A stretch of 55,152 bases of DNA, counting the filler, from Sluysia triapertura (lineage: Eukaryota), in the NCBI GenBank assembly GCA_046118255.1. It is 4 parts of 4 records of this genome, joined end to end, with 100 filler letters (N's around TTAATTAATTAA, not from the genome) between each part and the next. Parts side by side here need not be neighbours in the genome. Positions count along the whole stretch, not along the records: positions 1 to 11,117 come from JBJNIA010188698.1; positions 11,218 to 23,151 come from JBJNIA010154825.1; positions 23,252 to 35,479 come from JBJNIA010127631.1; positions 35,580 to 55,152 come from JBJNIA010059872.1. The stretch is one strand, 5' to 3'. Each line of letters begins with the position of its first letter. Positions within the stretch are counted from its first letter, which is position 1. Under the pieces are notes generated by a model that was not told where the DNA came from, made no database searches, and saw nothing but the letters and a program-made list of their open reading frames with translations. The translations under genes were made by a program, and so were the position numbers. Positions 1-55,152 of this stretch are shown piece after piece.

Positions 1-691
1 GTTTATTTTATAATTTAAAACATTTGGTAAATCTAATAACTTGAGAAAATCTCTGAAAATTCGATCAATTAATGTAAATAAAAATTCAAAAATCATATTA
101 TAATCGATAAAATGGATGAGATAACTCATCACAGGATGAACAGAGTCACTACGAATATTTATTTCATCTTTTGTATTTAACACAAAATGAGGTAAGTGAT
201 CACAAAACGTTATTGTTGGTTCATTATGAGAGGTGTGAAATAACTGAATAAAAATGTAACATGTAGTAGAACATTATCTTGTGCTACAAATTTTAAATTA
301 TCTTTACTATGAACAGTCATCAAAATGTTAAATGAAATGACGATATTTTCTTTATTACAACTATAGCGTTTCAGAAAATCAATTGAGATAATAATAAATT
401 TATCAATATTATAAGGTTTGGCTTAATGTAGTACTACTCTTTTTCTCTTTAAACATATTTTCTTTAAGTAATAGAGAATCGAAAAATATGAAATATTTCA
501 TTAAAACGTTCAGTATCAGCGACTGATCTAGTTCTTTAAGGAATAATAAACGCTTACTATATGTATATATTGGATCCAATTACTGGAAACTATAAATTTG
601 AAACAGTTCTTTTATCTGTTCTAAAACTGAGACTGTATCCTGAATTGCGTATGAGAATTGAATAACGTGGGTCTATAAACTCAAAGTTGAC

Positions 692-1063
692 TCATTTGAA
701 TTTCGCATATAAATTTCCAATTATTAAACTAAATAATTTACCACTATTCTCAGTTGATACTAAAGACGACTTCATTAGGATATCAAATGTTTGACAAATA
801 GAACCATATTGTGTTCCACACAACCTTTTAATTTCATTTAACTTTAACTTTATTGTTATACAATCATCATTATAAGTACTGTTGATTTGATAACGAATTT
901 TATTGGTTGTTGATAATATTTTGTAATGTATATTCATCCCTGTGTAAGGTACATAGTGAGGCTGTGCAGAACAATCTTGGAAATGTCTACAAAAATGAAT
1001 TACGTGCCAATTTTCTGTATTAATTTCAAACGGAAGAATAAATTGCACTTTAGCATACTTCAT
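692..1063 (-). pseudogene. Module-1 cargo gene, unknown protein, probably frameshifted; weak Cys/His finger-like segment
   Basis: 123-aa ORF starting about 90 bp from the module-1 CCAAT hairpin. An upstream frame (LYQRNDNIQLVPPPKK) joins via a shift in the T7 run at 1081-1087. FCRHFQDCSAQ followed by SLCTLH in a shifted frame is loosely CCCH-like. Confidence 0.4.
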
Positions 1064-1152
1064 ATCAATATGACTTTCGGTTTTTTTGGAGGAGGAACTA
1101 ATTGAATATTATCATTTCGTTGATATAAAACTGTTCTACTTGAATTTACTGC

Positions 1153-1220
1153 TGATTGGTTATCCAACCAAATCGTGTAAATGATGTTTATATACACGCG
1201 ATTTTGGTTGGATAATCAAT
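1153..1220 (-). promoter_or_regulatory. CCAAT (NF-Y-type) box embedded in an inverted repeat (hairpin 1)
   Basis: Minus strand reads AACCAATCAG. Arms ATTGGTTATCCAACCAAA (1155-1172) and TTTGGTTGGATAATCAAT (1203-1220) have one mismatch. Confidence 0.6.
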
Positions 1221-1251
1221 ATAATTATTACAACAGAATGATTGTGATGAG

Positions 1252-1312
1252 CCATCATCAGTACTGACACAAATCTATTTACAGTAATGAGCAATGTCAG
1301 TGGTGGTGATGG
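1252..1312. ncRNA. Hairpin 2 of module 1 (pre-miRNA-shaped or DNA cruciform)
   Basis: CCATCATCAGTACTGACA (1252-1269) pairs with TGTCAGTGGTGGTGATGG (1295-1312), with two G-U pairs on the + strand and one mismatch. Confidence 0.4.
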
Positions 1313-3519
1313 TAATACAGTGTTTATTTTGATTAAAATTTAATGTTAATGATAATACAAAGATAAAAATAATAATTATAATAATAGCAACAATATGTTA
1401 TTATTATTACCATTATTACAAAAATGCATAAATTCCTTGTAAATCTTCAAAATTCTGTTTTTCATTTTCTTCAATACCTCTTAACATATTTTGAACCAAA
1501 TAAAGTAAAGAATGATAGAATTGAGTATAATAACAACAAAATGTTTTTAAAAATGCATAATTTCTTGTTCATTAAAATTGAACACGAGCTTGCTTTAAAT
1601 TATTTAAATTTCTAACATATTCTAATAAATTTATATGTATTTAAACTAAAGATCCTTAAGTAAAGGTTGTTTTGAATGGGTTTTACGTATATACTTGACG
1701 TTTTATGATATGATAACAGTTCTTTTGTTATGCAGTAAAATGTAGAATGTCAGAGTGAATTTCTAGATAATAACTAATGTTTTTGACTTAAAGCGACATT
1801 TGAACATTGGAATATTATGAGTAAAAGATACATTGAGAAGAGTGTGGTTTAGTGAGTGTGAAAAAGATAAACTACAGCATAACTCTCAGTATATTTGAAA
1901 GGTTATTGTGCCATGTTAACAACGTGATTAGCTCTCTTGCTGCTTTTTAAGTGGTATTATGTTTTGTGCTATTAAGGATTATGTGATAATAATTGATGAC
2001 TTTGAAAGGTTGTAATTGATTCGAAGATGTCGAGTGGATAATTTCGAATGTGATTAAGGTTTGATTGTTATGAATGTAGAGTAACATGTTTTAATTGGAT
2101 CTGTTGATGTAAATTGATGGTATTGTGTATGAATGTGGTTTGTATAATTATGAGATAGTGAATATGACTTAATTTTGGCAGATAAACTGTTTTAGTGAGT
2201 GATGAGAAAATATATATGTGAATGTTAAAGTGTTCAAAAATTAATTTTTAATAAATTTTAGTAGTTGTGAAGGTTGACCACCACACTTACGATGTCAGAT
2301 TTACTCATTTAAGGGCTAACACGTAAGTGGCATGTAAAAATTAAGGTTATTAATAAATGTTTAGCTATTCGGAGCTCAATATACGAAAAAGATTTATTTC
2401 ATGAAATTGGAAATAGTGTCAGAGATTCATTTTTCGTCTTTATTGCTGTGACGATTTAAATAATAATTTTACATAAGATCCGATTAAAAAGGATCTATAA
2501 ACAAAGTTAGCATTTGATTTGGTTATATAACGTGGATTTAAAATTAGATAATAAAGCTAAAGTTGGTCTACTTAGAATTCATTTGGTAAGCGATAGAATA
2601 CAATAGTCAATAAACATAAACAACTAATTTCAATAGTCAATACATAAATAAATATAAACAACGAAATTCTATTAATTTTATTTACAAATGTTATTTTAAA
2701 TTATTTTTTGTTAATACATTTACAAAATGATTTACAAATAAATTAATTTATTTATTAATTAATTTATTATTATTTTTCCTTTACAAATGTACCAGTATTA
2801 AAAAATAAATCAAGTTACAGATAGTTGTATAAATTTCGTGAATTATAAATAAATCATAACATGACAACCGTGACAGTTATAATCATTATGATAAATTTCG
2901 AATTTATTATTTTGAATTAGACGATAGTTTGTTTGTCAAAAACTCATCACAGGATCATTAATAGATAATGGCAAGACGAAAATTCGACAAAAATTAATGT
3001 TCACTTTTGAGTATTAAAAATGATCGGCATAATAAGCATGCATTATCGGCATGCACAATAATAAAGTGGAATTCTCGACTTAGGAATTATCTAAATATGT
3101 AATTTGTGTGAATAAAGAAAAGCTGAATAAGTGAAAATGGACAATGTAAAGTTTCGTAAAATGTAAGTTATTTTAGGTTTTGGTTATAACGAATAGTTAT
3201 TGATATAATTGGAATAAATTATTTACTTGACAAATGATAAAGTTTGCTGCGAAGTTTTCACTTATTTATGTTTTTGGTTTGTGACAGTGGAGGGTATACT
3301 ATTTAAATACACAAAATAGTAAAGACTTCAACAGGAATTTCATCTTTAAGATACCATTACGTTAAATGTTTATTAAGTTTGCTTCAACAACTTACATTAT
3401 AAATTAATTCAAGTCTCTTTACGTTATATATATTCAGTCGATTAATTCTGTTAAACTCATGATTCTTGACCTGACGTATGCAGGTGATATTTTACTTATT
3501 AATTGCATTACCTTCATTC

Positions 3520-4260
3520 CTTAATTTTCTTATTTCTTCTAACACGATTTTTACATGATTCTTGATTCAGCACTTTTGAAAACTTCATCACACAACATTA
3601 CATTCGATTTTATAAACCTAATATACACAGATTCTATTTATCAAAACCCGAGCATAAACCCTTAACATTACATAATCTGTACATCTTTAACATCTTAATA
3701 TTACACAACCACTGCATTCCAAAAACTTATACAACCCAACAGTCAACAAAGTAACCCCATTAACAACACAAAATTCAACTACGTAAAATACATAATATTT
3801 CAAAAGGTATGTTTAAGATCAAACATGATTGAGTTTATAAACTGACACTTTAAAAGTGATAAAAATGAAATTATTTTGTTATTTACATTTTAAATACGAA
3901 TTAATTACTACACTTAAAATTATTAAGTCATTTTCATAAATATATGAAATACATTTTCGATTACTTCTTAGATAACAAAAACATTAGACTTATTTCAAAA
4001 GTTTTACTTAAAACAAATGAGTCACATTCAAACTTAATCCACTCGACTTAACATGTCTTTGCTAACATCATCATCATTATACCATCCAACAGATTTAAGT
4101 TTAAATTCTAAATATACTCACCAATTACTTACAATTTTTAAGTCACAAAATTAATTCTTATTCGAATATGAAAATGACGAATTGCAGCACTTACTTGATC
4201 TAATACTTTACCATTTCGAGTTTTAACAATCATTTCATATATGACTTATTAACTTTATCG
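3520..4260 (-). repeat. Truncated inverted copy of the module body (C/A-rich on + strand)
   Basis: TCACATTCAAACTTAATCCACTCGAC (4022-4047) matches the reverse complement of GTCGAGTGGATAATTTCGAATGTGA in module 1 (about 2029-2053); the strand skew is mirrored. Boundaries approximate. Confidence 0.6.
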
Positions 4261-4692
4261 AGTACTGAAAATGATGCTAGATCAAAATCAGACTGAATGT
4301 TGCATGAAAAACTATCATAGAACCAGGAAGAGTTAGATAATTTAATTTACTTTGAATGCTGATTTATACTTTAATTTATTAATTCTATATAAATTAAATT
4401 ACTTCTTAGGGACTTAAGGTACGACGTAAAAATTTGATTTAAAATAAAATAATTACAAAAGGCTTAAGATCCATTATAAACTTTGAATAAAAGCAAAATA
4501 AATTGGCTGTGATTTATTTTACGAAAAACAAGACGCAAATTTGAACGTGCATGAATAAATACGAAATTGGCATAGTCGATATAGAAATGAATCTTTTTCA
4601 AACATCCAACGGAGCAAGTGATAAGTAGAATGTTACACATGCATTTATTCGCATTGAAATAGTTATCGAAACAATACGACACACCGATGTGC

Positions 4693-5202
4693 TTAGTTTG
4701 TGTGAGTCATGACTTCTTGAGTAAAATAAGCAGGATTACCAGATTCGAACATATCTTCTAGATCTTCATTTGTTATACTTCGTTTGGCAATGTCCATTTG
4801 CTTATTAATTCTATCTCTACAAATATCTCGATAAGGAACTGAAACAGCCATAACTTCGATGAAGTTTCTTGATATAGTCGCATACTGGGTTTTTCTTACT
4901 CGCAAATCCCACGACGATTTATAGGAAGCTTCATATTGTTCAATGCTTTGTTCAATATTTTTTAATTTTTCTTTGTTTCTACAATTACTTCGACTTGAGT
5001 TCTTTTTTGTTTTGATGAGGAGAAGATGGAATACCACTATGTTTATTTTTAACATCTTCTACCACATTCTTATCTGCTCAAACTCTCTTCGCATCTCTTC
5101 CATCTGAGTAAGAAAGCTCAATCATCTACCGCTGTCGATCCAAATTAATGGAATTACCTTGCATGCTGTTTTCATTTTCAATATATAATCAGGTAGATCC
5201 AT
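4693..5202 (-). pseudogene. STX1: Syntaxin-1-like pseudogene (Habc domain and linker), frameshifted, no introns seen, SNARE/TM part missing
   Basis: Pieces in different frames: [34 protein letters not shown] and [40 protein letters not shown]...[21 protein letters not shown]. These match the recalled syntaxin-1 motifs [31 protein letters not shown] and EELEDMLESGNPAIF. Confidence 0.9.
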
Positions 5203-8200
5203 AAATCTATAAAAACGATATAAAAGCGATTTACAAGAAAAAATTTTATAAATTTTTAAACTTCTGTATTAAAACAAATTTTTTCTTTGTTAATAACAGA
5301 TATAATGAAATAAAAATAATAAAATTCTTCATAGTTTTTCTGGAACTTTACTTCTATTGCACTTAATTCTTGAAGGTCTTAAAACCATATTGGTTATAAA
5401 AACTAAGTTTCTGACATAACTTCGATTAAATTATATAATGAATAGTTGATGTCAGAATCACAATCAAATACTGCTGTACTGCAGAAAGATATTATATACA
5501 TGTTTACAGTTTGTGAAGTTAAAAAGAATTTACAACAAATAATAATTATGACGCTAATAGTGATCGTAAGAAAAGGGACTGTGATGTTGAAATAGAATAA
5601 GACTAATATTATCATAATTAATTATTATAATATTAATATGAGTGATTTATAATTTGCGTTAAAAACAGTGAGGTGATAATGTATAAAATAGGTTCTATTT
5701 TATGGCAATAAAATCACTCACTCAATTTGAAAAAATTTTGGAAAAACATAAAAATAATGTCATATAGTTTCAAAATAAAATGTATTTATAAAAAAATTGT
5801 AATAATAATAAAATAATGAGTGTTATTACTAATTAAAAAGAAAAACGTCATTATTATTAATTAAAATTCGAATGTTAATTTAAAAATTCATTCGAGATTA
5901 ATATTTGATTCATAATTTCAATTATTTAAATCATGATTGTGTAAATAGTAATGTATTAGTCTAGGTAAGCCTACATTGTGATTAATTAAATTTTGTTGAA
6001 TTCTGATTAAATGCATAAATAATAATTAATAATGATTATTAAATACTAAATTGTGCAATAATATGAATTAAATTAAATTTTGTTATAAAAATATTATTAA
6101 ATTATTTACAATCACTATATAACATATATTTTGCAGTACAATAATACTGTAGATCTGTTATAGTGTTCCTGAAGATATAATACAGTTCCACTAAAGACAA
6201 TACAGTTTAAATTAAAGATGCAGTACAATAAAGTCAGGTCTATTAAAATATAATAAACTACACAATTCAACCATCAGAATAAATCTTAATCTTAAGCTAA
6301 GATTTTAAATAGAATAACCTTTAAGTCGTATTGTCTGAAAATATTAATATCACTGGTCATAAACGAAGGTTCAGTACAAATTGAAACACAAATGAAATTA
6401 GTGTAACCATAACAAATAATACTAACAATAGAAACGAAATAAACATTCAAAAAATGTCAATATATATCTATCAACATTCAATAATAATATATAACAATGC
6501 AGGACCAATATTAAACACTTAGAAAATAAATTTCAACAATCTTTTAATTCACATTTTAGTGCAATAAAACATTTCTTTATAGAATCGTGAATTAATCGAA
6601 ACAATATGTAACTTTACCTTAGTGTTTTTCCTAACCTTACAAAGTAAAGCAAACTTACAAGTGAGTCCACTAACGTAGTAGGATTACCGTTTAGGGCTAG
6701 CCTTTGGATTTTTAAGTCAAATTGAAATTTAATATGGAGGTTGTCAACTAAAATTTAATGTGGAAATTAAATATATATATTTTAAAATTTTATGAAATTA
6801 ATTCAGGTTAGTTATTGAGATTTTTCGTAAATCATATGAAAAGGATTTGTTTTAATTGATTTTACGAATCGGAATGAAATTCTGATAAAGCTTCAATGCT
6901 CAGGCGATTTTATAGTTTTAAAGCTATACTATTTATATTCAAAGAACTCAAAATGTTAAATTAATTATATTACAAAAATTGGTTAAATGTTGTGTTACAA
7001 AAGTTTAATAATACAATTACAAGGATAATTGTTAGTTTGCATAATTAACTAATCGTTAATCTATTAAAAGAATATTTCCAATAAGATTTTTCGCCAGAAC
7101 CACTAAAAGGTTCCAAATATTAATAAAAAATGAATTTACGTGGATTTTTAGTTTGATACTTATGAGTATCTAAATCTTACAGAAATAAACTATCGTTTTA
7201 CAAATAATTAAATTTTTCTTTAAATGAATCCTAATCTTCGATTGTGAGGAGAATATACTACTGTATTTTTTATTGACAAGCGAACAGAAATTTTACTGTA
7301 TTTGGTTTGAAACTTTAGGTGTATTTTATAAATTTTGTTGTGAGAGAATGCAGATTTTATGTCTATTTATAGGTATTTTTGTTGACATTGAATATTTTTA
7401 AACAAATATTTGATTTTTTGAAATTTTAGTATTTTCAAAAATAATACTTAATTTAATATGTACAAATTTAATTACTTACATCGTAATTTTATCCAAATAT
7501 TATCCAAATATAAAACAAATATAAATTGTCTAATAATAAAAAATCAATAAAGTTTTAGCAAGTCATTATAAATCAGTTGTACGTTTTATCAAATCAGTAG
7601 TGTGTAAAGCATTAGTGTGTCTAAAACAAAATCAATCATTGTTTACAATTTCAATTAAAATATCAGAAAAAATGTCAATCGATATATAAAAAGCTCTGAG
7701 TGAAAATTTACTGAAATATTAAGTATAGTTTTTGATAGAAATATAACAATTTATATGAGATATAAAATGAGAACTTTCCACAAAGACACAAAGAAACAAA
7801 GAAACAAAAATAATTATTCGATTTGATTTTGAATTACTCAAATTTGATTTAACTATTTCACAGTTGACACGATGGAAAAGGCAACCAGCTTCTATATTAG
7901 AAATGAGACAGACAATAAAATATTCGTAAAGAAATGTTTATCTTAACAGTAGCACAAAGAATTTAACAGTGATTACAACAATGACAACAATATTAAATAA
8001 AACAAAAAACAACAATAATAATGACGATAATTTACTAAAATGGGAATATGTTTAAGGGTTTAGACACTTTACGAATCGTTGTGCGAATATTCAAATTGAA
8101 ATTATCATTTTAGACGAATGACGGATGTTTGAGGTTTATCAATTAAGATTAATGAGATTTAAAGAATAGAATTATAATAAGAATTGTAATACACAGTGAA

Positions 8201-8859
8201 AATATTATTGAAGTGAACTGCAGATCAAGCACACTAATCATAAATATACTACACAAACAGAAACAATCTTCACGTGGCATAACAACACAAATCAAACATA
8301 TCTTTATCAATAACAGCCATAATAATGATAACAATATGCGTTGCAATATCGACACAAACGTAAACTAAAATTTAACTTTATCGTTACAATATTGTTGTCA
8401 AAATTGTCATTATTTGGTTGTTTTATCGTATTTCGCCTATTCTCTTATTATCTCTTATCGAGCTTGGTATCCATGGACTCAATTTGTAAATTGTCATTAA
8501 CTAGTACACCTTGTATATTCAATAATATTAATTCAATCTTAAATAATTTAAATTTATGCATTTCAACGTCTCTGACATATCGTTGAGAGATTAGTTCTGT
8601 AAAATAATGAATATCGAAAGATAATAATATTGAATTATAAAAGGTGTCACTGTTACATAAAAATAGGAAGTTTGCATATTTAATAATTTCATTTAATAAA
8701 ACTTAATCATATATTATATATATTAAGTTGATGGAAAGGTTGAACCACCACATTATCATATTTTATGCGAACATGCAGTGATTCTAGAAGAGCCTGAGTT
8801 GAATCTGAATGATTTTGATCTTATCTTAAATTGCCTCAATTTAAAACTATAAAGATATA

Positions 8860-9170
8860 TCAAAAAGAGTTACATTTTCAATAGTTAAGAATGTATATAA
8901 TTTAAGTAAGTTAGAGTTACAGAACAATAAAATAGTAAACTTATCAAAGAGTTATTTCATACTTTTTAAGAATGGAATTCTGATGTCATTAGATTTGGTG
9001 AAAGGTAGAGTAAGATGTACCTCCAAGATGTATTCGATTATATCAAGAAACATTGTACATGTCATTGTTTCACGTAATAAAGAAATGTCAGATAATGGAG
9101 TACTGTATACTCATATTGTGCGTGTCATTCTTCAGGAGAATATTTGAATCAACATATGTTTTGTTCTTTA
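8860..9170 (+). pseudogene. Possible decayed SWIM-type zinc-finger ORF (transposon-associated)
   Basis: SYFILFKNGILMSLDLVKGRVRCTSKMYS... followed, after a frameshift, by YSYCACHSSGEYLNQH (CxC...H). Resemblance only. Confidence 0.25.
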
Positions 9171-10021
9171 ATTAATGTAACATTGAATCGCCTCAACGTA
9201 TCTTACAGTTCAATTTATTATGTGAAATATATCTTCAATCATGTATAAAATGTATTTTTTAAATATTAACGATATCAATTTTTAAAATTAAAATTATTGA
9301 AGGAACTTAATATAAGTAAAAATAAGTTTATTAGCGAAACTGTATTTTATGAATTAGAGAATTTATTGACCCATGGATCTCCACTGTTGAACCATTGACA
9401 TCATTTTGAGTATTTGGTACCTTTACAACATCTCCTTCAATTCGGCACATTTCTTCCGCAGTTTCGATATTTTGTTTAATAATGTAAGATGGACAAAGTG
9501 ACGGTACAAATGAGTCATACTCGATATAAAAATGGAAGTTATAATTTAATTTTCAAATTATATAATAATTCGTATAAATATTAATATTAATAAAGTATTT
9601 ATTTTGTAATTCAATAAATAAATAAAATAATAATGATAATAATAATAATAATGATAATAATAATAATATATTATAAATGATATGGAAATTTAAATTGAAT
9701 AAATTGTGTTGTATTTAGTCTCTATGGTTACTTTAGTTGTTCTGATTCCTATAATAACAGCAGCAGTTGTATTTATAATTAGAGGTTAGTTTAAAATAAT
9801 AATAATAATCATCATCACTCTAATCATTTATATGATGATTTCTACATAAGCTAATTAATTTCGAAATTTATTGGCAGTTATTATCGTGATTATTTAATCA
9901 TATTTGTTCGTAATTAATTAATTTAGTAATAATTTTCTGTCAGTTATTATGTGTCAAATAAGCTAATTAAATTCATTGACAGTTGTCAAAATTGCTGCTA
10001 GTCGGTAGGTACAACGAGACT

Positions 10022-10446
10022 ATGATGCAGTATAAAGTTATTTCTGAGAATATTAATGACTAAATGGGCGATATAGCTGTATTAGAAAATAATGACGACG
10101 ATTTTTAATTGCTGCATGTAAAATTGGAGATGATGATCAAATAGACACTGCTTTTAAAAGATGCTTCCTCGATATAGTTGTAGATGATAATGTGAACGAC
10201 AACTCATTCTTATGTGATTCTGTCGTTGTGATTGCTGATTGTCATAAAGGAAAAGTACTGTTCAAACATTCAAATAATGCATTGAATAATTTTGATTTTG
10301 ACATTGTTTTATCTTTTAGTAATCAAATTGAATTTAAATTGTCTTTTAATGATCCAGAATATATACGTAGAAAGTATTTAGTTAAAGCATCATATTACAT
10401 CAGCTCAATGAGACTAATGAAATATTTATTTTTTTCGTCATGCTAA
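10022..10446 (+). pseudogene. Decayed cadherin-repeat fragment
   Basis: YKVISENIND*MGDIAVLENNDDD then (shifted frame) LDIVVDDNVNDNS; resembles the cadherin xSEN...DxD and DxNDN motifs. One stop and one frameshift. Confidence 0.45.
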
Positions 10447-10764
10447 ATTTAAATCTTGTTTCATCTTCTAATGCTTGCTATTGTCAATATCGTCTATATA
10501 TTTTGAATTGAATTACTCATAGATTTCCTCAAATATCAATCATCAAAGATAGTTTTCCTTGCTTATCAAATTAAAAATATGTTCTCAATTGATTTATCCT
10601 CAAATAAGATAATAAAATCGTGAAAGATCCAAATTTGTTGATATTATACTTGCAGCAATATCGAGATTAACTGTGAAAATGTTTATATTTATAATAATTT
10701 TTCTATTATATTAAATAATATTCTATACATGAGTGATTTTTCACATTGAATTTTTTAATAGTAT

Positions 10765-10780
10765 ATTATTATTATTATTA

Positions 10781-10824
<44 letters not shown>

Positions 10825-11042
10825 TTATTCTATTATTTTAGATCAAAAGAGAAAAAAATATATAAGGATGGGTTAGTAATTTCATAATCATAATTAAATA
10901 GAATATCTGACAAAATAGAAATATTATAAGAAATATTATAATTATAATAATTATAATTATAATTAATAATTTATAATAATTCTTGTAATAATTAATTGTA
11001 ATAATAATTATTTTTCCGTCTGAAATTTTAAATGTTATACAC

Positions 11043-11100
<58 letters not shown>

Positions 11101-11117
11101 TTATTATTATTATTATT
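10765..11117. repeat. (TAT)n microsatellite tracts running into the contig end
   Basis: Long TAT runs at about 10765-10822 and 11045-11117. Confidence 0.9.
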
Positions 11118-11217
11118 NNNNNNNNNNNNNNNNNNNNNNNNNNNNNNNNNNNNNNNNNNNNTTAATTAATTAANNNNNNNNNNNNNNNNNNNNNNNNNNN
11201 NNNNNNNNNNNNNNNNN
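11118..11217. other. Assembly gap with artificial TTAATTAATTAA linker
   Basis: N44 + TTAATTAATTAA + N44, identical at three sites; the linker contains stops in all six frames. Confidence 0.97.
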
Positions 11218-11259
11218 TGTTTCATTTGTTGACCGACCCGACCGACCGAGCGACTGAAC

Positions 11260-11390
11260 AATTTTCCGATTCCCGACAGAATGATACCAACCTAATCTTG
11301 TAATGATGAAACTATCTGTTATAATTAATAACAGGTAGTTTCATCATTACAAGATTAGGTTGGTATCATTCTGTCGGGAATCGGAAAATT
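11260..11390. repeat. Near-perfect 63-bp-arm palindrome
   Basis: 11260-11322 is the reverse complement of 11328-11390 with one mismatch; 5-nt spacer AATTA. Confidence 0.95.
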
Positions 11391-11572
11391 ACTAAATAAC
11401 AACAGAAAATCATTAGCACCACATAAACTATATTTAAAATATGATTATATTTTAAGAATAATATAAAGTTGCTTTCCTACTATTAATATGTAATCACATT
11501 TCTTAAATGCACATAGATGATTCTAGATTAGTAAAAAAGCATATTGCTAATGTACATATTTACTAATATTAA

Positions 11573-11793
11573 CACATTCTTTGCGGGGAACGTGTTAAAC
11601 ACGTTCTGCATATAGTATTGTGTGCGAGAGCCGACAAAACTCGGATTTTACGAATAAGTGATTGGTTGCGGGAACAGTTGTATCGCCTGCTACCAACTTA
11701 TGGCATCATTATTTTATTTATTTTTTGCGCAAAAGTCCAAAAATCACCCGCTTTTCAGTTTTGATTGGGGTAAAGTAGCCCGCATAGAAAGTG
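11573..11793. mobile_element. TTAA-flanked (piggyBac-type) MITE, 221 bp
   Basis: TTAA on both sides (11569-72, 11794-97); TIRs CACATTCTTTGCGGG / CCCGCATAGAAAGTG (13 of 15 match). Confidence 0.8.
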
Positions 11794-12225
11794 TTAACTT
11801 AAATGGCAAGAAAAAATAAATAGAATTAATATTTACAAACCGAAAAATGGGAAAAACCAAAAAAATTATCATCAATGTTATTTTCAAAAAAAATAGTGCA
11901 TGTGGGCTACATTTTCGTTTATCGTCTCATTGGTTTGCCAGTTGATTTCTTACCCATTTCGTTGCCTCCATCGCTTCGATGTTGGCATTTTTTACCGGCT
12001 CTTTTGGATTCTTGATTTTCATTGATTCTTGAACCATTTCAACAACCTGATTTTATATGAAAACTAGTATTTCCTAATTCATATTCTGCAGAACTTGTAT
12101 TTATTAATTTTTAAATATTTTTATCCTGAATCTCCAAATAGTCCTCCAATAATCGAAAATGTTGAATTAATAAATTACTTTTACTTTAGAATTTTGACTT
12201 TTTGAGCTTTCTATCAGTAAGTGTA

Positions 12226-12456
12226 CAGTAGACTCCCGTATAACGCGATTAATATGTTACGTGTTGTATGAAATCGCGTTATAGGAAATCGCGTTGAACG
12301 AGGAAAAACTTGTATAACGCGAATGATGTTTGCATGTAAAAGTGAATTCCCGTATTTTATTCTATACCGCGTTATACGGGAATCGCGTTATATGAATAAA
12401 GTCGTCGCACTTCTTTTAACGCGTTGTATAAACTCGCGTTATACGGGAGTCTACTG
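12226..12456. mobile_element. Tc1/mariner superfamily (pogo/Tigger-like) MITE, 231 bp
   Basis: Perfect TIR CAGTAGACTCCCGTATAACGCGA, TA target duplication on both sides, and internal CGCGTTATA subrepeats. Confidence 0.92.
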
Positions 12457-14449
12457 TATTTCTGTTTCATTAATGTGTGTTTCTTTTTAAATTCATTAAC
12501 AATGTATTTTACCAGCAGTTATTTTTATCATTACCTCAACGAAATCATCAATGATTTTAAAATTGTAAGTTTATGATATTTTTTGTGATTTGTATAATGC
12601 ACGATATAATTCTTAGTACGCTAAACTACGATCAAATTTCATCTTTTCGAAATTACTTGTTTAACAATTGCGATTTTATTAAGTTTGACTAACATTTTTT
12701 CAAATTACACAATATTTTATTCAAAATATGTTATTCCTTTTAGTTTAAAAATAAACGCATATCATCGGGATATGCTTATGTAAAATCTAAAACGAGTATT
12801 TATGTGGTGTGAAAATGTTTGTCGTGCTACATTATTTATTACAGTTTGATCACTATGATTTTTAAATATTATTAAATAATGTACGTTTAATTTTCGCGTA
12901 CGATAGTTATCACATTGAGTTAGTCAAACCTGTTTATGCAGGTAATAGAGACACTATAAAAAACGCATAAAATATGCCGAAACATTGAAAAAAGCTTTAA
13001 AATATTTTGTTTTGGAAGAAAATCGCACAAAAATGATTTAACTCTATAAAAATGGCAGTTACTTTTCAAGTTTAGCTATTTTAGAGAATAATTTATTAAA
13101 ATTCTACTTTTGTTATCTGTTGTCCAATTTTTATCAAAACTATTAATTTCTGTAATATTTTATAATTTCCGTTTGAGTTAACCCTGCTTTCCCATCACCA
13201 CCTTGGTACCAAAATATTTTATTTAAGTAATTTTTAAATTTATTATTTTGTAGTAATTTTCATACCTAATGTATCTTCCGACACCACATAGGCCTACAAT
13301 TTGATATCTTGCGTTCTTATTTAAGTTAATTATAAAACAATAATTAAGTAGACATGTTTATTATGAAAACAACAAATAAGTATTGTATTTATTTAATTAT
13401 TAACAGTTTTTTCTTTCATTCTTTGTAATAATTTTTGGAGAACATTTTTTATTTCTTAGTAATGCAAATTTACGTGCCATGACATAAAATCAAGAGCAGT
13501 ATATAGAGATATTTTGTGCGTGATTTAATGAAAAGAAATAAAACCTTTATTTATAATAATTTAGCTTAAAGTAATTGGCATGTAGTATGGTATTCCAGTT
13601 TCTATTTGACGCATAACATATTCATTTTTATAAATGATTATAATCAAAAGAAATCAATTAGTCAAGACTTATAACACTTATTCGGATAAAACTTATTCGT
13701 GTAAAATTAGAACTTATTATAAAACTTGTAATCTTTTAGTTTATATATATTCGTGTATAAACTTAGTGAATAATGACTTATTTGACTTAAGGAACGATAA
13801 AACTTATGGAATAATCGTTTATAGTCTTTAAAACTTATAGCAATCTATACAATTTATAGTTTAGGATACTTTTGCTTATCAAAACGTAATTGGGTTATCT
13901 TTATAATTTACCTTCTTGTTCAAATGAATATCTTTATTTTATTTTAATGTATGCTTACGTTGCTGGTCCTCGCTCTGGGCACCAGTTATAATATGTGAAA
14001 ATTCAATAAGTTGTTATAATAAAACTTGATTATTATATGTTAAACAATTTCTTTCTAGTTGTAATATGCAAAATTTTTTGTTTTTTGATTATTGCTTTTT
14101 ATACTATGTAAACACTTTTTTTACTAAGTATATTATTCTAAACTGAAATTATTTTATTTTATTATTTTATAAAACTGTTGTGTATTATAAAGTGAGCTCT
14201 CTATGATACTGGACTTACTCACTAAATGGCCAGTACATAGATTTGCAACGTGAAGAAAAGAGATTAAAACTGGAGGTAAATGTATATAATTGGTTTATGT
14301 ATATTTTTAATTAGATATTACAATTATTACTAGTATAATGATAACAAAATTTTTTGAATGACTTTATTAACTACACAAAAGAAAAATATTGATGATACAC
14401 TTATTTAAACGATAATAAAAATTACAAAGTAAATATTAATAATCGAAAA

Positions 14450-14665
14450 TGTAATTAACTACAATAAAATCGAAAGATATTAAAGGATCTATGATAATAT
14501 ATTGATAGTATAATTGATTGTAATAAAATCAAAAGATATTAACAGAATTGTAATTAATAGTACAATTGATTATGATAAAACGAAACAATATTAAAAGGAC
14601 TTTAACGTAAATGTTATTTAATAATGCAGTTGATCATAATCAAACGATATATCAAAAGAGTGTTA
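14450..14665. repeat. Degenerate tandem repeat, about 55-60-bp unit, about 4 copies
   Basis: Recurring AATTGATT-x-TAAAA(T)C-RAAAGATATTAA blocks. Confidence 0.6.
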
Positions 14666-15526
14666 TGTTCAAAAATTTTAATATGAGTTTAAATGACACT
14701 TTTATAAGGTATTAATTTTAGTGAATTAATGTTTATAATTCAAGATATTCAGTTATAAATGAAATTACAATTTAGAACCTTAATTTTAATTTGTATTTAT
14801 AATTCAAAATATTCGATTAATAAAATTTATGATATTAATCTTATCAATTAAGATTATAATAATTTTAAAAAATTAATTTATATTGTATAAAAATTATAGT
14901 AGAAAATTTCTAATTTAATTTAAGTGGAGTTTATGTAATTATTAAAATTATCCTTAAAAATAACAAACTAACGATTATACATAACTTGTTAAATCTGGCT
15001 TTAAAACTTCTTCAAAAATAAAAATAATATTAGTTTTTTCCAAAAATTTGAATTCTAGCTCTAAAATTCTTTATTTGTTTTCTCTCAAAAAATTTAAATT
15101 CTAGTTCTAACAATTAATAATAAATTTATAAATTTCTACCTTATTTATTTGTTTTTTGAACCAATTATATTGTGCTACTTGAATTCATATTAAAACAATT
15201 GATTTAATAATATTAGAACAAGAATTATTCAATAATATCAAAATCGGTATCCTCGTTATTATTTTCAAGTATTAATTATAGTGGTCTTAAATATGCAGTG
15301 CTATAAGAAAATGAATGTGAACTTTTAGGTGTTAATTGTGCTAATGGATAATATGGAATTAAACTATTAGCATAAGTTTAATAATTATACTATTAATAAT
15401 GTGTTTATTTCTGCTGTATAACTTTTATAATGACCTGTAGTAACTAATAAAATATTTATACAATCTACATCTGTCACAATAATATTTGTATCTTCCTAAA
15501 TTCTTATTGTGTTCGTATTTTGGTCA

Positions 15527-15588
<62 letters not shown>

Positions 15589-15909
15589 TATAACTCATAA
15601 CTATTAGAATTTCATTATTTTAAAAATTATAACTTACATGCTTATGTAATTACTTTATTAATTTCGTCCTAAATATTTCAACTTTTTCCGTCCTACAAAG
15701 TTTTATTACTGCAATTGTTTTCGACTGCCACTTTGTTAATTTTTTAATGAGTACAAGTATCATTACTACAAAGACTTTGAAAATTTAAATTGATTTGTGA
15801 GATTATACAAAGATTTTAATCTTCAAATCCTTTAAACAATAAAAAATATCTGTTCATCCGCTATATATCAAACAAACAATAAAAAAATAAAATAAATTTA
15901 TTTGTTTCT

Positions 15910-17144
15910 TAGTACAAATTCTCTGTGGATAACATGGTATCATCGATGGATCCGAACAACATTATGTACTAGAGTGTGGCTTCCACTACCGCTAGAATTG
16001 CTTTATATTCTTTGAGATTTTAATAAGAGAGTCCATTATATATGAATAAAAATTGATTTGTCTTATGCGATTCAAAATGCGATTGATTTCCTTCCTGATT
16101 TTGGCTAATTGAATTTACGATATCTGAAAATAAATAAAGTTAAATAATAAGAATAAAATACTTGCATTCCATAGTGTGAAAAGCCCATAAAATATTGTAA
16201 ATACTGTTATAAAGGATTTAAAATAAACCCATTTTAAATAAAATTAATTTACAATACCTAAAATATATAAAAATTCACTTTATTAAATATCTAAATATTA
16301 ACTTTACAATAGAATCCGTTTCACGGAGATCATCGAAGTTGTGTTGGATTTTATAATCTTCATCGTCACGATATTGTGTGAAGTTGTGATGATATTCATT
16401 GTATTGTTTAAGAAAATTTTTGACACTATTACTCTCTTTGATGTTGTCATCATAATCATTGTCTTTATCACGTTCGCCATACTCATTGTTGTCTTCAACA
16501 TGTTTGGGGTAGTTGTGACCATCTTTAACCTTATATTTGTCGTCTTGATAGTAATCATCACTGTTGACATAGTTTCTAACTTTAAAACTAATGTTTTTGT
16601 AATCATCGTTATCATATCTTTTAACTTTAAGATCAAAGAATTTATAATCATCATTGTCATATCTTTTAACAAAAAAATCAAAGTATTTATAATCATCGTT
16701 ATCACATCCTTTAACTGAATGATTCTGAATGAAATCGTTACTCACTTCGCAATAGCTTACGCAATTATTATCATTTTTGAAATGGTCGAAAGAATAGCCA
16801 TCATTTACATCATGATTTTTATTGACCTTGTAACTGTTAACAGTTTCGCCATTACTTGCTTGATATTTGAAATGATTGTTATTAATTCTATCTTTAACAT
16901 ACTTGAAATAGTTGTGATAGTCTCTAGAACTAAAAGAAAACTCGTTATTGTTACAAACTTAAAAACTGTCATATTGACTTTTACCGTAGAGGTTAGCATC
17001 TTCAATTTCATAATAATAAATATTGTAAGTGATGACTTTGCTAATATATTCTTTACCATCCTTGTTGTTTTTATAACAGTGTTTAACATCAACTTCATCC
17101 TCGTAAACATAGTTATCATAATACAGTGCCTTGTGATATAACAT
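15910..17144 (-). pseudogene. Module-2 cargo gene: D/N/Y/K-rich repeat protein, paralogue of the module-4 cargo, with short 3' introns
   Basis: ORFs 16959-17144 and 16275-16745 are in the same frame and separated only by one TAA (16959-61); the interval translates open. The 14-aa repeat KRYDNDDYKYFDxxV is shared with 45078-45662. Short GT..AG introns follow, and a last exon starts near 16124 (DIVNSISQNQEGNQSHFESHKT) and contains stops. Confidence 0.65.
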
Positions 17145-17299
17145 TTTAGGATTAGTAATAATTAATTGTACTAAAAATCGTTAATTGTTGTTCGTCTCAT
17201 TTATTATGTTGTTTTCATTCCCAAATGAGAAATTATAATTGTGAAATTTTTATAAAAACTTTTTTGTATTACAATTGGTTGTCAAATTTTTCGTATCAC

Positions 17300-17539
17300 G
17301 ATTGGATTGGCTGTCCAACAAAAAATGATTTTGAGATTTTTAATACTACTACTAATTTGATTGAACAGCCAATAATCTATTAATCAACTGTGATGACTAC
17401 CATCATCAACAGTGACATAAAATTATAGTTGTATAGCAAAAATGTCGCTGTTGATGATGGCAGTAACTCAGTTGATTGAGAACTGCTTAATTACATTTTT
17501 ATTTCGATCAATTTATGTTAAAAATGATGATAATAACAG

Positions 17540-17598
<59 letters not shown>

Positions 17599-17787
17599 CA
17601 TTAATCAAGAAAATTGAATAAAGTCTTTGTTTAGTTCTTTAACATAACCTTTTCTTTGATTTTCTTGATTTTCTGCACATATTTTGAATAATATAAGCTT
17701 AGAATCTTTAATTTACTTCTTTTGAATTAGTTCGATGCTAAGAGAATAGAATTGATAAATTATATAAAAATTAATATTAGAATGTTG

Positions 17788-17834
<47 letters not shown>

Positions 17835-18615
17835 TGTTATTATTATTATTGTTGTTGTTGTTGTTGTAGATAAACGCATAAAATCTTTGAATGCTTGCAA
17901 GATCTTACTTTTATCTTTATATATCGCCATCTAAATTGTAGAAATGAAGAGAACTTTCGGCTTCGTGAATTTATAGGGGTGAAGCTTTTCTTTGTGATTT
18001 TACGTACTTCTTTTGCTGTTTTAAGTAATTTTGTATGATTGTTTCTGATATTTTAACTGAAATAATTTTTTGGCTGAAATGTTATTGAAGTGCAGGTAAT
18101 TATGAACTAAATACTTGGAATAATGTAGACGTTAAAGTGAGTGATATGGTGTTGGGCTATTAAGATTAAGTAGTATCGAACGTAGATTTATGGTGTTTAA
18201 TTTATTGTGGAAGTATTTGTTGATTGATTATGAATATGGATGTGATTAAATTGTTTGAGATGAAAGGATGTAAAGATAAAGATATTTTGAATGAATTTTT
18301 AGTGTGTTTTGATAGTTTAAGTTGTGAGGATAAATGTTCTTAATGTGAATTGATGGTATATTTTATTAAGAATTGATAGACTTTAGGTGTTTTGAAAAGT
18401 GAAAATTTGTTTTTGTAGATTTGAGAGAAATAAGATATAAAAATAATTGTGATGAATTTTACAAGGTTGTGGTATATTGTTAAAGGATATAATTTTGGTT
18501 ATGATGCATTAGTTTTCACAAGATTTTTTAAAAAAATATGTAATGTATATTTTAAAGATTTGTGAAATTTTGATATGTTTAAGGTGAGATTTTAGTTATT
18601 AAGTTGGCCACCACA
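17300..18615 (+). repeat. Dispersed module copy 2 (microsatellite/box segment duplicated)
   Basis: Hairpin 1 at 17306-17373, hairpin 2 at 17382-17477, (TAT)n at 17545-17600 and (TAA)n/(TTG)n at 17789-17866, AAACGCATAAA at 17872, G/T body, end AGTTGGCCACCACA at 18602-18615. Confidence 0.85.
17382..17477. ncRNA. Hairpin 2 of module 2, pri-miRNA-like geometry
   Basis: Upper stem CTACCATCATCAACAGTGACAT (17397-17418) / ATGTCGCTGTTGATGATGGCAG (17442-17463), plus lower stem AATCAACTG / CAGTTGATT. Confidence 0.45.
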
Positions 18616-19682
18616 CAGGTATTAATAAAATAAGAAAAATAATCTCAAAAGTGAATACGAATAGACGCAAGCAAATACGAACTAGCAAGTCTGATATAAA
18701 TATGAAAATGAATATGAAAAATAATACATTGAAAATATATTACCAAAATCATATGTACTTTTATAAAGAGACAACTGGCTACACAACCACAGTATAAAAC
18801 AGAATTTGTGGAATTGAATTGGTTAGAAAGGATAATAATAATTATAGAGAAGCAGATTATTGTAAAGATGATGCAATAGAATTTAAAGGAGGAAAACAAT
18901 AAAAATAAAAGACCGCTATTCAGTGCCTTACCAGAACTTGAACTGACTTCGATGAAATTATTGAAAAGGAAGATATAGTTATTATAACATTTTTAACGGA
19001 ATATTGAAATAATTATATTCGAAAAATGACTATTAACAGTAATAATTAATGAAAAATGAGATAAGTAAATTTTCTAAAATAATTCACTAGATCATGATAA
19101 ATTATTAACACGTGATAATCTCAAATTTTATTATTGTTAATGTTATTTATGTGATTAACAACATATGTTATACAATATGAATTATTGAAAGTTAGATATT
19201 TCGATATATTCAACTTTATCGAAAGTAACAAATACAGTTTTCTAATTTTACAACATGTATCATTTAATATAAAATGTCACATTATAGGAAAAGAGAAAGA
19301 GAAAATACGGACTGTAGTGTCGCAACTATACACATCATTTTTGTTGTTAAACACACCCATTAATAAACATAAACATAAGTATAAATATAATTCACTTCAT
19401 CCATCTCATAACATGATCATATTTTACTCGACTTATAAATTAATTTATTTATAAATTAATTATTGTTGTTCTTGTTTGTTGTGGTCGTAAGGTGTTTATA
19501 AAATTTAAAATTATTGTCTTCATTAATACAAAATTTACAATAAATCTTTTATTTGCAATTTTATAAACATTTACTTTAAAATAAAAATTCAAATCTTGAT
19601 TCAAAAATTTTAAATTAAAAATGTCAAAATTAAATACACTAAAAGTTTTATTTAATATAAAATTTTCTAATTTAGGATTATG

Positions 19683-21126
19683 TCATAAATATCTAATATC
19701 TTTATTGTCTGATGTCCTTACTTCCCTACCTAAAGTAAAAACAATAGTTATGTTATCACTATAATAAAAATAAATAAAATTTACATTTATAAAGTCACTA
19801 AGGTTGGCATTATTCGACTGAACAGGAGCGCTAACCGATCGCATTAAACTTGTGAGTCTGGAAAAATGGTCCAAGTTATCTTGATGTAAATATGGATCCG
19901 TCATTTGACCAATAGTGTGAACATGTAGACAATTTCTTGGAGAAATCGCTTCCATAAGGACATAATACTATTCCAATACGCCGATTAGAAATTGGTATAC
20001 GTTTGATTGTATTATAATAGAGGTACATTTGACTAGGAGAATTACTTTCCGATTGCGCGTTACGTTCGCATGATTTGTAGTAAGAACTGTGAGAAAGATT
20101 CTCGTTTTTCACTTTACTTTTTGATATATCATAATTTTGTGACATTGATTGGCAATGTTTTGTATTGATTATAGACTTAAATATCATCCTTTATCTCTTC
20201 CATAGTGTTGACAAGAATTAGAGATTGAAACTATACTCATCATCACTGATTATAATAGATTGCACATTCTTAGACTCATAATCAATATTAAGATCTTTGA
20301 ACGCGTAAGTGGAACTCTTGCTCAAATACAAGTCAACTAAATTTAACAAATCTATTAGAATATTCAATTGTAGCTTACCAAAACATCTATTTTACAAATT
20401 TGACTGTGCTAATATCTCATATCTATATTTGCAAGAGAATAATGACTTATCGTACCATGGGCATGATAATTGTTAGTTTCAACTCCAAATCTAAAAGATT
20501 TGTGTTCATCAAAATCCATCCGCTTTATTTCTTGACTGGACCTAATTTATGTTTGTTTTTACATGAGACTACATAACCAACACCACAATTGGTTTCTATT
20601 CTATATTCATGGTGTTTAAATGCTATTATGAAACCATGAAACTTTTCTTCGATCTTGTATTTTTATTCACTATTTCTGTACTTTTCGATCACACTGTTCT
20701 GTGTCTGAGTAACACATATTTGAAGTTTTTATTTTTACATTGGTACCTTATTATTTTACATTCTGTTTCTTTTTTAGCAATTACATTAGTCTGGCGTTTA
20801 GTACAAGTAAAAATATTGTTATGTTCAGTACTGACATGATGATGATCTTTTTTAATTGTTTGTAAAGGAAGTATATACTTTAAATTCTTTTTATCAACAG
20901 CTTTATGATTAATGACATGATCATATTCGGAAATTGAATTTAATAGCTTTATTTCAAATGTATTTATCTCGTTATCGTTTAAAATTAATATATCTTCACT
21001 AATAAGTTCGCATTGAAAATTTTGAGTCATTACTTTAAATTCATCATGGAAATTTTTAGTAATAACTTTTTGAAAATTCATTATCTTTTTTGTGTTGTCA
21101 CATAAAAATTTTGAGAGTATTATCAC
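19683..21126 (-). pseudogene. Module-3 cargo gene: decayed protein with two CCCH-type zinc-finger remnants
   Basis: Chain of broken ORFs (20689-21126, 19876-20187, 19683-19955). Finger 1 is CPWYDKSLFSCKYRY..(shift)RY*HSQI at 20406-20463. Finger 2 is LCPYGSD..(shift)RNCLHVHTIGQMTDPY at about 19890-19965. Confidence 0.6.
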
Positions 21127-21189
21127 TACAAAAATTTCTTAGTTATGAAATAAATTTGAATAATAATAAAAGTAATGTTTTAGTTTGTC

Positions 21190-22580
21190 TGGATTGGTTG
21201 TCCAACCAGAGATATAAAAATAATAAGGAGAATCACTTTGGTTGGACAACCAGTAATAATCGCCAAAACAATTTAAGTGACAGTTGAAGCTACTATCATT
21301 GTTGATGAGAATTTATACATGGTGACCAAAAATGTACAAATAAAATTTAAAAATTAAAAATGATAAATATAAAATGATAATAATAATAATAATAATTTAA
21401 TGTTATTATTATTATTAAAACTGCATAAATTCTTTCTTTGTCTTGAAAAATATGATCTTACTTTTGATTCTTTTCTTTCTCAACATGTTCAACTTATATA
21501 AACAGACGAGCCTTAAAGAATTGTGAGTTCATGATGTTTCAGCTAAATGTTATTTAATTTGGATAAGGTTTTAAGGTGTAATAGTGATGCTAACGTTTTA
21601 AGATAATGCGTAAAGCGTTTAAATATAAATTTAACTGCTGCTTTCCGGTTTTAAGTGAAGATAAATTTAGGTTTTCGTTATTTTGAAGTAATGTAAATGT
21701 TTTATGTGGATATTAAAATACATCTTGATGTTTTGAAATGAAATAATGTTTTTGGCTGAAGATGAACTTGAGTATTAAAAGGTAATCATTTAAATATCTT
21801 GAAATAGTATAAATATTTAAAATGGATTTTAAATGTACATTGGTTTTTTGCATGAAAGTAATGTTTAGCTCTTCGGAGGTGTGACTTAAAATGCATTAGG
21901 AAGAGTATAGTTTAATGAATGAAAAGAAGATAGCTTTTAGTATGTTCAAAAAGATGATTGTTCTGTGTTGAAAATATGATTTATTTTCTTGCTATTTGTT
22001 AGGTGATCTTGCCTTTTGTGATGTTAGGCATTAAATGATAACAGATCATGAATTTAGGATACATGAATTGATTTGGGAGTATCTGGTAGTTGATTTCGAA
22101 TGTGGTTGTGGTTGGATTGTTATGACATGACGAATCAAATATTTTTGATGAATTTTTTAATGTAATTTGATGGTTTTGAATGTCGTTGTGGTTTGTATGT
22201 TATGAGATTGTAGATTTAAAATGTTTTGAAAAATGAGAGTTGATTTTGGTGGATCTGCAAAGGAATAAGATATAGGAACAGTTTTGACGAATTCTACAAG
22301 GTAGTTGTGTGTTGTTGAAAAGGATAGGATTTTGGTTATTTTTGTATTGAACTGCGAATTTAAAAATGTGAGTTGTAGGTTTTGTGAGTAAGTGTTATAT
22401 TGAAACATATGATTTTGATTATGTTGACATAGGGTTGTGTAAAAAAAGTTTTTAATAAATTTTTGAAAATGTATATTGTATATTTTGAAGGTGTGTGGTT
22501 TTATAATTTTTTGAAAGAAAATTTTTAATAAAATTTGTTGATACCGATATGTGGTTTCAATGAAAAAGCCTACTATCACA
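21190..22580 (+). repeat. Dispersed module copy 3 (hairpin 2 mostly deleted, terminus degenerate)
   Basis: Hairpin 1 ATTGGTTGTCCAACCAGAG (21193-21211) / CTTTGGTTGGACAACCAGT (21236-21254); (TAA)n; AAACTGCATAAATT at 21418; GATCTTACTTTT at 21454. The body aligns by eye to copies 2 and 4. Confidence 0.85.
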
Positions 22581-22671
22581 ATTGAAATTTAAATCTGTAT
22601 CAATGCGATCCAAGGGCTTGTTTACAGGATTTTTATAAAAGAATCTTGTTAAAGTAAAATATAATATAGTA

Positions 22672-22741
22672 CAGCGATGGCGAACCTTTTTGACAAGTGG
22701 GTCACTTGAAATCGTTGCGTGGGTCATAGGTTCGCCATCAC
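22672..22741. mobile_element. 70-bp hAT (Buster-type) mini-element with two facing TIRs
   Basis: CAGCGATGGCGAACCT ... AGGTTCGCCATCAC, with internal GTGGGTCA twice; no 8-bp TSD visible. Confidence 0.7.
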
Positions 22742-23151
22742 CTTCCCAGAGTATTGAGATTCAATTTCATCTAATAATTTGGCAAATTCTTGCTTATTTA
22801 GAGCCCTTGCATTTATAAAATTAACAATTTTTGTTACAACGGGCATTACGTTGGAAAATGTTTTCAATCCTTGTTTTGCACATAAGACTTCTTGGTGAAT
22901 GAGGCAGTGAAATTCAATTAAAGAATGTTGGACACTTTGTTTAAGTTGTTGAATAAATCCAATATTTTTGCCTATCATGCAAGGAGCACCATCAGTTGTT
23001 ACAGAAACAATTTTCTGTAAATCAATATTCATTTTCGTAAATGTATCAGCGAATTCTTTGAAAACATCCAGACCAGTAGTCCTTCCCGTCAGTGTTATTA
23101 ATTTGACCAATTCTTCTCTCATTATACTTCCTGATTTATATCTGGCAAAAA
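22742..23151 (-). mobile_element. hAT transposase fragment (Buster/SPIN, GTF2IRD2-like)
   Basis: Motifs TTG.D.F, SVTTDGAPCMIG and HCLIHQEVLC. Cut by the assembly gap on one side and by the mini-element after ...IESQYSG on the other. Confidence 0.92.
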
Positions 23152-23251
23152 NNNNNNNNNNNNNNNNNNNNNNNNNNNNNNNNNNNNNNNNNNNNTTAAT
23201 TAATTAANNNNNNNNNNNNNNNNNNNNNNNNNNNNNNNNNNNNNNNNNNNN
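23152..23251. other. Assembly gap with artificial linker
   Basis: N44-TTAATTAATTAA-N44. Confidence 0.97.
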
Positions 23252-23924
23252 GTGAATAGAATATGAGATGATTGCTATGAAAGAGGAGAATCTATAAGTG
23301 AGTTCGAAATGTTTGTAAAATGCTTCGTTTGAGAATAAGAACCTTAAAACATTTTTCATCAATAAATTGGGTGTGGATAAATAGAAAATTAATTAAAAAA
23401 TAGAAAGTGAAATTAAATTCATTATTTTTATGCATGTTAACAATATTGCTTATTGTTATTTTAATGTGAGAAGTAATTTAAGTAAAAATAGATTGAGTAG
23501 AGGAAAAATAAATGACGGTTGATCAAAAATCAGATTTCTATGTTTTTTACCTAATAAAGTTTGACAGACCGTACCATATAATTGTCAGAGTTGTTGTTGT
23601 CGGTCTGATTCTCAGAGGTTTGGATGATTTTTGTGAGTGAGTGTTTGGTTGTGAGACTGGGAATTGATTGGATGACGAGAAAGCATAAAATAAAGATTTC
23701 TAAATTTTTAACACACAATAACAACAATAACGACAATTATGTATTTATTCAATGAAGATGCATGCATAGAGTAAAGTTTTTAATTTTTTTATTCATTTAT
23801 TTATACATTATTTTGTCAAAATAATATAAATAATTAATTTTATTTTAATTTGAATAATTTTAATATAAGTTAATAGCGTGTTATTCTTAGGTAATTTTTA
23901 TCTGTTACTAAAATAATTTTCAAA

Positions 23925-24091
23925 GAGACTCCCTATGCAATTTTTGTTAAGAGTATATTTGATTTTTAGTTATTTTTAAGGTAGTTAATTGAGAAACAAT
24001 TTACGTAATTTTTGTTGAAGATTATATTTAAATTGTATTTGATTTTCAGCTATTTTTAAGGTGAATTGAGTAGAAACTCCCTACGCAAATT
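23925..24091. repeat. Degenerate tandem repeat, about 70-80-bp unit
   Basis: GARACTCCCTAYGCAA and TATTTGATTTTYAGYTATTTTTAAGGT each recur. Confidence 0.65.
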
Positions 24092-25253
24092 ATTCTATCA
24101 AAATATTAAGTATCTTATCGTTAGAAATTACTGTTAAGTTTTTCCTTAAAGTTATTGTTACCAAAGAATTTTATTGTAATCGTAATCACTATTTGTTACG
24201 TTGACAAAAATATTTAAATAACATAATTTTCTAGATATTGATATTGTTAGTGTCTTTTGCGTCAATCCTAGTTGTTTAGTCTTAATTAGATTGTAATATC
24301 TTTGATTTTATTACAAACGCTATTATTAGTTTTGTCGTTTTAGTTGTTCTCAGTATTTAGTAAAGATTCTTATTGATAATAAATTAAATTACGATTTTTG
24401 GTTAATAGTACATTATTGTCTTAGTTTTGATTTAATTTTTAAGGACTTAAATTTGGTGTATAGTTATTAATATTATAAAAGAAGATTACTGCAAAAATTA
24501 TACTTGACATACTGACTATTTAAATTATTAAGGTTCCTTTAAGCTAATCAAGTTAATATTGAGTTGTAATAACTAATAATTTTAAAGACGCAACAAATAT
24601 TCTTTGCCATTTTTAATAATTTCCTTAATTTTTGAATTTTTCGTTTGTAAATAAATATATGCCACTAATTTTCATTTAATTTTTTATTTGACACGTTTGC
24701 TTATTTCTAAAAGTTTCAATTATTATTTATTATTATTATTTTTATTATTAATGGATATTGACTTGACGCAGAGTTTCACTTATATGTGATACATACTCTG
24801 GACGATGAGTTGGTAAATTATTTTTATGCGACTTCATTCTTAAGAACCCAAATAAAAGGTATTTTAAAATTTCTAAGAACTGAATGTCTTTGTGGATGCA
24901 TTATAGATTTTTGAGGGTTTTCAACAGCTCTACGTTGTTCTTAAAAATATTAAAATAATTCTAGAAATATGACATTTCTTATCTTTATCTACAACTTTAA
25001 CTTAACTGTTATTATTTCGTATTTAATATGAGATTTAAGGCGTATATATTATTGAATGCTGCGAATGCCTAAGCTTACATTTGATGGATTAAAATAAATA
25101 TATTTAGCAAAAAACTGAATCAAATTATTATTTCAAAATCGACTAAAAACAACATGAATTACGAAATTAATATAAATAATGTGACGAAAATGATAAACAG
25201 TTTTCTAAACAGTTTTCTAACAAGAAGTCAATAAATTCAAGTAAATTAACTCA

Positions 25254-25964
25254 TTATTTTTTTTTCAGAGACTTGTAATAGATATCCATTGGGTATTGTT
25301 CACAAATTACGCCGTAATTTTTGTTGGAATTATCTGATAAATCTGATAAACCTTCTTTTTCAAAAGAAGCTACATTTTCTTTTTTAATGTAGTAATTATT
25401 CGGTTCACCACTTTTCCACATGTCGTGAGAAATTTCAACATTGGTACCAAGCCAGAACCATCCGTCTTTTAAATTCGATTTGGAGTTATTTTGATAGCCG
25501 CCAACCCAAGCTGGTAATTTAGCAGTAATCACCTTCACAAAATTAAAAATATCCATGTCAAGTAAAACAGAGATTCTCGACTTTTTATCAACACATAAAT
25601 TTTGACTACCTAAAAAGTCACACCCGGAACATTCGACAAAGAAATATCGTGTTACAGTAAATCGGTTTTCTGATTTTATCTCATCTCGAATGAAAATTTT
25701 AATATTATCCTTACTTAAATCTTTTATAAGTATTCGTTTATTGGATAATAAAACACAAAACATATTATCAGATTTGAATCCTGCACATTTCGATTCCGTA
25801 TCGCAAGTCGAACCACAGTGAACATTCGAAATAAAACTTATATTTCTGACTACAATAAGTGAATCGACAATATTCGATGGAATTTGAAATTGGCGATAAA
25901 TGGAACAATAAATAAAATTCAAATGCAATTCTATAACATGAAACAGGAAGCGGTAAATTTTCAT
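25254..25964 (-). CDS. Putative secreted PAN/apple-like plus C-type lectin domain protein, 236 aa, single exon
   Basis: Intact ORF with a hydrophobic-leaning N terminus, HCGSTCDTESKCAGFKSDNMFCVL (PAN-like), and CTLD motifs WVGG, WFW, WKSGEPNN and ICE. Confidence 0.88.
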   Translation of the reverse strand: MKIYRFLFHVIELHLNFIYCSIYRQFQIPSNIVDSLIVVRNISFISNVHCGSTCDTESKCAGFKSDNMFCVLLSNKRILIKDLSKDNIKIFIRDEIKSENRFTVTRYFFVECSGCDFLGSQNLCVDKKSRISVLLDMDIFNFVKVITAKLPAWVGGYQNNSKSNLKDGWFWLGTNVEISHDMWKSGEPNNYYIKKENVASFEKEGLSDLSDNSNKNYGVICEQYPMDIYYKSLKKK

Positions 25965-26567
25965 TATCTTTATATTCTTAAAAAATTCAAAACCTAATAA
26001 AACTGTTTTTCAAATAATGAATAACATTATTTGAAGAATGTATATTTTATTTATAAAAGCCATAAGAAAAATAATAATAAAATTTCGTTTATTCTTCAAA
26101 GACTCAAACTTATTAAATAAACATTTTTTAAGTAAAACAAACAAGAATCTTAGTTTTCGCATGCAAGTGTTAAGTATATATTGTTTAAACATATATTCAT
26201 TATGTTATTATTAAATGTAAATACGAGCAAGATAGTTTTTAATCACTTTATTTTACTAATTGTACTTAAGTAATGGGTTTAATAATAATTGATAAGAATA
26301 GTGTAATAATAATAATGGGTTTGATAGTAATTGGGAAAGCTATTCATATGTATTTTGTGCATATAGCAAATTTCAAAATTATTTATATTTTATAAGGATG
26401 TACTCTTATTTGTTCACTGGTTTATTTAATTTTGTTCCATTTTTTAACATTATATATTTATGAAATTTGTGTTTTAAGATGACGTATCCCAGGCAACAAT
26501 ATAATTATAAAAATTTAGTTCATTTTAATTTGTTTAATTACAAATATTAATTTAAAAAGTTAAGTCT

Positions 26568-27073
26568 ATGCTTAATTTAAATTCTGTCAATAACATAGAA
26601 AGTGAAGATAAAATTGATAAGGAAGATGTACTGGTGGGTTTGCCAAGAAATTATGAAGAATATATAAAATATTATGAATTGGTAAGATTAATTGTATCAT
26701 TTTATTGCATTCGTAGTTGAATTGGCCTATTTCAATAACATCAGAATTAATTTTAAATTTACGCGAAGAAATGAGTGATTATCAGCAAAAAGAAACTATT
26801 TTTAATTTACTAAAAGAATCAATAAATTTAAGTTAATTTTCGATTAATTGTAAATTTCCGTTAGATTTTGATAAATTAGATGAATGGGAAGAAGAACGAC
26901 AAGAATATGAAAGGGGATTATTTGATGTAGCTTCAAATGTTATAAATGTAGATAAAGTAGAAAGTCAAGATTTAAAAGAAACTGGTTTTCAGAATTCAGA
27001 AGAATTTCAAAATTTAGTTCACTCAGTCAGAAAATCATCCAGTGCAGTCGCTGCGTATTGCGATTTGACTCAA
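26568..27073 (+). CDS. Three in-frame exons of an unidentified gene (probably extends in both directions; may be decayed downstream)
   Basis: Exons 26568-26681, 26717-26831 and 26865-27073 joined by GT..AG introns of 35 and 33 nt give an open frame (MLNLNSVNNIESEDKIDKEDVLVGLPRNYEEYIKYYEL-LNWPIS...DEWEEERQEYERGLFDV...YCDLTQ). Confidence 0.65.
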
Positions 27074-30000
27074 GTGTGTTTTTATTATCAATTACATGCA
27101 AACTTAAAAATTTCATTTAAATTATTTCTGAAATAAGAAACTATCTTGGATTAAATTAAAGCAAATGTTACATTGTCTCATAAATGTAATTGTCGTGTTT
27201 CTTTCATATACACTAACGTTGGAATTTGTATTTAGTTTAGCTAGGCAGATCATTATAGAGTGACTCAGTTGCATTGCAGAAATAATGAGAGAAGTGCTCA
27301 CGTGTCATAATTTGTGGAATTTTCATCAAAATAATCGATCTAAAGAGCGTACTATTCGAATTCGAATTATTAAATTTACATTAACTCCTAATTTAGGACG
27401 TTATTAATGTATCAGCTGCTATGTTTCGAAAATTGGTCTTGTTAAATAAATAATCTTTTAAATAATACCTCTACAGTAATGACCAAATTATTAGACTAAA
27501 ACAGTAAAAATGTTTTTCTTTGATTTGCTTAATATTTGCCATCCCGGCCTGAATCACAGAGAAAGGGATAGTTTCTACCCATAAACCAACCATCAAGAAG
27601 TAACTTGATCAAAGACTTATCCATGACATGCTTTAAGGATCAGGAAATTATTGGATAACAAAGGAGGACAAACAAAGTACTGATACAACAGTTTGTACAT
27701 ATTTGATTTATAGTAAATTGTATTATCACATTCTACATGAATAAAATTTTATATGTATGGGATCTCAGTATTTTTATATATTATTTTACTTTCAGCAGAA
27801 TTTTTGGAGAAAGTCGTTATTTTCCAACATTTACATTTTCCGTGACAATGTTTCACACACTTTTGATTAGTATTCATAGTATCCTTGAAAAATGTTGAAT
27901 TTTATCACAAAATGGTTGTCTCTAGTCTAATAATTGGCCACCACTATGCAACTTGTTGTTTTCCGCAAATACTTTCTTTCTTTCTTTCGTGATGCTCGTT
28001 AAATCTGTTAAATGTGCACATTTTCGATATTTCGATTTCAATTTTAAGTTATATTAATTCGCGTTCCAGAATCAATCTATTTCGTTAATGGAAACATTGA
28101 ATCGACGATCCGTGGATCTGTATCCGTACTCTGGTTACTACGACGACAAATTCACAGAGCTGCCCCCACTAGTCGATGTGAGATACCAGATTTATCTAGT
28201 TGTGAAGAGAATCCCCATCCCGGTTAGTCGTCTAAATTGTCGTTATTTGTGTGGTGTTACCCGCATTCGATGATAATTTATATTATTTTCATTTTCATAA
28301 TTAGTTTTAAGAATTATGCTTTGTCAAACATGAAGCACTGTTCAAAAGACAACATTAGAAAAACTAATTGTTATACTTAATGTGAATGGAATAAACACTT
28401 CCAGATTAAGTTGTTTTCTTCGGCGCCTTATCAAACACGAACACTTTTTAAATAAATCTTGTTTCTTTTCGTGGATAAACATGTCACACTTTTATTCAAG
28501 CTGTCTTGATGCTCACACTCTGCGTGCTGCTGTTGCTGCCGCTGATAATTTCCTTTTACAATCTGTATTAAAAGCTGGAGCCCAGTGACGTTACGAGATT
28601 CACTGAGTCATACATTTTTGAACGATAATACCAGAAATAAAAGAACCACAAGGATAATAAAGACGAAATTTTATAATTTTTTATACATTTTAAATATAAA
28701 ACGTTATATTTTTGTTTTTCCAACTCTTATTATTGTTGGCTCATAAATTATGCATAAATTATTGCGGAGAAAGTAATATTTTGAAAGATAATAAGATGTA
28801 ATTCATTATTTGCTCTTTGTAAATAATAGTTTATTCAAGCTCGATTTTTAAAATTATTGAAGTACTAAATTAAAATTACGTTAGAAGTAATATGCAATTG
28901 AAAAGTATAATAAATAAGGTTAGCAAATTAAAGGTTCAGTAATATGTACGTATTCAAAAAATGAACATTTTGTTATGTAACTTGATTAAACATTTTGGGG
29001 TTACTTAATTTGATCAGATGTCATTTTATATCTAATTAGTTTATTTTATTATTCAGAAAGGCCGACGAAGTGCATACAAAAAGGTGTTCTCTTCACAATC
29101 CTCGATTGCCGTCATAAGTGATGCATTCTGGTGGATATTTCTGGATTATTTCAAAGAGGTTATATCAAATTTTCTGTCAATTTATTTTGGAGACATTACC
29201 AATTAAAATTAATTACTATTTTCCATGTATCAGTGACCCGCAGTACTTGTTATTCTGATTCATCCAATCACAAATACTTGTTCCTCTAAGTTGCTATGTT
29301 TTATATGTGTATATAAGCAATTATGATAATATCTTAAGGGTTCGCCTGTAATTTGTGATTAATAATATCTCGCGAAAGACACAATTAAAGGATTTAGTTA
29401 AATCGCTATGAAAATATTCCCTAATCTTTGTTCTGCAAGAATATCTTTGGCGAGGGTTTATAATTATAATTAAAAAATTTTTATGTAACATTTAACCCTA
29501 CTTATATGAATTTATTAACATTTTACAAGGTTTAGTAACCTAAAATCTAAATAATACGTTCTTAATTTACATTAAGTTATTAAATAGCGATTCTTATAAA
29601 ATGCTCTCGACTACTTTTATACCAAACCTTTTACAAATGATATTCAGCGAATCTCAAAAACTCTGAATGAAAGTTACTAATCAATATATATATTTATTTA
29701 TTTATTTACTTATTTATTTATTTATTAAAACTTAGGATTTTTCCTAATTGTTTTTAGAAATTTACAATGTTAATTGATTGGATGGTAAAATAAACGTTAT
29801 TTTAAGTATATTTTAATGCTAGGTATTTAAGCACAAACTTATAAAATATCAACTTACGAATTCATGGAAACTGATGAAGGTAAGAGTGGTGACAAAGAAA
29901 AAAAGAAAAAGAAGAAAAGTATATTGATGAAGAAAAATTGAATAAAACTAAACCAATATGGACTGCCAAAAGATAGTTGAGAATCAATCAAGTTTTTTAA

Positions 30001-31977
30001 ATCGAAATAATCTTCAATTGAATAATGTACTAATACGTTCCAAGTTATAATCGAATCCCACTTGAAGAATAAGTTATATTTGAGTTTCCAAAAACTGTTA
30101 ATCTTTTCGCGTGCGTATAACGTATATCACTGCGCGCCGAATTGTGGACTTTTACTTTTTATAGTAGATTTTTTATTACGCTAATTAAATAATTTATTTT
30201 ACCTTTTATTACCAGTTATTGTTTTATTCTCGTAATTAAATAATTATAACTTTGTAAAATATTTTCCTTTTATAAAATAATAATAATGAATTCGTAAACA
30301 GATTCTTTCTTGCAAAACTAATAATATTCAAATAAAAAAGTTAAATTTACATAAATTCAAATAATTAAACAAAAGTTACATTCAAAATGTATAAATTTAC
30401 GATTTTATGTACAAACTTACAATTAAAATTTATGAAGTTACGATTCTACAAATTCATCGAATCACATATATTATTATTTCTGCAGAATTCCTTGAAAACT
30501 TTCTGCTTCTCACATCTTCCATATTACAACTTAATGAAATCACATTCAATGTATTCTATATTTGTTCAAAAGATTTAGCAACTAATGAAATTGTTTTTTA
30601 TTGTTCCATCTCAACATTTCTTTCTGTCTTGCTCGCAATTGCAGTCGGAGATCGCCAGCGAAAGTTAAGCGTCTATGCGTTTTTGCATGGAAAATCATAT
30701 TGCTTTGTATTATGAGGAGAGAAAGAAGGAAAGACGAATTTGTGTAAAGAAGCTGAAAAAATATTTTTTATTATAATTTTTTAAATGTGTAACTTTCAGA
30801 GAAATTCCATTATAATGTTAATTTATTATTTTATAATTATTTTGAAGTTTACGAATTTTGTGTGTTTAGATATTCGAATGTTTGTGAATTTGATTTAAAG
30901 TTTAGTTCGTTATTGTGTGTGATATGAATAAAGTTCTAAGTAAAAGAAAACCCTTTCGAATAATCCAGCGTTTGCGGTAGCTCTATTCAATTTATTTTCG
31001 ATTTTTTCAAGTATTTTCAACTATTTTCTACTTCATACTCAGTTCAAGAAATCAGTACTCTTCTAAATCCCAACAAGCTCTATCATCGTTAATTCTATAA
31101 TTGAGAGGAAGATTATTTTGTTGTCATACTTAATTTAGTTACAGAAATTAATTTATTTCACTGTCTCTTAGGAAACCCAAATTCAAGAAGACAAAGAAAA
31201 GTTTTTCAGCAGAATCGCTTTAGATTTTGGAATATTGATATTGAATACGGATGACGAAATATTGGACGGATTCTTGAAGGTAGATTGATTTAGTGATAGA
31301 TGATCTTTTTCTAAATAGATTTATCCAGAATCAGTTGCTATGGTAATTTACAGTTCCTTTTACCGCTCATTTCCCGACTCTAGACAATTGTTCGGTCCCG
31401 AATTCAAACAAAAGATAATCAATACGTGTCATGTGTGGATGTCTGGTTAGAATATAATACAATGATTGACTGAACTATATCAGACTTGACAATGAACTAT
31501 TGTGATATCATCTCGATCGAAGGAATTTGACGAAGAGGCTCTTTATCACATTCTTGCTTTTATTTTGGATTTCAAGCTACACGGACTCTAGTTTCATTTG
31601 AATTCAGAAGTCTTGCAAATAAGCTGAACCTTTTGTGGCTTTCATCAACGTCATACTTCCACTTTGCCGTTTATTCATTATTGATAAACGTTTTGATATA
31701 GCTCGCAAAATTGGAATTTGTTTCTCGATTGATTACTTGATTCTTTATTTGATTATTTAAATAATTAATCCAGTTTTGAAAGTGAGCAGCTATTGGTTTC
31801 TTTTATTTTTATCTTAAATTTTGTTGCTTTAATTAATAAAATTATTCCTTTTTAATTCTTTTTTAAATCACAATTTCCATGAACATGTAATTCATACAAC
31901 ACAAGACGCCTTGCGCCTGATACAAATGATGCAGCAACTATGGGTAGTGCAAATTTGTCAAATAATTGCAAATACAA

Positions 31978-31996
31978 GTCGGCACGAAAGGGTTAA
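31978..31996. mobile_element. Solo piggyBac-type terminus
   Basis: GTCGGCACGAAAGGG followed by TTAA (reverse strand reads TTAA-CCCTTT); partner end not found. Confidence 0.3.
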
Positions 31997-32398
31997 GATT
32001 GTTAATGGCTTGTCACAGCTTTCTGACAAACAAGTAATTGTGCTATGTCTGATTTTCTTGAATAATCAATTAATCATTATTAAAATGATGCAGGAGTCGC
32101 GACGATGTGCCGTGTCATTTTGTTGAATGGAATTGTGGCTGTTTTTTTAAATGGACTTTTCCGTTGTGAGTCTTCGTTTAACTCTCTCTGTCTACCAAGA
32201 CTGCCTAACATTTCATTAATCTTTGCAAGTGGAACTATGTTTAAAGCTCGAAAATCCAAATCCAAATTGATGATATTTTTCTTTTCTAAACATAACGATG
32301 GTGCATTTCATTAAGATACACATTCTTTATTTAGACTTCTTCTATTGCTTAGAAATTGAATCATAATTTATAATTACTTTTTACAAAAATATAATCAG

Positions 32399-32800
32399 AA
32401 TGATTTGTCAATATTTTCAACAAGTGAAGGTTTTAATAAATTTATATTATTCAACTGTAGTTTGATATTAAATGTGTTTTTATGACTATTATTATTATTA
32501 TTATCATTATTATTATCATATTGTTATTATTATTATTATTGTTATAAAGGTCTGCCACCACTGCCAAATTCTTTTCACACGTGGCCGTATGACATTCTTG
32601 AAGGAAATAAAGGGGATGAAGAATTACAAAGTGCGAGAAGTAAGTTTGAAGTGGAATAATGATGATTGATTAAGAGTTCCAAGCAACAACAACAACCAGC
32701 ACTCTAAATACTTCGATTTACAAGGACATTCAGGTGAGTCATTCTAATCGACTTCGCAAATTCGATTATTATATAACAGGGAGTTTTTTATTGTGATTAA
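32399..32800 (+). CDS. 3' exons of an unidentified spliced gene
   Basis: Exons 32399-32429, 32550-32639, 32675-32733 and 32780-32800 splice in frame (NDLSIFSTSEGLPPLPNSFHTWPYDILEGNKGDEELQSARKFQATTTTSTLNTSIYKDIQGVFYCD*); donors include GTAAGT and GTGAGT. Confidence 0.5.
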
Positions 32801-33599
32801 CTCATGGATGTAAGAGGGAAGAAGTTGCGGAGATACCTGGGAATCAAGGGAATTTGGATCAAAATATTAAATATTAATTAGCAGTTATTTAATTTTATTC
32901 ACTACATACAGTTATTTCTGTTCTCGACCATCATATGTGTATTTATAACATTTTGAAGCTGGAACTAGACAGGATCTTTTTGTAGGTGCTTGCTTTGGTC
33001 TCGTTTAAGATTTTTCACTATGAAAAATATTGCCAAGTCACACACATCTGGCAGCATTTACAGGAATTCCGATATTATTTTGTGATATAAATAGATTGAG
33101 GGTTTATTTAAATCTAGAGTACCTTTTTTGGATGAACAACAACAGAATCTGGTCTTAACGCATATGCCCGAGTTAACTTTGGCAGCTTTGTTTTTGAGTC
33201 CAAATTAGTGCACATGCCCGAATTAGCTAGGTATTTAATCGTAACCTGAATAACATTTAAAAATAGGTTTAATACATTTTTTATAATTATTTCTATATTT
33301 TACAATATCAATAAAACATAGCAAATAAAGTTTTTTATTCAATTAATATTCTCATTTTTTAACCTAAAAACTCTTTCTTTTTATTTATAAATACATGCTA
33401 AAAAAAGTGATAATTTTTTGACGGTCTTGTCGAAAAAAATCTTGCATTAAGTGGTTAATCAAGCTTAGAAACATGATTGTTCTAAATTTCTAATTTCGTC
33501 ATTTCTTTTTTCCATTTGGATGCTGAAAAATCAATAGTACTAAGACTTATTTTCTTTTGATTTTTAATACGAGTGTGAGGTTTACTAGAATATACATAG

Positions 33600-33830
33600 C
33601 ATGGCTGGCAACTGGAATATCTGATAGAAGGTGCTGATGCTGATGTAAAACAGATTTGATGGGAAGGAATTAATTTCAATGTTGAAGTGAAAATTAAAGA
33701 GAGCTGCTAATTATGGATTACTATTGATTTGAGGGATACATTTAATAAATTGTCAGGATATAAATTATATTATATCGATGAGGTACACTGGCGTTTAAGT
33801 GGTTATAATTATGTAGAAAGTAGCTGAAGA
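33600..33830 (+). pseudogene. Decayed ORF with weak FERM-C (ERM-like) resemblance
   Basis: QLEYLIEG...WEGINFNVEVKIKESC*LWITID compared with recalled ERM MEYL...YGINYF...LWLGVD; two in-frame stops. Confidence 0.22.
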
Positions 33831-35479
33831 ACAACAAAAAGGAGGAATTAATGTACAAGGGTCTGCTTGTGGTAGCATATGAAAATGTATGCGTCGAATA
33901 TAAACAGGAATATAAATTTGCAACTACTTTATGCTAAATTATTATAAATTATTATTTAACCATGCATAGAATACCTCTATATGTCGCTCCTGAATTAATT
34001 TGGTGGTACGAGCATTTACAATACACAGAAGCAAAAAAAGGCTCAATGAATTACTGAAACAATTGAAGAAAATAGTGTATAAATATATTTTATTTTGAGC
34101 TTCTTTTGATTGATCATGAACATGATTTTATAAGCTAAGTTTCAAAATGAATTTAAATAATTTGTAGGCCTGAGGGATAGTGCAAAACACGTTTTGTCCG
34201 TAAATTACTACAACAAAATAAGTTTGAAAAAAACTAACAAGATAAATTGGAAAACAAGATTGACTCAAACAGACTGTTGTAAATTAAAATCTTTTAAAGT
34301 AATTAATGGTTTTGAAAAAATTGATCAAGCTGACCTAAACAAATAGCTGATGAAAGTAAGCAGACTTATGGAAATGACTGCAATTTTTGTAAAACAAGAT
34401 AGTAATCATCGTACTGGAAATTTAAATATACATTATTTAATTAAAAATACTGGAGATCAAGCTGCAATAGAGTATTTCCCTACTGTAGGGAAATCATATC
34501 AAAATATCAATGCTTCACAAAAAAATATCTCATACATACATAGAACATTAAACAAAGTACCAGATTCATTCAAAAAACAAACATAATCATTGTATATAAT
34601 TGACATGAACTATAGTTATTGTTATTATAAATCAAATCGTATTAAAATATATAATAATTATTGTGATTATTGTCATATAATAACTTTTATAAAAACACCA
34701 TAATATCATCAGATCATCATGTTAAAATATAATAATGACATCGTTATCATTATTACTACTCTCATCTTTATCATCAACTTTACTTATTCTTATTTTCGTC
34801 TGAATTTATATATATTTATGTATATTTATGTATGTGTGTATCTAAAAGGTATATGTCGAAAAAACAGATGTAGTACTAATATCTCCTAAGATACAATAGA
34901 ATCAAGTAAGTAATCAAAGAAGCAATAAATGAAGAAGGACCGAAACGATTACCGTGTGTTAAGCCTGAAATGCCAAAAGATCAATCACCGTGTGAAATTG
35001 ATGAAAAATTAGAAGTAAATCCAGCACAAAATCATAAAACAAGTTAAACAATGTCAGTATTACTAATCTTGGAAGTAGTTGGGCAAATAGTTTAGAATCA
35101 TCATCAGTGTCATCAACGTCACCAACTTCAACCAACCTATAATTTAACACTATTTCTACCACGATTTTTGTGTTTACCTATTTTTACCCAAAAAATTGTA
35201 CATTTAGATCTAGTATGAGCTAAAAGAAAATTATAACAATAAATAAAATTAATAATTATACATATATTGAGAAAAAATGGTTAAAGTTAAAAAAAATTTT
35301 AATAAATTTAATAAATATTATGTATGGATTTGTCGATCAATAATTTATGTTAAGCAGAAAGATGAGACTTTATTTATCAATTATGTCAAAAGTTAAGTTA
35401 TGCTTGAAAATTTTTCTGAAATATCTAAAAACATTGAATTTTTAATAGTGGATTATGAAGAATTAAAAAATTTTCTGGA

Positions 35480-35579
35480 NNNNNNNNNNNNNNNNNNNNN
35501 NNNNNNNNNNNNNNNNNNNNNNNTTAATTAATTAANNNNNNNNNNNNNNNNNNNNNNNNNNNNNNNNNNNNNNNNNNNN
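35480..35579. other. Assembly gap with artificial linker
   Basis: N44-TTAATTAATTAA-N44. Confidence 0.97.
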
Positions 35580-35665
35580 AGCTATCAGCCCCGTCTAACA
35601 ATTTCATTTTTTTAAATATATTCAATTATACTACTTGGCACTTTTTAGGCCTTTTAACCCAACAT
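35580..35665 (-). repeat. Second copy of the tRNA-like locus (5' flank plus first bases), truncated by the gap
   Basis: Reverse complement of about 40063-40146 (AAAAGGCCTAAAAAGTGCCAAGTAGTATAATTGAATATA...GTTAGACGGGGCTGATAGCT). Confidence 0.9.
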
Positions 35666-38600
35666 TATTTATACCTACAATTTCTTTGCTCACATCGTTG
35701 ATAAACATTTTTAGTGAAAAAAATTTAATGAGCTATCGGCTCAGATTTATTTCAGTTTGATTGCCGAATATATTAGTTCTATCACTCATAGAATTACCTT
35801 ACACAAAAAACGAATAAAATATTTAATAAAATAAAAAGACTTGAGACAATATAGATAAAAATGAATTTTATGAATCAAAATAAAAACCTTATGGTAAAAT
35901 TGCTGATTCAGAACCATCAAGAGCTTTACGATGATTTTTTCTAATTCCATCATGACTTTTCGACATTGTTTTTGGTCTATATTATAATAATAATGCTTCT
36001 ACTTATTCTTATACCACAATAAAGTAGTCTCTTCTTATCTTTGTCATTTAAATTAAGATTTAAATATTTATTCATCTGACAAATCTTGGCATGGGAGGAA
36101 CTTTAAGTTCTTTATCAACATGATAATCTTAGAACGTTTAAGCACGTGGATTATTATAATTATCATATATGTAATTTTCTAATTTAAATTTTTTAATCTA
36201 TTTTTTAACAAAAAACCGATCTTCTAATCTAGTATTAACATATTTTTTCGTTATAAGTTGTTTATTAAGTGGATTGTCTAACATTTTGTGTAATCTCTCA
36301 CCAAATTTTGATTTTATTATTTTTACTACTTTAACAGCACAAACACAACAGCACAAGCATCTAATGTTTTATCTCTAGTATCTAAACATATGACTTTTAT
36401 ACGATTAGTAATATTAACATGAATTAAAAATATTAAATCTACTAATCTAACATGAGATTTAGCTATAAAATTAACACGATTTTTAGGCAGATTGCAATGA
36501 AAACCGAAACATTTATCAATATTAGACTGGCTTAGTTCACTTAATGACATATATAATCATCTTCAATTTCAAATGAAAATTATCTAAATTATCTTTAATA
36601 ATTCTGTTAACATCTTTTTTAACAAGAATACTCACAGTAGCTAGAAATTGATATACACCTAAATTTCTGATAAAACCTGCCCGAAAACTATGTATATCAC
36701 GATAGTTTAACATAAATTTAGTACCATCTGAATCTAAACTGCATGTCGTTGCTGCAGTATATTCGGCTCTTTGTATTCGATTAAATTCATATATAATGTG
36801 CAAAAAAATTTTGTATAGTAATCTTTAAACCTTTACGACAATATACAATTGCATTATTGTAACGTCTTTTATGGTGTTCATTGCAATACATATATTACGT
36901 GGTGTAGATATCTTTTTGAATGTTTTCTAATTTTCATGCGTAAACATACTAAACAATTTTTACTGTGTTCTAAAGACGAACAGTCAACGCTATATTACGT
37001 TCTATCTTTTTGTTCTAAACTTTCAAATATGTCAGAACAATTTAATACACGTGAAATCTTAAAGCACTATATCTGATATCCGTTTTTTTGAATCAATCAA
37101 TTGAAAGATCGTTCATAAGAATTGAATTTTTAGAATTGTACACTTCAAAAAATGCATAATTTTTAATTTATAATTTAATTTTACTAGGCCTAAATGCCCT
37201 AACTTTCAGATAAAATGCTTTCGCTTCCTGTGTTTCGTTTTAGAGGTATTACATATTCTAAAATTAGAAAAATGTTGTGCATCATTATTTTGGACAATAT
37301 TACAATATACTTTTTTTAATAATGTAAATTTATTTGTTTGTATATATAATTAAAACTCATATTATAAAATTTCAGAGTATTTTTTAAGAAAACTAAAAAC
37401 GGTCGTTTGACCCCGTCGCGCCATATTAAGTACTATACTAATGTTTCCAAAATTATATTACAAATAATTTTTCACGAACATCTGCTCTTGAAAAATTAGT
37501 AGTATTCTTCATTAATACTTTATTAGTATTCTCATTAATATGTTTTTCTTATTTAAAAACACGAGTTAGTTTTTCCCATAAAGTTGATTTCTTACTGTTA
37601 CTGGAATTAATCTAATATATTCTCGTGATTTATTAAGTTTCTCTTTATATGGATTATGTTGTAATAAAAGCGTTATAAAAAATTGACATTATTGTTTAGT
37701 TACTTCCAGTTCATGTTCAAGTTCTTTAATTTTATTTTTCAAGGTTGTTGATATGGATGAGATTAAGTCTGAAAATGTGCATTTATTGTTTGATGAAACT
37801 GACATTTCTGTTTCTGAATCTTCTGTTATGAACATTTTGCTTTTGTATACGAGTAAGTTGTCAATGAAAATAAAATGGCAAGGTTTAAGTGACATTCTTG
37901 CATATTTGGTTCTGACTCTTCAATATTAAAACTGAATGTTTGACATTGAAAAACTTTCTTCTTTTTTTTATTTTAGAATCTAACCTGAGTTTCTATTTTT
38001 ATGATTTTTTTCTGTAAATATAAACTGAATATTACAATAATTTCCAACATTTCCAACATTTCCAACATATAAATGAGTGATGACTATCAATATGCGTTAA
38101 AGACTGTGTAAAATGAAGATTTGTTTACATCAGAATCACTTTCTACTAACTTGAAAGAAACATTTTGTCAATCAAATTTTTGAATACTGTAAGCTCGTAG
38201 CATCGAACAGAACTAACTAAATAATATTGTGTTTTAAAAATTGGTTTGGAAATATCATTATCATTGTTAAGTATGAAAACAAAATCACATTAAAAAGTTT
38301 TAAGATGTTAAACGTAAAGAAGATAGTGAAATGTTACGTGATTTAAATTGAGAATTTCTTGTTTATACTGTGGATAAAGAAAGATTTTGGATTGAATGAG
38401 TTGCACCAGCATACTATTTAATCCTAAAACAGACATTATTTGTTACAAATTACTCAAGCAATATAATCATAACGTAGATTTATAATACTGCAAATGAAGG
38501 CATCTTTACACCATTTCGAAACGAAGATTCTACGGAGATCGTTTTACATCTTGACAGTATCGTAACTAGTAGTTTGAATATTTGGATAAACGCACACTCC

Positions 38601-38738
38601 GTGAAATTCCAGTTTCCAATTCAGGCTTGATATTATCTAATCTTGTTTGTTGAATACATTATACCTGGCTGGGAGTTATTTTAGTAACAAAACTAACACA
38701 AGAAATGTCTATTTATCCGAATTTTAGTCTATTTTTAA

Positions 38739-38856
38739 CTCATTACTGGCCACTGACGTAGTAATACGTCATTTTTTGTCCGAAATCCAGTAGCCGTGAA
38801 CGTAGTAGTACGTTTTTTGGCAGAATAATTAAGACTTTTTAGCGGCCAGCTATGAG
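38739..38856. mobile_element. TTAA-flanked (piggyBac-type) MITE, 118 bp
   Basis: TTAA on both sides; TIRs CTCATTACTGGCC / GGCCAGCTATGAG; internal ACGTAGTARTACGT twice. Confidence 0.8.
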
Positions 38857-40135
38857 TTAATAATTTTCACACATAAATAACTGCATAATTATTACAATAC
38901 TTTCAATAGTTTTACTAAAGTATTATCTATTTGTCTTCTCATGATTTATAAAATAAATATTATTAATATTAATATTATGATTATTATTAAGGTAATAAAA
39001 CCAATTTTTACTTCGTTAAACATCGAAAAGAACCAAATAAATGGTTGTGCAAACAATTCAGCCACAGTCGGAACTGTATGTACACAATTTACGATATTTC
39101 TAGTTTGATAGATGACAATAATCGATTTTTATTTGCTGGTAATTTTAAAATAGGAATTAATGCTAATGTACTGGCGTATATGGAAAAATGGTACTACAGC
39201 CGAACTAAAGTCGTTTATGAGAATTTTGATGATAATTTATTTATTGATTTAGAATTTTATAAAAAATTAGACATAACGAAAAATCATTTTTAGTATACAT
39301 GTGCATATATATATGTAATTTTATTGTATTTATTTAATTAAATTTATTTGTAAATTTTTAATTTTGTACAAAATTAACATTATGGATTTAAACTTTGGGA
39401 AATGTATTTCTTCTGTTCTGGATATGAAACGTAAAATTCAACTGGCAAAAAATGCAATAATTTTTGTTGAAGTTATGAATTTCAATTTATAAATAATACG
39501 ATTTTTGGAATGATAATGTGATAACAATAATATTAAAATAATAATAATAATAATCTAAATAATAATGAATTTAAAAAATACTTTAAAGTACTTTAATTAT
39601 TAATTATTAAAGAACCTTTCAGGTCATTAAATTCAAAAAAATAAGTAAAGTATTGTTAGGGTTTCTTCAATTTATAAAGTACTTACAAAATAGAATAAAA
39701 ATTCGAATATGTCTGTAATGAACGATCCTATAGGATTTACTAGATCAAAGTTATGTGAATATTACAAACTTTAGGAATTACTTGGATTGATATACTAAAG
39801 TCTGCTTCCTCTACTTTTATTCTGCTTTTTTCAATAGCGTTCTTTTTATAATTTATGACTTCTACTGCTTTCTATGTCCCTATGATTCAAATATTAAATT
39901 ACCACAGTACTTAAATATGTCTATTGCAAATTTGTTTTGAAATATTACTAAGACATCTTCAAATTTTTCTCTACAAGACTCTAACACAACTAAAAGTTTT
40001 ATTTCACTTTTACATAAAAAATACATAAATAATATGCTTTTAAAACAATCAAATACGTTGAATATTGTTGGGGTAAAAGGCCTAAAAAGTGCCAAGTAGT
40101 ATAATTGAATATATTGAAAATGAAATTGTTAGACG

Positions 40136-40208
40136 GGGCTGATAGCTCAGTGTTAGAGCAGTCGGACTGCGCAGACGATGGTCCCGGGTTCGATCCCCGG
40201 TCAATCCA
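40136..40208 (+). tRNA. tRNA-Ala-derived gene or pseudogene with non-canonical anticodon arm
   Basis: Acceptor GGGCTGA/TCAATCC with G3:U70 and an A discriminator; D arm GCTC/GAGC; perfect T arm CCGGG-TTCGATC-CCCGG; TTTT immediately after. The anticodon arm pairs poorly and has one extra base. Confidence 0.75.
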
Positions 40209-42363
40209 TTTTACGAAGTCTAACAATATGATTTCAACTCATTCGGTAAAGAAGAGTGTAACTTATAACGAAAACTTAGGATTTTTAATGGTATAGAAAT
40301 TAATGCAGTTTTTCCAGAACCAAACCGTCAATTGAACAGGATGAAATTATGTACAGTAGAAAGTCGTCACGATGTGATCTTCCAAGTAATATTATTGGTT
40401 CCTTGTCAAAGATTTCGACACAACGGTAATAAAATGGAACAATGATCAATTGGTTTTGAAATTCTATATAGAATTTTTACTTAAACAAAAGAAATTCTGA
40501 GTTCTCTATTTTTGCTATTGCTATTTATTTTGTGTAGTTTTACCAATTCGTAATTAAAACTATTATTTCGGCGAAAATATTGGTAATTCTGTTTCCAACT
40601 AATTAAAGGTGTAAAAAATTTTATTTTTATGATTTTGTGTGAAAAATGAAATCATGAAAATATTATAAAAATTATTAAAATTGTATTATTTTAAAAAATT
40701 ACTATTTCAATTATAATGAAATTAAAATTATTACTATTATAAATTAAAAAATACCTAAAAAGAAACTTCTCAAAAGAAGTTTGTTTAATTAAATTAAAGT
40801 TTAAAAAATGTTTTTATGTCTATACAAAGAAATCAGAACGCCATTTTAAAGTTAGAACGCCATCATTAAAAAAACAAAGCCAAAACTCAATTTGCCAGAC
40901 ACAGAAATAATAAATTAGAATTCGTCAATTTTGGTAAAGAAAATCAAATTATCTGCGACATCATCCGGCTCGACATCATTTATTAAATTACTCGTTCACG
41001 TCGGTTTCAATCTTATTCTTCCATTTATTTTGTGCGACTCGATCGATCAATCCAAAATTTATTCGTATTATTAATTAAATACGTAAGTTTGGTTTGTATA
41101 AGTATATAAACTCACAAAGAGCTAAAAGAATCCACTTAAAATACTGTTTTTCACGGTTGGTCATTAAGACCAATCATAAAATCAAACTAAATTATAAAAT
41201 CTTGAATCTTTAGTTGGCCGTAAGGACAATTATAAAATAGATATTGCAGGGTAGAGTCTTTTGGCTAGACCCTTATTATAATTTAAATATTACCTTTATT
41301 ATAATTTTATTATTTCTGTGTTATTAATAATCATAATTGTCTATTTTACTAATTTATAACAATTTTGTCTTATTTTTGTGGAATAAAAATATTAGAAGCA
41401 CTTTGAGTTCCTTTTATTATAATTGTCTTAATATAAACGTGTAACCTAAATTGAGTTTATAGTCATTTTACTGTACGAATAATTCATAATTATTATATCG
41501 AAAAATTACTTTGATTTCAATATTATTTCGTTAAATTTTAATAAGAATTATAAAATTCTACTGTCATTATATTAAGGTTTGGAGATATATAAAACGTTAC
41601 ATTTTTATACCATCATTAATCACTTGATTTTTATAAACTAGCGTTTGTCTTGATTACTTTCTAAGCTATTTAGGTTTAGTTGACATAGCTACGATTTTTC
41701 TCATCACTGTTAAGTTAAGGCAAAGAATATTTTTGTACGATTAATTTTGATAATTGTTTTCACGTAATTTTAAAGGTACGCCATTAGTAAGTCGTATACT
41801 GTAAACGGACTCAGAATAATTATTTTGCTGTAGGTTAGGTTTTTAGATTAAGAAAAACACCCAGCAAATCGTTAAAAAAGAAGATCTTTAAATGTGGCAG
41901 AAATCATGACAATGATAAACTTTACAATTGCTGATGAAAGAAATAAATGTGAGTTGTCTTTATGTACTAAATATATTTATGTTTTACGTTATAATTTTGT
42001 CGAGCATATAAACATAGAAGAATAAACATTGATTTACAAAGTAAAGTATATCTTACATTAAAAAGTCTTATCATAAATTGACAGATAAAATCAATACCAA
42101 ACTGCTTTTTCTTGTAAATTACGATTCAATTACCTAATCAAATCAAAATAATTCAGGATCGTATATAAAATTCACTAAATATATTACATATCTTTCCTAA
42201 TTAAGCTTAGAAACACTAATAACACACAAGAAAGTCGAATAATCCTTTCCTACTAATACAAATAATGCATTGATACACTCTAAATGGTTATTCGAAGTAT
42301 CTGATGGCAATATTGACTACAATTTTGTTCCATTTGTACATCATTCGGACAATCAAAACAATG

Positions 42364-42641
42364 TCAGGTGTGCCAGAGACCTTCTTATTCTCTTAATTTA
42401 ATGTTACATGTGCAGAACCAACATGGTTTCAGGAGTGCCAGAGGCCTTCTTATTCTCTTAATTTAATGTTACATGTGCAGAACCAACATGGTTTCAGGAG
42501 TGGAATTTGAACTTAAATTCATCTCACTGACAGTTATATGAGGACTTCAGGTCCAAGAATTGGAATTCAGGTTTCAGGAGTGGAATTTGAACTTAAATTC
42601 ATCTCACTGACAGTTATATGAGGACTTCAGGTTCAAGAATT
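42364..42641. repeat. Two overlapping tandem duplications (65-bp unit x2, 80-bp unit x about 2)
   Basis: TCAGG recurs at 42364, 42429 and 42494; GGTTTCAGGAGTGGAATTTG at 42490 and 42570. Confidence 0.92.
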
Positions 42642-42819
42642 TATTAAAGATGTTTCTTTTAAATTTTAACCGGAAATTTATGTAAGACAAGGAATAACCT
42701 GCCTTATCAAAAGGATCAGTAACTTTATTACGAAAAAGGAAAATGACACAATACAATACATAATACTAAAACTAGACTTTTATTTGAACCATGTGAAGAA
42801 AGCATCACTTTCGTAGGCA

Positions 42820-43650
42820 TCAAGTACTTAATGGGGTAGCATAAAATATTGAGATTGTTGTTGAATCTATTGTTGATGAATTGACTGTGAAACGTCGAAC
42901 GTTTTCATTATTAATTGTTGGCAAATATCTATTAGGGATTTGGGAGCGTTGGGCAGATGTTGTTACTGTTACGTTAATACAAGAAGTTTGATTAATAGTA
43001 ATGCTAGGATTTGTATATGTAGTATCATTTGCAATAATAGGGGTATTGTAAATAGTGGTACATTATTCGATTGTGTAACTGGAGCTTTACCAGTGACAGA
43101 TCTAGAAGAATTTGTATAAACTGATGCAATAATGACGAAAATTTAGAATCTACTGTTTAACTAGTAGTTAATGCAGGATTTGCTGCTCCAAATTAATGCT
43201 TTTTATCGTCTTCAGGATGTTTCTTCCTACTTCTCTTGCCTACCATATGTCATTCTCAATTTTATCTGCTAAGTCTGAATATATTCGTATCAAATTTTAT
43301 TGTATAAGTTTCTTCATTAAGTGCATCTAGAACTTCACTTGAACTCATATTATGAAAGTGATCTTCTTGTTTGTAATCTTCTTCATGATGTTTTTTCAAT
43401 TAGTTTATTTATGGACTTGTGTTGGCTAAATTCACAATCAAATTTTCCGATTGATACCAACTCTTTTGTTGGGACTTCTTTATATTCTAAATATCCTTTA
43501 ACATTATCAATACTATTATTATTACCAATTTTAACAAACACGAGAAATTTATTCGAGCATAGACAATTATTATCAAATCTTTGTAAAATGCTTTCAAACG
43601 TTAACTACTTGTCTGTGATTGAACTTCACTGCGACCACCATATTATATGA
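42820..43650 (-). pseudogene. Decayed intronless ORF with Thr/Ser/Asn-rich tail, downstream of a degenerate module
   Basis: Long protein-like pieces (LTFESILQRFDNNCLC...FSQHKSINKLIEK; HHEEDYKQEDHFHNMSSSEVLDALNEE; TTIYNTPIIANDTTYTNPS...VRRFTVNSST) broken by stops and shifts. Confidence 0.4.
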
Positions 43651-43699
43651 AATTTGACGTAATTAAAATTATGAAAAATTATTTTTTTATTACTTCTAA

Positions 43700-44423
43700 T
43701 ATTATTTCTAATATTTGTACCAGTATATGCAGCATTAATACACATATCATTACTTTGGCATCCGTGGTGGTTAAATAGTTTGACCCATATAATAATAAAG
43801 TGATGTGCTTATTACGTAATTGACTATTTAATTCATTAATTTAAATTTTAAATTATTATTATTAGTTATTGCTGCTATTTTAAATTTATGCATAATATTA
43901 TTATGTTACACGAAAGATAAAATAAATAGGAAAATTTTAGTTCATTACATTCTTCTTACTTTATTCGAGTTTATTATTTTTTTAAAATATCGTGTACTTT
44001 TAATCCTGCACGATCTTATTAGAAGTTTTACACATGATAGATTAGTTTTAAAGAATTCTAATTGAATATAAGGTTCTGAATACTGAAAGGTTAAGTTCTT
44101 CGAAATTGAATATCCAATTCTTTATTCTTAATTTTGTTCATTTGTTGAATTATTTTCATGTGAATTGGAGAATAACGATTTTATTTTGGTTCTTGAATAA
44201 ATATTCCATCAAGTCTTTCTGTACACTCTTTCAGTAGTCTTTGTAGACACGGTATTTTATGAGTCGTGTTAAGGGTGTACAATAGGTTGATTTTAAAGGT
44301 CTTGAGTTTTATTCAAGTTTTGAGTTGAATAAGGTATATATTTCTTGATACGTATTGCTTTTAATGGATTTTACAGTGATAAATATGTTTAATAAATTTA
44401 TGTTTTACGGTTAATCCACCAGA
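43700..44423 (+). repeat. Possible highly degenerate module copy
   Basis: TTA tract, ATGCATAAT near 43888, a G/T-leaning stretch, and the end TTTAATAAATTT...GGTTAATCCACCAGA, which resembles the module-1 end. Confidence 0.35.
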
Positions 44424-44736
44424 ACTTATCTATTCACACTTTTAGTTTCACTTCTAACATCTTACCACTTACAATTAATTTTGTCTCGTTTTTGGTTGTG
44501 GTTGAAAATTTATATTATGCGTATTTAAATTAACTTGCTGGTGAAATTTACGAAATATGCTATATAAACTAATTAAAGGATTATCTTTTTCTTTTGCCTT
44601 ATAATTATGAATGATTCTTTTATTTTTTAGTATTAAAAGAATATAACATCCAAGAAAAGATTTATTATTTACACATATATTTAAACAAATGTTTTCATAA
44701 TGTCCTTGAAGGCGAAAAACCTAGTCTTGCATACGA

Positions 44737-45674
44737 TTACGGGAAGGCCATATTCTTTACCTCTCGTTCATTACAGTTCTTTTTATTTTCTGTGCTTGTA
44801 GTATTCCATACCAATGGGTCTTTCAATAGTTGAGTTATTCTAGAAGATTGCCATTTATGCTTTTGTCTTGAGTATTCCTGAGGTTCCAGTTCATATGTAA
44901 TATGTGCGTAGCGCCAAGGACTCCGTTTTTGATACATAGACCATATTTGTCTGTATAGTATGGACACATCGCAGTAAAATTCATTTTATACTCATTATAT
45001 TTGTAGAAATGATTACTGGTATATTCAACTTTAATAGTATCGATACTTTTGTTTAAAGAATCACTGTCTTTATAGTATTATCCACTCTTGTAATAACCTT
45101 TATCTATAACGTTAATATTTCTGTTATCATCATAATCGTCAATATAACTTTTAACTTTAAGATCAAAGTATTTATAATCAACATTATCAAATCTTTTAAC
45201 TAAAAAATCAAAGTATTTATAATCATCGTTATGATATCTTTTAGCTAAAAATTCAAAGTATTTATAATCAATATTATCATATCTTTTAACTTTAAGATTT
45301 ACATCGTTGTTATAAAATTTAACTTTAAGATAATCATGATTGTTAAGGGTTTTAGCTTTGAGATAATTATCAATGTGATGACTTTTAACTTTAAGATCAT
45401 CATAGTTGTCATGACTTTTAATTTTAAGATCATGATCATAGTTATGAGTTTCGACTTTCAAATCATCATGATTGTGATGACCTTTAGCTTTAAGATCATC
45501 ATCGTTGTTATGACTTTTAGCATTAAGATGATCATCATAGTTATGAGATTTTACTATAATATTAGCGTCATTGTTATGAGTTTTCACTTTAGGATCAACG
45601 TCGTTGTTATAAAATTTGACTTTAAGATCATTATCGTTGATACAACTTTTAAAAGAGTTCATATCTAAACTTCG
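44737..45674 (-). pseudogene. Module-4 cargo gene: N-terminal 11-aa/14-aa tandem repeats plus C-terminal CCCH finger, frameshifted
   Basis: ORF 45078-45662 carries K(S/T)HNxDDxLKV repeats (33 bp), then KRYDNxDYKYFxxxx repeats (42 bp). A splice acceptor TTTTAACTTACTTGTAG lies in frame just upstream. The finger reads TAMCPYYTDKYGLC (shift) YQKRSPWRYAHITYEL at about 44888-44975. Confidence 0.65.
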
Positions 45675-45787
45675 CTACAAGTAAGTTAAAATATAATTGT
45701 GTAAGAAAAATTCTTTTCTATTTTTACATAGCTGTTACTAATAATAAATTTTTTTGAAAAAAAAACAATGTGTGCATATCATGACCA

Positions 45788-46827
45788 TTGATTGGTCATC
45801 CAACCAGAGGAATTGAGATAAAAGCTACAGTTATTTTGCTCTGATTAGATGACCAGTAAAAATAAAGAATACAGTTAATAGTGAATGTACTGATTTAGAG
45901 ATGAACCACCATTCATGATGACATTCATTTGTACATAAAGATTATTTATGTCAGTATGAATGGTGGTAATTTGTTCATTTATGTATTTAATTAAAATAAT
46001 TAAAATTAAAATGTTAATGATAATAATAATAATAACATTTAAAATAGTGATAATAATAATAATAACAAAATATTATTATTATCATTATAAACGCATAAAC
46101 TTCTTTATCTTTATTAAACATGATCTTACTTTCATCTTTACTTTTGCTGAACATATTGGAATTTAAAATGAAGAAACACGATCTGTTGTTATATGTATGG
46201 TTTTTCTTATTAATTTATTAATCTTATGATACCTCAGTTTAATGTTCTAGATGAATTGATGTTTCTGTCTGAAAATGTTATTAAAACGTATATGATTTTG
46301 ACGTAATTATTTTGAAGTAGTGCAAGTGTTGAGAAGAGTGAAGAATGTTAACTGGTGTTTTGAAAGAAAGTCATGTTTGCTTGTTGGAACTTAATAATAA
46401 ACGATCGTACATTTAGAATATTTGGGTTTTTTGAAGTAATATCGAATGTAATTATGATTGAATTGTTAAGAATGAAAAATAAAATGTTTTGAATGATTTT
46501 TGCTTTAGTTTAATGGTTTGAAATGTAATTGTGATTTGAATGTTATGAGATGTCGAATTGTTCAATGGTACTCCTTGTTATGAGATTGTAGGTTTAAAAT
46601 ATCTTGAAAAGTGAATGTTTATTTTGATAGATGTGAAGCGAAATGAGGTATAAAAGCGATTGAGATGAATTTCGCAAAATTGTTATATGTTGTTAAAAAG
46701 CTTTATTTTAGATATGATAGATTAGTTTTAAATAGGTTTAAAATATATAAAATGTATTTGGAAGTTTATGCTTTTATATGTTTGAATTTTTGTAGATTTG
46801 ATTAAGATTGGTGAGTTAGCCACCACA
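45788..46827 (+). repeat. Dispersed module copy 4
   Basis: Hairpin 1 at 45791-45857, hairpin 2 at 45901-45978, (TAA)n, AAACGCATAAA at 46089, GATCTTACTTT at 46122, G/T body, end GTTAGCCACCACA at 46815-46827. Confidence 0.88.
45901..45978. ncRNA. Hairpin 2 of module 4
   Basis: ACCACCATTCATGATGACAT (45905-45924) / ATGTCAGTATGAATGGTGGT (45948-45967), with a possible lower stem ATGAA / TTCAT. Confidence 0.45.
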
Positions 46828-47774
46828 TCGTTTATTTTAACATTACTGAAGATTATAAATTCTTTGATATTCAAATATTTATTTCCAAATTATTTTATTA
46901 TTAGTTTTTTTGCCCACTGAATAGTATTTTCTTTGCTATTGATTTAAATGAGGTACATATATGCAGCAATTTTATTACCACTCACACTCTAAACACAGTC
47001 TACAATCTTATTCTGATTATATCTAATACATATCTCAAAACCCGTAATAAAATCATTAAAATGTAAATTGCATCAATTAATTTCATTAATATCAATATTG
47101 TTTTTCCCAGCATCGTCTCCTTCATTCACATCAACACCATTCCGTAGAGCATCTTTAAACTTTTTGTGTTACATGCTCTTTAAAGATGCATTACAAGAAG
47201 TGTCTATAAATAAAATGAATCATGTACAGGAAAATGTATTTCGGAATTTGATTAAGTAAATAAGATGGGAATGAATCATGTAAGTAATATTGTTACTCAT
47301 TTACCACAAAAAAGATGTGGATCAATAATCAGCTTAGAAATATATGCTTATTTGGACTAAAGCTCGTGAAAATCTCTGCAGTGTAGATAATTTACCAAAC
47401 CAATTTTCTAGCCATTATCATGATGACAATGACGAATCTAGTGAAGATTCAAGTAATGATCATAACAACAATAATGAGAAGAAAATAAAACATCAATAAC
47501 AAAGCAATCGAAACGAAAAACTTAATCCCTTAAAAATTCTAATCAAAATTCTAAAAAGAATCACAAAAATTAGCAGCCAATAAAAAAAACGTCCCAAAAG
47601 CGCTAATCAACAAATAAAAAGTTCTCCAAGACTAAAAAATAATTACTATAATTAAAAACAGAATGTTTAATTTTAAATATTTATAAATTTAACCTTGTTT
47701 TTGTATTAAATAAAGTAATGAAAGGCATTTTTTGAAAAATCTGCTTATTAGAATTTTTGTTCATATAATTTAAG

Positions 47775-47982
47775 ATGCTTTGTAAAATGTGAAAACAATA
47801 GCGGCTCTGTTTTATTTCTTACTTATGATATATCACATGTTGATTGGGTTATTCAATATGATGTGCCAAAATATTATGATGATTATGTTCATAAAGTTGG
47901 GCGTACAGCCAGAGCTGAGAAATCTGATATTTCAGTACTTTTTATTTGTTTCACACAGAAACATGAAGGAATAATCCAATAA
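47775..47982 (+). pseudogene. DEAD-box RNA helicase C-terminal fragment (motif V-VI region)
   Basis: SVLFLTYDISHVDWVIQYDVPKYYDDYVHKVGRTARAEK. Motif VI HRxGRTAR is recognisable; motif V (DVAARGL) is missing. Confidence 0.85.
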
Positions 47983-48895
47983 TCCAATGTAATTTTGACG
48001 ATTTCTTTCCCAAGAAGTAGATGTTCCGATTTTATGGATTTTGAATTTTGTGGTATTGCAAAAAGTATTGTTCCTTTAAACATTTAAGTCGTATGGTTTA
48101 TGTAGAATGGATACGATCTGTTATTTGTATAATTTAATAACTAAGATAGGTTATATTTATGGACTTCAAGCTGATGATTTTATTAATTGTTTTTATGGCT
48201 GTCTTGAAATAATAACTTGGGTTATTGCAAAAAGCAGAAATGATTATTATTTTTAGGATTTCAAATTAAATTAGATAATCATACTGACACTGCTTTTGTC
48301 GAAAAGATGGATTAACAATAATTGTTGAAGATAGTAAATTCTATCAGCTTGATTTGTTTCTTAATCAATTATTATTTCAACCATACCAAATGAAAGAGAG
48401 TTACAGATTATTATTCACAATAAACATGTCAATCTTGATTGTAATACGAACTATCAACGCATCCGGTATCTTTGATTTTAAGTCTTTATCAAAAGATGTA
48501 GCTACTACTCATTTTAATTTCTATTTTGACAGAGGATTTTTGTATGTAGTTTTCTAGTTCAATAAATGCGAACAGCTTTTATGATTTTTTAACCGTAATG
48601 ACTTTAAGCCTTGAGCCGAATTGTAATTTAAAAAATTTTAAATTTTGTGATAAATAGGCGAACCTTAAGTCCCATTTAGCTTTGACTTAACTACTTGTAG
48701 CAATGAAGAAATTAAATCGGACCTTAAGTCCATATTTAATAACGAGTTTTTCGAAATTAAATTATTTATTATGATCTTAGTTCATAAATTAACTATAATC
48801 CGACCATTAGAGCTTGAAATATCATTGATATATTATCAACAATAAAGGACTAAGTATTTTACACACTTTAATAAGTCATATTATTTTATTTTTTA

Positions 48896-49550
48896 TGTGT
48901 GATTCAAACCGTTTTATTGCATTTTTCGGCGACCATGGAGTAATTTATCATGATAATATCTAATAATATTATGAAAATAACATTGTGCATAGAATTATGG
49001 CTATTTTTGTTATTGAAAAATATTCAAAACCATTAACTCATATTAAATTTTATTTAAAACATTTTAACCCATAATTCATAACATCAGAATTAGAATTACA
49101 TTTAAAACCTTCAATCTACATTTTATATCATCAATCTTTCAATTTCCAAACTTTACTTTACATTTTAAATTCCATTAAAAACATTTTAAATTCATGGTTT
49201 TATTTCATTTCAGAATGGGTATCAAAATATTTGTTCAGAAGAAGCATTTTAAAAAAAGACAGATGGTGTAAAGTATTCAAAAGATGAAATTCATGTATTT
49301 TAATTTTTATATTATTATTATTAATCATTTTTATTATTATTTTCATTATTATTATTGTTAATATTAGTGCTTTTAATTATATTATTATTTTTGATTTACA
49401 CAGTGACTAATTTTGTTCTTTGGTGTGTCATCGATTTGACAGTTAATTAAACTTAATTCAACATACCATGTTGACTGTCTATCAATGGCAAATAGTTGCT
49501 GGTTAATTGAATGAGGGAATTAATTTTGTCTGAGTGGACATCCAATCAGA
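48896..49550 (-). repeat. Dispersed module copy 5, inverted and shortened
   Basis: GGACATCCAATCAG at 49536-49549; hairpin TGTCATCGATTTGACAGTTAA (49426-49446) / TTGACTGTCTATCAATGGCA (49471-49490); TTA tracts; TCAAAATATTTGTTCAG near 49222; C/A-rich body. The left boundary is tentative. Confidence 0.7.
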
Positions 49551-49629
49551 AGCCAAGAAAAGAAAATTATTTGTTTGTAAAACACAAGATTTAAAAATAA
49601 GCATAATTAATTTTACAATTCGCAGTTAA

Positions 49630-50640
49630 TGTTAAAAAATTAAAAAAATAAGTTAAACAATTTTCGATGCTTACATTAAGTGAATTTGTTGGTTCACAAT
49701 ATTATTATGATAATTTTATTTTAACATTTCATAATAAAAAATATTTAGTACTCCATTGTATATGTCATACAAATATATTGATAGAAATATGTTATTCGAC
49801 TTTAGTAAAAAAGATAACTTAAAGATTGATTATGTGATGTATTCTGTTAACGACAAGCAAATAAAAGATGGTAGATCAGAAGATGAATGATATTTATCAC
49901 AATATTTTTAAAGATCAGAATAATCATCTAATAAATACAAAATTTTTTAAGTCAAAGTTAACTACAGATGTAGGATTGATTGTAAGTAGTTTGTTTCATG
50001 ATTTATTAGATGTGCTAAAATTAATAAAATCTGTTAGATTAGCCGAAGTACAAAATATTAGTACAAGAAGTTGAAGAGAACAATTTCATGCACGTCAATT
50101 TAAAGAATCCATTATGATTATTGAAAATAATAAAAAGGTTATACTATCAAGTTTAAATCATGTTTATTCTTTGAAATATAAATTGACAAAACGAGATAAA
50201 AGTATTCTTAGATTAATTATAACAATTAATGATCAAGTTGTAGAAATTTCTATTAATATATGTTTAGCTTTTTACAAATTAGTTATTACAAATATAGTAA
50301 ATGTCGATTTATGTAACATCAATAGTGAAGGACATGTCCAAAGTAAAAAACAAGAACTGTCTGTTCAAAATTCTTCTATAGAAGCAGCCAATCTTTCTAT
50401 ATAAATTCACAGATTTACGCTAATGAACACAAATACTAAAAGAAAGCTATTTGCATTTATGGAACTACGAAGACTGCCGAATGTTCCTGATATGGCAAAA
50501 AATGCAAAGACTGTCATCGAATTCATGAAATTAGCGATGTCCTTAATCCTCATTGAACTTCAGTAATCACTATGACAGAATCAATTCTATATTATCAAGT
50601 TTGGCAGTCACATCATTTGATCCGGTGATCCAGAAAGATT
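49630..50640 (+). pseudogene. Module-5 cargo gene: decayed protein with C-terminal CCCH finger
   Basis: Broken ORFs 49868-50074 and 50114-50404, then HKY*KKAICIYGTTKTAECS*YGKKCKDCHRIHEISDVLNPH at 50428-50553 in one frame. Confidence 0.65.
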
Positions 50641-52307
50641 TAAAAGTAAATTTTGCAATTTAATTTAATTTTGTATAAATCATTTATGCATTTGTATTTT
50701 TTAGAACTACAATCATAACTGCGTCCAGGCATACTCAATAAATGTCTAAACTGTATTCAAAAATTGCTGTTTTTTATGTAAAATTAAATAAAATAAATCA
50801 ATTTAGTCGTAATTTTTATGTTTGTCTAGAATTTAATAAATTTAAGTTAATCTTAGTAATAAGAATCGTAATAAATTATAATTATAATGTTGATTTTGTA
50901 TTCTCTCTAACTAAATAAATTAATATTGTTAACCAAGTTTTCCATCTCGCATAATCATCAATTAGAATATAATACAAATAGAAATAACAACCTATTACCA
51001 CAAATGAATCTTTTTCTGTTGATGGTAACTGTGCAGTATTTACTTTCTACCGATACTGTATTTTTTCACTTTTATTCTATATTTAATTCTTTTATATTAT
51101 ATAACAAATTTTGTTTTATAGTTAATATTATATAAATGATTCTAATAAATAATGGTGAAAATATGACCAATTTCATCCGCATAAAAAATAATTTTGATCT
51201 TTAATATAATTCACTTATACATTTAAAGATATCACTTAGTAGTTAAGTGCTTATATGTATTACATGGTGTTTATTCGTTTCTATTTTAGTGGCTTTTCCT
51301 TTGTTCTTCCGATGCTACGTTTAATGTGTATACTTTTTTACTTGATATTTAAATTTTGTGAGTTTCAGTTTGTATTATTCATAATATTTTTGTTTAATTT
51401 TTGATTGTTAAAATGTTCCGGATCTTTTTTCACAATTACCCTAGGTGAACTTATTAAAATTTTATTTTAAATTCATTGCGATATTTTTTGGAAGTATATT
51501 ATTGTAATTCACTATAAAATTGTAAAATTTTACTAATATTACAATTTATTGAATTTTAAACAAACTTTTAACGCATAACTTAAACGGAACTTTATAGAAA
51601 ATGTATATGTCTATTTTAGTATTTTATCAGTTGTTGCTTTTATTAGTTTAATTCTTTGAGGGTTCGAAATTTTATTATATTGATTTGCGCTTACATCTAT
51701 AAATAATCTAGAAAAGTTAAGATAGTTAATAGTTTTAAAAAATTCATAGTAATTCATGTGAATCGATCCTTGTAATTTTTTATTGATTAAATTTTTTATT
51801 CTAAATTTACTTTCTAGTTTGAATAAGTAAAATATAAAAATTAATCTAGATAAGCGAATTATAAATAGAAAGTTAATTTTAGAAAAACTCATTAATTATT
51901 TTTGAAAAAATATGAAAAGAAGCTGTATATTTTAATTAATTTTTTTATTGCTTTGTATATTAATTTTATATTAAAGTTTTAAGTAATTAAGAATAATTCA
52001 AATTAGTGAAATTCAATTTATATTTGGTTTGAAAATAAAAATTTCAGAAAAATATTAAAACGTTATAATAATTATGAAACAGTAATATAAAAATAATTCA
52101 ATGTATGAAAATATTGTAAATACATTTATACTATAAACAATAAAGTAATAGAAAAAAAAATAAATTAAATATATTGTTTAACTTATCTTTTAAATATAAA
52201 ACTTGAAATCTATGCGTATTTATACTTATATTTGAATTTTTAAACAATAAACGCAAATATATTATCAATTTTCAAAGCAATTTTTAATAAATAAATAAAT
52301 ACATATT

Positions 52308-52309
<2 letters not shown>

Positions 52310-52356
<47 letters not shown>
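52310..52356. repeat. (TAA)n microsatellite
   Basis: Long pure TAA run. Confidence 0.9.
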
Positions 52357-52357
<1 letters not shown>

Positions 52358-55152
52358 TATAATATAATTTTAAAAAATTTTATATAACAAGTTTAATTAA
52401 TTTAAATAGTAGAAATAAATTGAATTGGTATAGATCGTTCTGATTGGTTGAGGTTTTATTGTTTGGAGTGAGTATTATGCTAAATTCTTATTGGAAAAGT
52501 TTTTTTGGTTATTGATTTATATGATGTTTATTGTATTTACACTTGCTTGGAACTTAGAGTATTTGCACTGATAGTCAAAGTCGATTTTAATGGTCAGTTA
52601 ATCAAAAAGGTAAGTCACTACAATATCAGTTATGATCTGCTGTCACTTAAAATGACAACCAACCATGCTTATATAATTTATACAAGAACATTACACTTGT
52701 AGAAAAGTGTTGTTTACGATAAAATTTTTTCCTATACTGTGAGTTCGCCTATGAACCTTGTCTTACGTATTATGGATAGTCCGCAGGATTTTAATAAAAT
52801 GAACAATTTATAGCTAATGGAGGTTTATATTATGTCAATTCTTAAGAGAGTGCTAATCCACTTATACTTAAATTTATAAAGTTTAACTTTAAATTTAATT
52901 TAACGAGAAAATTAGTGCTGAATTAATTGTGGTTCACTCTTAATTAGAATCACAAATTCGATTAAGTACACTTCTAAAGATTTTTATTTAATAGTAAATT
53001 TATTATTAAAGTTAGAATTATTCCGATTCCCTTTTAAATGGAATTGTCTGAAATTAATAATTTTATTATGGTTTTTGAATTAAGTAGAACCGAAAATTTT
53101 TCTTTTCTTTCTTTGGTTATGAAATTTAAAAATATTTGTTATAAATCTCTTTGTTCTAAAATTAAAAGGCAATTAATTGTGCGAAATTTTATTACTAAAT
53201 GGGAATAGTGATATTACAAACCATTGGCATAAAAAATTTTTAGAAAAATTGTTCTAATAATAAAGATATAATAATTTCAATAATAATGATTTCTCATACA
53301 ATTAGAAATTTTTTATAATAAAAACTTTTTGTGTACATTGGTTTCATAAAACTTGTATAATGTAGTGTAGGAACAGTGCAAACATCTTATTGACCTCTAT
53401 GTCCTCTATGACGATACGAATGGCAACGGATTGATTCTTTTGAATTCAAAATTATATAAGAAAAGATTTTCAATTATTATTTTATTACACATCATAAATG
53501 AAATATTTTTCTGTTTCTATTTAATAGATTACTTTTCTTATTCGAAACAACATGATAAGATGTTACATTTTTATTAATGCTATTATTATGATTATATTTG
53601 TCATGACAATTAGTTTATTTCATGCAAATTTGTGTATTTTTATTTTTAAATTTTTAGATGAAGCACAAATTTAGAATTAGTATAAGTTTTAAAGAAATTT
53701 TAAATTTATAATGTAAACTTTAAACTAATGTAATTCAAGCGTTAATACTTTACATTTAGACAATTAGAACGAACGAATTTTTCGTAAGAAACAAGTGCAT
53801 CGAAACGTCATCTAAAGAAAATGCATTACAAAATTTTTGGATTAGGCATTGAAACTCCAAAGCATGTAAATGTTGTGTCTTTTATACTTTTATTTTTAAA
53901 TTATCCAATTATTACTCAAATTCCGAATCTCGATGTATTTTTTAAAATATCACAATTATGCAATGAAAATACACTTCTATTATATAAATAAAACTAATTA
54001 TTCTTTTAACAAAATTTTTCAATATATTATTATTACTACAAAGTTATAAATCTCTAAATGTTACAAATCACTGCCAGGGGTGACACAACTTAAAAAACAT
54101 CAATAAACCTTGACGCCTTATTAACAAGACTAAAAACAAAATAAACAAAATACTAACCTTTTTTAGGTCCGATTGTTGAAGAATAAGCCTCAATTTCACT
54201 GTTTCCACAAATGAATTGAGACAGTCCCTAAAGCTAAGAAATCTTCAATTTCTTTTTTATCTTTTCTTGCTTTCTGTTCTGTCATCTCTGCAAAAATGCA
54301 ACTGCTTGTATAGCAGATTTAAGGTCATTTTGGGGATTGAAAATTGAGCAAGACGGAAATTAAACTGATCAGTCTTTTAGTCTATAATAAGCCGACCAAT
54401 TTTAATGATTAAATTCGAACAGTAATTTCAAATTTCATTATCTTTTTAATTATTTAAAGGATTTGTGATAAACAATCTCCTTATCTTTTGAACATAATTA
54501 GATTAAAATTTAATATCATTATTTTGTAGCTATTATATCCATAGCGCAATTTATTAACTTAAATTAAGGATAAAATTAGTGAAATAATAAATTTATTTTT
54601 CATAGAAATATTTTGTATAATACTCTGTGCTTCATCCGTCAGTCGCACGTCAAGTTCAATAACATATTTGAATTGGTACATTTATGAGGATTAATTTAAT
54701 ATATACTTTGGGGGATTGTTTCCCTGGGTCCGTTTTTTTAATGTTGTAGGATGAAATGTTGGAGATAAAGTTGAGAGCGTTAAAACGGACAAGATAAAAT
54801 GATATAGATTAATTGGTAAATTAATGAAGTCGAATTGCTTTTGTGGTACATATATTTTAATATTTCGTAAGTCAAAACATTATACCTTACGATTGACTTA
54901 TGATTGACTAAAGATGTTTTATCCTGATTTCATTTAAAATTAACATTTGTTTTGTTATCACAATAATTCTTAGAAAATTGTTTATTAGTCTTAATATGTT
55001 TTATATGGTATATCTTGATAAAGTTATAATTAATTTTTGATTTAATTTTATTATTAATATAAAAATGACATAAAGAATGACACAAAAATTTTATTGTATT
55101 TATTGAAAGTTTATTTAATTTAAAAAATTTGCCGATGCGATTTGATCTATCT

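Follow-up and report, generated by a model that had tools for sequence, protein, structure and literature searches.

The window, meaning here the whole 55,152-nucleotide stretch of DNA that was analysed, contains five copies of a non-coding ‘module’ (m1 to m5), spread over three of its four contigs and each accompanied by a broken gene (its ‘cargo’); a module and its cargo together are termed an element. A single head motif, GATTGG[ACT][CT][AG]TCCA, occurs exactly five times in the window, once in each module. The host is an animal, and its genome is AT-rich. The features are the following:

692..1063, minus strand: cargo 1, a 123-codon ORF, broken downstream, with no family match
1153..2285, plus strand: module m1, with hairpin 1 (1153-1222), hairpin 2 (1251-1313), (TAA)n, a box at 1422 and a G-rich body
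2278-2285, plus strand: end of module m1, CCACCACA
16258..17144, minus strand: cargo 2, a broken homologue of cargo 4 that contains DYKYFD-type repeats and in which no finger was seen
16258-16307: predicted intron-like segment of cargo 2, a 50-nt GT..AG stretch
17304..18615, plus strand: module m2, with both hairpins, two microsatellite blocks, a box at 17872 and CCACCACA at 18608-18615
19480..19485, plus strand: inward-facing TGTGGT, candidate for the far end of element 3
19730..21081, minus strand: cargo 3, a broken orphan gene with a partial CCCH-like remnant at 19917-19962 (seen by eye)
19730-19784: predicted intron-like segment of cargo 3, a 55-nt GT..AG stretch
21191..22580, plus strand: module m3, with hairpin 1, no hairpin 2, a box at 21419 and the degenerate end CTATCACA
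44497..44502, plus strand: inward-facing TGTGGT in a bin of rising depth, candidate for the far end of element 4
44838..45662, minus strand: cargo 4, a 194-codon repeat ORF and one stop, then a broken Unkempt-type CCCH finger at 44902-44966
45789..46827, plus strand: module m4, with both hairpins, a box at 46089 and CCACCACA at 46820-46827
49022..49548, minus strand: module m5, partial and inverted, with a palindromic head (49531-49548), a microsatellite and a short G-rich body (49025-49190)
49667..50704, plus strand: cargo 5, a broken orphan gene with a C-x9-C-x6-C-x3-H finger containing an internal stop at 50452-50517 (seen by eye)
50646-50704: predicted intron-like segment of cargo 5, a 59-nt GT..AG stretch
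50997..51002, minus strand: candidate far end of element 5, TGTGGT, in a bin where depth falls

Of the five copies originally described, m1 to m4 are true homologues and m5 is a partial relative. The bodies of m1-m4 are 70-77% identical in pairwise alignment (197-540 columns); all six body pairs (z 4.0-18.4) and five of the six head pairs exceed local shuffles, and leave-one-out searches with nhmmer recovered the four modules with best E values of 1.7e-24, 1.3e-29, 6.4e-58 and 1.8e-25, respectively (the range being given as 7e-22 to 6e-58). In contrast, m5 was weak in the same search (E 0.0036) and against the covariance model of hairpin 1 (E 0.69), and was absent from the top matches of the box matrix; its body departs from the family at 49022, where the loose ends of 16 contigs lie, and a TGTGAT at 48898 is doubtful as its terminus. 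Neither nhmmer nor the covariance models recovered extra modules at 3400-4200, 5380-5470, 8752, 30850 or 46860-47160. No look-alikes of the family were found among the other genomes compared, and the literature searched, mostly in the form of listings, yielded no description of it, although Repbase or Dfam may hold one. Among Rfam families only tRNA reached the gathering threshold, and a sub-threshold plant miRNA match on m4 (26.5 of 65 bits) was taken as chance. The body, whose frame looked conserved by eye, was considered as coding sequence and rejected, because three-base periodicity is absent (p 0.26, in a weak test in which a coding control was likewise barely periodic) and the length of 23 of the 123 gaps is divisible by three. 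Its strand skew is extreme (up to +0.88) and confined to the body, rather than running through the unit.

The heads of the modules are strongly structured. Hairpin 1 folds better than shuffled sequence in m1-m3 (z -3.2 to -6.8; in m4 the right arm lay outside the stretch that was folded), as does hairpin 2 in m1, m2 and m4. Hairpin 2 is missing from m3 (fold z +1.05), and its covariance model found no match in m3 or m5; the succession of CCAAT hairpin and hairpin 2, ascribed earlier to every copy, is thus found in m1, m2 and m4 and not in m3 and m5. Compensatory changes keep pairing at three of 16 pairs in hairpin 1 and at five of 18 in hairpin 2. Each arm of hairpin 1 is itself an 18-bp near-palindrome, the two being 31-36 bp apart, and the central spacer of one arm matches that of its partner in all four copies. 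Because the arms change together within each copy, it is likely that pairing has been selected or that the arms were homogenised during copying.

At the opposite end, the modules stop sharply. The sequence CCACCACA occurs four times in the window, at the ends of m1, m2 and m4, as had been noted from the outset, and at 8745; in a profile anchored on this motif, mean identity among m1, m2, m4 and the site at 8752 is 1.0 over the last five nucleotides, 0.73 over the preceding five and 0.17-0.40 beyond, so that homology ends abruptly there. The arm ends of m1-m4 read TGTGG or TGTGA, and are directly followed by CT, CA, AT and TC, respectively.

Each cargo begins close to a CCAAT hairpin and points away from its module, as originally described: an ATG lies 91, 161, 111, 128 and 120 bp from the heads of elements 1-5. 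Read in the direction of the gene, an element has a TGTGGTGG start, a C-rich body, (TAA)n, one or two hairpins, and CCAAT 91-161 bp before the ATG. All five cargos are broken, which bears out half of the claim that they are frame-broken and highly divergent; the other half fails for cargos 2 and 4, which are 77% identical over 205 columns (z 18.4), a closeness equal to that of their modules. The proposal that the non-coding module outlasts the coding sequence therefore has to be corrected: homologous cargos are conserved as well as their modules, and, since the front part of the other cargos is a different sequence, replacement is indicated rather than faster decay. Stretches of 50-59 nt bounded by GT..AG, predicted from a pattern match as introns, are found in three of the four cargos examined (2, 3 and 5; cargo 4 has no match under the pattern used), and, if they are introns, favour copying at the DNA level.

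A profile search points to a broken Unkempt-type CCCH finger in cargo 4: the segment resembles Pfam PF25427 (Unkempt-like CCCH) at E 8e-5, and differs from the family in being single, broken and, at 22.9 bits, below the curated cut-off of 31.1. By eye, a CCCH finger remnant is also present in cargo 5, and perhaps in cargo 3. The similarity between the fingers of cargos 4 and 5 is modest at the protein level (p 0.012, best of three frames) and absent at the DNA level. No parent gene was found for any cargo in protein, atlas, PDB or Pfam searches: cargo 3 had no match among the longer proteins searched, the atlas was blank for cargos 3 and 1, PDB searches with the cargos gave nothing credible, none of six proteins was present in an exact look-up, and of 12 representatives matched by the repeat ORF of cargo 4, the three inspected were unrelated low-complexity repeats. 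Consistent with the earlier observation that no copy encodes a transposase, Rep or RT, Pfam detected none when, of the 196 stop-free frames that overlap the five elements, the 150 longest were searched (low-complexity frames having been removed beforehand), and no mobilising enzyme was found.

Depth, summed over the contigs of a public run (X1, which may be the source sample) and serving as a proxy rather than a copy number, reaches about 1,700-17,000 in the distal bodies and 200-2,300 in the cargos, compared with 7-18 for exact-match unique contigs. The distal bodies stand at 1,738-2,092 (m2), 14,264-16,983 (m3, the highest), 12,841 (m4) and 3,675 (m5), and the cargos at 444-1,048 (cargo 3), 626-1,988 (cargo 4) and 238-2,095 (cargo 5). 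Bins at the arm-cargo junctions stay at 196-2,714, with no drop to the single-copy level, and the flanks of the elements are single-copy by depth; arm and cargo both look amplified. The distal body is far deeper than the cargo, with its maximum at the tip away from the gene, while heads are no deeper than cargos in elements 3-5 and their depth tracks that of the cargos. All five heads carry a cargo; among the paralogous contigs listed, none has a head joined to its cargo. The small share found in run X2 was mostly the neighbouring transposase fragment, and was discarded as evidence for the element.

Beyond cargos 3, 4 and 5, an inward-facing TGTGGT provides a candidate terminus; those at 19480 and 44497 were picked out before the depth of element 4 was examined. 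Summed depth (X1) climbs in the bin holding 44497 (59, 328, 626) and falls across that holding 51002 (418, 179, 8), where the chance of a TGTGGT in a given 250-bp bin is 0.068; at element 3, another, directly adjoining repeat keeps depth from resolving the far end. For elements 1 and 2 no far end was found (that of element 1 may lie beyond the start of its contig). Two contigs join 44484 to 46842, thereby bracketing element 4 at 12 and 14 nt from its predicted ends (uniform chance about 3e-4 over 81 joints), a joint whose short side has 23 letters, with unknown letters between, and which belongs to a class that is often false. These contigs, which skip element 4 almost exactly, hint weakly at an empty site; an exact-match flank contig runs unbroken through 44497.

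The candidate ends are lopsided. The far-end regions share no homology (z 0.6 or less in all ten pairs), no long inverted arms were found there, and the inverted repeat consists of the 6 bp TGTGGT only, the first 20 nt of far ends and arm ends matching at 7-13 positions; a repeat this short, together with non-homologous far ends, would make a poor substrate for a two-ended transposase. The 4-nt flanks of elements 3, 4 and 5 (TTGT/ATTG, TGGT/TCGT and TATG/AATG) agree at one, three and three of four positions. Over 11 positions, element 4 matches at eight (reached by 2.7% of random pairs, in one of three elements tested), and elements 3 and 5 at three and four.

The best explanation, held tentatively and falling slightly short of probable, is a non-autonomous DNA element of 2-3 kb that carries a gene, has TGTGR ends and is probably mobilised in trans. 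The original prediction had listed such an element among its options, and the sharp shared end, the depth of arm and cargo and the candidate far ends now lend that option partial support. The unit would consist of a 1.0-1.4 kb non-coding arm plus the adjacent broken gene, its present copies having decayed, and an integrase-type enzyme encoded elsewhere would move it via its TGTGR ends. The CCAAT word is a predicted promoter of the cargo, whose front part varies and in many cases precedes the remnant of an Unkempt-type CCCH finger (seen by eye in cargos 5 and 3) and a predicted intron-like segment, and which probably terminates at the inward-facing TGTGGT. Front parts would be swapped by template switching or recombination, each new version then being amplified.

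An unlikely rival, ranked next, is a rolling-circle transposon (Helitron, Helentron or HINE-like), in which the arm is the element, the hairpins are single-strand start and stop signals, and cargo is acquired by read-through. One fixed end with variable far ends, structure kept by covariation, and the excess depth of the distal body would all follow, and the palindromic word, inverted partner and microsatellite resemble the DINE-1/HINE anatomy given in PMC4067079. However, the HINE sub-terminal repeat at the CCACCACA end exceeds background in only one of four copies (m4, 12/17; null maximum 10-11), a 3' terminal stem-loop is not significant in any of ten folds (p 0.13-0.71), the ends read TGTG rather than the 5' TC and 3' hairpin plus CTRR of Helitrons (HLE1), with no CTRR directly after hairpin 1, the arm ends are not flanked by the T/T of HINE insertions, and the heads, each with its cargo, are no deeper than the cargos in elements 3-5. 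Quite unlikely is an LTR origin, whether the entire TG..CA unit represents a solo LTR enclosing a gene or the arm is a U3 promoter part that captures mRNAs by template switching. LTR anatomy would account for TG..CA ends (which depend on the candidate far ends being genuine), for the tiny inverted repeat and for a long arm that bears a promoter and ends in CCAAT. LTR-mediated capture yields multi-gene chimeras (PMC5131818), and giant Gypsy elements with captured domains are described from planarians (PMC6431247); on the other side, no second, direct copy of the arm lies behind any cargo, m2 and m3 share just 73% identity and have single-copy DNA between them, no primer-binding site is visible (by eye) after the heads, and predicted intron-like segments persist in three cargos.

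Almost equally unlikely, and ranked just behind, is a family of CCCH-finger genes that expanded, together with a promoter region of its own, by segmental duplication, acquiring foreign front insertions and having no dedicated mobility. Finger remnants in up to three of five cargos, the homology of cargos 2 and 4, the tracking of cargo depth by head depth, and the finding that tissue-specific promoters of planarians commonly contain A/T trinucleotide repeats and CCAAT boxes (PMC10558129) suit such a family; the abrupt stop of homology at CCACCACA, the single-copy flanks, a depth maximum at the tip far from the gene, and the breakage of every cargo do not. Improbable, in our view, is an animal gene-cassette system that belongs to no named transposon superfamily. 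Its portable promoter arm would bear paired palindromes with matched spacers, folding on single-stranded DNA into a site of recombination or priming; there the cargo would exchange its front while retaining the RNA-binding finger, and each resulting chimera would be amplified to tens or hundreds of copies. The suggestion of integrated segments of a multipartite ssDNA virus or circle with a common region, or of cassettes that a recombinase would move by way of the folded hairpin, draws on the common region with a variable gene, the near-palindromic hairpin 1 arms with their matching spacers, and the extreme skew of the body. The skew is limited to the body, however, the hairpin-pair pattern had no matches in viral and metagenome contigs, no Rep or recombinase was found, and no circular or end-to-end joint was present among the joints listed (15 of 81), leaving the virus or circle proposed earlier without support and the reading as a whole very improbable.

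Gene capture by DNA elements is thinly documented in animals compared with plants, with 370 Pack-TIRs reported in 100 genomes and a median captured piece of 224 bp (PMC8277862). If the favoured reading, a trans-mobilised gene-carrying DNA element, is true, each copy would bring a promoter-like arm and a kilobase-scale chimeric gene, at tens to hundreds per cargo type, and the genome would hold an extensive natural archive of exon shuffling and of the birth and decay of new genes. Since the lopsided ends fit no family tested, discovery of the mobilising enzyme could establish a new subgroup.

The element lacks one or more defining features of each of the Ginger, Pack-MULE, Helitron/HINE and paired-LTR families, while resembling each in part. 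With DINE-1/HINE (HLE2) it shares a high-copy non-coding arm, a microsatellite, and a palindromic word that has an inverted counterpart (PMC4067079; PMC11417382), but the arm spacing given for DINE-1 is 3-22 bp (PMC4067079), versus 31-36 bp here. LTR-mediated retrocopies likewise combine chimeric cargo with a neighbouring repeat that bears a promoter, and are secondarily amplified (PMC5131818); they differ in that paired LTRs are lacking here and predicted intron-like segments are kept. The TGTNR termini described for Ginger1, Ginger2 and Gypsy LTRs (PMC2836005) recur where the arms of m1-m4 end and in the three candidate far ends, and GingerRoot carries gene fragments (PMC6839031). Ginger elements have TIRs of 40-270 bp, 4-bp target-site duplications and an integrase-like transposase (PMC2836005). 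No TIRs of that length were found in the candidate ends, nor a 4-bp duplication of the Ginger type (CCGG/CCGT, or an RTATAY target) in the flanks of elements 3-5. The long paired TIRs of Pack-TIRs and Pack-MULEs are also absent, only TGTGGT being common to both ends; target-site duplications of MULEs measure 9-11 bp. Drosophila Ssk-FB4 has TIRs of about 700 bp and duplications of 9-10 bp (PMC8277862), whereas here a long arm, which contains the promoter-like part, stands opposite an inverted end of 6 bp, cargos vary from one subfamily to another and the search for parent genes was negative. As with Pack-TIRs, Pack-MULEs and Ssk-FB4, the element would be a non-autonomous, multicopy DNA element carrying a gene with its upstream sequence and introns, and Ssk-FB4 is likewise attributed to an unknown transposase acting in trans (PMC8277862).

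The original prediction held that five copies of one module lie in the window, and the head motif (from the hairpin-1 region, which faces the adjoining broken gene or 'cargo') was found exactly five times, each at a predicted module head (m1 to m4 at 1153..2285, 17304..18615, 21191..22580 and 45789..46827, + strand; m5 at 49022..49548, - strand). Modules m1-m4 are homologous in both head and body (70-77% identity), and m5 proved to be only a partial relative, with a leave-one-out E-value of just 0.0036: scored against the arm matrix, its head gains 18.8 bits, where three shuffles gave no more than 14.9, one tile of its body aligns (z 4.9), and the stretch 49025-49190 has the skew of the module family (G 0.18, C 0.01). 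From 49022, 16 contigs of the public sequencing run X1 diverge from the window sequence. Hairpin 2, thought to be common to all modules, is present in m1, m2 and m4 and missing in m3 and m5. By a weak test the module body looks non-coding; its distal part in m1-m4 is rich in G over C, with a skew of up to +0.4 to +0.9, the cargo being only slightly skewed, and the arm terminates sharply at CCACCACA.

Either arm of hairpin 1 is itself an 18-bp near-palindrome, TGRTTGG-N4-CCAMYCA, which occurs within one mismatch at four sites (0.01 expected by chance). Three positions of its spacer vary among copies yet agree between both arms in 4/4 copies, and the true arm pairing ranks best among 24 permutations. 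Changes on both sides affect 3/16 pairs in hairpin 1 (92% of cells paired) and 5/18 in hairpin 2 (96%); the covariation score is reached by 3-5 of 500 shuffles, counts that are based on three to four related sequences and are not to be taken as probabilities. Non-Watson-Crick pairs on the + strand (nine G-T against five A-C) are too few to name the strand. Because the free spacers of two protein-binding sites are not expected to covary, the agreement between arms probably reflects pairing or arm-to-arm conversion. In the gene direction, the proximal arm of hairpin 1 reads RRCCAATC in four of five heads, which we take to be an NF-Y-type box; directly past it, identity among copies drops to background.

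Each of the five heads has an ATG 91-161 bp away. A single one of the ten cargo pairs shows a relationship, that of cargos 2 and 4 (z 18.4; all others z ≤2.0). The predicted feature stands as real and largely fits its description, apart from this relationship, the restricted hairpin 2 and the partial m5. A Pfam zf-CCCH_UNK match in cargo 4 falls under the cut-off (E 8e-5), cargo 5 reads by eye as a C-x9-C-x6-C-x3-H finger with a stop inside it, and cargo 3 retains a partial finger remnant, also by eye; no zinc finger was seen when looked for in cargos 1 and 2. GT..AG segments of 55 nt (cargo 3) and 59 nt (cargo 5) lie about 130 nt past the finger, and cargo 2 holds one of 50 nt; a pattern search found none in cargo 4. 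Pfam, PDB and protein searches found no parent gene for the front part of any cargo.

In run X1, possibly the source sample itself, exact matches to unique stretches of the window have a depth of 7-18. Summed at 80% likeness, depth is 1,700-17,000 on distal bodies, 200-2,300 on cargos, above about 200 in head-cargo junction bins and 8-43 in flanks, values that are not copy numbers and serve as an order-of-magnitude proxy. By this proxy, arm tips would number from hundreds to about a thousand, and each cargo type would be present in tens to about a hundred copies. Conservation and abundance are both highest in the distal arm, which would fit the expectation for an end-recognition region.

For three of the elements (a module plus its cargo), a candidate far end was picked out beyond the cargo; none was identified for elements 1 and 2.

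Candidate far ends of the elements
19480: inward-facing TGTGGT beyond cargo 3 (element 3)
44497: inward-facing TGTGGT beyond cargo 4 (element 4)
51002: inward-facing TGTGGT beyond cargo 5 (element 5)

The words at 19480 and 44497 were chosen before X1 contigs were compared with element 4. In elements 4 and 5, TGTGGT falls in the 250-bp bin of depth change (chance 0.068 each); the boundary of element 3 is masked by an adjoining repeat. Element 4 is bracketed by a two-contig X1 joint from 44484 to 46842, which is short-sided and of a class that is often false, and its flanks agree at 8/11 positions.

The four contigs, joined by N spacers, are AT-rich (about 25% GC) and hold eukaryotic gene fragments (syntaxin, a helicase C-terminal domain and Rad1); we take the DNA to be of animal origin. 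A broken minus-strand syntaxin gene (4693-5455; Pfam E 1.9e-10) has ATTGGTTAT and a hairpin (-11.5 kcal/mol) immediately upstream, and the end-like word CCACCACA recurs 3.3 kb beyond these, at 8738-8752; together they are possibly a sixth, heavily worn cassette, which the module profiles did not recover. At 46860-48850, an inverted C-rich repeat (depth 612) is followed on the + strand by pieces of helicase C-terminal and Rad1 sequence in a mosaic (depth 84-196); together these may be a further cassette with its head lost. Adjoining m3, at 22672-23150, a 70-bp inverted-repeat pair overlaps a transposase-like fragment, of hAT type by eye, for which Pfam and PDB searches were blank; the region is near-identical in a second run, X2 (406 nt, one difference). 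Elsewhere lie a near-perfect MITE-like palindrome at a contig start (11260-11390; arms about 60 bp, weak covariance-model match), a 235-bp MITE-like element whose 25-bp terminal inverted repeats are perfect (12224-12458), a separate dispersed repeat in inverted orientation (13120-13625 and 33879-34328; 65-80% identity), two neighbouring tandem duplications, one of 65 bp and one of 80 bp, both near-perfect (42364-42641), and a tRNA-like gene (Arg, GCG; 40136-40208) whose inverted partial copy, flank included, opens the contig (35580-35669; 93% identical). An intact, intronless 236-codon ORF (25254-25964) resembles PAN plus C-type lectin by eye, with nothing found in Pfam, and a fragment at 29036-29203 matches Pfam FWWh (E 2.1e-6).

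Our tentative preference, held at slightly short of even confidence, is for a non-autonomous gene-carrying unit (TGTGG-arm-promoter-chimeric gene-CCACA) moved in trans, with its cargo fronts swapped. Because of the TGTNR ends, the dispersed copies with unique flanks and the retained intron-like segments, the unit was likely excised or copied at the DNA level by an integrase-type enzyme; because the front parts are unrelated, and given the finger remnants and depth, the cargo front was likely replaced now and then, founding new subfamilies that were amplified and later decayed. The mobile gene carrier originally proposed is partly supported by the sharp end, the dispersal and the unique flanks, and is weakened by far-end regions that were not alignable with one another and by flanks of elements 3 and 5 without clear duplication.

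Among the alternatives, a rolling-circle element whose cargo was captured by read-through is unlikely: DINE-1/HINE elements (PMC4067079; PMC11417382) have a layout partly common to the module arm, but the units failed the tests for the 3' sub-terminal repeat, the stem-loop and TT. An LTR origin is somewhat less likely again, since LTR retrocopies (PMC5131818) have paired LTRs and the units have none. Duplication of one gene family seems slighter still, and a virus or recombinase cassette is very improbable, the virus reading having gone unsupported.

Returning to the mobile gene-carrying unit, the nearest system in way of working is the multicopy Pack-TIR (for example, Ssk-FB4; PMC8277862), from which the arm-plus-cargo element differs in being without long paired TIRs. 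Its termini agree with those of Ginger and Gypsy, whereas TIR length and target site disagree with Ginger (PMC2836005; PMC6839031). The available parts of planarian repeat and promoter papers (PMC6431247; PMC11410931; PMC10558129) do not describe it, and the listings of literature searches (as distinct from Repbase, Dfam and supplements) showed no description of the family. The element is assigned to none of Pack-TIR, Ginger, Gypsy, DINE-1/HINE or LTR retrocopies. The window contributes covariation counts for each of the two hairpins, together with a testable candidate far end and a possible empty site.

Follow-up and report, generated by a model that had tools for sequence, protein, structure and literature searches.

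Mirrored changes between the arms of a CCAAT-containing inverted repeat in a flatworm repeat module may reflect template switching over a putative promoter arm

Results

In this work we analysed a window of 55,152 nucleotides from Sluysia triapertura, in which copies of a repeat module carry an 18-bp inverted repeat, hairpin 1, with a CCAAT box in one arm and with changes that occur on both arms at once. The two arms are coupled beyond independent evolution, and a plain transcription-factor site leaves the mirroring unexplained. The reading that we hold with moderate confidence, from sequence comparison, is that hairpin 1 contains the promoter arm of a mobile element that carries a gene, and that the opposite arm would be re-matched to it episodically by template switching. 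Compensatory changes are usually considered to prove that an RNA or DNA stem is functional; because here they affect the degenerate bases flanking a CCAAT box, show no strand bias and are lost in a decayed copy, the family is a good test of copying against selection. The features are listed in Table 1.

Table 1. Positions in the window of the inverted repeats, module bodies and facing ORFs
Feature	Position	Strand	Description
Hairpin 1, copy 1	1155..1220	.	17/18 matched; TTA/TAA; G-T pair beside triplet; left arm is the CCAAT arm, toward the minus-strand ORF
Hairpin 1, copy 2	17306..17373	.	15/18 matched; CTG/CAG
Hairpin 1, copy 3	21193..21254	.	16/18 matched; TTG/CAA
Hairpin 1, copy 4	45791..45857	.	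15/18 matched; TCA/TGA
Hairpin 1, copy 5 (module inverted)	49470..49546	-	CCAAT arm with 2 mismatches to arm pattern; partner decayed, 9/18
Hairpin 2, copy 1	1252..1312	.	19-bp arms, 15/19 matched; 23-nt loop
Hairpin 2, copy 2	17400..17460	.	18/19; 23-nt loop; Watson-Crick stem reaches outward to ~17382-17477
Hairpin 2, copy 3	21289..21334	.	Left arm and loop; right arm mostly deleted
Hairpin 2, copy 4	45906..45966	.	17/19; 23-nt loop; copy-specific changes identical on both arms
Hairpin 3, copy 1	1370..1418	.	(AAT)n/(ATT)n inverted microsatellite
Hairpin 3, copy 2	17523..17557	.	Region duplicated again at ~17778-17920
Hairpin 3, copy 3	21381..21417	.	
Hairpin 3, copy 4	46044..46088	.	
Body, copy 1	1650..2286	+	G-skewed; GC skew 0.49; end TTGACCACCACAC
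Body, copy 2	17920..18616	+	GC skew 0.62; end TTGGCCACCACAC
Body, copy 3	21500..22520	+	GC skew 0.59; no detected end motif
Body, copy 4	46160..46828	+	GC skew 0.53; end TTAGCCACCACAT
Body and hairpin-3 remnants, inverted copy 5	48900..49395	-	
ORF facing copy 1	692..1063	-	123 aa; no Pfam match; ATG 92 bp from ATTGG
ORF facing copy 2	16275..17161	-	Broken, repeat-rich; homologous to copy-4 ORF; no Pfam or Atlas match
ORF facing copy 3	20689..21081	-	130 aa; no Pfam match; ATG 112 bp from ATTGG
ORF facing copy 4	44835..45662	-	Broken; CCCH-finger-like piece, Pfam zf-CCCH_UNK E 8e-05, below curated cut-off
ORF facing copy 5	49667..50523	+	Broken; terminal C-x9-C-x6-C-x3-H with in-frame stop; pieces without Pfam match

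Hairpin 1 is the first of three serial inverted repeats and lies at the gene-facing edge of a 1.1-1.4-kb flatworm repeat that terminates in CCACCACA; the ORFs it faces are short and decayed. The 5525 look-alike contigs found over 6.5 kb indicate that this repeat has many copies; those aligned here are the copies in the window, four with both arms paired and a fifth, inverted one that had been overlooked by the first-pass annotation. The aligned bodies differ by 25-51% between copies. An ORF of at least 100 aa on the facing strand begins within 200 bp of hairpin 1 in all four paired copies, versus 3.3% of window positions. Apart from the CCCH finger and a weak recombinase match (E 0.005, below cut-off), both facing copy 4, Pfam searches of 17, 15 and 4 translated pieces gave nothing for the hairpin-adjoining ORFs, and a homolog search with a 236-aa ORF at 25254-25964 returned 0/275 candidates. 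We infer that the module forms the end of a mobile element carrying a gene, of which an autonomous partner would start with TGTGGTGG. The window yielded no far end of the element and no enzyme for it, and no primer-binding site or purine tract adjoins either edge by eye. Two inverted end motifs near copy 4, each with two mismatches, are within chance (seven found, 4.1 expected), as is an inverted far end near 43762. A solo LTR or a TIR DNA transposon was also rejected: no unit has a second body copy, inverted or direct, and comparison of the end with the flank of hairpin 1 gave no target-site duplication (3/3).

The positions of the four paired copies and their triplets, including the G-T pair of copy 1, had been given in the first-pass annotation and proved exact on re-reading the sequence. 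Over these copies 63/72 positions are paired. The triplet after ATTGG is mirrored in each of them, with 12/12 triplet cells Watson-Crick and all three columns changed on both sides, by transitions throughout; a fourth mirrored column concerns copy 4 only. Pairing each arm with its own partner is the best of the 24 arm permutations (p = 1/24, the lowest value that four copies allow), mirrored cells number 5/72 versus 0.6-1.0 in simulations of independent arms (P 0.0002-0.003 on a star tree, 0.02-0.07 when just three independent events are granted), and the covariation score of the four copies was reached by 5/500 shuffles. The earlier contention that a simple transcription-factor site is insufficient is borne out. 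Mirroring by itself is no demonstration of selected folding. The loops (26-32 nt, for a total spacing of 62 to 68 bp) are unconserved, as had been noted, with no similarity above shuffles, direct or inverted, in any of the six copy pairs.

The two arms vary to different extents. Pairwise differences amount to 17/108 (16%) in the gene-facing arm versus 30/108 (28%) in the far arm, and CCAAT is intact in the gene-facing arm of all five copies versus one far arm out of four, being broken in the other three. Changes of the gene-facing arm are mirrored in 5/7 cases, those of the far arm in 5/12. Unmirrored departures lie in the far arm in 7/9 cases and in the gene-facing arm in 2/9 (p = 0.18, not significant), and some far-arm departures are common to several copies and may be inherited rather than the result of decay.

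Compensatory changes are the classic signature of RNA, and their presence is one reason to consider that hairpins 1 and 2 are selected RNA stems, either microRNA-like and opposite in strand to the ORF, or leader or packaging stems on the ORF strand. Their spans of 61-68 nt, their folding z-scores (between -1.6 and -11 on either strand) and the lower stem of hairpin 2, which has 13-14 pairs on the plus strand in 3/3 copies with wobble pairs 4:1 in favour of that strand, would suit such a stem. Wobble pairs in hairpin 1, however, are distributed 4:4 between the strands, so that the G-U check proposed in the first-pass annotation lacks the bias expected of an RNA stem, and hairpins 1 and 2 together (8:5, p = 0.58) show none either. 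In animal pri-microRNAs the stem is long and continues beneath the 22-nt duplex as a lower stem; such a lower stem was significant in 0/8 flank tests of hairpin 1, on either strand, and in 2/6 of hairpin 2, both from copy 2 and one on each strand. In addition, the preferred strand is inconsistent (plus for copies 1 and 3, minus for copies 2 and 4), no common sequence able to start a plus-strand transcript lies left of hairpin 1, and runs of at least four T within the span of hairpins 1 and 2, in 3/4 copies per strand, argue against a Pol III cassette. The hairpins have no Rfam match, the single one in the window being a tRNA elsewhere, and the arm 8-mers are absent from eight supplementary files of one planarian small-RNA paper, possibly on another species. 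We consider RNA stems distinctly unlikely. Since there is no wobble strand bias and no microRNA-type lower stem, since the gene-facing arm is the less variable one, and since copy 5 has lost its partner arm, the mirroring need not reflect selected folding.

The gene-facing arm was compared with the NF-Y consensus, CTGATTGGYYRR (PMC3507159). The triplets fit the YYR of ATTGGYYR in 4/4 paired copies and in 4/5 overall, copy 5 reading ATG; the fourth flank base, R in the consensus, is T in every copy (0/5), and TGATTGG is present in 3/5. The CCAATCA that had been reported stands for copies 1 and 4, copies 2 and 3 having CCAATCC, and the 60-100 bp distance that went with it applies to the transcription start (PMC3422339), while what can be read here is the distance to the next ATG, 92, 187, 112 and 129 bp. 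As the triplet variants fit the NF-Y flank, the gene-facing arm has the behaviour expected of a site bound by protein, and judged on its sequence it likely serves as an NF-Y promoter site in double-stranded DNA; the YYR fit could be explained by transition bias alone. It resembles an NF-Y CCAAT box in being GATTGG-Y-Y-R in all four paired copies, for which binding is predicted, and differs from it in having a mirrored partner arm where a single NF-Y site has none and in departing from the last consensus base. NF-Y binds some LTRs and is required in planarian germline stem cells (PMC3507159, PMC3422339, PMC11802806), and planarian promoters with tissue-specific activity are enriched in CCAAT and in A/T trinucleotide repeats (PMC10558129).

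Each arm also contains an internal dyad, TTGG-N4-CCAA, found by its reverse match, which would suit another explanation of the mirroring, namely that the arms are paired sites of one dimeric protein and change together as its preference shifts between subfamilies. A precedent for motif pairs is offered by Caenorhabditis, where MITE-derived pairs are germline promoters; the CERP2/CELE2 promoters resemble our module as motif pairs spread by a transposon and acting as promoters in double-stranded DNA, and differ in consisting of two distinct motifs, separated by 10-30 bp and bound by HIM-17, whereas here one arm mirrors the other and includes a CCAAT box (bioRxiv 10.1101/2022.01.21.477252). Mirroring affects the degenerate bases, at which all four copies differ, and a common protein would not follow the neutral bases of each copy; nor is the spacing of hairpin 1 constant. 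A dimeric protein thus appears very improbable.

Discussion

We favour template switching over a promoter arm. In active lineages, selection would keep ATTGG and TCCA on the gene-facing arm, where the three flank bases would drift within YYR. A copying event, by template switch, would make the far arm match whatever the gene-facing arm reads at that time, and drifted bases would therefore show up as compensatory pairs, and between such events, or once a copy is dead, the far arm would decay independently. Selection on folding would be unnecessary. Copy 5, with its CCAAT arm intact and its partner gone, favours the combination of copying and promoter; against it stands the small number of paired copies, four. 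In yeast, template switching homogenises arms of at least 7 bp across spacers of up to 70 bp (PMC8604942), also within promoters (PMC13100816), and stem extension is a listed signature of it in rRNA stems (PMC8794818). The 18-bp arms, the 26-32-nt loops and the 5/72 mirrored cells of hairpin 1 lie within these limits. Hairpin 1 shares with the yeast and rRNA cases short arms, a spacer below 70 bp and two-sided changes; in those cases stems are sometimes lengthened as well, and transcription-factor sites are among the places affected. Here the pattern differs in recurring across three neighbouring repeats of a dispersed animal family, for which we infer the mechanism: none of nine copy pairs shows a clear loop inversion, two being near p 0.05, both from hairpin 2, whose loop is partly self-complementary.

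The first-pass annotation had proposed that pairing itself is maintained, by selection on a cruciform, single-stranded DNA or RNA stem or by arm-to-arm gene conversion. The coupling is upheld, and as to its cause the data lean to arm-to-arm copying over selection on the stem, because wobble bias and lower stem are absent, far-arm departures are 7/9, the far CCAAT is lost in 3/4 and copy 5 is unpaired. Selection on pairing may act in the mobile phase of the element.

Such selection is the substance of an explanation that we regard as fairly unlikely, in which a mobilising enzyme recognises the hairpins as single-stranded-DNA or cruciform signals under selection, as at the ends of Helentrons and HINEs, with CCAAT within one arm. 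In its favour are the series of three inverted repeats, the microsatellite and the sharply defined far end; a DNA stem predicts the absence of G-U strand bias that we observe, loss of pairing in copy 5 is expected once a copy is inactive, and hairpin 2 is mirrored as well, for 8/17 pairwise differences of its left arm. HINE/DINE-1 elements, which are non-autonomous Helentrons, are likewise dispersed non-coding repeats whose body varies and which have a microsatellite and, at one of their edges, an inverted repeat; they have been found at breakpoints of gene duplicates (PMC4067079). The microsatellite is present here as (AAT)n/(ATT)n at hairpin 3 in 4/4 paired copies. Other HINE traits differ. 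HINEs have a subTIR near both ends; here the best 12-mer match in the last 120 bp is 7-9/12 (three copies with an end motif). They also have a short stem-loop 8-35 bp from the 3' end; here no stem before CCACCACA is common to the four ends folded, although hairpin 1 itself could play this role if the module is read in the opposite direction. HINEs insert into TT or T-rich DNA; the bases following CCACCACA are CT, CA, TC and TT, which at this boundary gives no clear T-rich flank. The arms of 18-19 bp, with loops of 23-32 nt, are also longer than the HINE 12-15-bp subTIRs and 5-10-bp palindromes, and the three inverted repeats and the ORF facing each copy are further differences (PMC4067079). 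Arm copies are absent near the CCACCACA end (0/12 tests at p < 0.2), drift is greater in the far arm than in the near one, and the window contains no Rep/helicase or transposase linked to the module. In an unlikely variant, the three serial repeats form a hairpin signal, under selection yet flexible in sequence, of a flatworm element that captures genes and is as yet unclassified, and one stem doubles as an NF-Y promoter, so that the same DNA would act as a fold in movement and as a duplex in transcription. Should the stem prove to be under selection, it would point to the signal by which a flatworm mobile element that carries genes, and is so far undescribed, is recognised.

Outside the window, viral contigs gave 0 matches to the two-arm pattern. 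Among sequencing runs one match was listed, which may be the source sample, and no RNA run, a result without bearing on expression. Twelve metagenome loci (GC 34-66%) were rejected as relatives, as none fits the body, middle or end profiles (best head E 0.02); complementary triplets occur in 4/12 of these loci, yet they are unrelated to the module. Among titles and abstract openings of planarian literature on transposons, hairpins, CCAAT, gene capture and promoters, a set lying mostly outside subscription journals, the element was not found, and the arm strings occur, in the indexed text, only in works on unrelated topics.

The loop of hairpin 2 is fixed at 23 nt in all three complete copies, and together with the serial arrangement of three inverted repeats this suggests that symmetry or spacing matters per se. 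One copy of hairpin 2 has a longer perfect stem (0/500 shuffles; one of 14 anchored tests), which is possibly ancestral.

The two arms of hairpin 1 change together

The four inverted repeats of hairpin 1 lie where the first-pass annotation had placed them (see the table of features). With arms set to 18 bp, the four copies are Watson-Crick paired at 63 of 72 positions, the remainder being four G-T pairs on the + strand, four on the - strand and one position that is neither. The triplet, i.e. the three bases 3' of ATTGG, is TTA, CTG, TTG and TCA in copies 1-4, and the claim that the partner arm follows it holds in 12 of 12 cells. In the pair-count test three columns show both-sided change, while a fourth is mirrored (matching change on both arms) only in copy 4. 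Loop sequence (26-32 nt) is not conserved, as had been stated, its similarity being no higher than that of shuffles in 6/6 pairs. A scan of the whole window returned 11 strong short inverted repeats, six of which are hairpins 1 and 2 of the module, the repeat unit that hairpin 1 opens.

Pairing of each arm with its own partner scores 63, the top of 24 permutations (p = 1/24). Five mirrored cells were observed, against 0.6-1.0 in simulations where arms evolve independently from one palindromic ancestor (P 0.0002-0.003, rising to 0.02-0.07 if just three independent events are allowed). The pair-count score was reached in 5/500 shuffles, a figure that by the method's own description is not a probability, and double changes were absent from five of six slid controls. 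The arms of hairpin 1 are thus coupled, on modest evidence.

Hairpin 1 opens the module of a large repeat family

The module is 1.1-1.4 kb long and is composed of hairpin 1; hairpin 2, whose 19-bp arms enclose a 23-nt loop in 3/3 complete copies; the inverted AAT/ATT microsatellite that we call hairpin 3; a body whose GC skew is 0.49-0.62; and, in three of four copies, the end motif TTRRCCACCACAY. Homology among copies does not extend leftwards beyond hairpin 1, and body copies diverge by 25-51%. A fifth copy is inverted, at about 48900-49550. The family is clearly large: 5525 contigs of one public run match the 6.5-kb stretch with copies 2 and 3, 4119 of them being less than 95% alike to it. 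In this run summed depth, which is not equivalent to copy number, lies at about 2300-3000 across the hairpins and reaches 26000 within the body, for comparison with 18 for a long exact contig beside them. The best 24 of 29 matches to the syntaxin fragment in the window are flatworm proteins (60-64% identity); the host is therefore a flatworm.

A minus-strand ORF of at least 100 aa begins 92-187 bp beyond hairpin 1 in 4/4 paired copies (copies 1-4), an arrangement found at 3.3% of window positions. The ORFs faced by copies 2 and 4 are related; those of copies 1 and 3 are unrelated. The copy 5 ORF terminates in a broken C-x9-C-x6-C-x3-H pattern, and a CCCH finger at copy 4 is a sub-threshold match.

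The layout resembles that of HINE/DINE-1 elements as presented in PMC4067079; unlike in these, a second subTIR was not found in the module, nor was a terminal stem-loop shared by its copies, and for this reason it was not assigned to them. A solo LTR or TIR element was rejected, as in-window tests found neither a second end nor a target duplication. The module matches nothing in Rfam or in the viral collection, and its 12 metagenome matches are all unrelated. The unrelated metagenome loci L006, L007, L008 and L011 (1501-1568) fit the two-arm pattern and have complementary triplets. The element is undescribed in the passages covered of PMC6431247, PMC11410931, PMC11802806 and PMC5671611 (including eight supplementary files of the latter); repeat libraries may contain it.

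What keeps the arms alike

The arm with ATTGG/CCAAT that faces the gene (near arm) shows 17/108 pairwise differences and its partner (far arm) 30/108. Mirrored changes make up 5/7 of those on the near arm and only 5/12 on the far arm, leaving two and seven unmirrored, respectively (p = 0.18). CCAAT on the far arm is broken in three of four copies. The NF-Y flank consensus is CTGATTGGYYRR (PMC3507159). The triplet matches its YYR in 4/4 paired copies, a fit that could arise by transition bias alone, and the last R of the consensus is not matched. Tissue-specific planarian promoters are enriched in CCAAT boxes and A/T trinucleotide repeats (PMC10558129). Copy 5 retains the CCAAT arm and its partner matches at only 9/18 positions, so the arms are not constantly re-matched at every locus. 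Mirrored changes occur in hairpin 2 too, at 8/17 pairwise differences of the left arm, and in one copy its perfect stem is significantly longer (1/14 anchored tests, 0/500 shuffles), although part of that stem may be ancestral.

The five arm tests and the hairpin 2 results fit a model in which a protein site would keep the near arm of hairpin 1, and the far arm would occasionally be rewritten from it by template switching. In yeast, template switching homogenises arms of at least 7 bp with spacers of up to 70 bp and acts likewise at promoters, and it can produce apparent compensatory changes in RNA genes (PMC8604942, PMC13100816 and PMC8794818, respectively). We give an even chance to the full reading, a promoter near arm with its far arm re-matched by copying in a gene-carrying mobile element, and infer each of its steps (mobile element, NF-Y binding, copying, folding not selected). 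Several far-arm departures recur in different copies and none of the arm asymmetries is significant (n = 4 copies), which both count against this reading, as do three serial inverted repeats and the constant hairpin 2 loop, which suggest that the symmetry has a use. We regard hairpins acting as a selected single-stranded-DNA signal as unlikely, and a dimer site formed by the two arms of hairpin 1 as very unlikely. An RNA stem appears slightly less likely than the single-stranded-DNA signal: the strand bias of G-U pairs that the first-pass annotation proposed to determine is not seen (wobble pairs 4:4 in hairpin 1, 8:5 with hairpin 2, p = 0.58), the better-folding strand varies from copy to copy, and a lower stem below hairpin 1 was found in none of eight tests.

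In this large flatworm repeat, at an end that is promoter-like, arm-to-arm mirroring is real and modestly significant, and copying is a candidate ordinary cause. Of the earlier proposal that pairing is maintained by selection or by copying, the coupling stands and the results fit arm rewriting; the stronger claim, that pairing itself is selected, may hold but is less likely.

Other features of the window

Hairpin 1 copies and other features of the window
Feature	Position	Strand	Remarks
Hairpin 1, copy 1	1155-1220		
Hairpin 1, copy 2	17306-17373		
Hairpin 1, copy 3	21193-21254		
Hairpin 1, copy 4	45791-45857		
Hairpin 1, copy 5	49470-49546		in inverted module
Syntaxin-1 fragment	4693-5058	minus	Pfam E 2e-10
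Near-perfect palindrome	11260-11390		63-nt arms, 98% complementary, 5-nt spacer
Small element	12224-12458		inverted ends, TA flanks; presumably Tc1/mariner MITE-like
Second dispersed repeat	13120-13625, 33879-34328		inverted pair, 64% identity across 500 bp
Short inverted ends beside transposase-like reading frame	22671-23150		inverted ends at 22676-22739; reading frame just beyond copy 3 body; presumably hAT/Buster-like; no Pfam match
Intact 236-aa ORF	25254-25964		C-type-lectin-like words by eye; no Pfam match; no homologs among 275 candidates
Short inverted repeat	38738-38857		unrelated to module; 17-bp arms, spacer about 85 nt
tRNA-like sequence	40136-40208		Rfam 43.4 bits
Inverted end motif	43762-43774		chance-level count; 3 kb to the left of where copy 4 ends; 2 mismatches
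DEAD-box helicase C-terminal fragment	47752-47982		decayed gene; Pfam Helicase_C E 2.5e-06

An ATTGG site at 5389 lies upstream of the syntaxin-1 fragment, and a good end motif lies 3.4 kb to its right, at 8741-8753. The two may represent a sixth, much older module copy; the span between them gives weak profile support for the module (E about 2). The 90 bp upstream of the tRNA-like sequence are found inverted at 35580-35669, with 93% identity, adjoining an assembly gap.

Follow-up and report, generated by a model that had tools for sequence, protein, structure and literature searches.

A non-coding module of 1.1-1.4 kb was copied at least five times in the window (the whole stretch of 55,152 nucleotides analysed here), and in three of these copies selection or repair has held a 61-nt hairpin with a 19-bp stem while its loop and the interior of its stem changed. 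The module comprises hairpin 1 with a CCAAT-like box, hairpin 2, which has the fixed geometry, an AAT/TTA hairpin (hairpin 3) and a G/T-rich block, and it stands head-to-head with broken ORFs, termed cargos, of at least three unrelated kinds. A hairpin of constant shape and changing sequence beside decaying genes suggests, from sequence, either a small regulatory RNA family or a structural signal of a gene-carrying repeat; the claim is modest because the evidence consists of three intact copies of hairpin 2 in one window.

Conservation and variation of hairpin 2

1252..1312, + strand: hairpin 2 of cassette 1, 19-bp frame, 61 nt
17400..17460, + strand: hairpin 2 of cassette 2, 61 nt
17380..17479, + strand: hairpin 2 of cassette 2 in its extended form, 17380-17390 / 17469-17479 pairing as a lower stem of 11 bp
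21293..21335, + strand: hairpin-2 remnant of cassette 3 (E 0.078), with 5' arm and loop present and the 3' arm reduced to 4 nt
45906..45966, + strand: hairpin 2 of cassette 4, 61 nt
49426..49490, - strand: hairpin of inverted cassette 5, placed where hairpin 2 would lie, outside the profile and covariance-model matches

Hairpins with one shared frame and covarying interiors had been reported at four sites in a first-pass annotation. All four are present, and those at 1252, 17400 and 45906 form one family, the three intact copies each spanning 61 nt, with 23 nt in the loop and a stem of 19 bp; the last pair of the 1252 copy is broken, such that its loop reads 25 nt. In the hairpin at 49426 the frame has a different spacing. 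Across the three intact copies 54 of 57 cells are paired (n = 3 only), with pairs at 16, 19 and 18 of the 19 positions in copies 1, 2 and 4. The covariation of the interiors is upheld, as five of the 19 pairs have changed on both sides (doubly compensated, n = 3). This level of pairing and covariation was reached by 3 of 500 shuffles, and slid controls for the frame were 23-61% paired. Identity between copies is 70-72% in the arms and 39% in the loops, which are mutually unrelated in sequence; the 5' and 3' arms have diverged equally (70% and 72%), and their conservation only slightly exceeds that of the most similar parts of the G/T block (68-77%). All six wobbles and mismatches inside the stem lie at positions 7-14 of 19.

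A scan of the whole window for stems free of gaps, with 16 or more Watson-Crick pairs out of 19, five or more G-C pairs and a loop of 15-35 nt, revealed six sites, against a mean of 0.04 (maximum 1) in 100 block shuffles. Five of the six belong to the cassette hairpins, among them the hairpin-2 copies at 17400 and 45906; the hairpins at 1252 and 49426 fall below this strict cut-off. Folding z-scores on the + strand are -4.9 (1252), -10.7 (17400) and -3.9 (45906). The RNA energies of the + and - strands, in the same order, are -29.3/-19.9, -32.1/-29.4 and -26.6/-23.8 kcal/mol, lower on the + strand in all three copies, and DNA folding likewise favours this strand. There are four G-U cells vs one C-A, an excess that is not significant (binomial p ~0.19).

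The extra lower stem described previously stands for the copy at 17400, where none of 200 flank shuffles was as stable. At 1252 (p 0.15) and 45906 (p 0.32), 13-14 flank bases can pair on the + strand, no better than in shuffled flanks, and RNAalifold gave no common lower stem across the copies. The copy in cassette 3, said to have lost most of its hairpin, has in fact lost about half: the 5' arm and a 20-nt loop are kept, but the 3' arm is deleted except for 4 nt. Cassette 5, which carries the hairpin at 49426, is inverted and decayed. The folding z-scores of this hairpin are only -1.1 (+) and -2.4 (-), and it is absent both from the 42 matches (E<=10) of a covariance model based on the hairpins at 1252, 17400 and 45906 and from 17 HMM matches (E<=20). 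No further copies of hairpin 1 or hairpin 2 were found in the window by the models.

Hairpin 1 and a possible cargo promoter

1154..1221, + strand: hairpin 1 of cassette 1, in which a TTGG-N4-CCAA palindrome is present twice in inverted orientation
17305..17374, + strand: hairpin 1 of cassette 2
21192..21254, + strand: hairpin 1 of cassette 3
45790..45857, + strand: hairpin 1 of cassette 4
49530..49549, - strand: hairpin-1 arm of cassette 5, a single 20-bp palindromic arm, the best match in the window beyond cassettes 1-4

Hairpin 1 starts ~95-116 nt upstream of hairpin 2 and also covaries, at 4 of 18 pairs. Its GATTGG is invariant, reading CCAATC on the cargo strand in all five cassettes, and an ATG-led ORF (123, 61, 130, 194 and 51 aa, respectively) begins 96-166 nt downstream in each. 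This regularity favours, without making it other than unlikely, a reading in which the hairpins are inverted repeats in the cargo promoter, acting as paired protein-binding palindromes or cruciforms, with their arms re-matched by replication template switching and little or no selection on RNA. The hairpin-1 arm is itself a palindrome, of which cassette 5 retains a single copy, and hairpin 1 lacks strand bias (four G-U vs four C-A), both points in favour of this reading; an excerpt of PMC8794818 describes the one-step creation and repair of stems by template switching. However, CCAATC is not enriched in the window (16 seen vs 14.2 expected), and the arms of hairpin 2 are not self-palindromic across copies. 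Binding sites alone would require no complementarity in the variable middles, and unselected repair leaves a fixed 23-nt loop with fully diverged sequence unexplained. The placement of CCAATC ~100-170 nt before the ATG in all five cassettes is like that of NF-Y/CCAAT bidirectional promoters, but here the box lies inside a covarying 18-bp inverted repeat followed by two more hairpins.

Possible exchange of cargos and the G/T-rich block

1..1063, - strand: cassette 1 cargo, a broken ORF truncated at the window edge, with no family and no relation to the remaining cargos
16275..17144, - strand: cassette 2 cargo, a repeat ORF rich in Y/D/N/K and interrupted by one in-frame stop, homologue of cargo 4
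19686..21081, - strand: cassette 3 cargo, a broken ORF that by eye carries a C/H motif near its end and is weakly linked to cargo 4
44740..45662, - strand: cassette 4 cargo, repeats of 11 and 15 residues followed by a CCCH-like finger that is broken
49667..50566, + strand: cargo of cassette 5, broken ORF, no family
1368..1432, + strand: hairpin 3 (AAT/TTA inverted microsatellite) and GCATAAA motif, cassette 1
17520..17882, + strand: two AAT/TTA hairpins and GCATAAA motif, cassette 2
21373..21429, + strand: hairpin 3 and GCATAAA, cassette 3
46043..46099, + strand: hairpin 3 and GCATAAA, cassette 4
1740..2285, + strand: G/T-rich, C-poor non-coding block of cassette 1, CCACCAC motif at its end
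18030..18615, + strand: G/T-rich block of cassette 2, CCACCAC motif at its end
21690..22570, + strand: G/T-rich block of cassette 3, followed by a hAT remnant
46230..46827, + strand: G/T-rich block of cassette 4, CCACCAC motif at its end
49056..49121, - strand: cassette 5, weak trace of the G/T core (E 0.045)

A somewhat unlikely reading takes the module to be the control region of an element, amplified or mobile, whose ORFs are exchangeable, the hairpins being a structure-only signal in RNA or ssDNA for packaging, processing, priming or copying. As such hairpins would be read by shape, stem sequence would be free and pairing and length fixed; the stem of hairpin 2 does drift in sequence with its pairing kept. 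Five copies within 55 kb, one of them inverted, and the abrupt start of homology at hairpin 1 (identity is 35% in the 60 nt upstream) are also in agreement. Only one of the ten cargo pairs is similar in DNA (2 with 4, z 16.3; the others <=1.5), and cassettes 1 and 3 share G/T blocks that align well (z 21) although their cargos are unrelated. The cargos look intronless, and the same window holds a processed pseudogene. By contrast, the homology of cargos 2 and 4 over their full length is the expectation of plain gene-family duplication, and cargo exchange could be mimicked by fast protein divergence. By eye there is neither target-site duplication nor terminal inverted repeat, the motif at the right end of the module is also found ahead of other ORFs, and no transposase, RT or Rep is tied to the module among the frames scanned with Pfam (46 and 26 frames, part of all those in the window).

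The finger of cargo 4 matches Pfam zf-CCCH_UNK at E 8e-5, below the curated cut-off. A homologue search with this cargo gave nine matches, all limited to the repeat region, with unrelated Pfam domains in six and none in three; the best aligns through an 11-residue repeat only. A PDB sequence search for cargo homologues gave seven matches, all with E >=0.3. Candidate extra cassettes at the skewed stretches 3400-4400, 23250-23800 and 52400-53300 were rejected (z <=2.5 vs cassettes 1-4).

Copies of the G/T block are 50-63% identical overall. Its lack of coding potential (codon periodicity was not consistent across 16 gapless blocks, and no reading frame is conserved), its lack of structure (no further hairpins, with z of -2.6 to +1.9 over 66 windows on both strands) and its strong GC skew, up to 0.7, are consistent with a cassette signal. 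A mitochondrial origin was rejected, there being no mitochondrial Pfam family in 12 frames under table 14 and no rRNA match, as was strand-biased editing, since the frequency of transitions is similar per G (497/1364) and per C (143/338).

A conserved loop nonanucleotide and a cognate HUH Rep protein are hallmarks of CRESS and rolling-circle origins. The earlier suggestion of a replication or nicking origin, here framed as a rolling-circle origin or Helitron/Helentron end whose stem-loop is cut by a HUH endonuclease, fared poorly and is highly improbable: a nonanucleotide-like match (one mismatch) occurs in none of four hairpin-2 loops and one of four hairpin-1 loops, and loop sequence is unconserved. 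No Rep, HUH or helicase family was found in the frames scanned, the sole helicase match being a Helicase_C fragment outside the module. In outline, stem-loops, microsatellite, varied neighbouring ORFs and strand skew do recall non-autonomous rolling-circle elements, and DINE-1/HINE Helentrons, as described in an excerpt of PMC4067079, are alike in being non-coding repeats that carry a palindromic arm, an inverted repeat close by and a microsatellite. Unlike these, the module lacks the pair of 12-15-bp subTIRs at both ends: no subterminal inverted hairpin-1 arm lies at the far end among the top 12 matches of the arm profile. A 3' palindrome was not seen either, the G/T block offering no strong stem for one, nor, by eye, a conserved CTRR or TT boundary; the stem interiors of the module covary, and identity between its copies over the G/T block is just 50-63%.

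The module may also resemble the common regions of multipartite ssDNA viruses and of minicircle genomes, where one stem-loop control region is attached to different single genes. Unlike them, it has a chromosomal context, with no conserved loop motif, no Rep in the frames scanned and much lower identity between copies.

A candidate microRNA-like precursor

The reading tentatively preferred here, which is possible rather than probable, is that hairpin 2 is a lineage-specific, fast-diversifying microRNA-like precursor on the + strand. Hairpins 1, 2 and 3 would form a candidate precursor cluster transcribed on the + strand, away from the cargo gene, the promoter of which would overlap hairpin 1. 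Pol II would transcribe the cluster divergently from the CCAAT-like box, and Drosha/Pasha and Dicer would release a ~22-nt duplex from hairpin 2, perhaps assisted by the adjacent hairpin in copies with a weak basal stem. The guide would be the 3' arm, the 5' end of which lies on the loop side, where the duplex is weaker, and the paralogues would diversify guide sequence in the manner of young germline clusters.

The small-RNA interpretation of the first-pass annotation is retained in part. The 61-nt geometry, free loops, mid-stem wobbles and mismatches and lower + strand RNA energy in all three copies accord with it, but a significant basal stem in one of three, the lack of a common seed and the lack of any sign of cargo targeting do not. 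Hairpin 1, close upstream and itself covarying, is a further point in favour. The 61 nt of hairpin 2 falls inside both the 55-70 nt of most mammalian pre-miRNAs (excerpt of PMC12553114) and the 60-100 nt of a flatworm survey (excerpt of PMC5594548), and all three copies have the imperfect hairpin with at least 16 paired bases that forms the MirGeneDB structural criterion in an excerpt of PMC12539619. Canonical miRNA hairpins have stems of 30-35 bp, ~10 bp of them basal, and loops <15 nt, according to the same excerpt of PMC12553114, whereas a basal stem exceeding that of shuffled flanks is seen in only one copy of hairpin 2. With cut sites predicted, the three copies have no 7-mer seed (nt 2-8) in common on either arm, and the divergence of the arms gives no mature/star asymmetry. 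The G-U excess, being short of significance, the even tally at hairpin 1 and the + preference of DNA folding weaken the strand argument, and arms only slightly better conserved than the G/T block also count against this reading. A search for targets in the cargo mRNAs gave only sporadic seed matches and no duplex evidence, none of the three predicted 3' arms having a 6- or 7-mer seed match in the five cargo regions. None of four Rfam 15 matches at E<=5 lies on hairpin 2; a MIR827 match on hairpin 1 of cassette 4 scored 26.5 vs the 65 needed. A pri-miRNA flank is not expected to hold a conserved 600-900-nt G/T block.

The hallmarks of snoRNAs are an H box and ACA tail, or a C box and D box. This class was rejected: by eye, GTGATGA precedes the stem in two of three copies with no D box after it, and ACA follows the stem in one of three.

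Clustered animal miRNA genes, such as the flatworm mir-71/mir-2 clusters and lineage-specific flatworm miRNAs (excerpt of PMC3840308), are alike in their neighbouring ~60-70-nt hairpins of at least 16 bp, free loops, mid-stem wobbles and lineage-restricted sequence. Unlike these, the hairpin-2 paralogues have no shared seed, a basal stem in one of three copies and no mature/star asymmetry, and the module has a conserved G/T block, head-to-head changing ORFs and no Rfam match. A weak basal stem beside another hairpin also resembles the suboptimal, cluster-assisted hairpins in an excerpt of PMC10576077, but assistance of this kind depends on a neighbour that is itself optimal, and the basal stem of hairpin 1 is inconsistent too.

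It is decidedly improbable, though not as much so as a nicking origin, that the module unites these functions as the control region of an undescribed animal gene-cassette element, with a promoter for exchangeable intronless cargos and, on the opposite strand, a candidate small-RNA hairpin whose guide is rewritten in each cassette while its shape is fixed. Such a mobile unit would couple a variable gene to a variable small RNA, and a module that moves and swaps cargo would be an unrecognised route to new genes.

Six 14-15-nt arm strings had no match in the main texts of the literature, and six strings had none in four supplementary files of PMC3840308, file 1 of which lay outside the search and may bear on this result. 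The titles and abstract openings searched show no description of such a module, which is no proof of its absence in print. If the hairpins are miRNA precursors, they represent a family with strict geometry but seed turnover, duplicated with a promoter and fast-changing genes, and would be a tractable case for the origin of new miRNA seeds in a flatworm-like lineage. Relatives of a lectin ORF and of one exon in the window were searched for and none found; the best matches of a syntaxin pseudogene are from flatworms, and the DNA of the window is flatworm-like.

Conservation of hairpin 2

Hairpins are present at all four positions proposed by the first-pass annotation. The window contains six strict gapless stems, against 0.04 expected from 100 shuffles; five of these are hairpins of the cassettes, the remaining one a MITE-like palindrome. 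Three intact copies of hairpin 2, at 1252-1312, 17400-17460 and 45906-45966, align without gaps over both stem and loop, and have a common layout of 19 bp, 23 nt and 19 bp. Across these copies 54 of 57 cells are paired and five of the 19 pairs are altered on both sides. This level of pairing and covariation was matched by 3/500 shuffles, and slid controls reached at most 61%. The covariation is good evidence, albeit from only three related sequences and carrying no formal probability. Identity is 70-72% in the arms and 39% in the loops; it is length and pairing that are conserved, not sequence.

The suggestion that all the stems share a frame with covarying interiors therefore holds for these three copies but not for 49426-49490, which folds weakly and is recovered neither by a profile HMM nor by a covariance model built from the other three hairpins. 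The extra lower stem ascribed to two copies is significant only at 17400. The copy in cassette 3, thought to have lost most of the hairpin, lacks most of its 3' arm and retains the 5' arm and loop.

A conserved GATGA immediately 5' of hairpin 2 could base-pair with the first part of the 5' arm, so that each of the three copies would have a small alternative hairpin, perhaps by chance in low-complexity sequence.

Possible alternative hairpin with GATGA
1244-1261: alternative hairpin at the first copy
17391-17408: alternative hairpin at the second copy
45900-45915: alternative hairpin at the third copy

Organisation of the module

The order of parts around each hairpin 2 is constant: hairpin 1, hairpin 2, AAT/TTA, GCATAAA and a G/T block. 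Hairpin 1 lies approximately 95-116 nt upstream of hairpin 2 and has 18 bp, 93% paired, with four pairs doubly compensated. Each of its arms is a TTGG-N4-CCAA palindrome; the four middle bases vary by cassette, and the second arm mirrors them. Its invariant GATTGG reads CCAATC toward the cargo, which we take to resemble an NF-Y box. One alternative, that the hairpins are promoter palindromes whose arms are re-matched by template switching (a mechanism treated in PMC8794818), fits hairpin 1 well but accounts poorly for the constancy of loop length in hairpin 2, and is considered unlikely.

The inverted AAT/TTA microsatellite is found in cassettes 1-4, followed by the GCATAAA motif. The G/T block extends over 600-900 nt, of which G makes up about 20% and C 6-9%, and aligns between cassettes 1-4 with z of 3.2-21 and identities of 50-63% overall and 68-77% in the best parts. 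Neither codon periodicity nor stable folds can be found in it. CCACCAC closes the block in three of four cassettes. Between 49056 and 49549 the - strand carries, in the correct order, an arm of hairpin 1, a run of AAT and a weak match to the G/T core (E 0.045); each is weak alone, but together they make it likely that this is a fifth cassette, inverted and decayed.

CCACCAC occurs eight times in the window, against 0.45 expected: three occurrences close cassettes, one lies in a hairpin-2 arm and four precede other ORFs. Given the latter, it may serve as a promoter motif more generally in this genome.

Positions of CCACCAC
2273, 8740, 18603, 27933, 32550, 46815: + strand
43775: - strand

A 9-mer at 22568-22579, close to where cassette 3 ends on the right, repeats the start of the same cassette's hairpin-2 arm (21289-21299). 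In cassette 4 the terminal CCACCAC motif is like the start of that cassette's own arm. These likenesses, noted post hoc, are possibly direct repeats or long-range pairing. Stretches at 3400-4400 (-) and 23250-23800 (+) are strongly G/T-skewed and do not align with the cassettes.

Cargo ORFs

In all five cassettes an ATG-led ORF, the cargo, starts on the opposite strand 96-166 nt beyond hairpin 1, and each is interrupted by stops or frameshifts. Cargos 2 and 4 are homologous over their full length. At the end of cargo 4 is a CCCH-like finger that scores below the Pfam cut-off; among 1.84 billion representatives no true homologue of this cargo was found, its nine matches all being confined to the repeat region. 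Cargo 3 is only weakly similar to cargo 4 (E 0.013; p 0.09). No match was found for cargos 1 and 5, so the module is common to at least three kinds of ORF.

The association of related modules with unrelated cargo (cassettes 1 and 3) would be explained if the module were the signal of an amplified cassette, read by its shape, as would the unconstrained stem sequence and the abrupt edge of homology at hairpin 1. However, no ends are visible and no enzyme appears among the frames scanned; this reading is considered rather unlikely.

Possible roles of hairpin 2

The favoured reading, tentative and given rather less than an even chance, is that hairpin 2 serves as a + strand precursor of small RNA. 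In its favour, the 61-nt span would suit a 22/22-nt duplex, the non-Watson-Crick cells are concentrated mid-stem, the + strand folds better in all three copies, and flatworms, according to PMC5594548 and PMC3840308, retain Drosha and Pasha, their lineage-specific miRNAs having unique seeds. Hairpin 2 shows one of the four features listed by MirGeneDB in PMC12539619, the other three concerning small-RNA reads.

Against a small-RNA precursor, a basal stem is present in only one of three copies, whereas canonical miRNA stems are given as 30-35 bp in PMC12553114, no common seed or arm asymmetry is observed among them, the G-U excess (4 to 1; 4 to 4 in hairpin 1, hence none) is non-significant, and DNA parameters likewise favour folding of the + strand. 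Of the processing motifs covered in PMC6943042, CNNC and apical UGU show no conservation by eye between copies. The idea that the arms target cargo mRNAs is not supported: the 3' arms have no seed matches in the cargo regions. Of the diversifying small-RNA family originally envisaged, the pre-miRNA-like shape survives, but hairpin 2 cannot be filed as a miRNA or, having no common seed, as a single miRNA family.

The other original suggestion, a nicking origin, here extended to a Helentron end, fails on both the loop motif and the subTIRs (Helentron features from PMC4067079) and is very improbable; other structured RNAs are scarcely more probable. The readings are partly compatible, in that hairpin 1 could act as a DNA element and hairpin 2 as RNA.

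Rfam contains no match to hairpin 2, the arm strings were not found in the main texts of the literature or in four supplements of the flatworm miRNA paper PMC3840308, and topic searches of literature listings showed no such module. The module is real and non-random and apparently undescribed, on the basis of three intact copies.

Surrounding sequence

The window has 25.6% G+C and three N-gaps. A syntaxin fragment, intronless and frameshifted, has its best matches in cestodes and trematodes, identity being 60-64% in 22 of the top 24 matches out of 30, and flatworm-type residues are present by eye. On these grounds the DNA is called flatworm-like, with another fast-evolving spiralian as the alternative. 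The region containing the broken gene copies is pseudogene-rich.

Broken gene copies
~4696-5200 (-): syntaxin
47752-47979 (+): helicase C-terminal domain
48288-48554 (+): Rad1

An intact, intronless ORF of 236 aa at 25257-25964 (-) looks by eye like PAN plus C-type lectin; Pfam gives no match, none of 275 candidates is a homologue, and protein searches with it and with one exon found no relatives. Two candidate GT-AG introns of ~33-35 nt are seen by eye at 26690-26870, so this genome may have very short introns.

Several repeats are also observed. A MITE-like palindrome (11260-11390) is near-perfect over 63 bp, with a 5-nt loop, and adjoins an assembly gap. Directly past cassette 3, 22674-23150 resembles by eye a hAT-like transposase remnant, with no Pfam match, and includes a hairpin at 22676-22736. 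A repeat at 40061-40208 and 35580-35669, with a tRNA-like head (Rfam E 5.6e-6; tRNA-Arg by ARAGORN) and a body repeated at 93% identity, is probably a tRNA-derived SINE. An inverted dispersed repeat links 12837-13625 and 33879-34469 (68-75% identity), tandem duplications of 65 and 80 nt lie at 42364-42641, and a CG-rich 235-nt element occupies 12224-12458 between 25-bp inverted repeat arms.

Follow-up and report, generated by a model that had tools for sequence, protein, structure and literature searches.

In the window, that is, the whole stretch of 55,152 nucleotides of Sluysia triapertura DNA analysed here, two disrupted coding regions (cargos 4 and 5) each hold what is, judged by its sequence, a real but broken copy of one Unkempt-type CCCH zinc finger, and not a finger of the TIS11 type. 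Both stand behind a common module. The family made up of module and cargo is dispersed, high-copy DNA, and on balance the broken cargos with their lone fingers are probably the remains of a dead, non-autonomous mobile element which carried the finger in its resident gene.

The window is composed of four unrelated contigs with linkers between them, and the module copies (n=5) lie on three of these four independent contigs. The features are:

692..1108, minus strand: cargo 1, a 138-codon frame in which no finger was found
1141..2285, minus strand: module copy 1, with the start TGTGGTGG, an ATT microsatellite and two hairpins ending in CCAATC
11118..11217, no strand: artificial joint of 44 N, TTAATTAATTAA and 44 N; the same joint recurs at 23152-23251 and 35480-35579
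16275..17180, minus strand: cargo 2, paralogous to the N-terminal part of cargo 4 as far as the lead-in of the finger (16418-16377), but without the finger itself
17292..18615, minus strand: module copy 2
19683..21138, minus strand: cargo 3, frames heavily broken
19917..19962, minus strand: motif 3b, a doubtful finger remnant reading CPYGSD from 19962 and, in a different frame, C-x3-H (PRNCLHVHTIGQMTDP from 19940)
20406..20463, minus strand: motif 3a, a doubtful finger remnant with C-x9-C (CPWYDKSLFSC from 20463), then RY*H in another frame (20417-20406); third Cys absent
21186..22580, minus strand: module copy 3, start decayed to TGTGATAG
44690..45674, minus strand: cargo 4, with 11- and 15-residue D/N/K/Y repeats, then finger and tail; a stop at 45078-45080 and a frameshift in the finger
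44902..44966, minus strand: finger 4, Unkempt-type CCCH, C-x9-C-x6-[C]-x3-H; one base is lost, and the third-Cys codon reads TGG
45784..46827, minus strand: module copy 4
49022..49560, plus strand: module copy 5, more decayed, the hairpin end clear and the upstream part weak
49865..50646, plus strand: cargo 5, an N-terminal region without known family, then finger and tail, interrupted by several stops and one change of frame
50452..50517, plus strand: finger 5, spaced C-x9-C-x6-C-x3-H; a TGA interrupts the finger in frame, its lead-in contains a TAA, and there are an extra Cys (50512) and His (50524)
50588..50704, plus strand: stretch that includes an intron-like GT...AG piece of 59 bases starting at 50646

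The module measures 1.1-1.4 kb and the whole unit of module plus cargo about 2-3 kb. Its start reads TGTGG, and in all three copy pairs the identity is 57-60% on the inner side of the common start TGTGGTGG as against 40-44% in the flank; an occurrence of the same start at 8752 was rejected as a module copy. The upstream part of copy 5 matches a profile built from copies 1-4 with an E-value of 0.047. Copies 2 and 3 are arranged in tandem, copies 4 and 5 point away from each other, and the distance from the second hairpin to the first Cys is 824 bases in copy 4 and 907 bases in copy 5. The hairpin mismatches comprise six G:T and six A:C and thus reveal no strand preference; a microRNA or other RNA family was ruled out, since a search of Rfam gave no match and G:U pairs are not preferred. 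Each of the five copies is broken, and none was seen to contain a transposase, an integrase or a reverse transcriptase. Around the copies in the window neither a far end nor paired terminal repeats nor a target duplication was found, the far ends being undefined, and end-versus-end alignments for an inverted end copy at the far side (TIR transposon, Pack type or foldback) returned AT-rich background only.

The dispersal of the family was followed in run X1, in which 3403 contigs were placed on 7501 bases around cargos 4 and 5, and 99 contigs over 221 bases around finger 4; joints with a side of fewer than 30 letters were left out when placing ends. Summed contig depth is 3474-12396 across 46210-46962 (module copy 4), compared with 11-17 for single-place contigs, and 3845 across 48971-49221 (module copy 5), values which are not copy numbers; X1 may be the source of the window itself.

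Finger 4 reads TAMCPYYTDKYGLC from 44975, then TGG at 44916-44914 and RYAH down to 44902. The part before the break matches Pfam PF25427 (zf-CCCH_UNK; E-value=2.7e-5, 24.4 bits, below the gathering score of 31.1 bits), and the sole PDB match is to 5elh (E-value=1.1, without gaps). In cargo 4 the reading frame is kept across CIKNGVL and lost at the codon for the third Cys; YQKRSP, which the preliminary description had read as part of this peptide, is a wrong-frame linker, but its placing of TGG at the third-Cys position was borne out, the codon being TGC (Cys) in five other X1 contigs. Two X1 contigs possess one additional base at the break, ten show a Met-to-Ile change in the finger region, and the differences in the tail lean to D-L-R-P, cf. 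HDLRS in Unkempt. The stop at 45078 is an open Tyr codon in 23 other contigs. Among the X1 contigs listed no exact one spans finger 4. Four of the 14 multi-contig differences around finger 4 are silent, which is roughly the drift expectation, so that present-day selection on the finger is not shown. A protein search with the finger region of cargo 4 yielded five candidates, none of which scored, and the 80-residue finger frame had no relatives among 1.84 billion representative proteins. A recoded genetic code was ruled out: the breaks mix TAA, TGA, TAG and frameshifts, and two examined breaks are open in other copies.

Finger 5 (KKAICIYG...CKDCHRIHEI from 50440) is interrupted by TAA at 50437 and TGA at 50488. 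These stops are in the DNA itself, because X1 contigs agree letter for letter over 50319-50584 (0 differences), and an assembly error was ruled out on this ground. The finger matches PF25427 with an E-value of 0.016 (15.5 bits, again below the 31.1-bit gathering score) and 5elh over 35 residues without gaps (E-value=0.24). A protein search with cargo 5 gave 638 candidates among longer proteins and no relatives. Pieces similar to the intron-like one at 50646 occur on the minus strand at 307, 16307 and 19784, and thus behind the finger region in four of the five copies; they are a hint only, the pattern having been picked after looking and 12% of all 400-base segments containing one.

Compared with the Unkempt finger (5elh chain A residues 94-128, PF25427), the likeness lies in a gapless alignment with C-x9-C-x6-C-x3-H spacing, in a K-T/A-x-I-C lead-in, in KNG ahead of the third Cys and in an H...DLR tail. 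PF25427 is the sole zinc-finger family matched in the cargo frames scanned. The complete pattern C-x9-C-x6-C-x3-H occurs once in the window, in finger 5, with 0.00 expected from 20 shuffles.

The link between the two fingers is modest. Their pair score of 41 was reached by none of 40 shuffles, and they are mutual best non-self matches in the window. Plain protein alignment is less decisive, with 11 and 7 of 500 shuffles reaching the score, and a search with finger 5 scores finger 4 at 41, where the shuffled maxima are 38-45; in another window-wide scan finger 4 was found at 49.1, one shuffled maximum being 50.3. At the DNA level the fingers are not alike: of 2000 null segments, 474 and 529 score equally high.

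The motifs of cargo 3, which are separated by about 500 bases, fare differently. Neither 3a nor 3b matches Pfam, even with stops read through as X, and their five pair scores were each reached by 2-22 of 40 shuffles. Among 800 peaks in the window they rank 59-173 (3a) and 5-14 (3b), at or under the shuffled maxima. Motif 3b finds its best non-self match within the window in finger 4 (45.9, exceeded by three of eight shuffled maxima), and the lead-in of 3a shares a 12-base exact match with that of finger 5, a length reached by one in 600 random segments. An apparent kinship between the N-termini of cargos 3 and 4 (78 bases, 67%) failed protein shuffles, a fourth CP[YW][YG] at 41228 lacks module and second Cys and was put down to chance, and the excess of that motif (4 vs 0.25) was defined post hoc. 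Cargo 2 is clearly related to cargo 4 (score 273 vs 107.6 +- 13.6; 0 of 500 shuffles). In cargo 1 a Cys-rich stretch at 316-270 was rejected (rank 519-533 of 800), and a protein search produced 240 candidates among longer proteins and no relatives. Cargos 1, 3 and 5 found nothing in the PDB below an E-value of 0.2, the cargos nothing in PHROGs below 0.017, and a captured host gene was identified in none of the five, nor did any of them show pieces of a primase or a tRNA-CCA enzyme. A metagenome/viral contig match was ascribed to chance: it depends on the word KSIDTIKV, which falls in a cysteine-free part of the protein.

The four peptides of the preliminary description are all present where it had placed them. 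Its idea that a hidden CCCH finger links otherwise unrelated cargos holds for cargos 4 and 5, where the PF25427 matches and the pair score are more than chance, and is not supported for cargo 3. The C-x9-C spacing it saw in three fingers is indeed common to 3a, 4 and 5, though the spacing alone is frequent (106 observed in six frames of the window vs 80.4 expected). As the payload of the module the finger is confirmed in two of five copies, doubtful in one and missing from two. The proposed lineage-specific family is many-copy and without a database relative, but with five of five copies broken a living host RNA-binding family is not supported; of the intact paralogue envisaged, an unbroken finger segment, and the segment only, exists in other X1 contigs.

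If the unit was a mobile element, its resident gene would have comprised a variable N-terminal part followed by the Unkempt-type finger, the latter presumably taken from the host unkempt gene (third finger). The finger may have been held under protein-level selection for some time, because fingers 4 and 5 match as protein and not as DNA. The module likely supplied a promoter, in the form of paired CCAAT-bearing palindromes, and one element end; the N-terminal part was likely exchanged or rebuilt between subfamilies; and copying of the unit, probably in the form of DNA or of unspliced RNA, would have relied on an enzyme acting in trans. For a lone finger of this type the prediction is weak binding to single-stranded RNA rich in U/A, the simplest target being the transcript of the element itself, and no role as a TIS11-like decay factor.

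Less probable, though a serious competitor, is birth and death within a host multigene family, in which a lineage-specific Unkempt-finger gene was duplicated together with its promoter (the module) and most copies became pseudogenes. Conservation of the finger as protein without DNA similarity, the intron-like pieces, the tandem copies 2 and 3 and the lack of a mobility enzyme and second end are all consistent with such a family; the sharp common start between unrelated flanks, a contig depth in X1 greater over module than over cargo, five copies, all broken, within 55 kb of unrelated contigs, and the mutually unrelated N-termini of cargos 1, 3, 4 and 5 argue against it. We are doubtful of a bolder version of the mobile element, namely an undescribed family whose standing gene is one adopted Unkempt finger, with unrelated N-termini shuffled ahead of it; the finger, a developmental RNA-binding module of the host, would bind the element's RNA or compete with host Unkempt and so aid spread or escape from silencing.

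An origin from an LTR retrotransposon is improbable; in this reading the module would be its LTR or leader, the cargos would be chimeric retrocopies produced by template switching, and the finger one piece of unkempt mRNA that was captured and then amplified. The module start begins with TG and contains TGGTGGCC, which may resemble a tRNA primer site, but a conserved primer site behind the hairpins is absent. While broken, intron-poor host genes lie nearby, the intron-like pieces persist, no direct repeat pair flanks any cargo, so that none is closed by a second direct copy, and no gag-pol remnant was found. The mechanism itself is known in animals (PMC5131818, accessible text), and planarians possess giant LTR elements to which further host-like domains have been added (PMC6431247, accessible part).

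The TIS11/ZFP36 family has the finger spacing C-x8-C-x5-C-x3-H, of which there are no examples in the six frames of the window. Its (R/K)YKTEL lead-in is also absent, the lead-ins here being MNFTAM (finger 4) and Y*KKAI (finger 5). The likeness is confined to the CCCH class and to weak matches which require gaps: the best PDB match of finger 5 is not Unkempt but 6nzl ('Cytoplasmic zinc-finger protein', presumably nematode POS-1; E-value=7e-4), and it also matches 1rgo (E-value=0.37). In ZFP36, according to the accessible text of PMC12710939, the tandem fingers are 18 residues apart and both are required for RNA binding; cargos 4 and 5 have one finger each and no second at that distance. Although Unkempt fingers 1-3 likewise favour A/U-rich RNA (PMC12136788, in the portion available), the earlier assignment to AU-rich-element-binding fingers of the TIS11/ZFP36 type, with a role in regulating germline or maternal mRNAs, thus seems, from these motifs, highly unlikely, and because it fails, the AU-rich-element and maternal-regulator functions are unsupported.

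Unkempt is deeply conserved and has six fingers, which bind RNA through clusters of three. According to the available text of PMC4358403, UNK/UNKL has a RING domain as well as six CCCH fingers in tandem, whereas the cargo frames scanned contain a single finger, no RING and no further family match; the cargos have a low-complexity or unrecognised N-terminus and are multi-copy on a repeat, with every copy in the window broken. The giant gypsy elements Burro/GYPSM1 of planarians share with the present unit host-like domains on mobile DNA in AT-rich animal genomes, yet here gag, pol and env are lacking and the unit is about 2-3 kb; 'CCCH' does not occur in the accessible part of their description (PMC6431247).

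The finger is a known motif, so its spacing is not new. Its significance lies in the setting, one finger of the six-finger Unkempt standing alone on a high-copy repeat, which was not found in the literature searched, most subscription papers being outside its scope. Should intact, expressed copies exist, they would provide a natural test of lone-finger binding and of the building of RNA-binding proteins by domain shuffling in mobile DNA; should all copies be dead, the family is a curious fossil repeat.

Pack-MULEs and Helitrons/Helentrons are gene-carrying non-autonomous elements. Helitrons/Helentrons are recognised by 5' TC and 3' hairpin-CTRR ends or by asymmetric terminal inverted repeats, and by a Rep-helicase partner; the module here starts TGTGG, and its 3' ends are undefined. 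As in these elements and in LTR-mediated chimeric retrocopies (PMC5131818, accessible text), a repeated end module precedes variable, decayed coding pieces and no enzyme of its own is present; here, no inverted or direct terminal pair, target duplication or 3' hairpin-CTRR end was found, and a fixed host-type finger stands on the 3' side.

A lone Unkempt-type finger lies in two broken genes of the window, cargo 4 (finger 4, 44902-44966, minus strand) and cargo 5 (finger 5, 50452-50517, plus strand), behind a common, sharp-starting, many-copy module. The preliminary description had read four hidden CCCH fingers across stops and frameshifts, and all four peptides are present at the positions reported. 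On its own, the C-x9-C spacing has no value as a marker (106 matches in six frames of the window vs. 80.4 expected), whereas the complete pattern C-x9-C-x6-C-x3-H has a single match, finger 5. Against Pfam PF25427 (zf-CCCH_UNK) fingers 4 and 5 gave E-values of 2.7e-5 and 0.016, respectively, both scoring below the 31.1-bit cut-off. Among PDB entries, finger 5 matched Unkempt 5elh residues 94-128 gap-free (E=0.24) and, in an alignment needing gaps, 6nzl (E=7e-4), while the portion of finger 4 before its break matched 5elh only (E=1.1). From the position in the 5elh chain, we take the matched Unkempt finger to be the third.

Frameshift-aware alignment of the two fingers scored 41, which none of 40 shuffles reached. 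They are mutual best non-self matches in every setting of the window-wide scans (peaks 130 bases behind each query were excluded as self-match tails), exceeding all shuffled maxima in six of eight single-query settings. Counting against the link, the scores of longer pieces in plain protein alignment were reached by 11/500 and 7/500 shuffles. No likeness was found between them at the DNA level.

Other copies were sought in X1, a public sequencing run which holds 0.69 of the stretch's words and is perhaps the window's source. Between 43700 and 51200, 3403 X1 contigs align at 80% or better, with summed depths of 3474-12396 (outer module 4), 765-2158 (cargo 4), 890-1721 (cargo 5) and 12-211 (the intervening 1.5 kb, in which the depth of single contigs is 11-16); such depth shows many related places and gives no copy number. 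Ninety-nine contigs align to 221 bases around finger 4. The W codon of cargo 4 had been proposed as the third-Cys position, and five contigs have TGC there instead of TGG; two carry one extra base at this spot, and four loose ends start with a Cys codon ahead of RYAH. That guess was borne out, but the peptide needed correction: the break is at the W codon, and IKNGVL, read in frame, is the actual linker, corresponding to Unkempt TKNGLH. Ile precedes the first Cys in ten contigs, and the tail shifts towards D-L-R-P, both nearer to Unkempt. None of 14 multi-contig differences (four single-contig rows at 44910-44913 excluded) removes a Cys or the His; four are silent, the share that drift gives, so the comparison is not a measure of dN/dS. 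Twenty-three contigs are open at the stop at 45078. Unbroken finger segments therefore exist, in contigs too short (84-300 bases) to show a whole intact gene.

By their repeats, which score beyond all 500 shuffles, cargos 2 and 4 belong to a single gene family. The homology extends as far as the finger lead-in, and beyond that point cargo 2 is cysteine-free. Behind this lead-in (16365-16320, minus strand) QHNFDDLR is similar to AHGPHDLR in the tail of Unkempt, as though a deletion had taken out the cysteine core; the site ranks just 303-383 of 800 in profile scans. Cargos 4 and 5 have only the finger region in common, and the window-wide scan revealed no finger in cargo 1. The two cargo-3 motifs, 3a (20406-20463) and 3b (19917-19962), both on the minus strand, had no Pfam match in any of six frames or as X read-throughs. 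In five frameshift-aware pairs involving them, 2 to 22 of 40 shuffles reached the scores. Motif 3b ranks 5-14 and 3a 59-173 of 800 window-wide peaks; with 3b as query, finger 4 was the top match, yet three of eight shuffled maxima exceeded it. Motif 3a and the finger 5 lead-in share 12 exact bases (1/600 random segments; 15 pairs tried). The idea that fingers unite the cargos holds for cargos 4 and 5 and is not supported for 1 and 2; we give each cargo-3 motif about an even chance of being a true remnant. Protein, PDB, Pfam and PHROGs searches gave no named relative for any cargo. A GT...AG piece of 50-64 bases behind the finger region in four of five copies is only a hint of introns, since 12% of 400-base segments contain one and the pattern was picked after looking.

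The window has a GC content of 20-30%, and its broken pieces of syntaxin, a DEAD-box helicase and Rad1 mark it as eukaryotic, probably from an animal. Its three gaps, each 44 N, TTAATTAATTAA and 44 N, are artificial joints, so that it represents four independent contigs and adjacency across the joints carries no meaning. The following features were located:

11118-11217, 23152-23251, 35480-35579: artificial joints with six-frame stop linker
1141-1318, 17292-17468, 21186-21260, 45784-45972, 49420-49560: two hairpins at module end
4693-5200, minus strand: fragment of a broken syntaxin gene (PF00804, E=1.9e-10), apparently intron-free along the covered stretch
47752-47982, plus strand: C-terminal fragment of a broken DEAD-box helicase (PF00271)
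48288-48557, plus strand: broken Rad1 piece (PF02144)
40136-40208: tRNA-like gene (ARAGORN Arg-GCG, Rfam 43.4 bits)

The module occurs in five copies on three of the four contigs. Copies 1-4 (1.0-1.4 kb, 49-65% aligned identity) begin at TGTGGTGG or a decayed version of it, and their other end is formed by an ATT microsatellite and the two hairpins; in copy 5 the hairpin end alone is clear. At the start edge, identity is 57-60% in the first 60 inside bases vs. 40-44% in the 60-base flank (three pairs tested). The hairpin arms co-vary from copy to copy (folding z down to -9.4), and mismatches in eight hairpins (6 G:T, 6 A:C, 4 other) indicate no strand preference; an Rfam search found no match to them. 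From the second hairpin it is 824 (copy 4) and 907 (copy 5) bases to the first Cys, 729 to motif 3a and about 900 to the cargo-2 lead-in. The starts at 2285, 18615 and 46827 (minus strand) contain TGGTGG(C/T)(C/T)AAC, which we presume to be similar to a tRNA primer-binding site. Just behind cargo 4, near 44424 (minus strand), a stretch in direct orientation is faintly similar to the module start, but no more so than AT-rich background.

The starts of copies 4 and 5 face outwards; the helicase and Rad1 pieces lie in the stretch between these starts, at low contig depth. A frame truncated at the contig edge (22724-23149, minus strand), some 150 bases upstream of module copy 3, resembles by eye a hAT-type transposase piece; a Pfam scan gave no match. 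By eye, an open 251-codon frame (25254-26009, minus strand) resembles a secreted protein with PAN and C-type lectin parts, with no Pfam match at E 1. A partial copy of the tRNA-like gene, in inverted orientation, occupies the start of the contig (35580-35669/40061-40147, 93% identical); the gene is possibly a tRNA-derived repeat. Recent tandem duplications, 65 and 80 bases long and 97-98% alike, occur at 42342-42641, and a second old repeat pair (12837-13625/33879-34469; 63-75% alike) is inverted on different contigs.

The arrangement suggests a non-autonomous element, copied in trans, whose resident gene would comprise a variable N-terminus, the finger and a tail, with the CCAAT-bearing palindromes of the module in a promoter role. 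The finger was probably under selection in the past, because its protein match comes without a DNA match. The main rival is a host gene family duplicating along with its own promoter. The module copies in the window showed neither paired ends nor a target duplication nor an enzyme, features that would give the element's class. Observation and interpretation in the preliminary description were partly confirmed and partly supported, respectively. No published account of such a lone-finger repeat family was found among listings of non-subscription papers; related literature includes PMC6431247, PMC13535481 and PMC5131818.

The proposed TIS11/ZFP36 type was rejected: those proteins have tandem fingers 18 residues apart with a YKTEL lead-in (PMC12710939), whereas the cargos lack both, and their spacing also fails. 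An Unkempt orthologue is ruled out, cargos 4 and 5 each having one finger and no RING in the frames scanned. Unkempt binds RNA by three-finger sets, and the set of fingers 1-3 favours A/U-rich sequence, at micromolar affinity (PMC4358403, PMC11436793, PMC12136788); a lone finger would therefore be predicted to bind RNA weakly. The cargo finger is predicted to act like one Unkempt finger.
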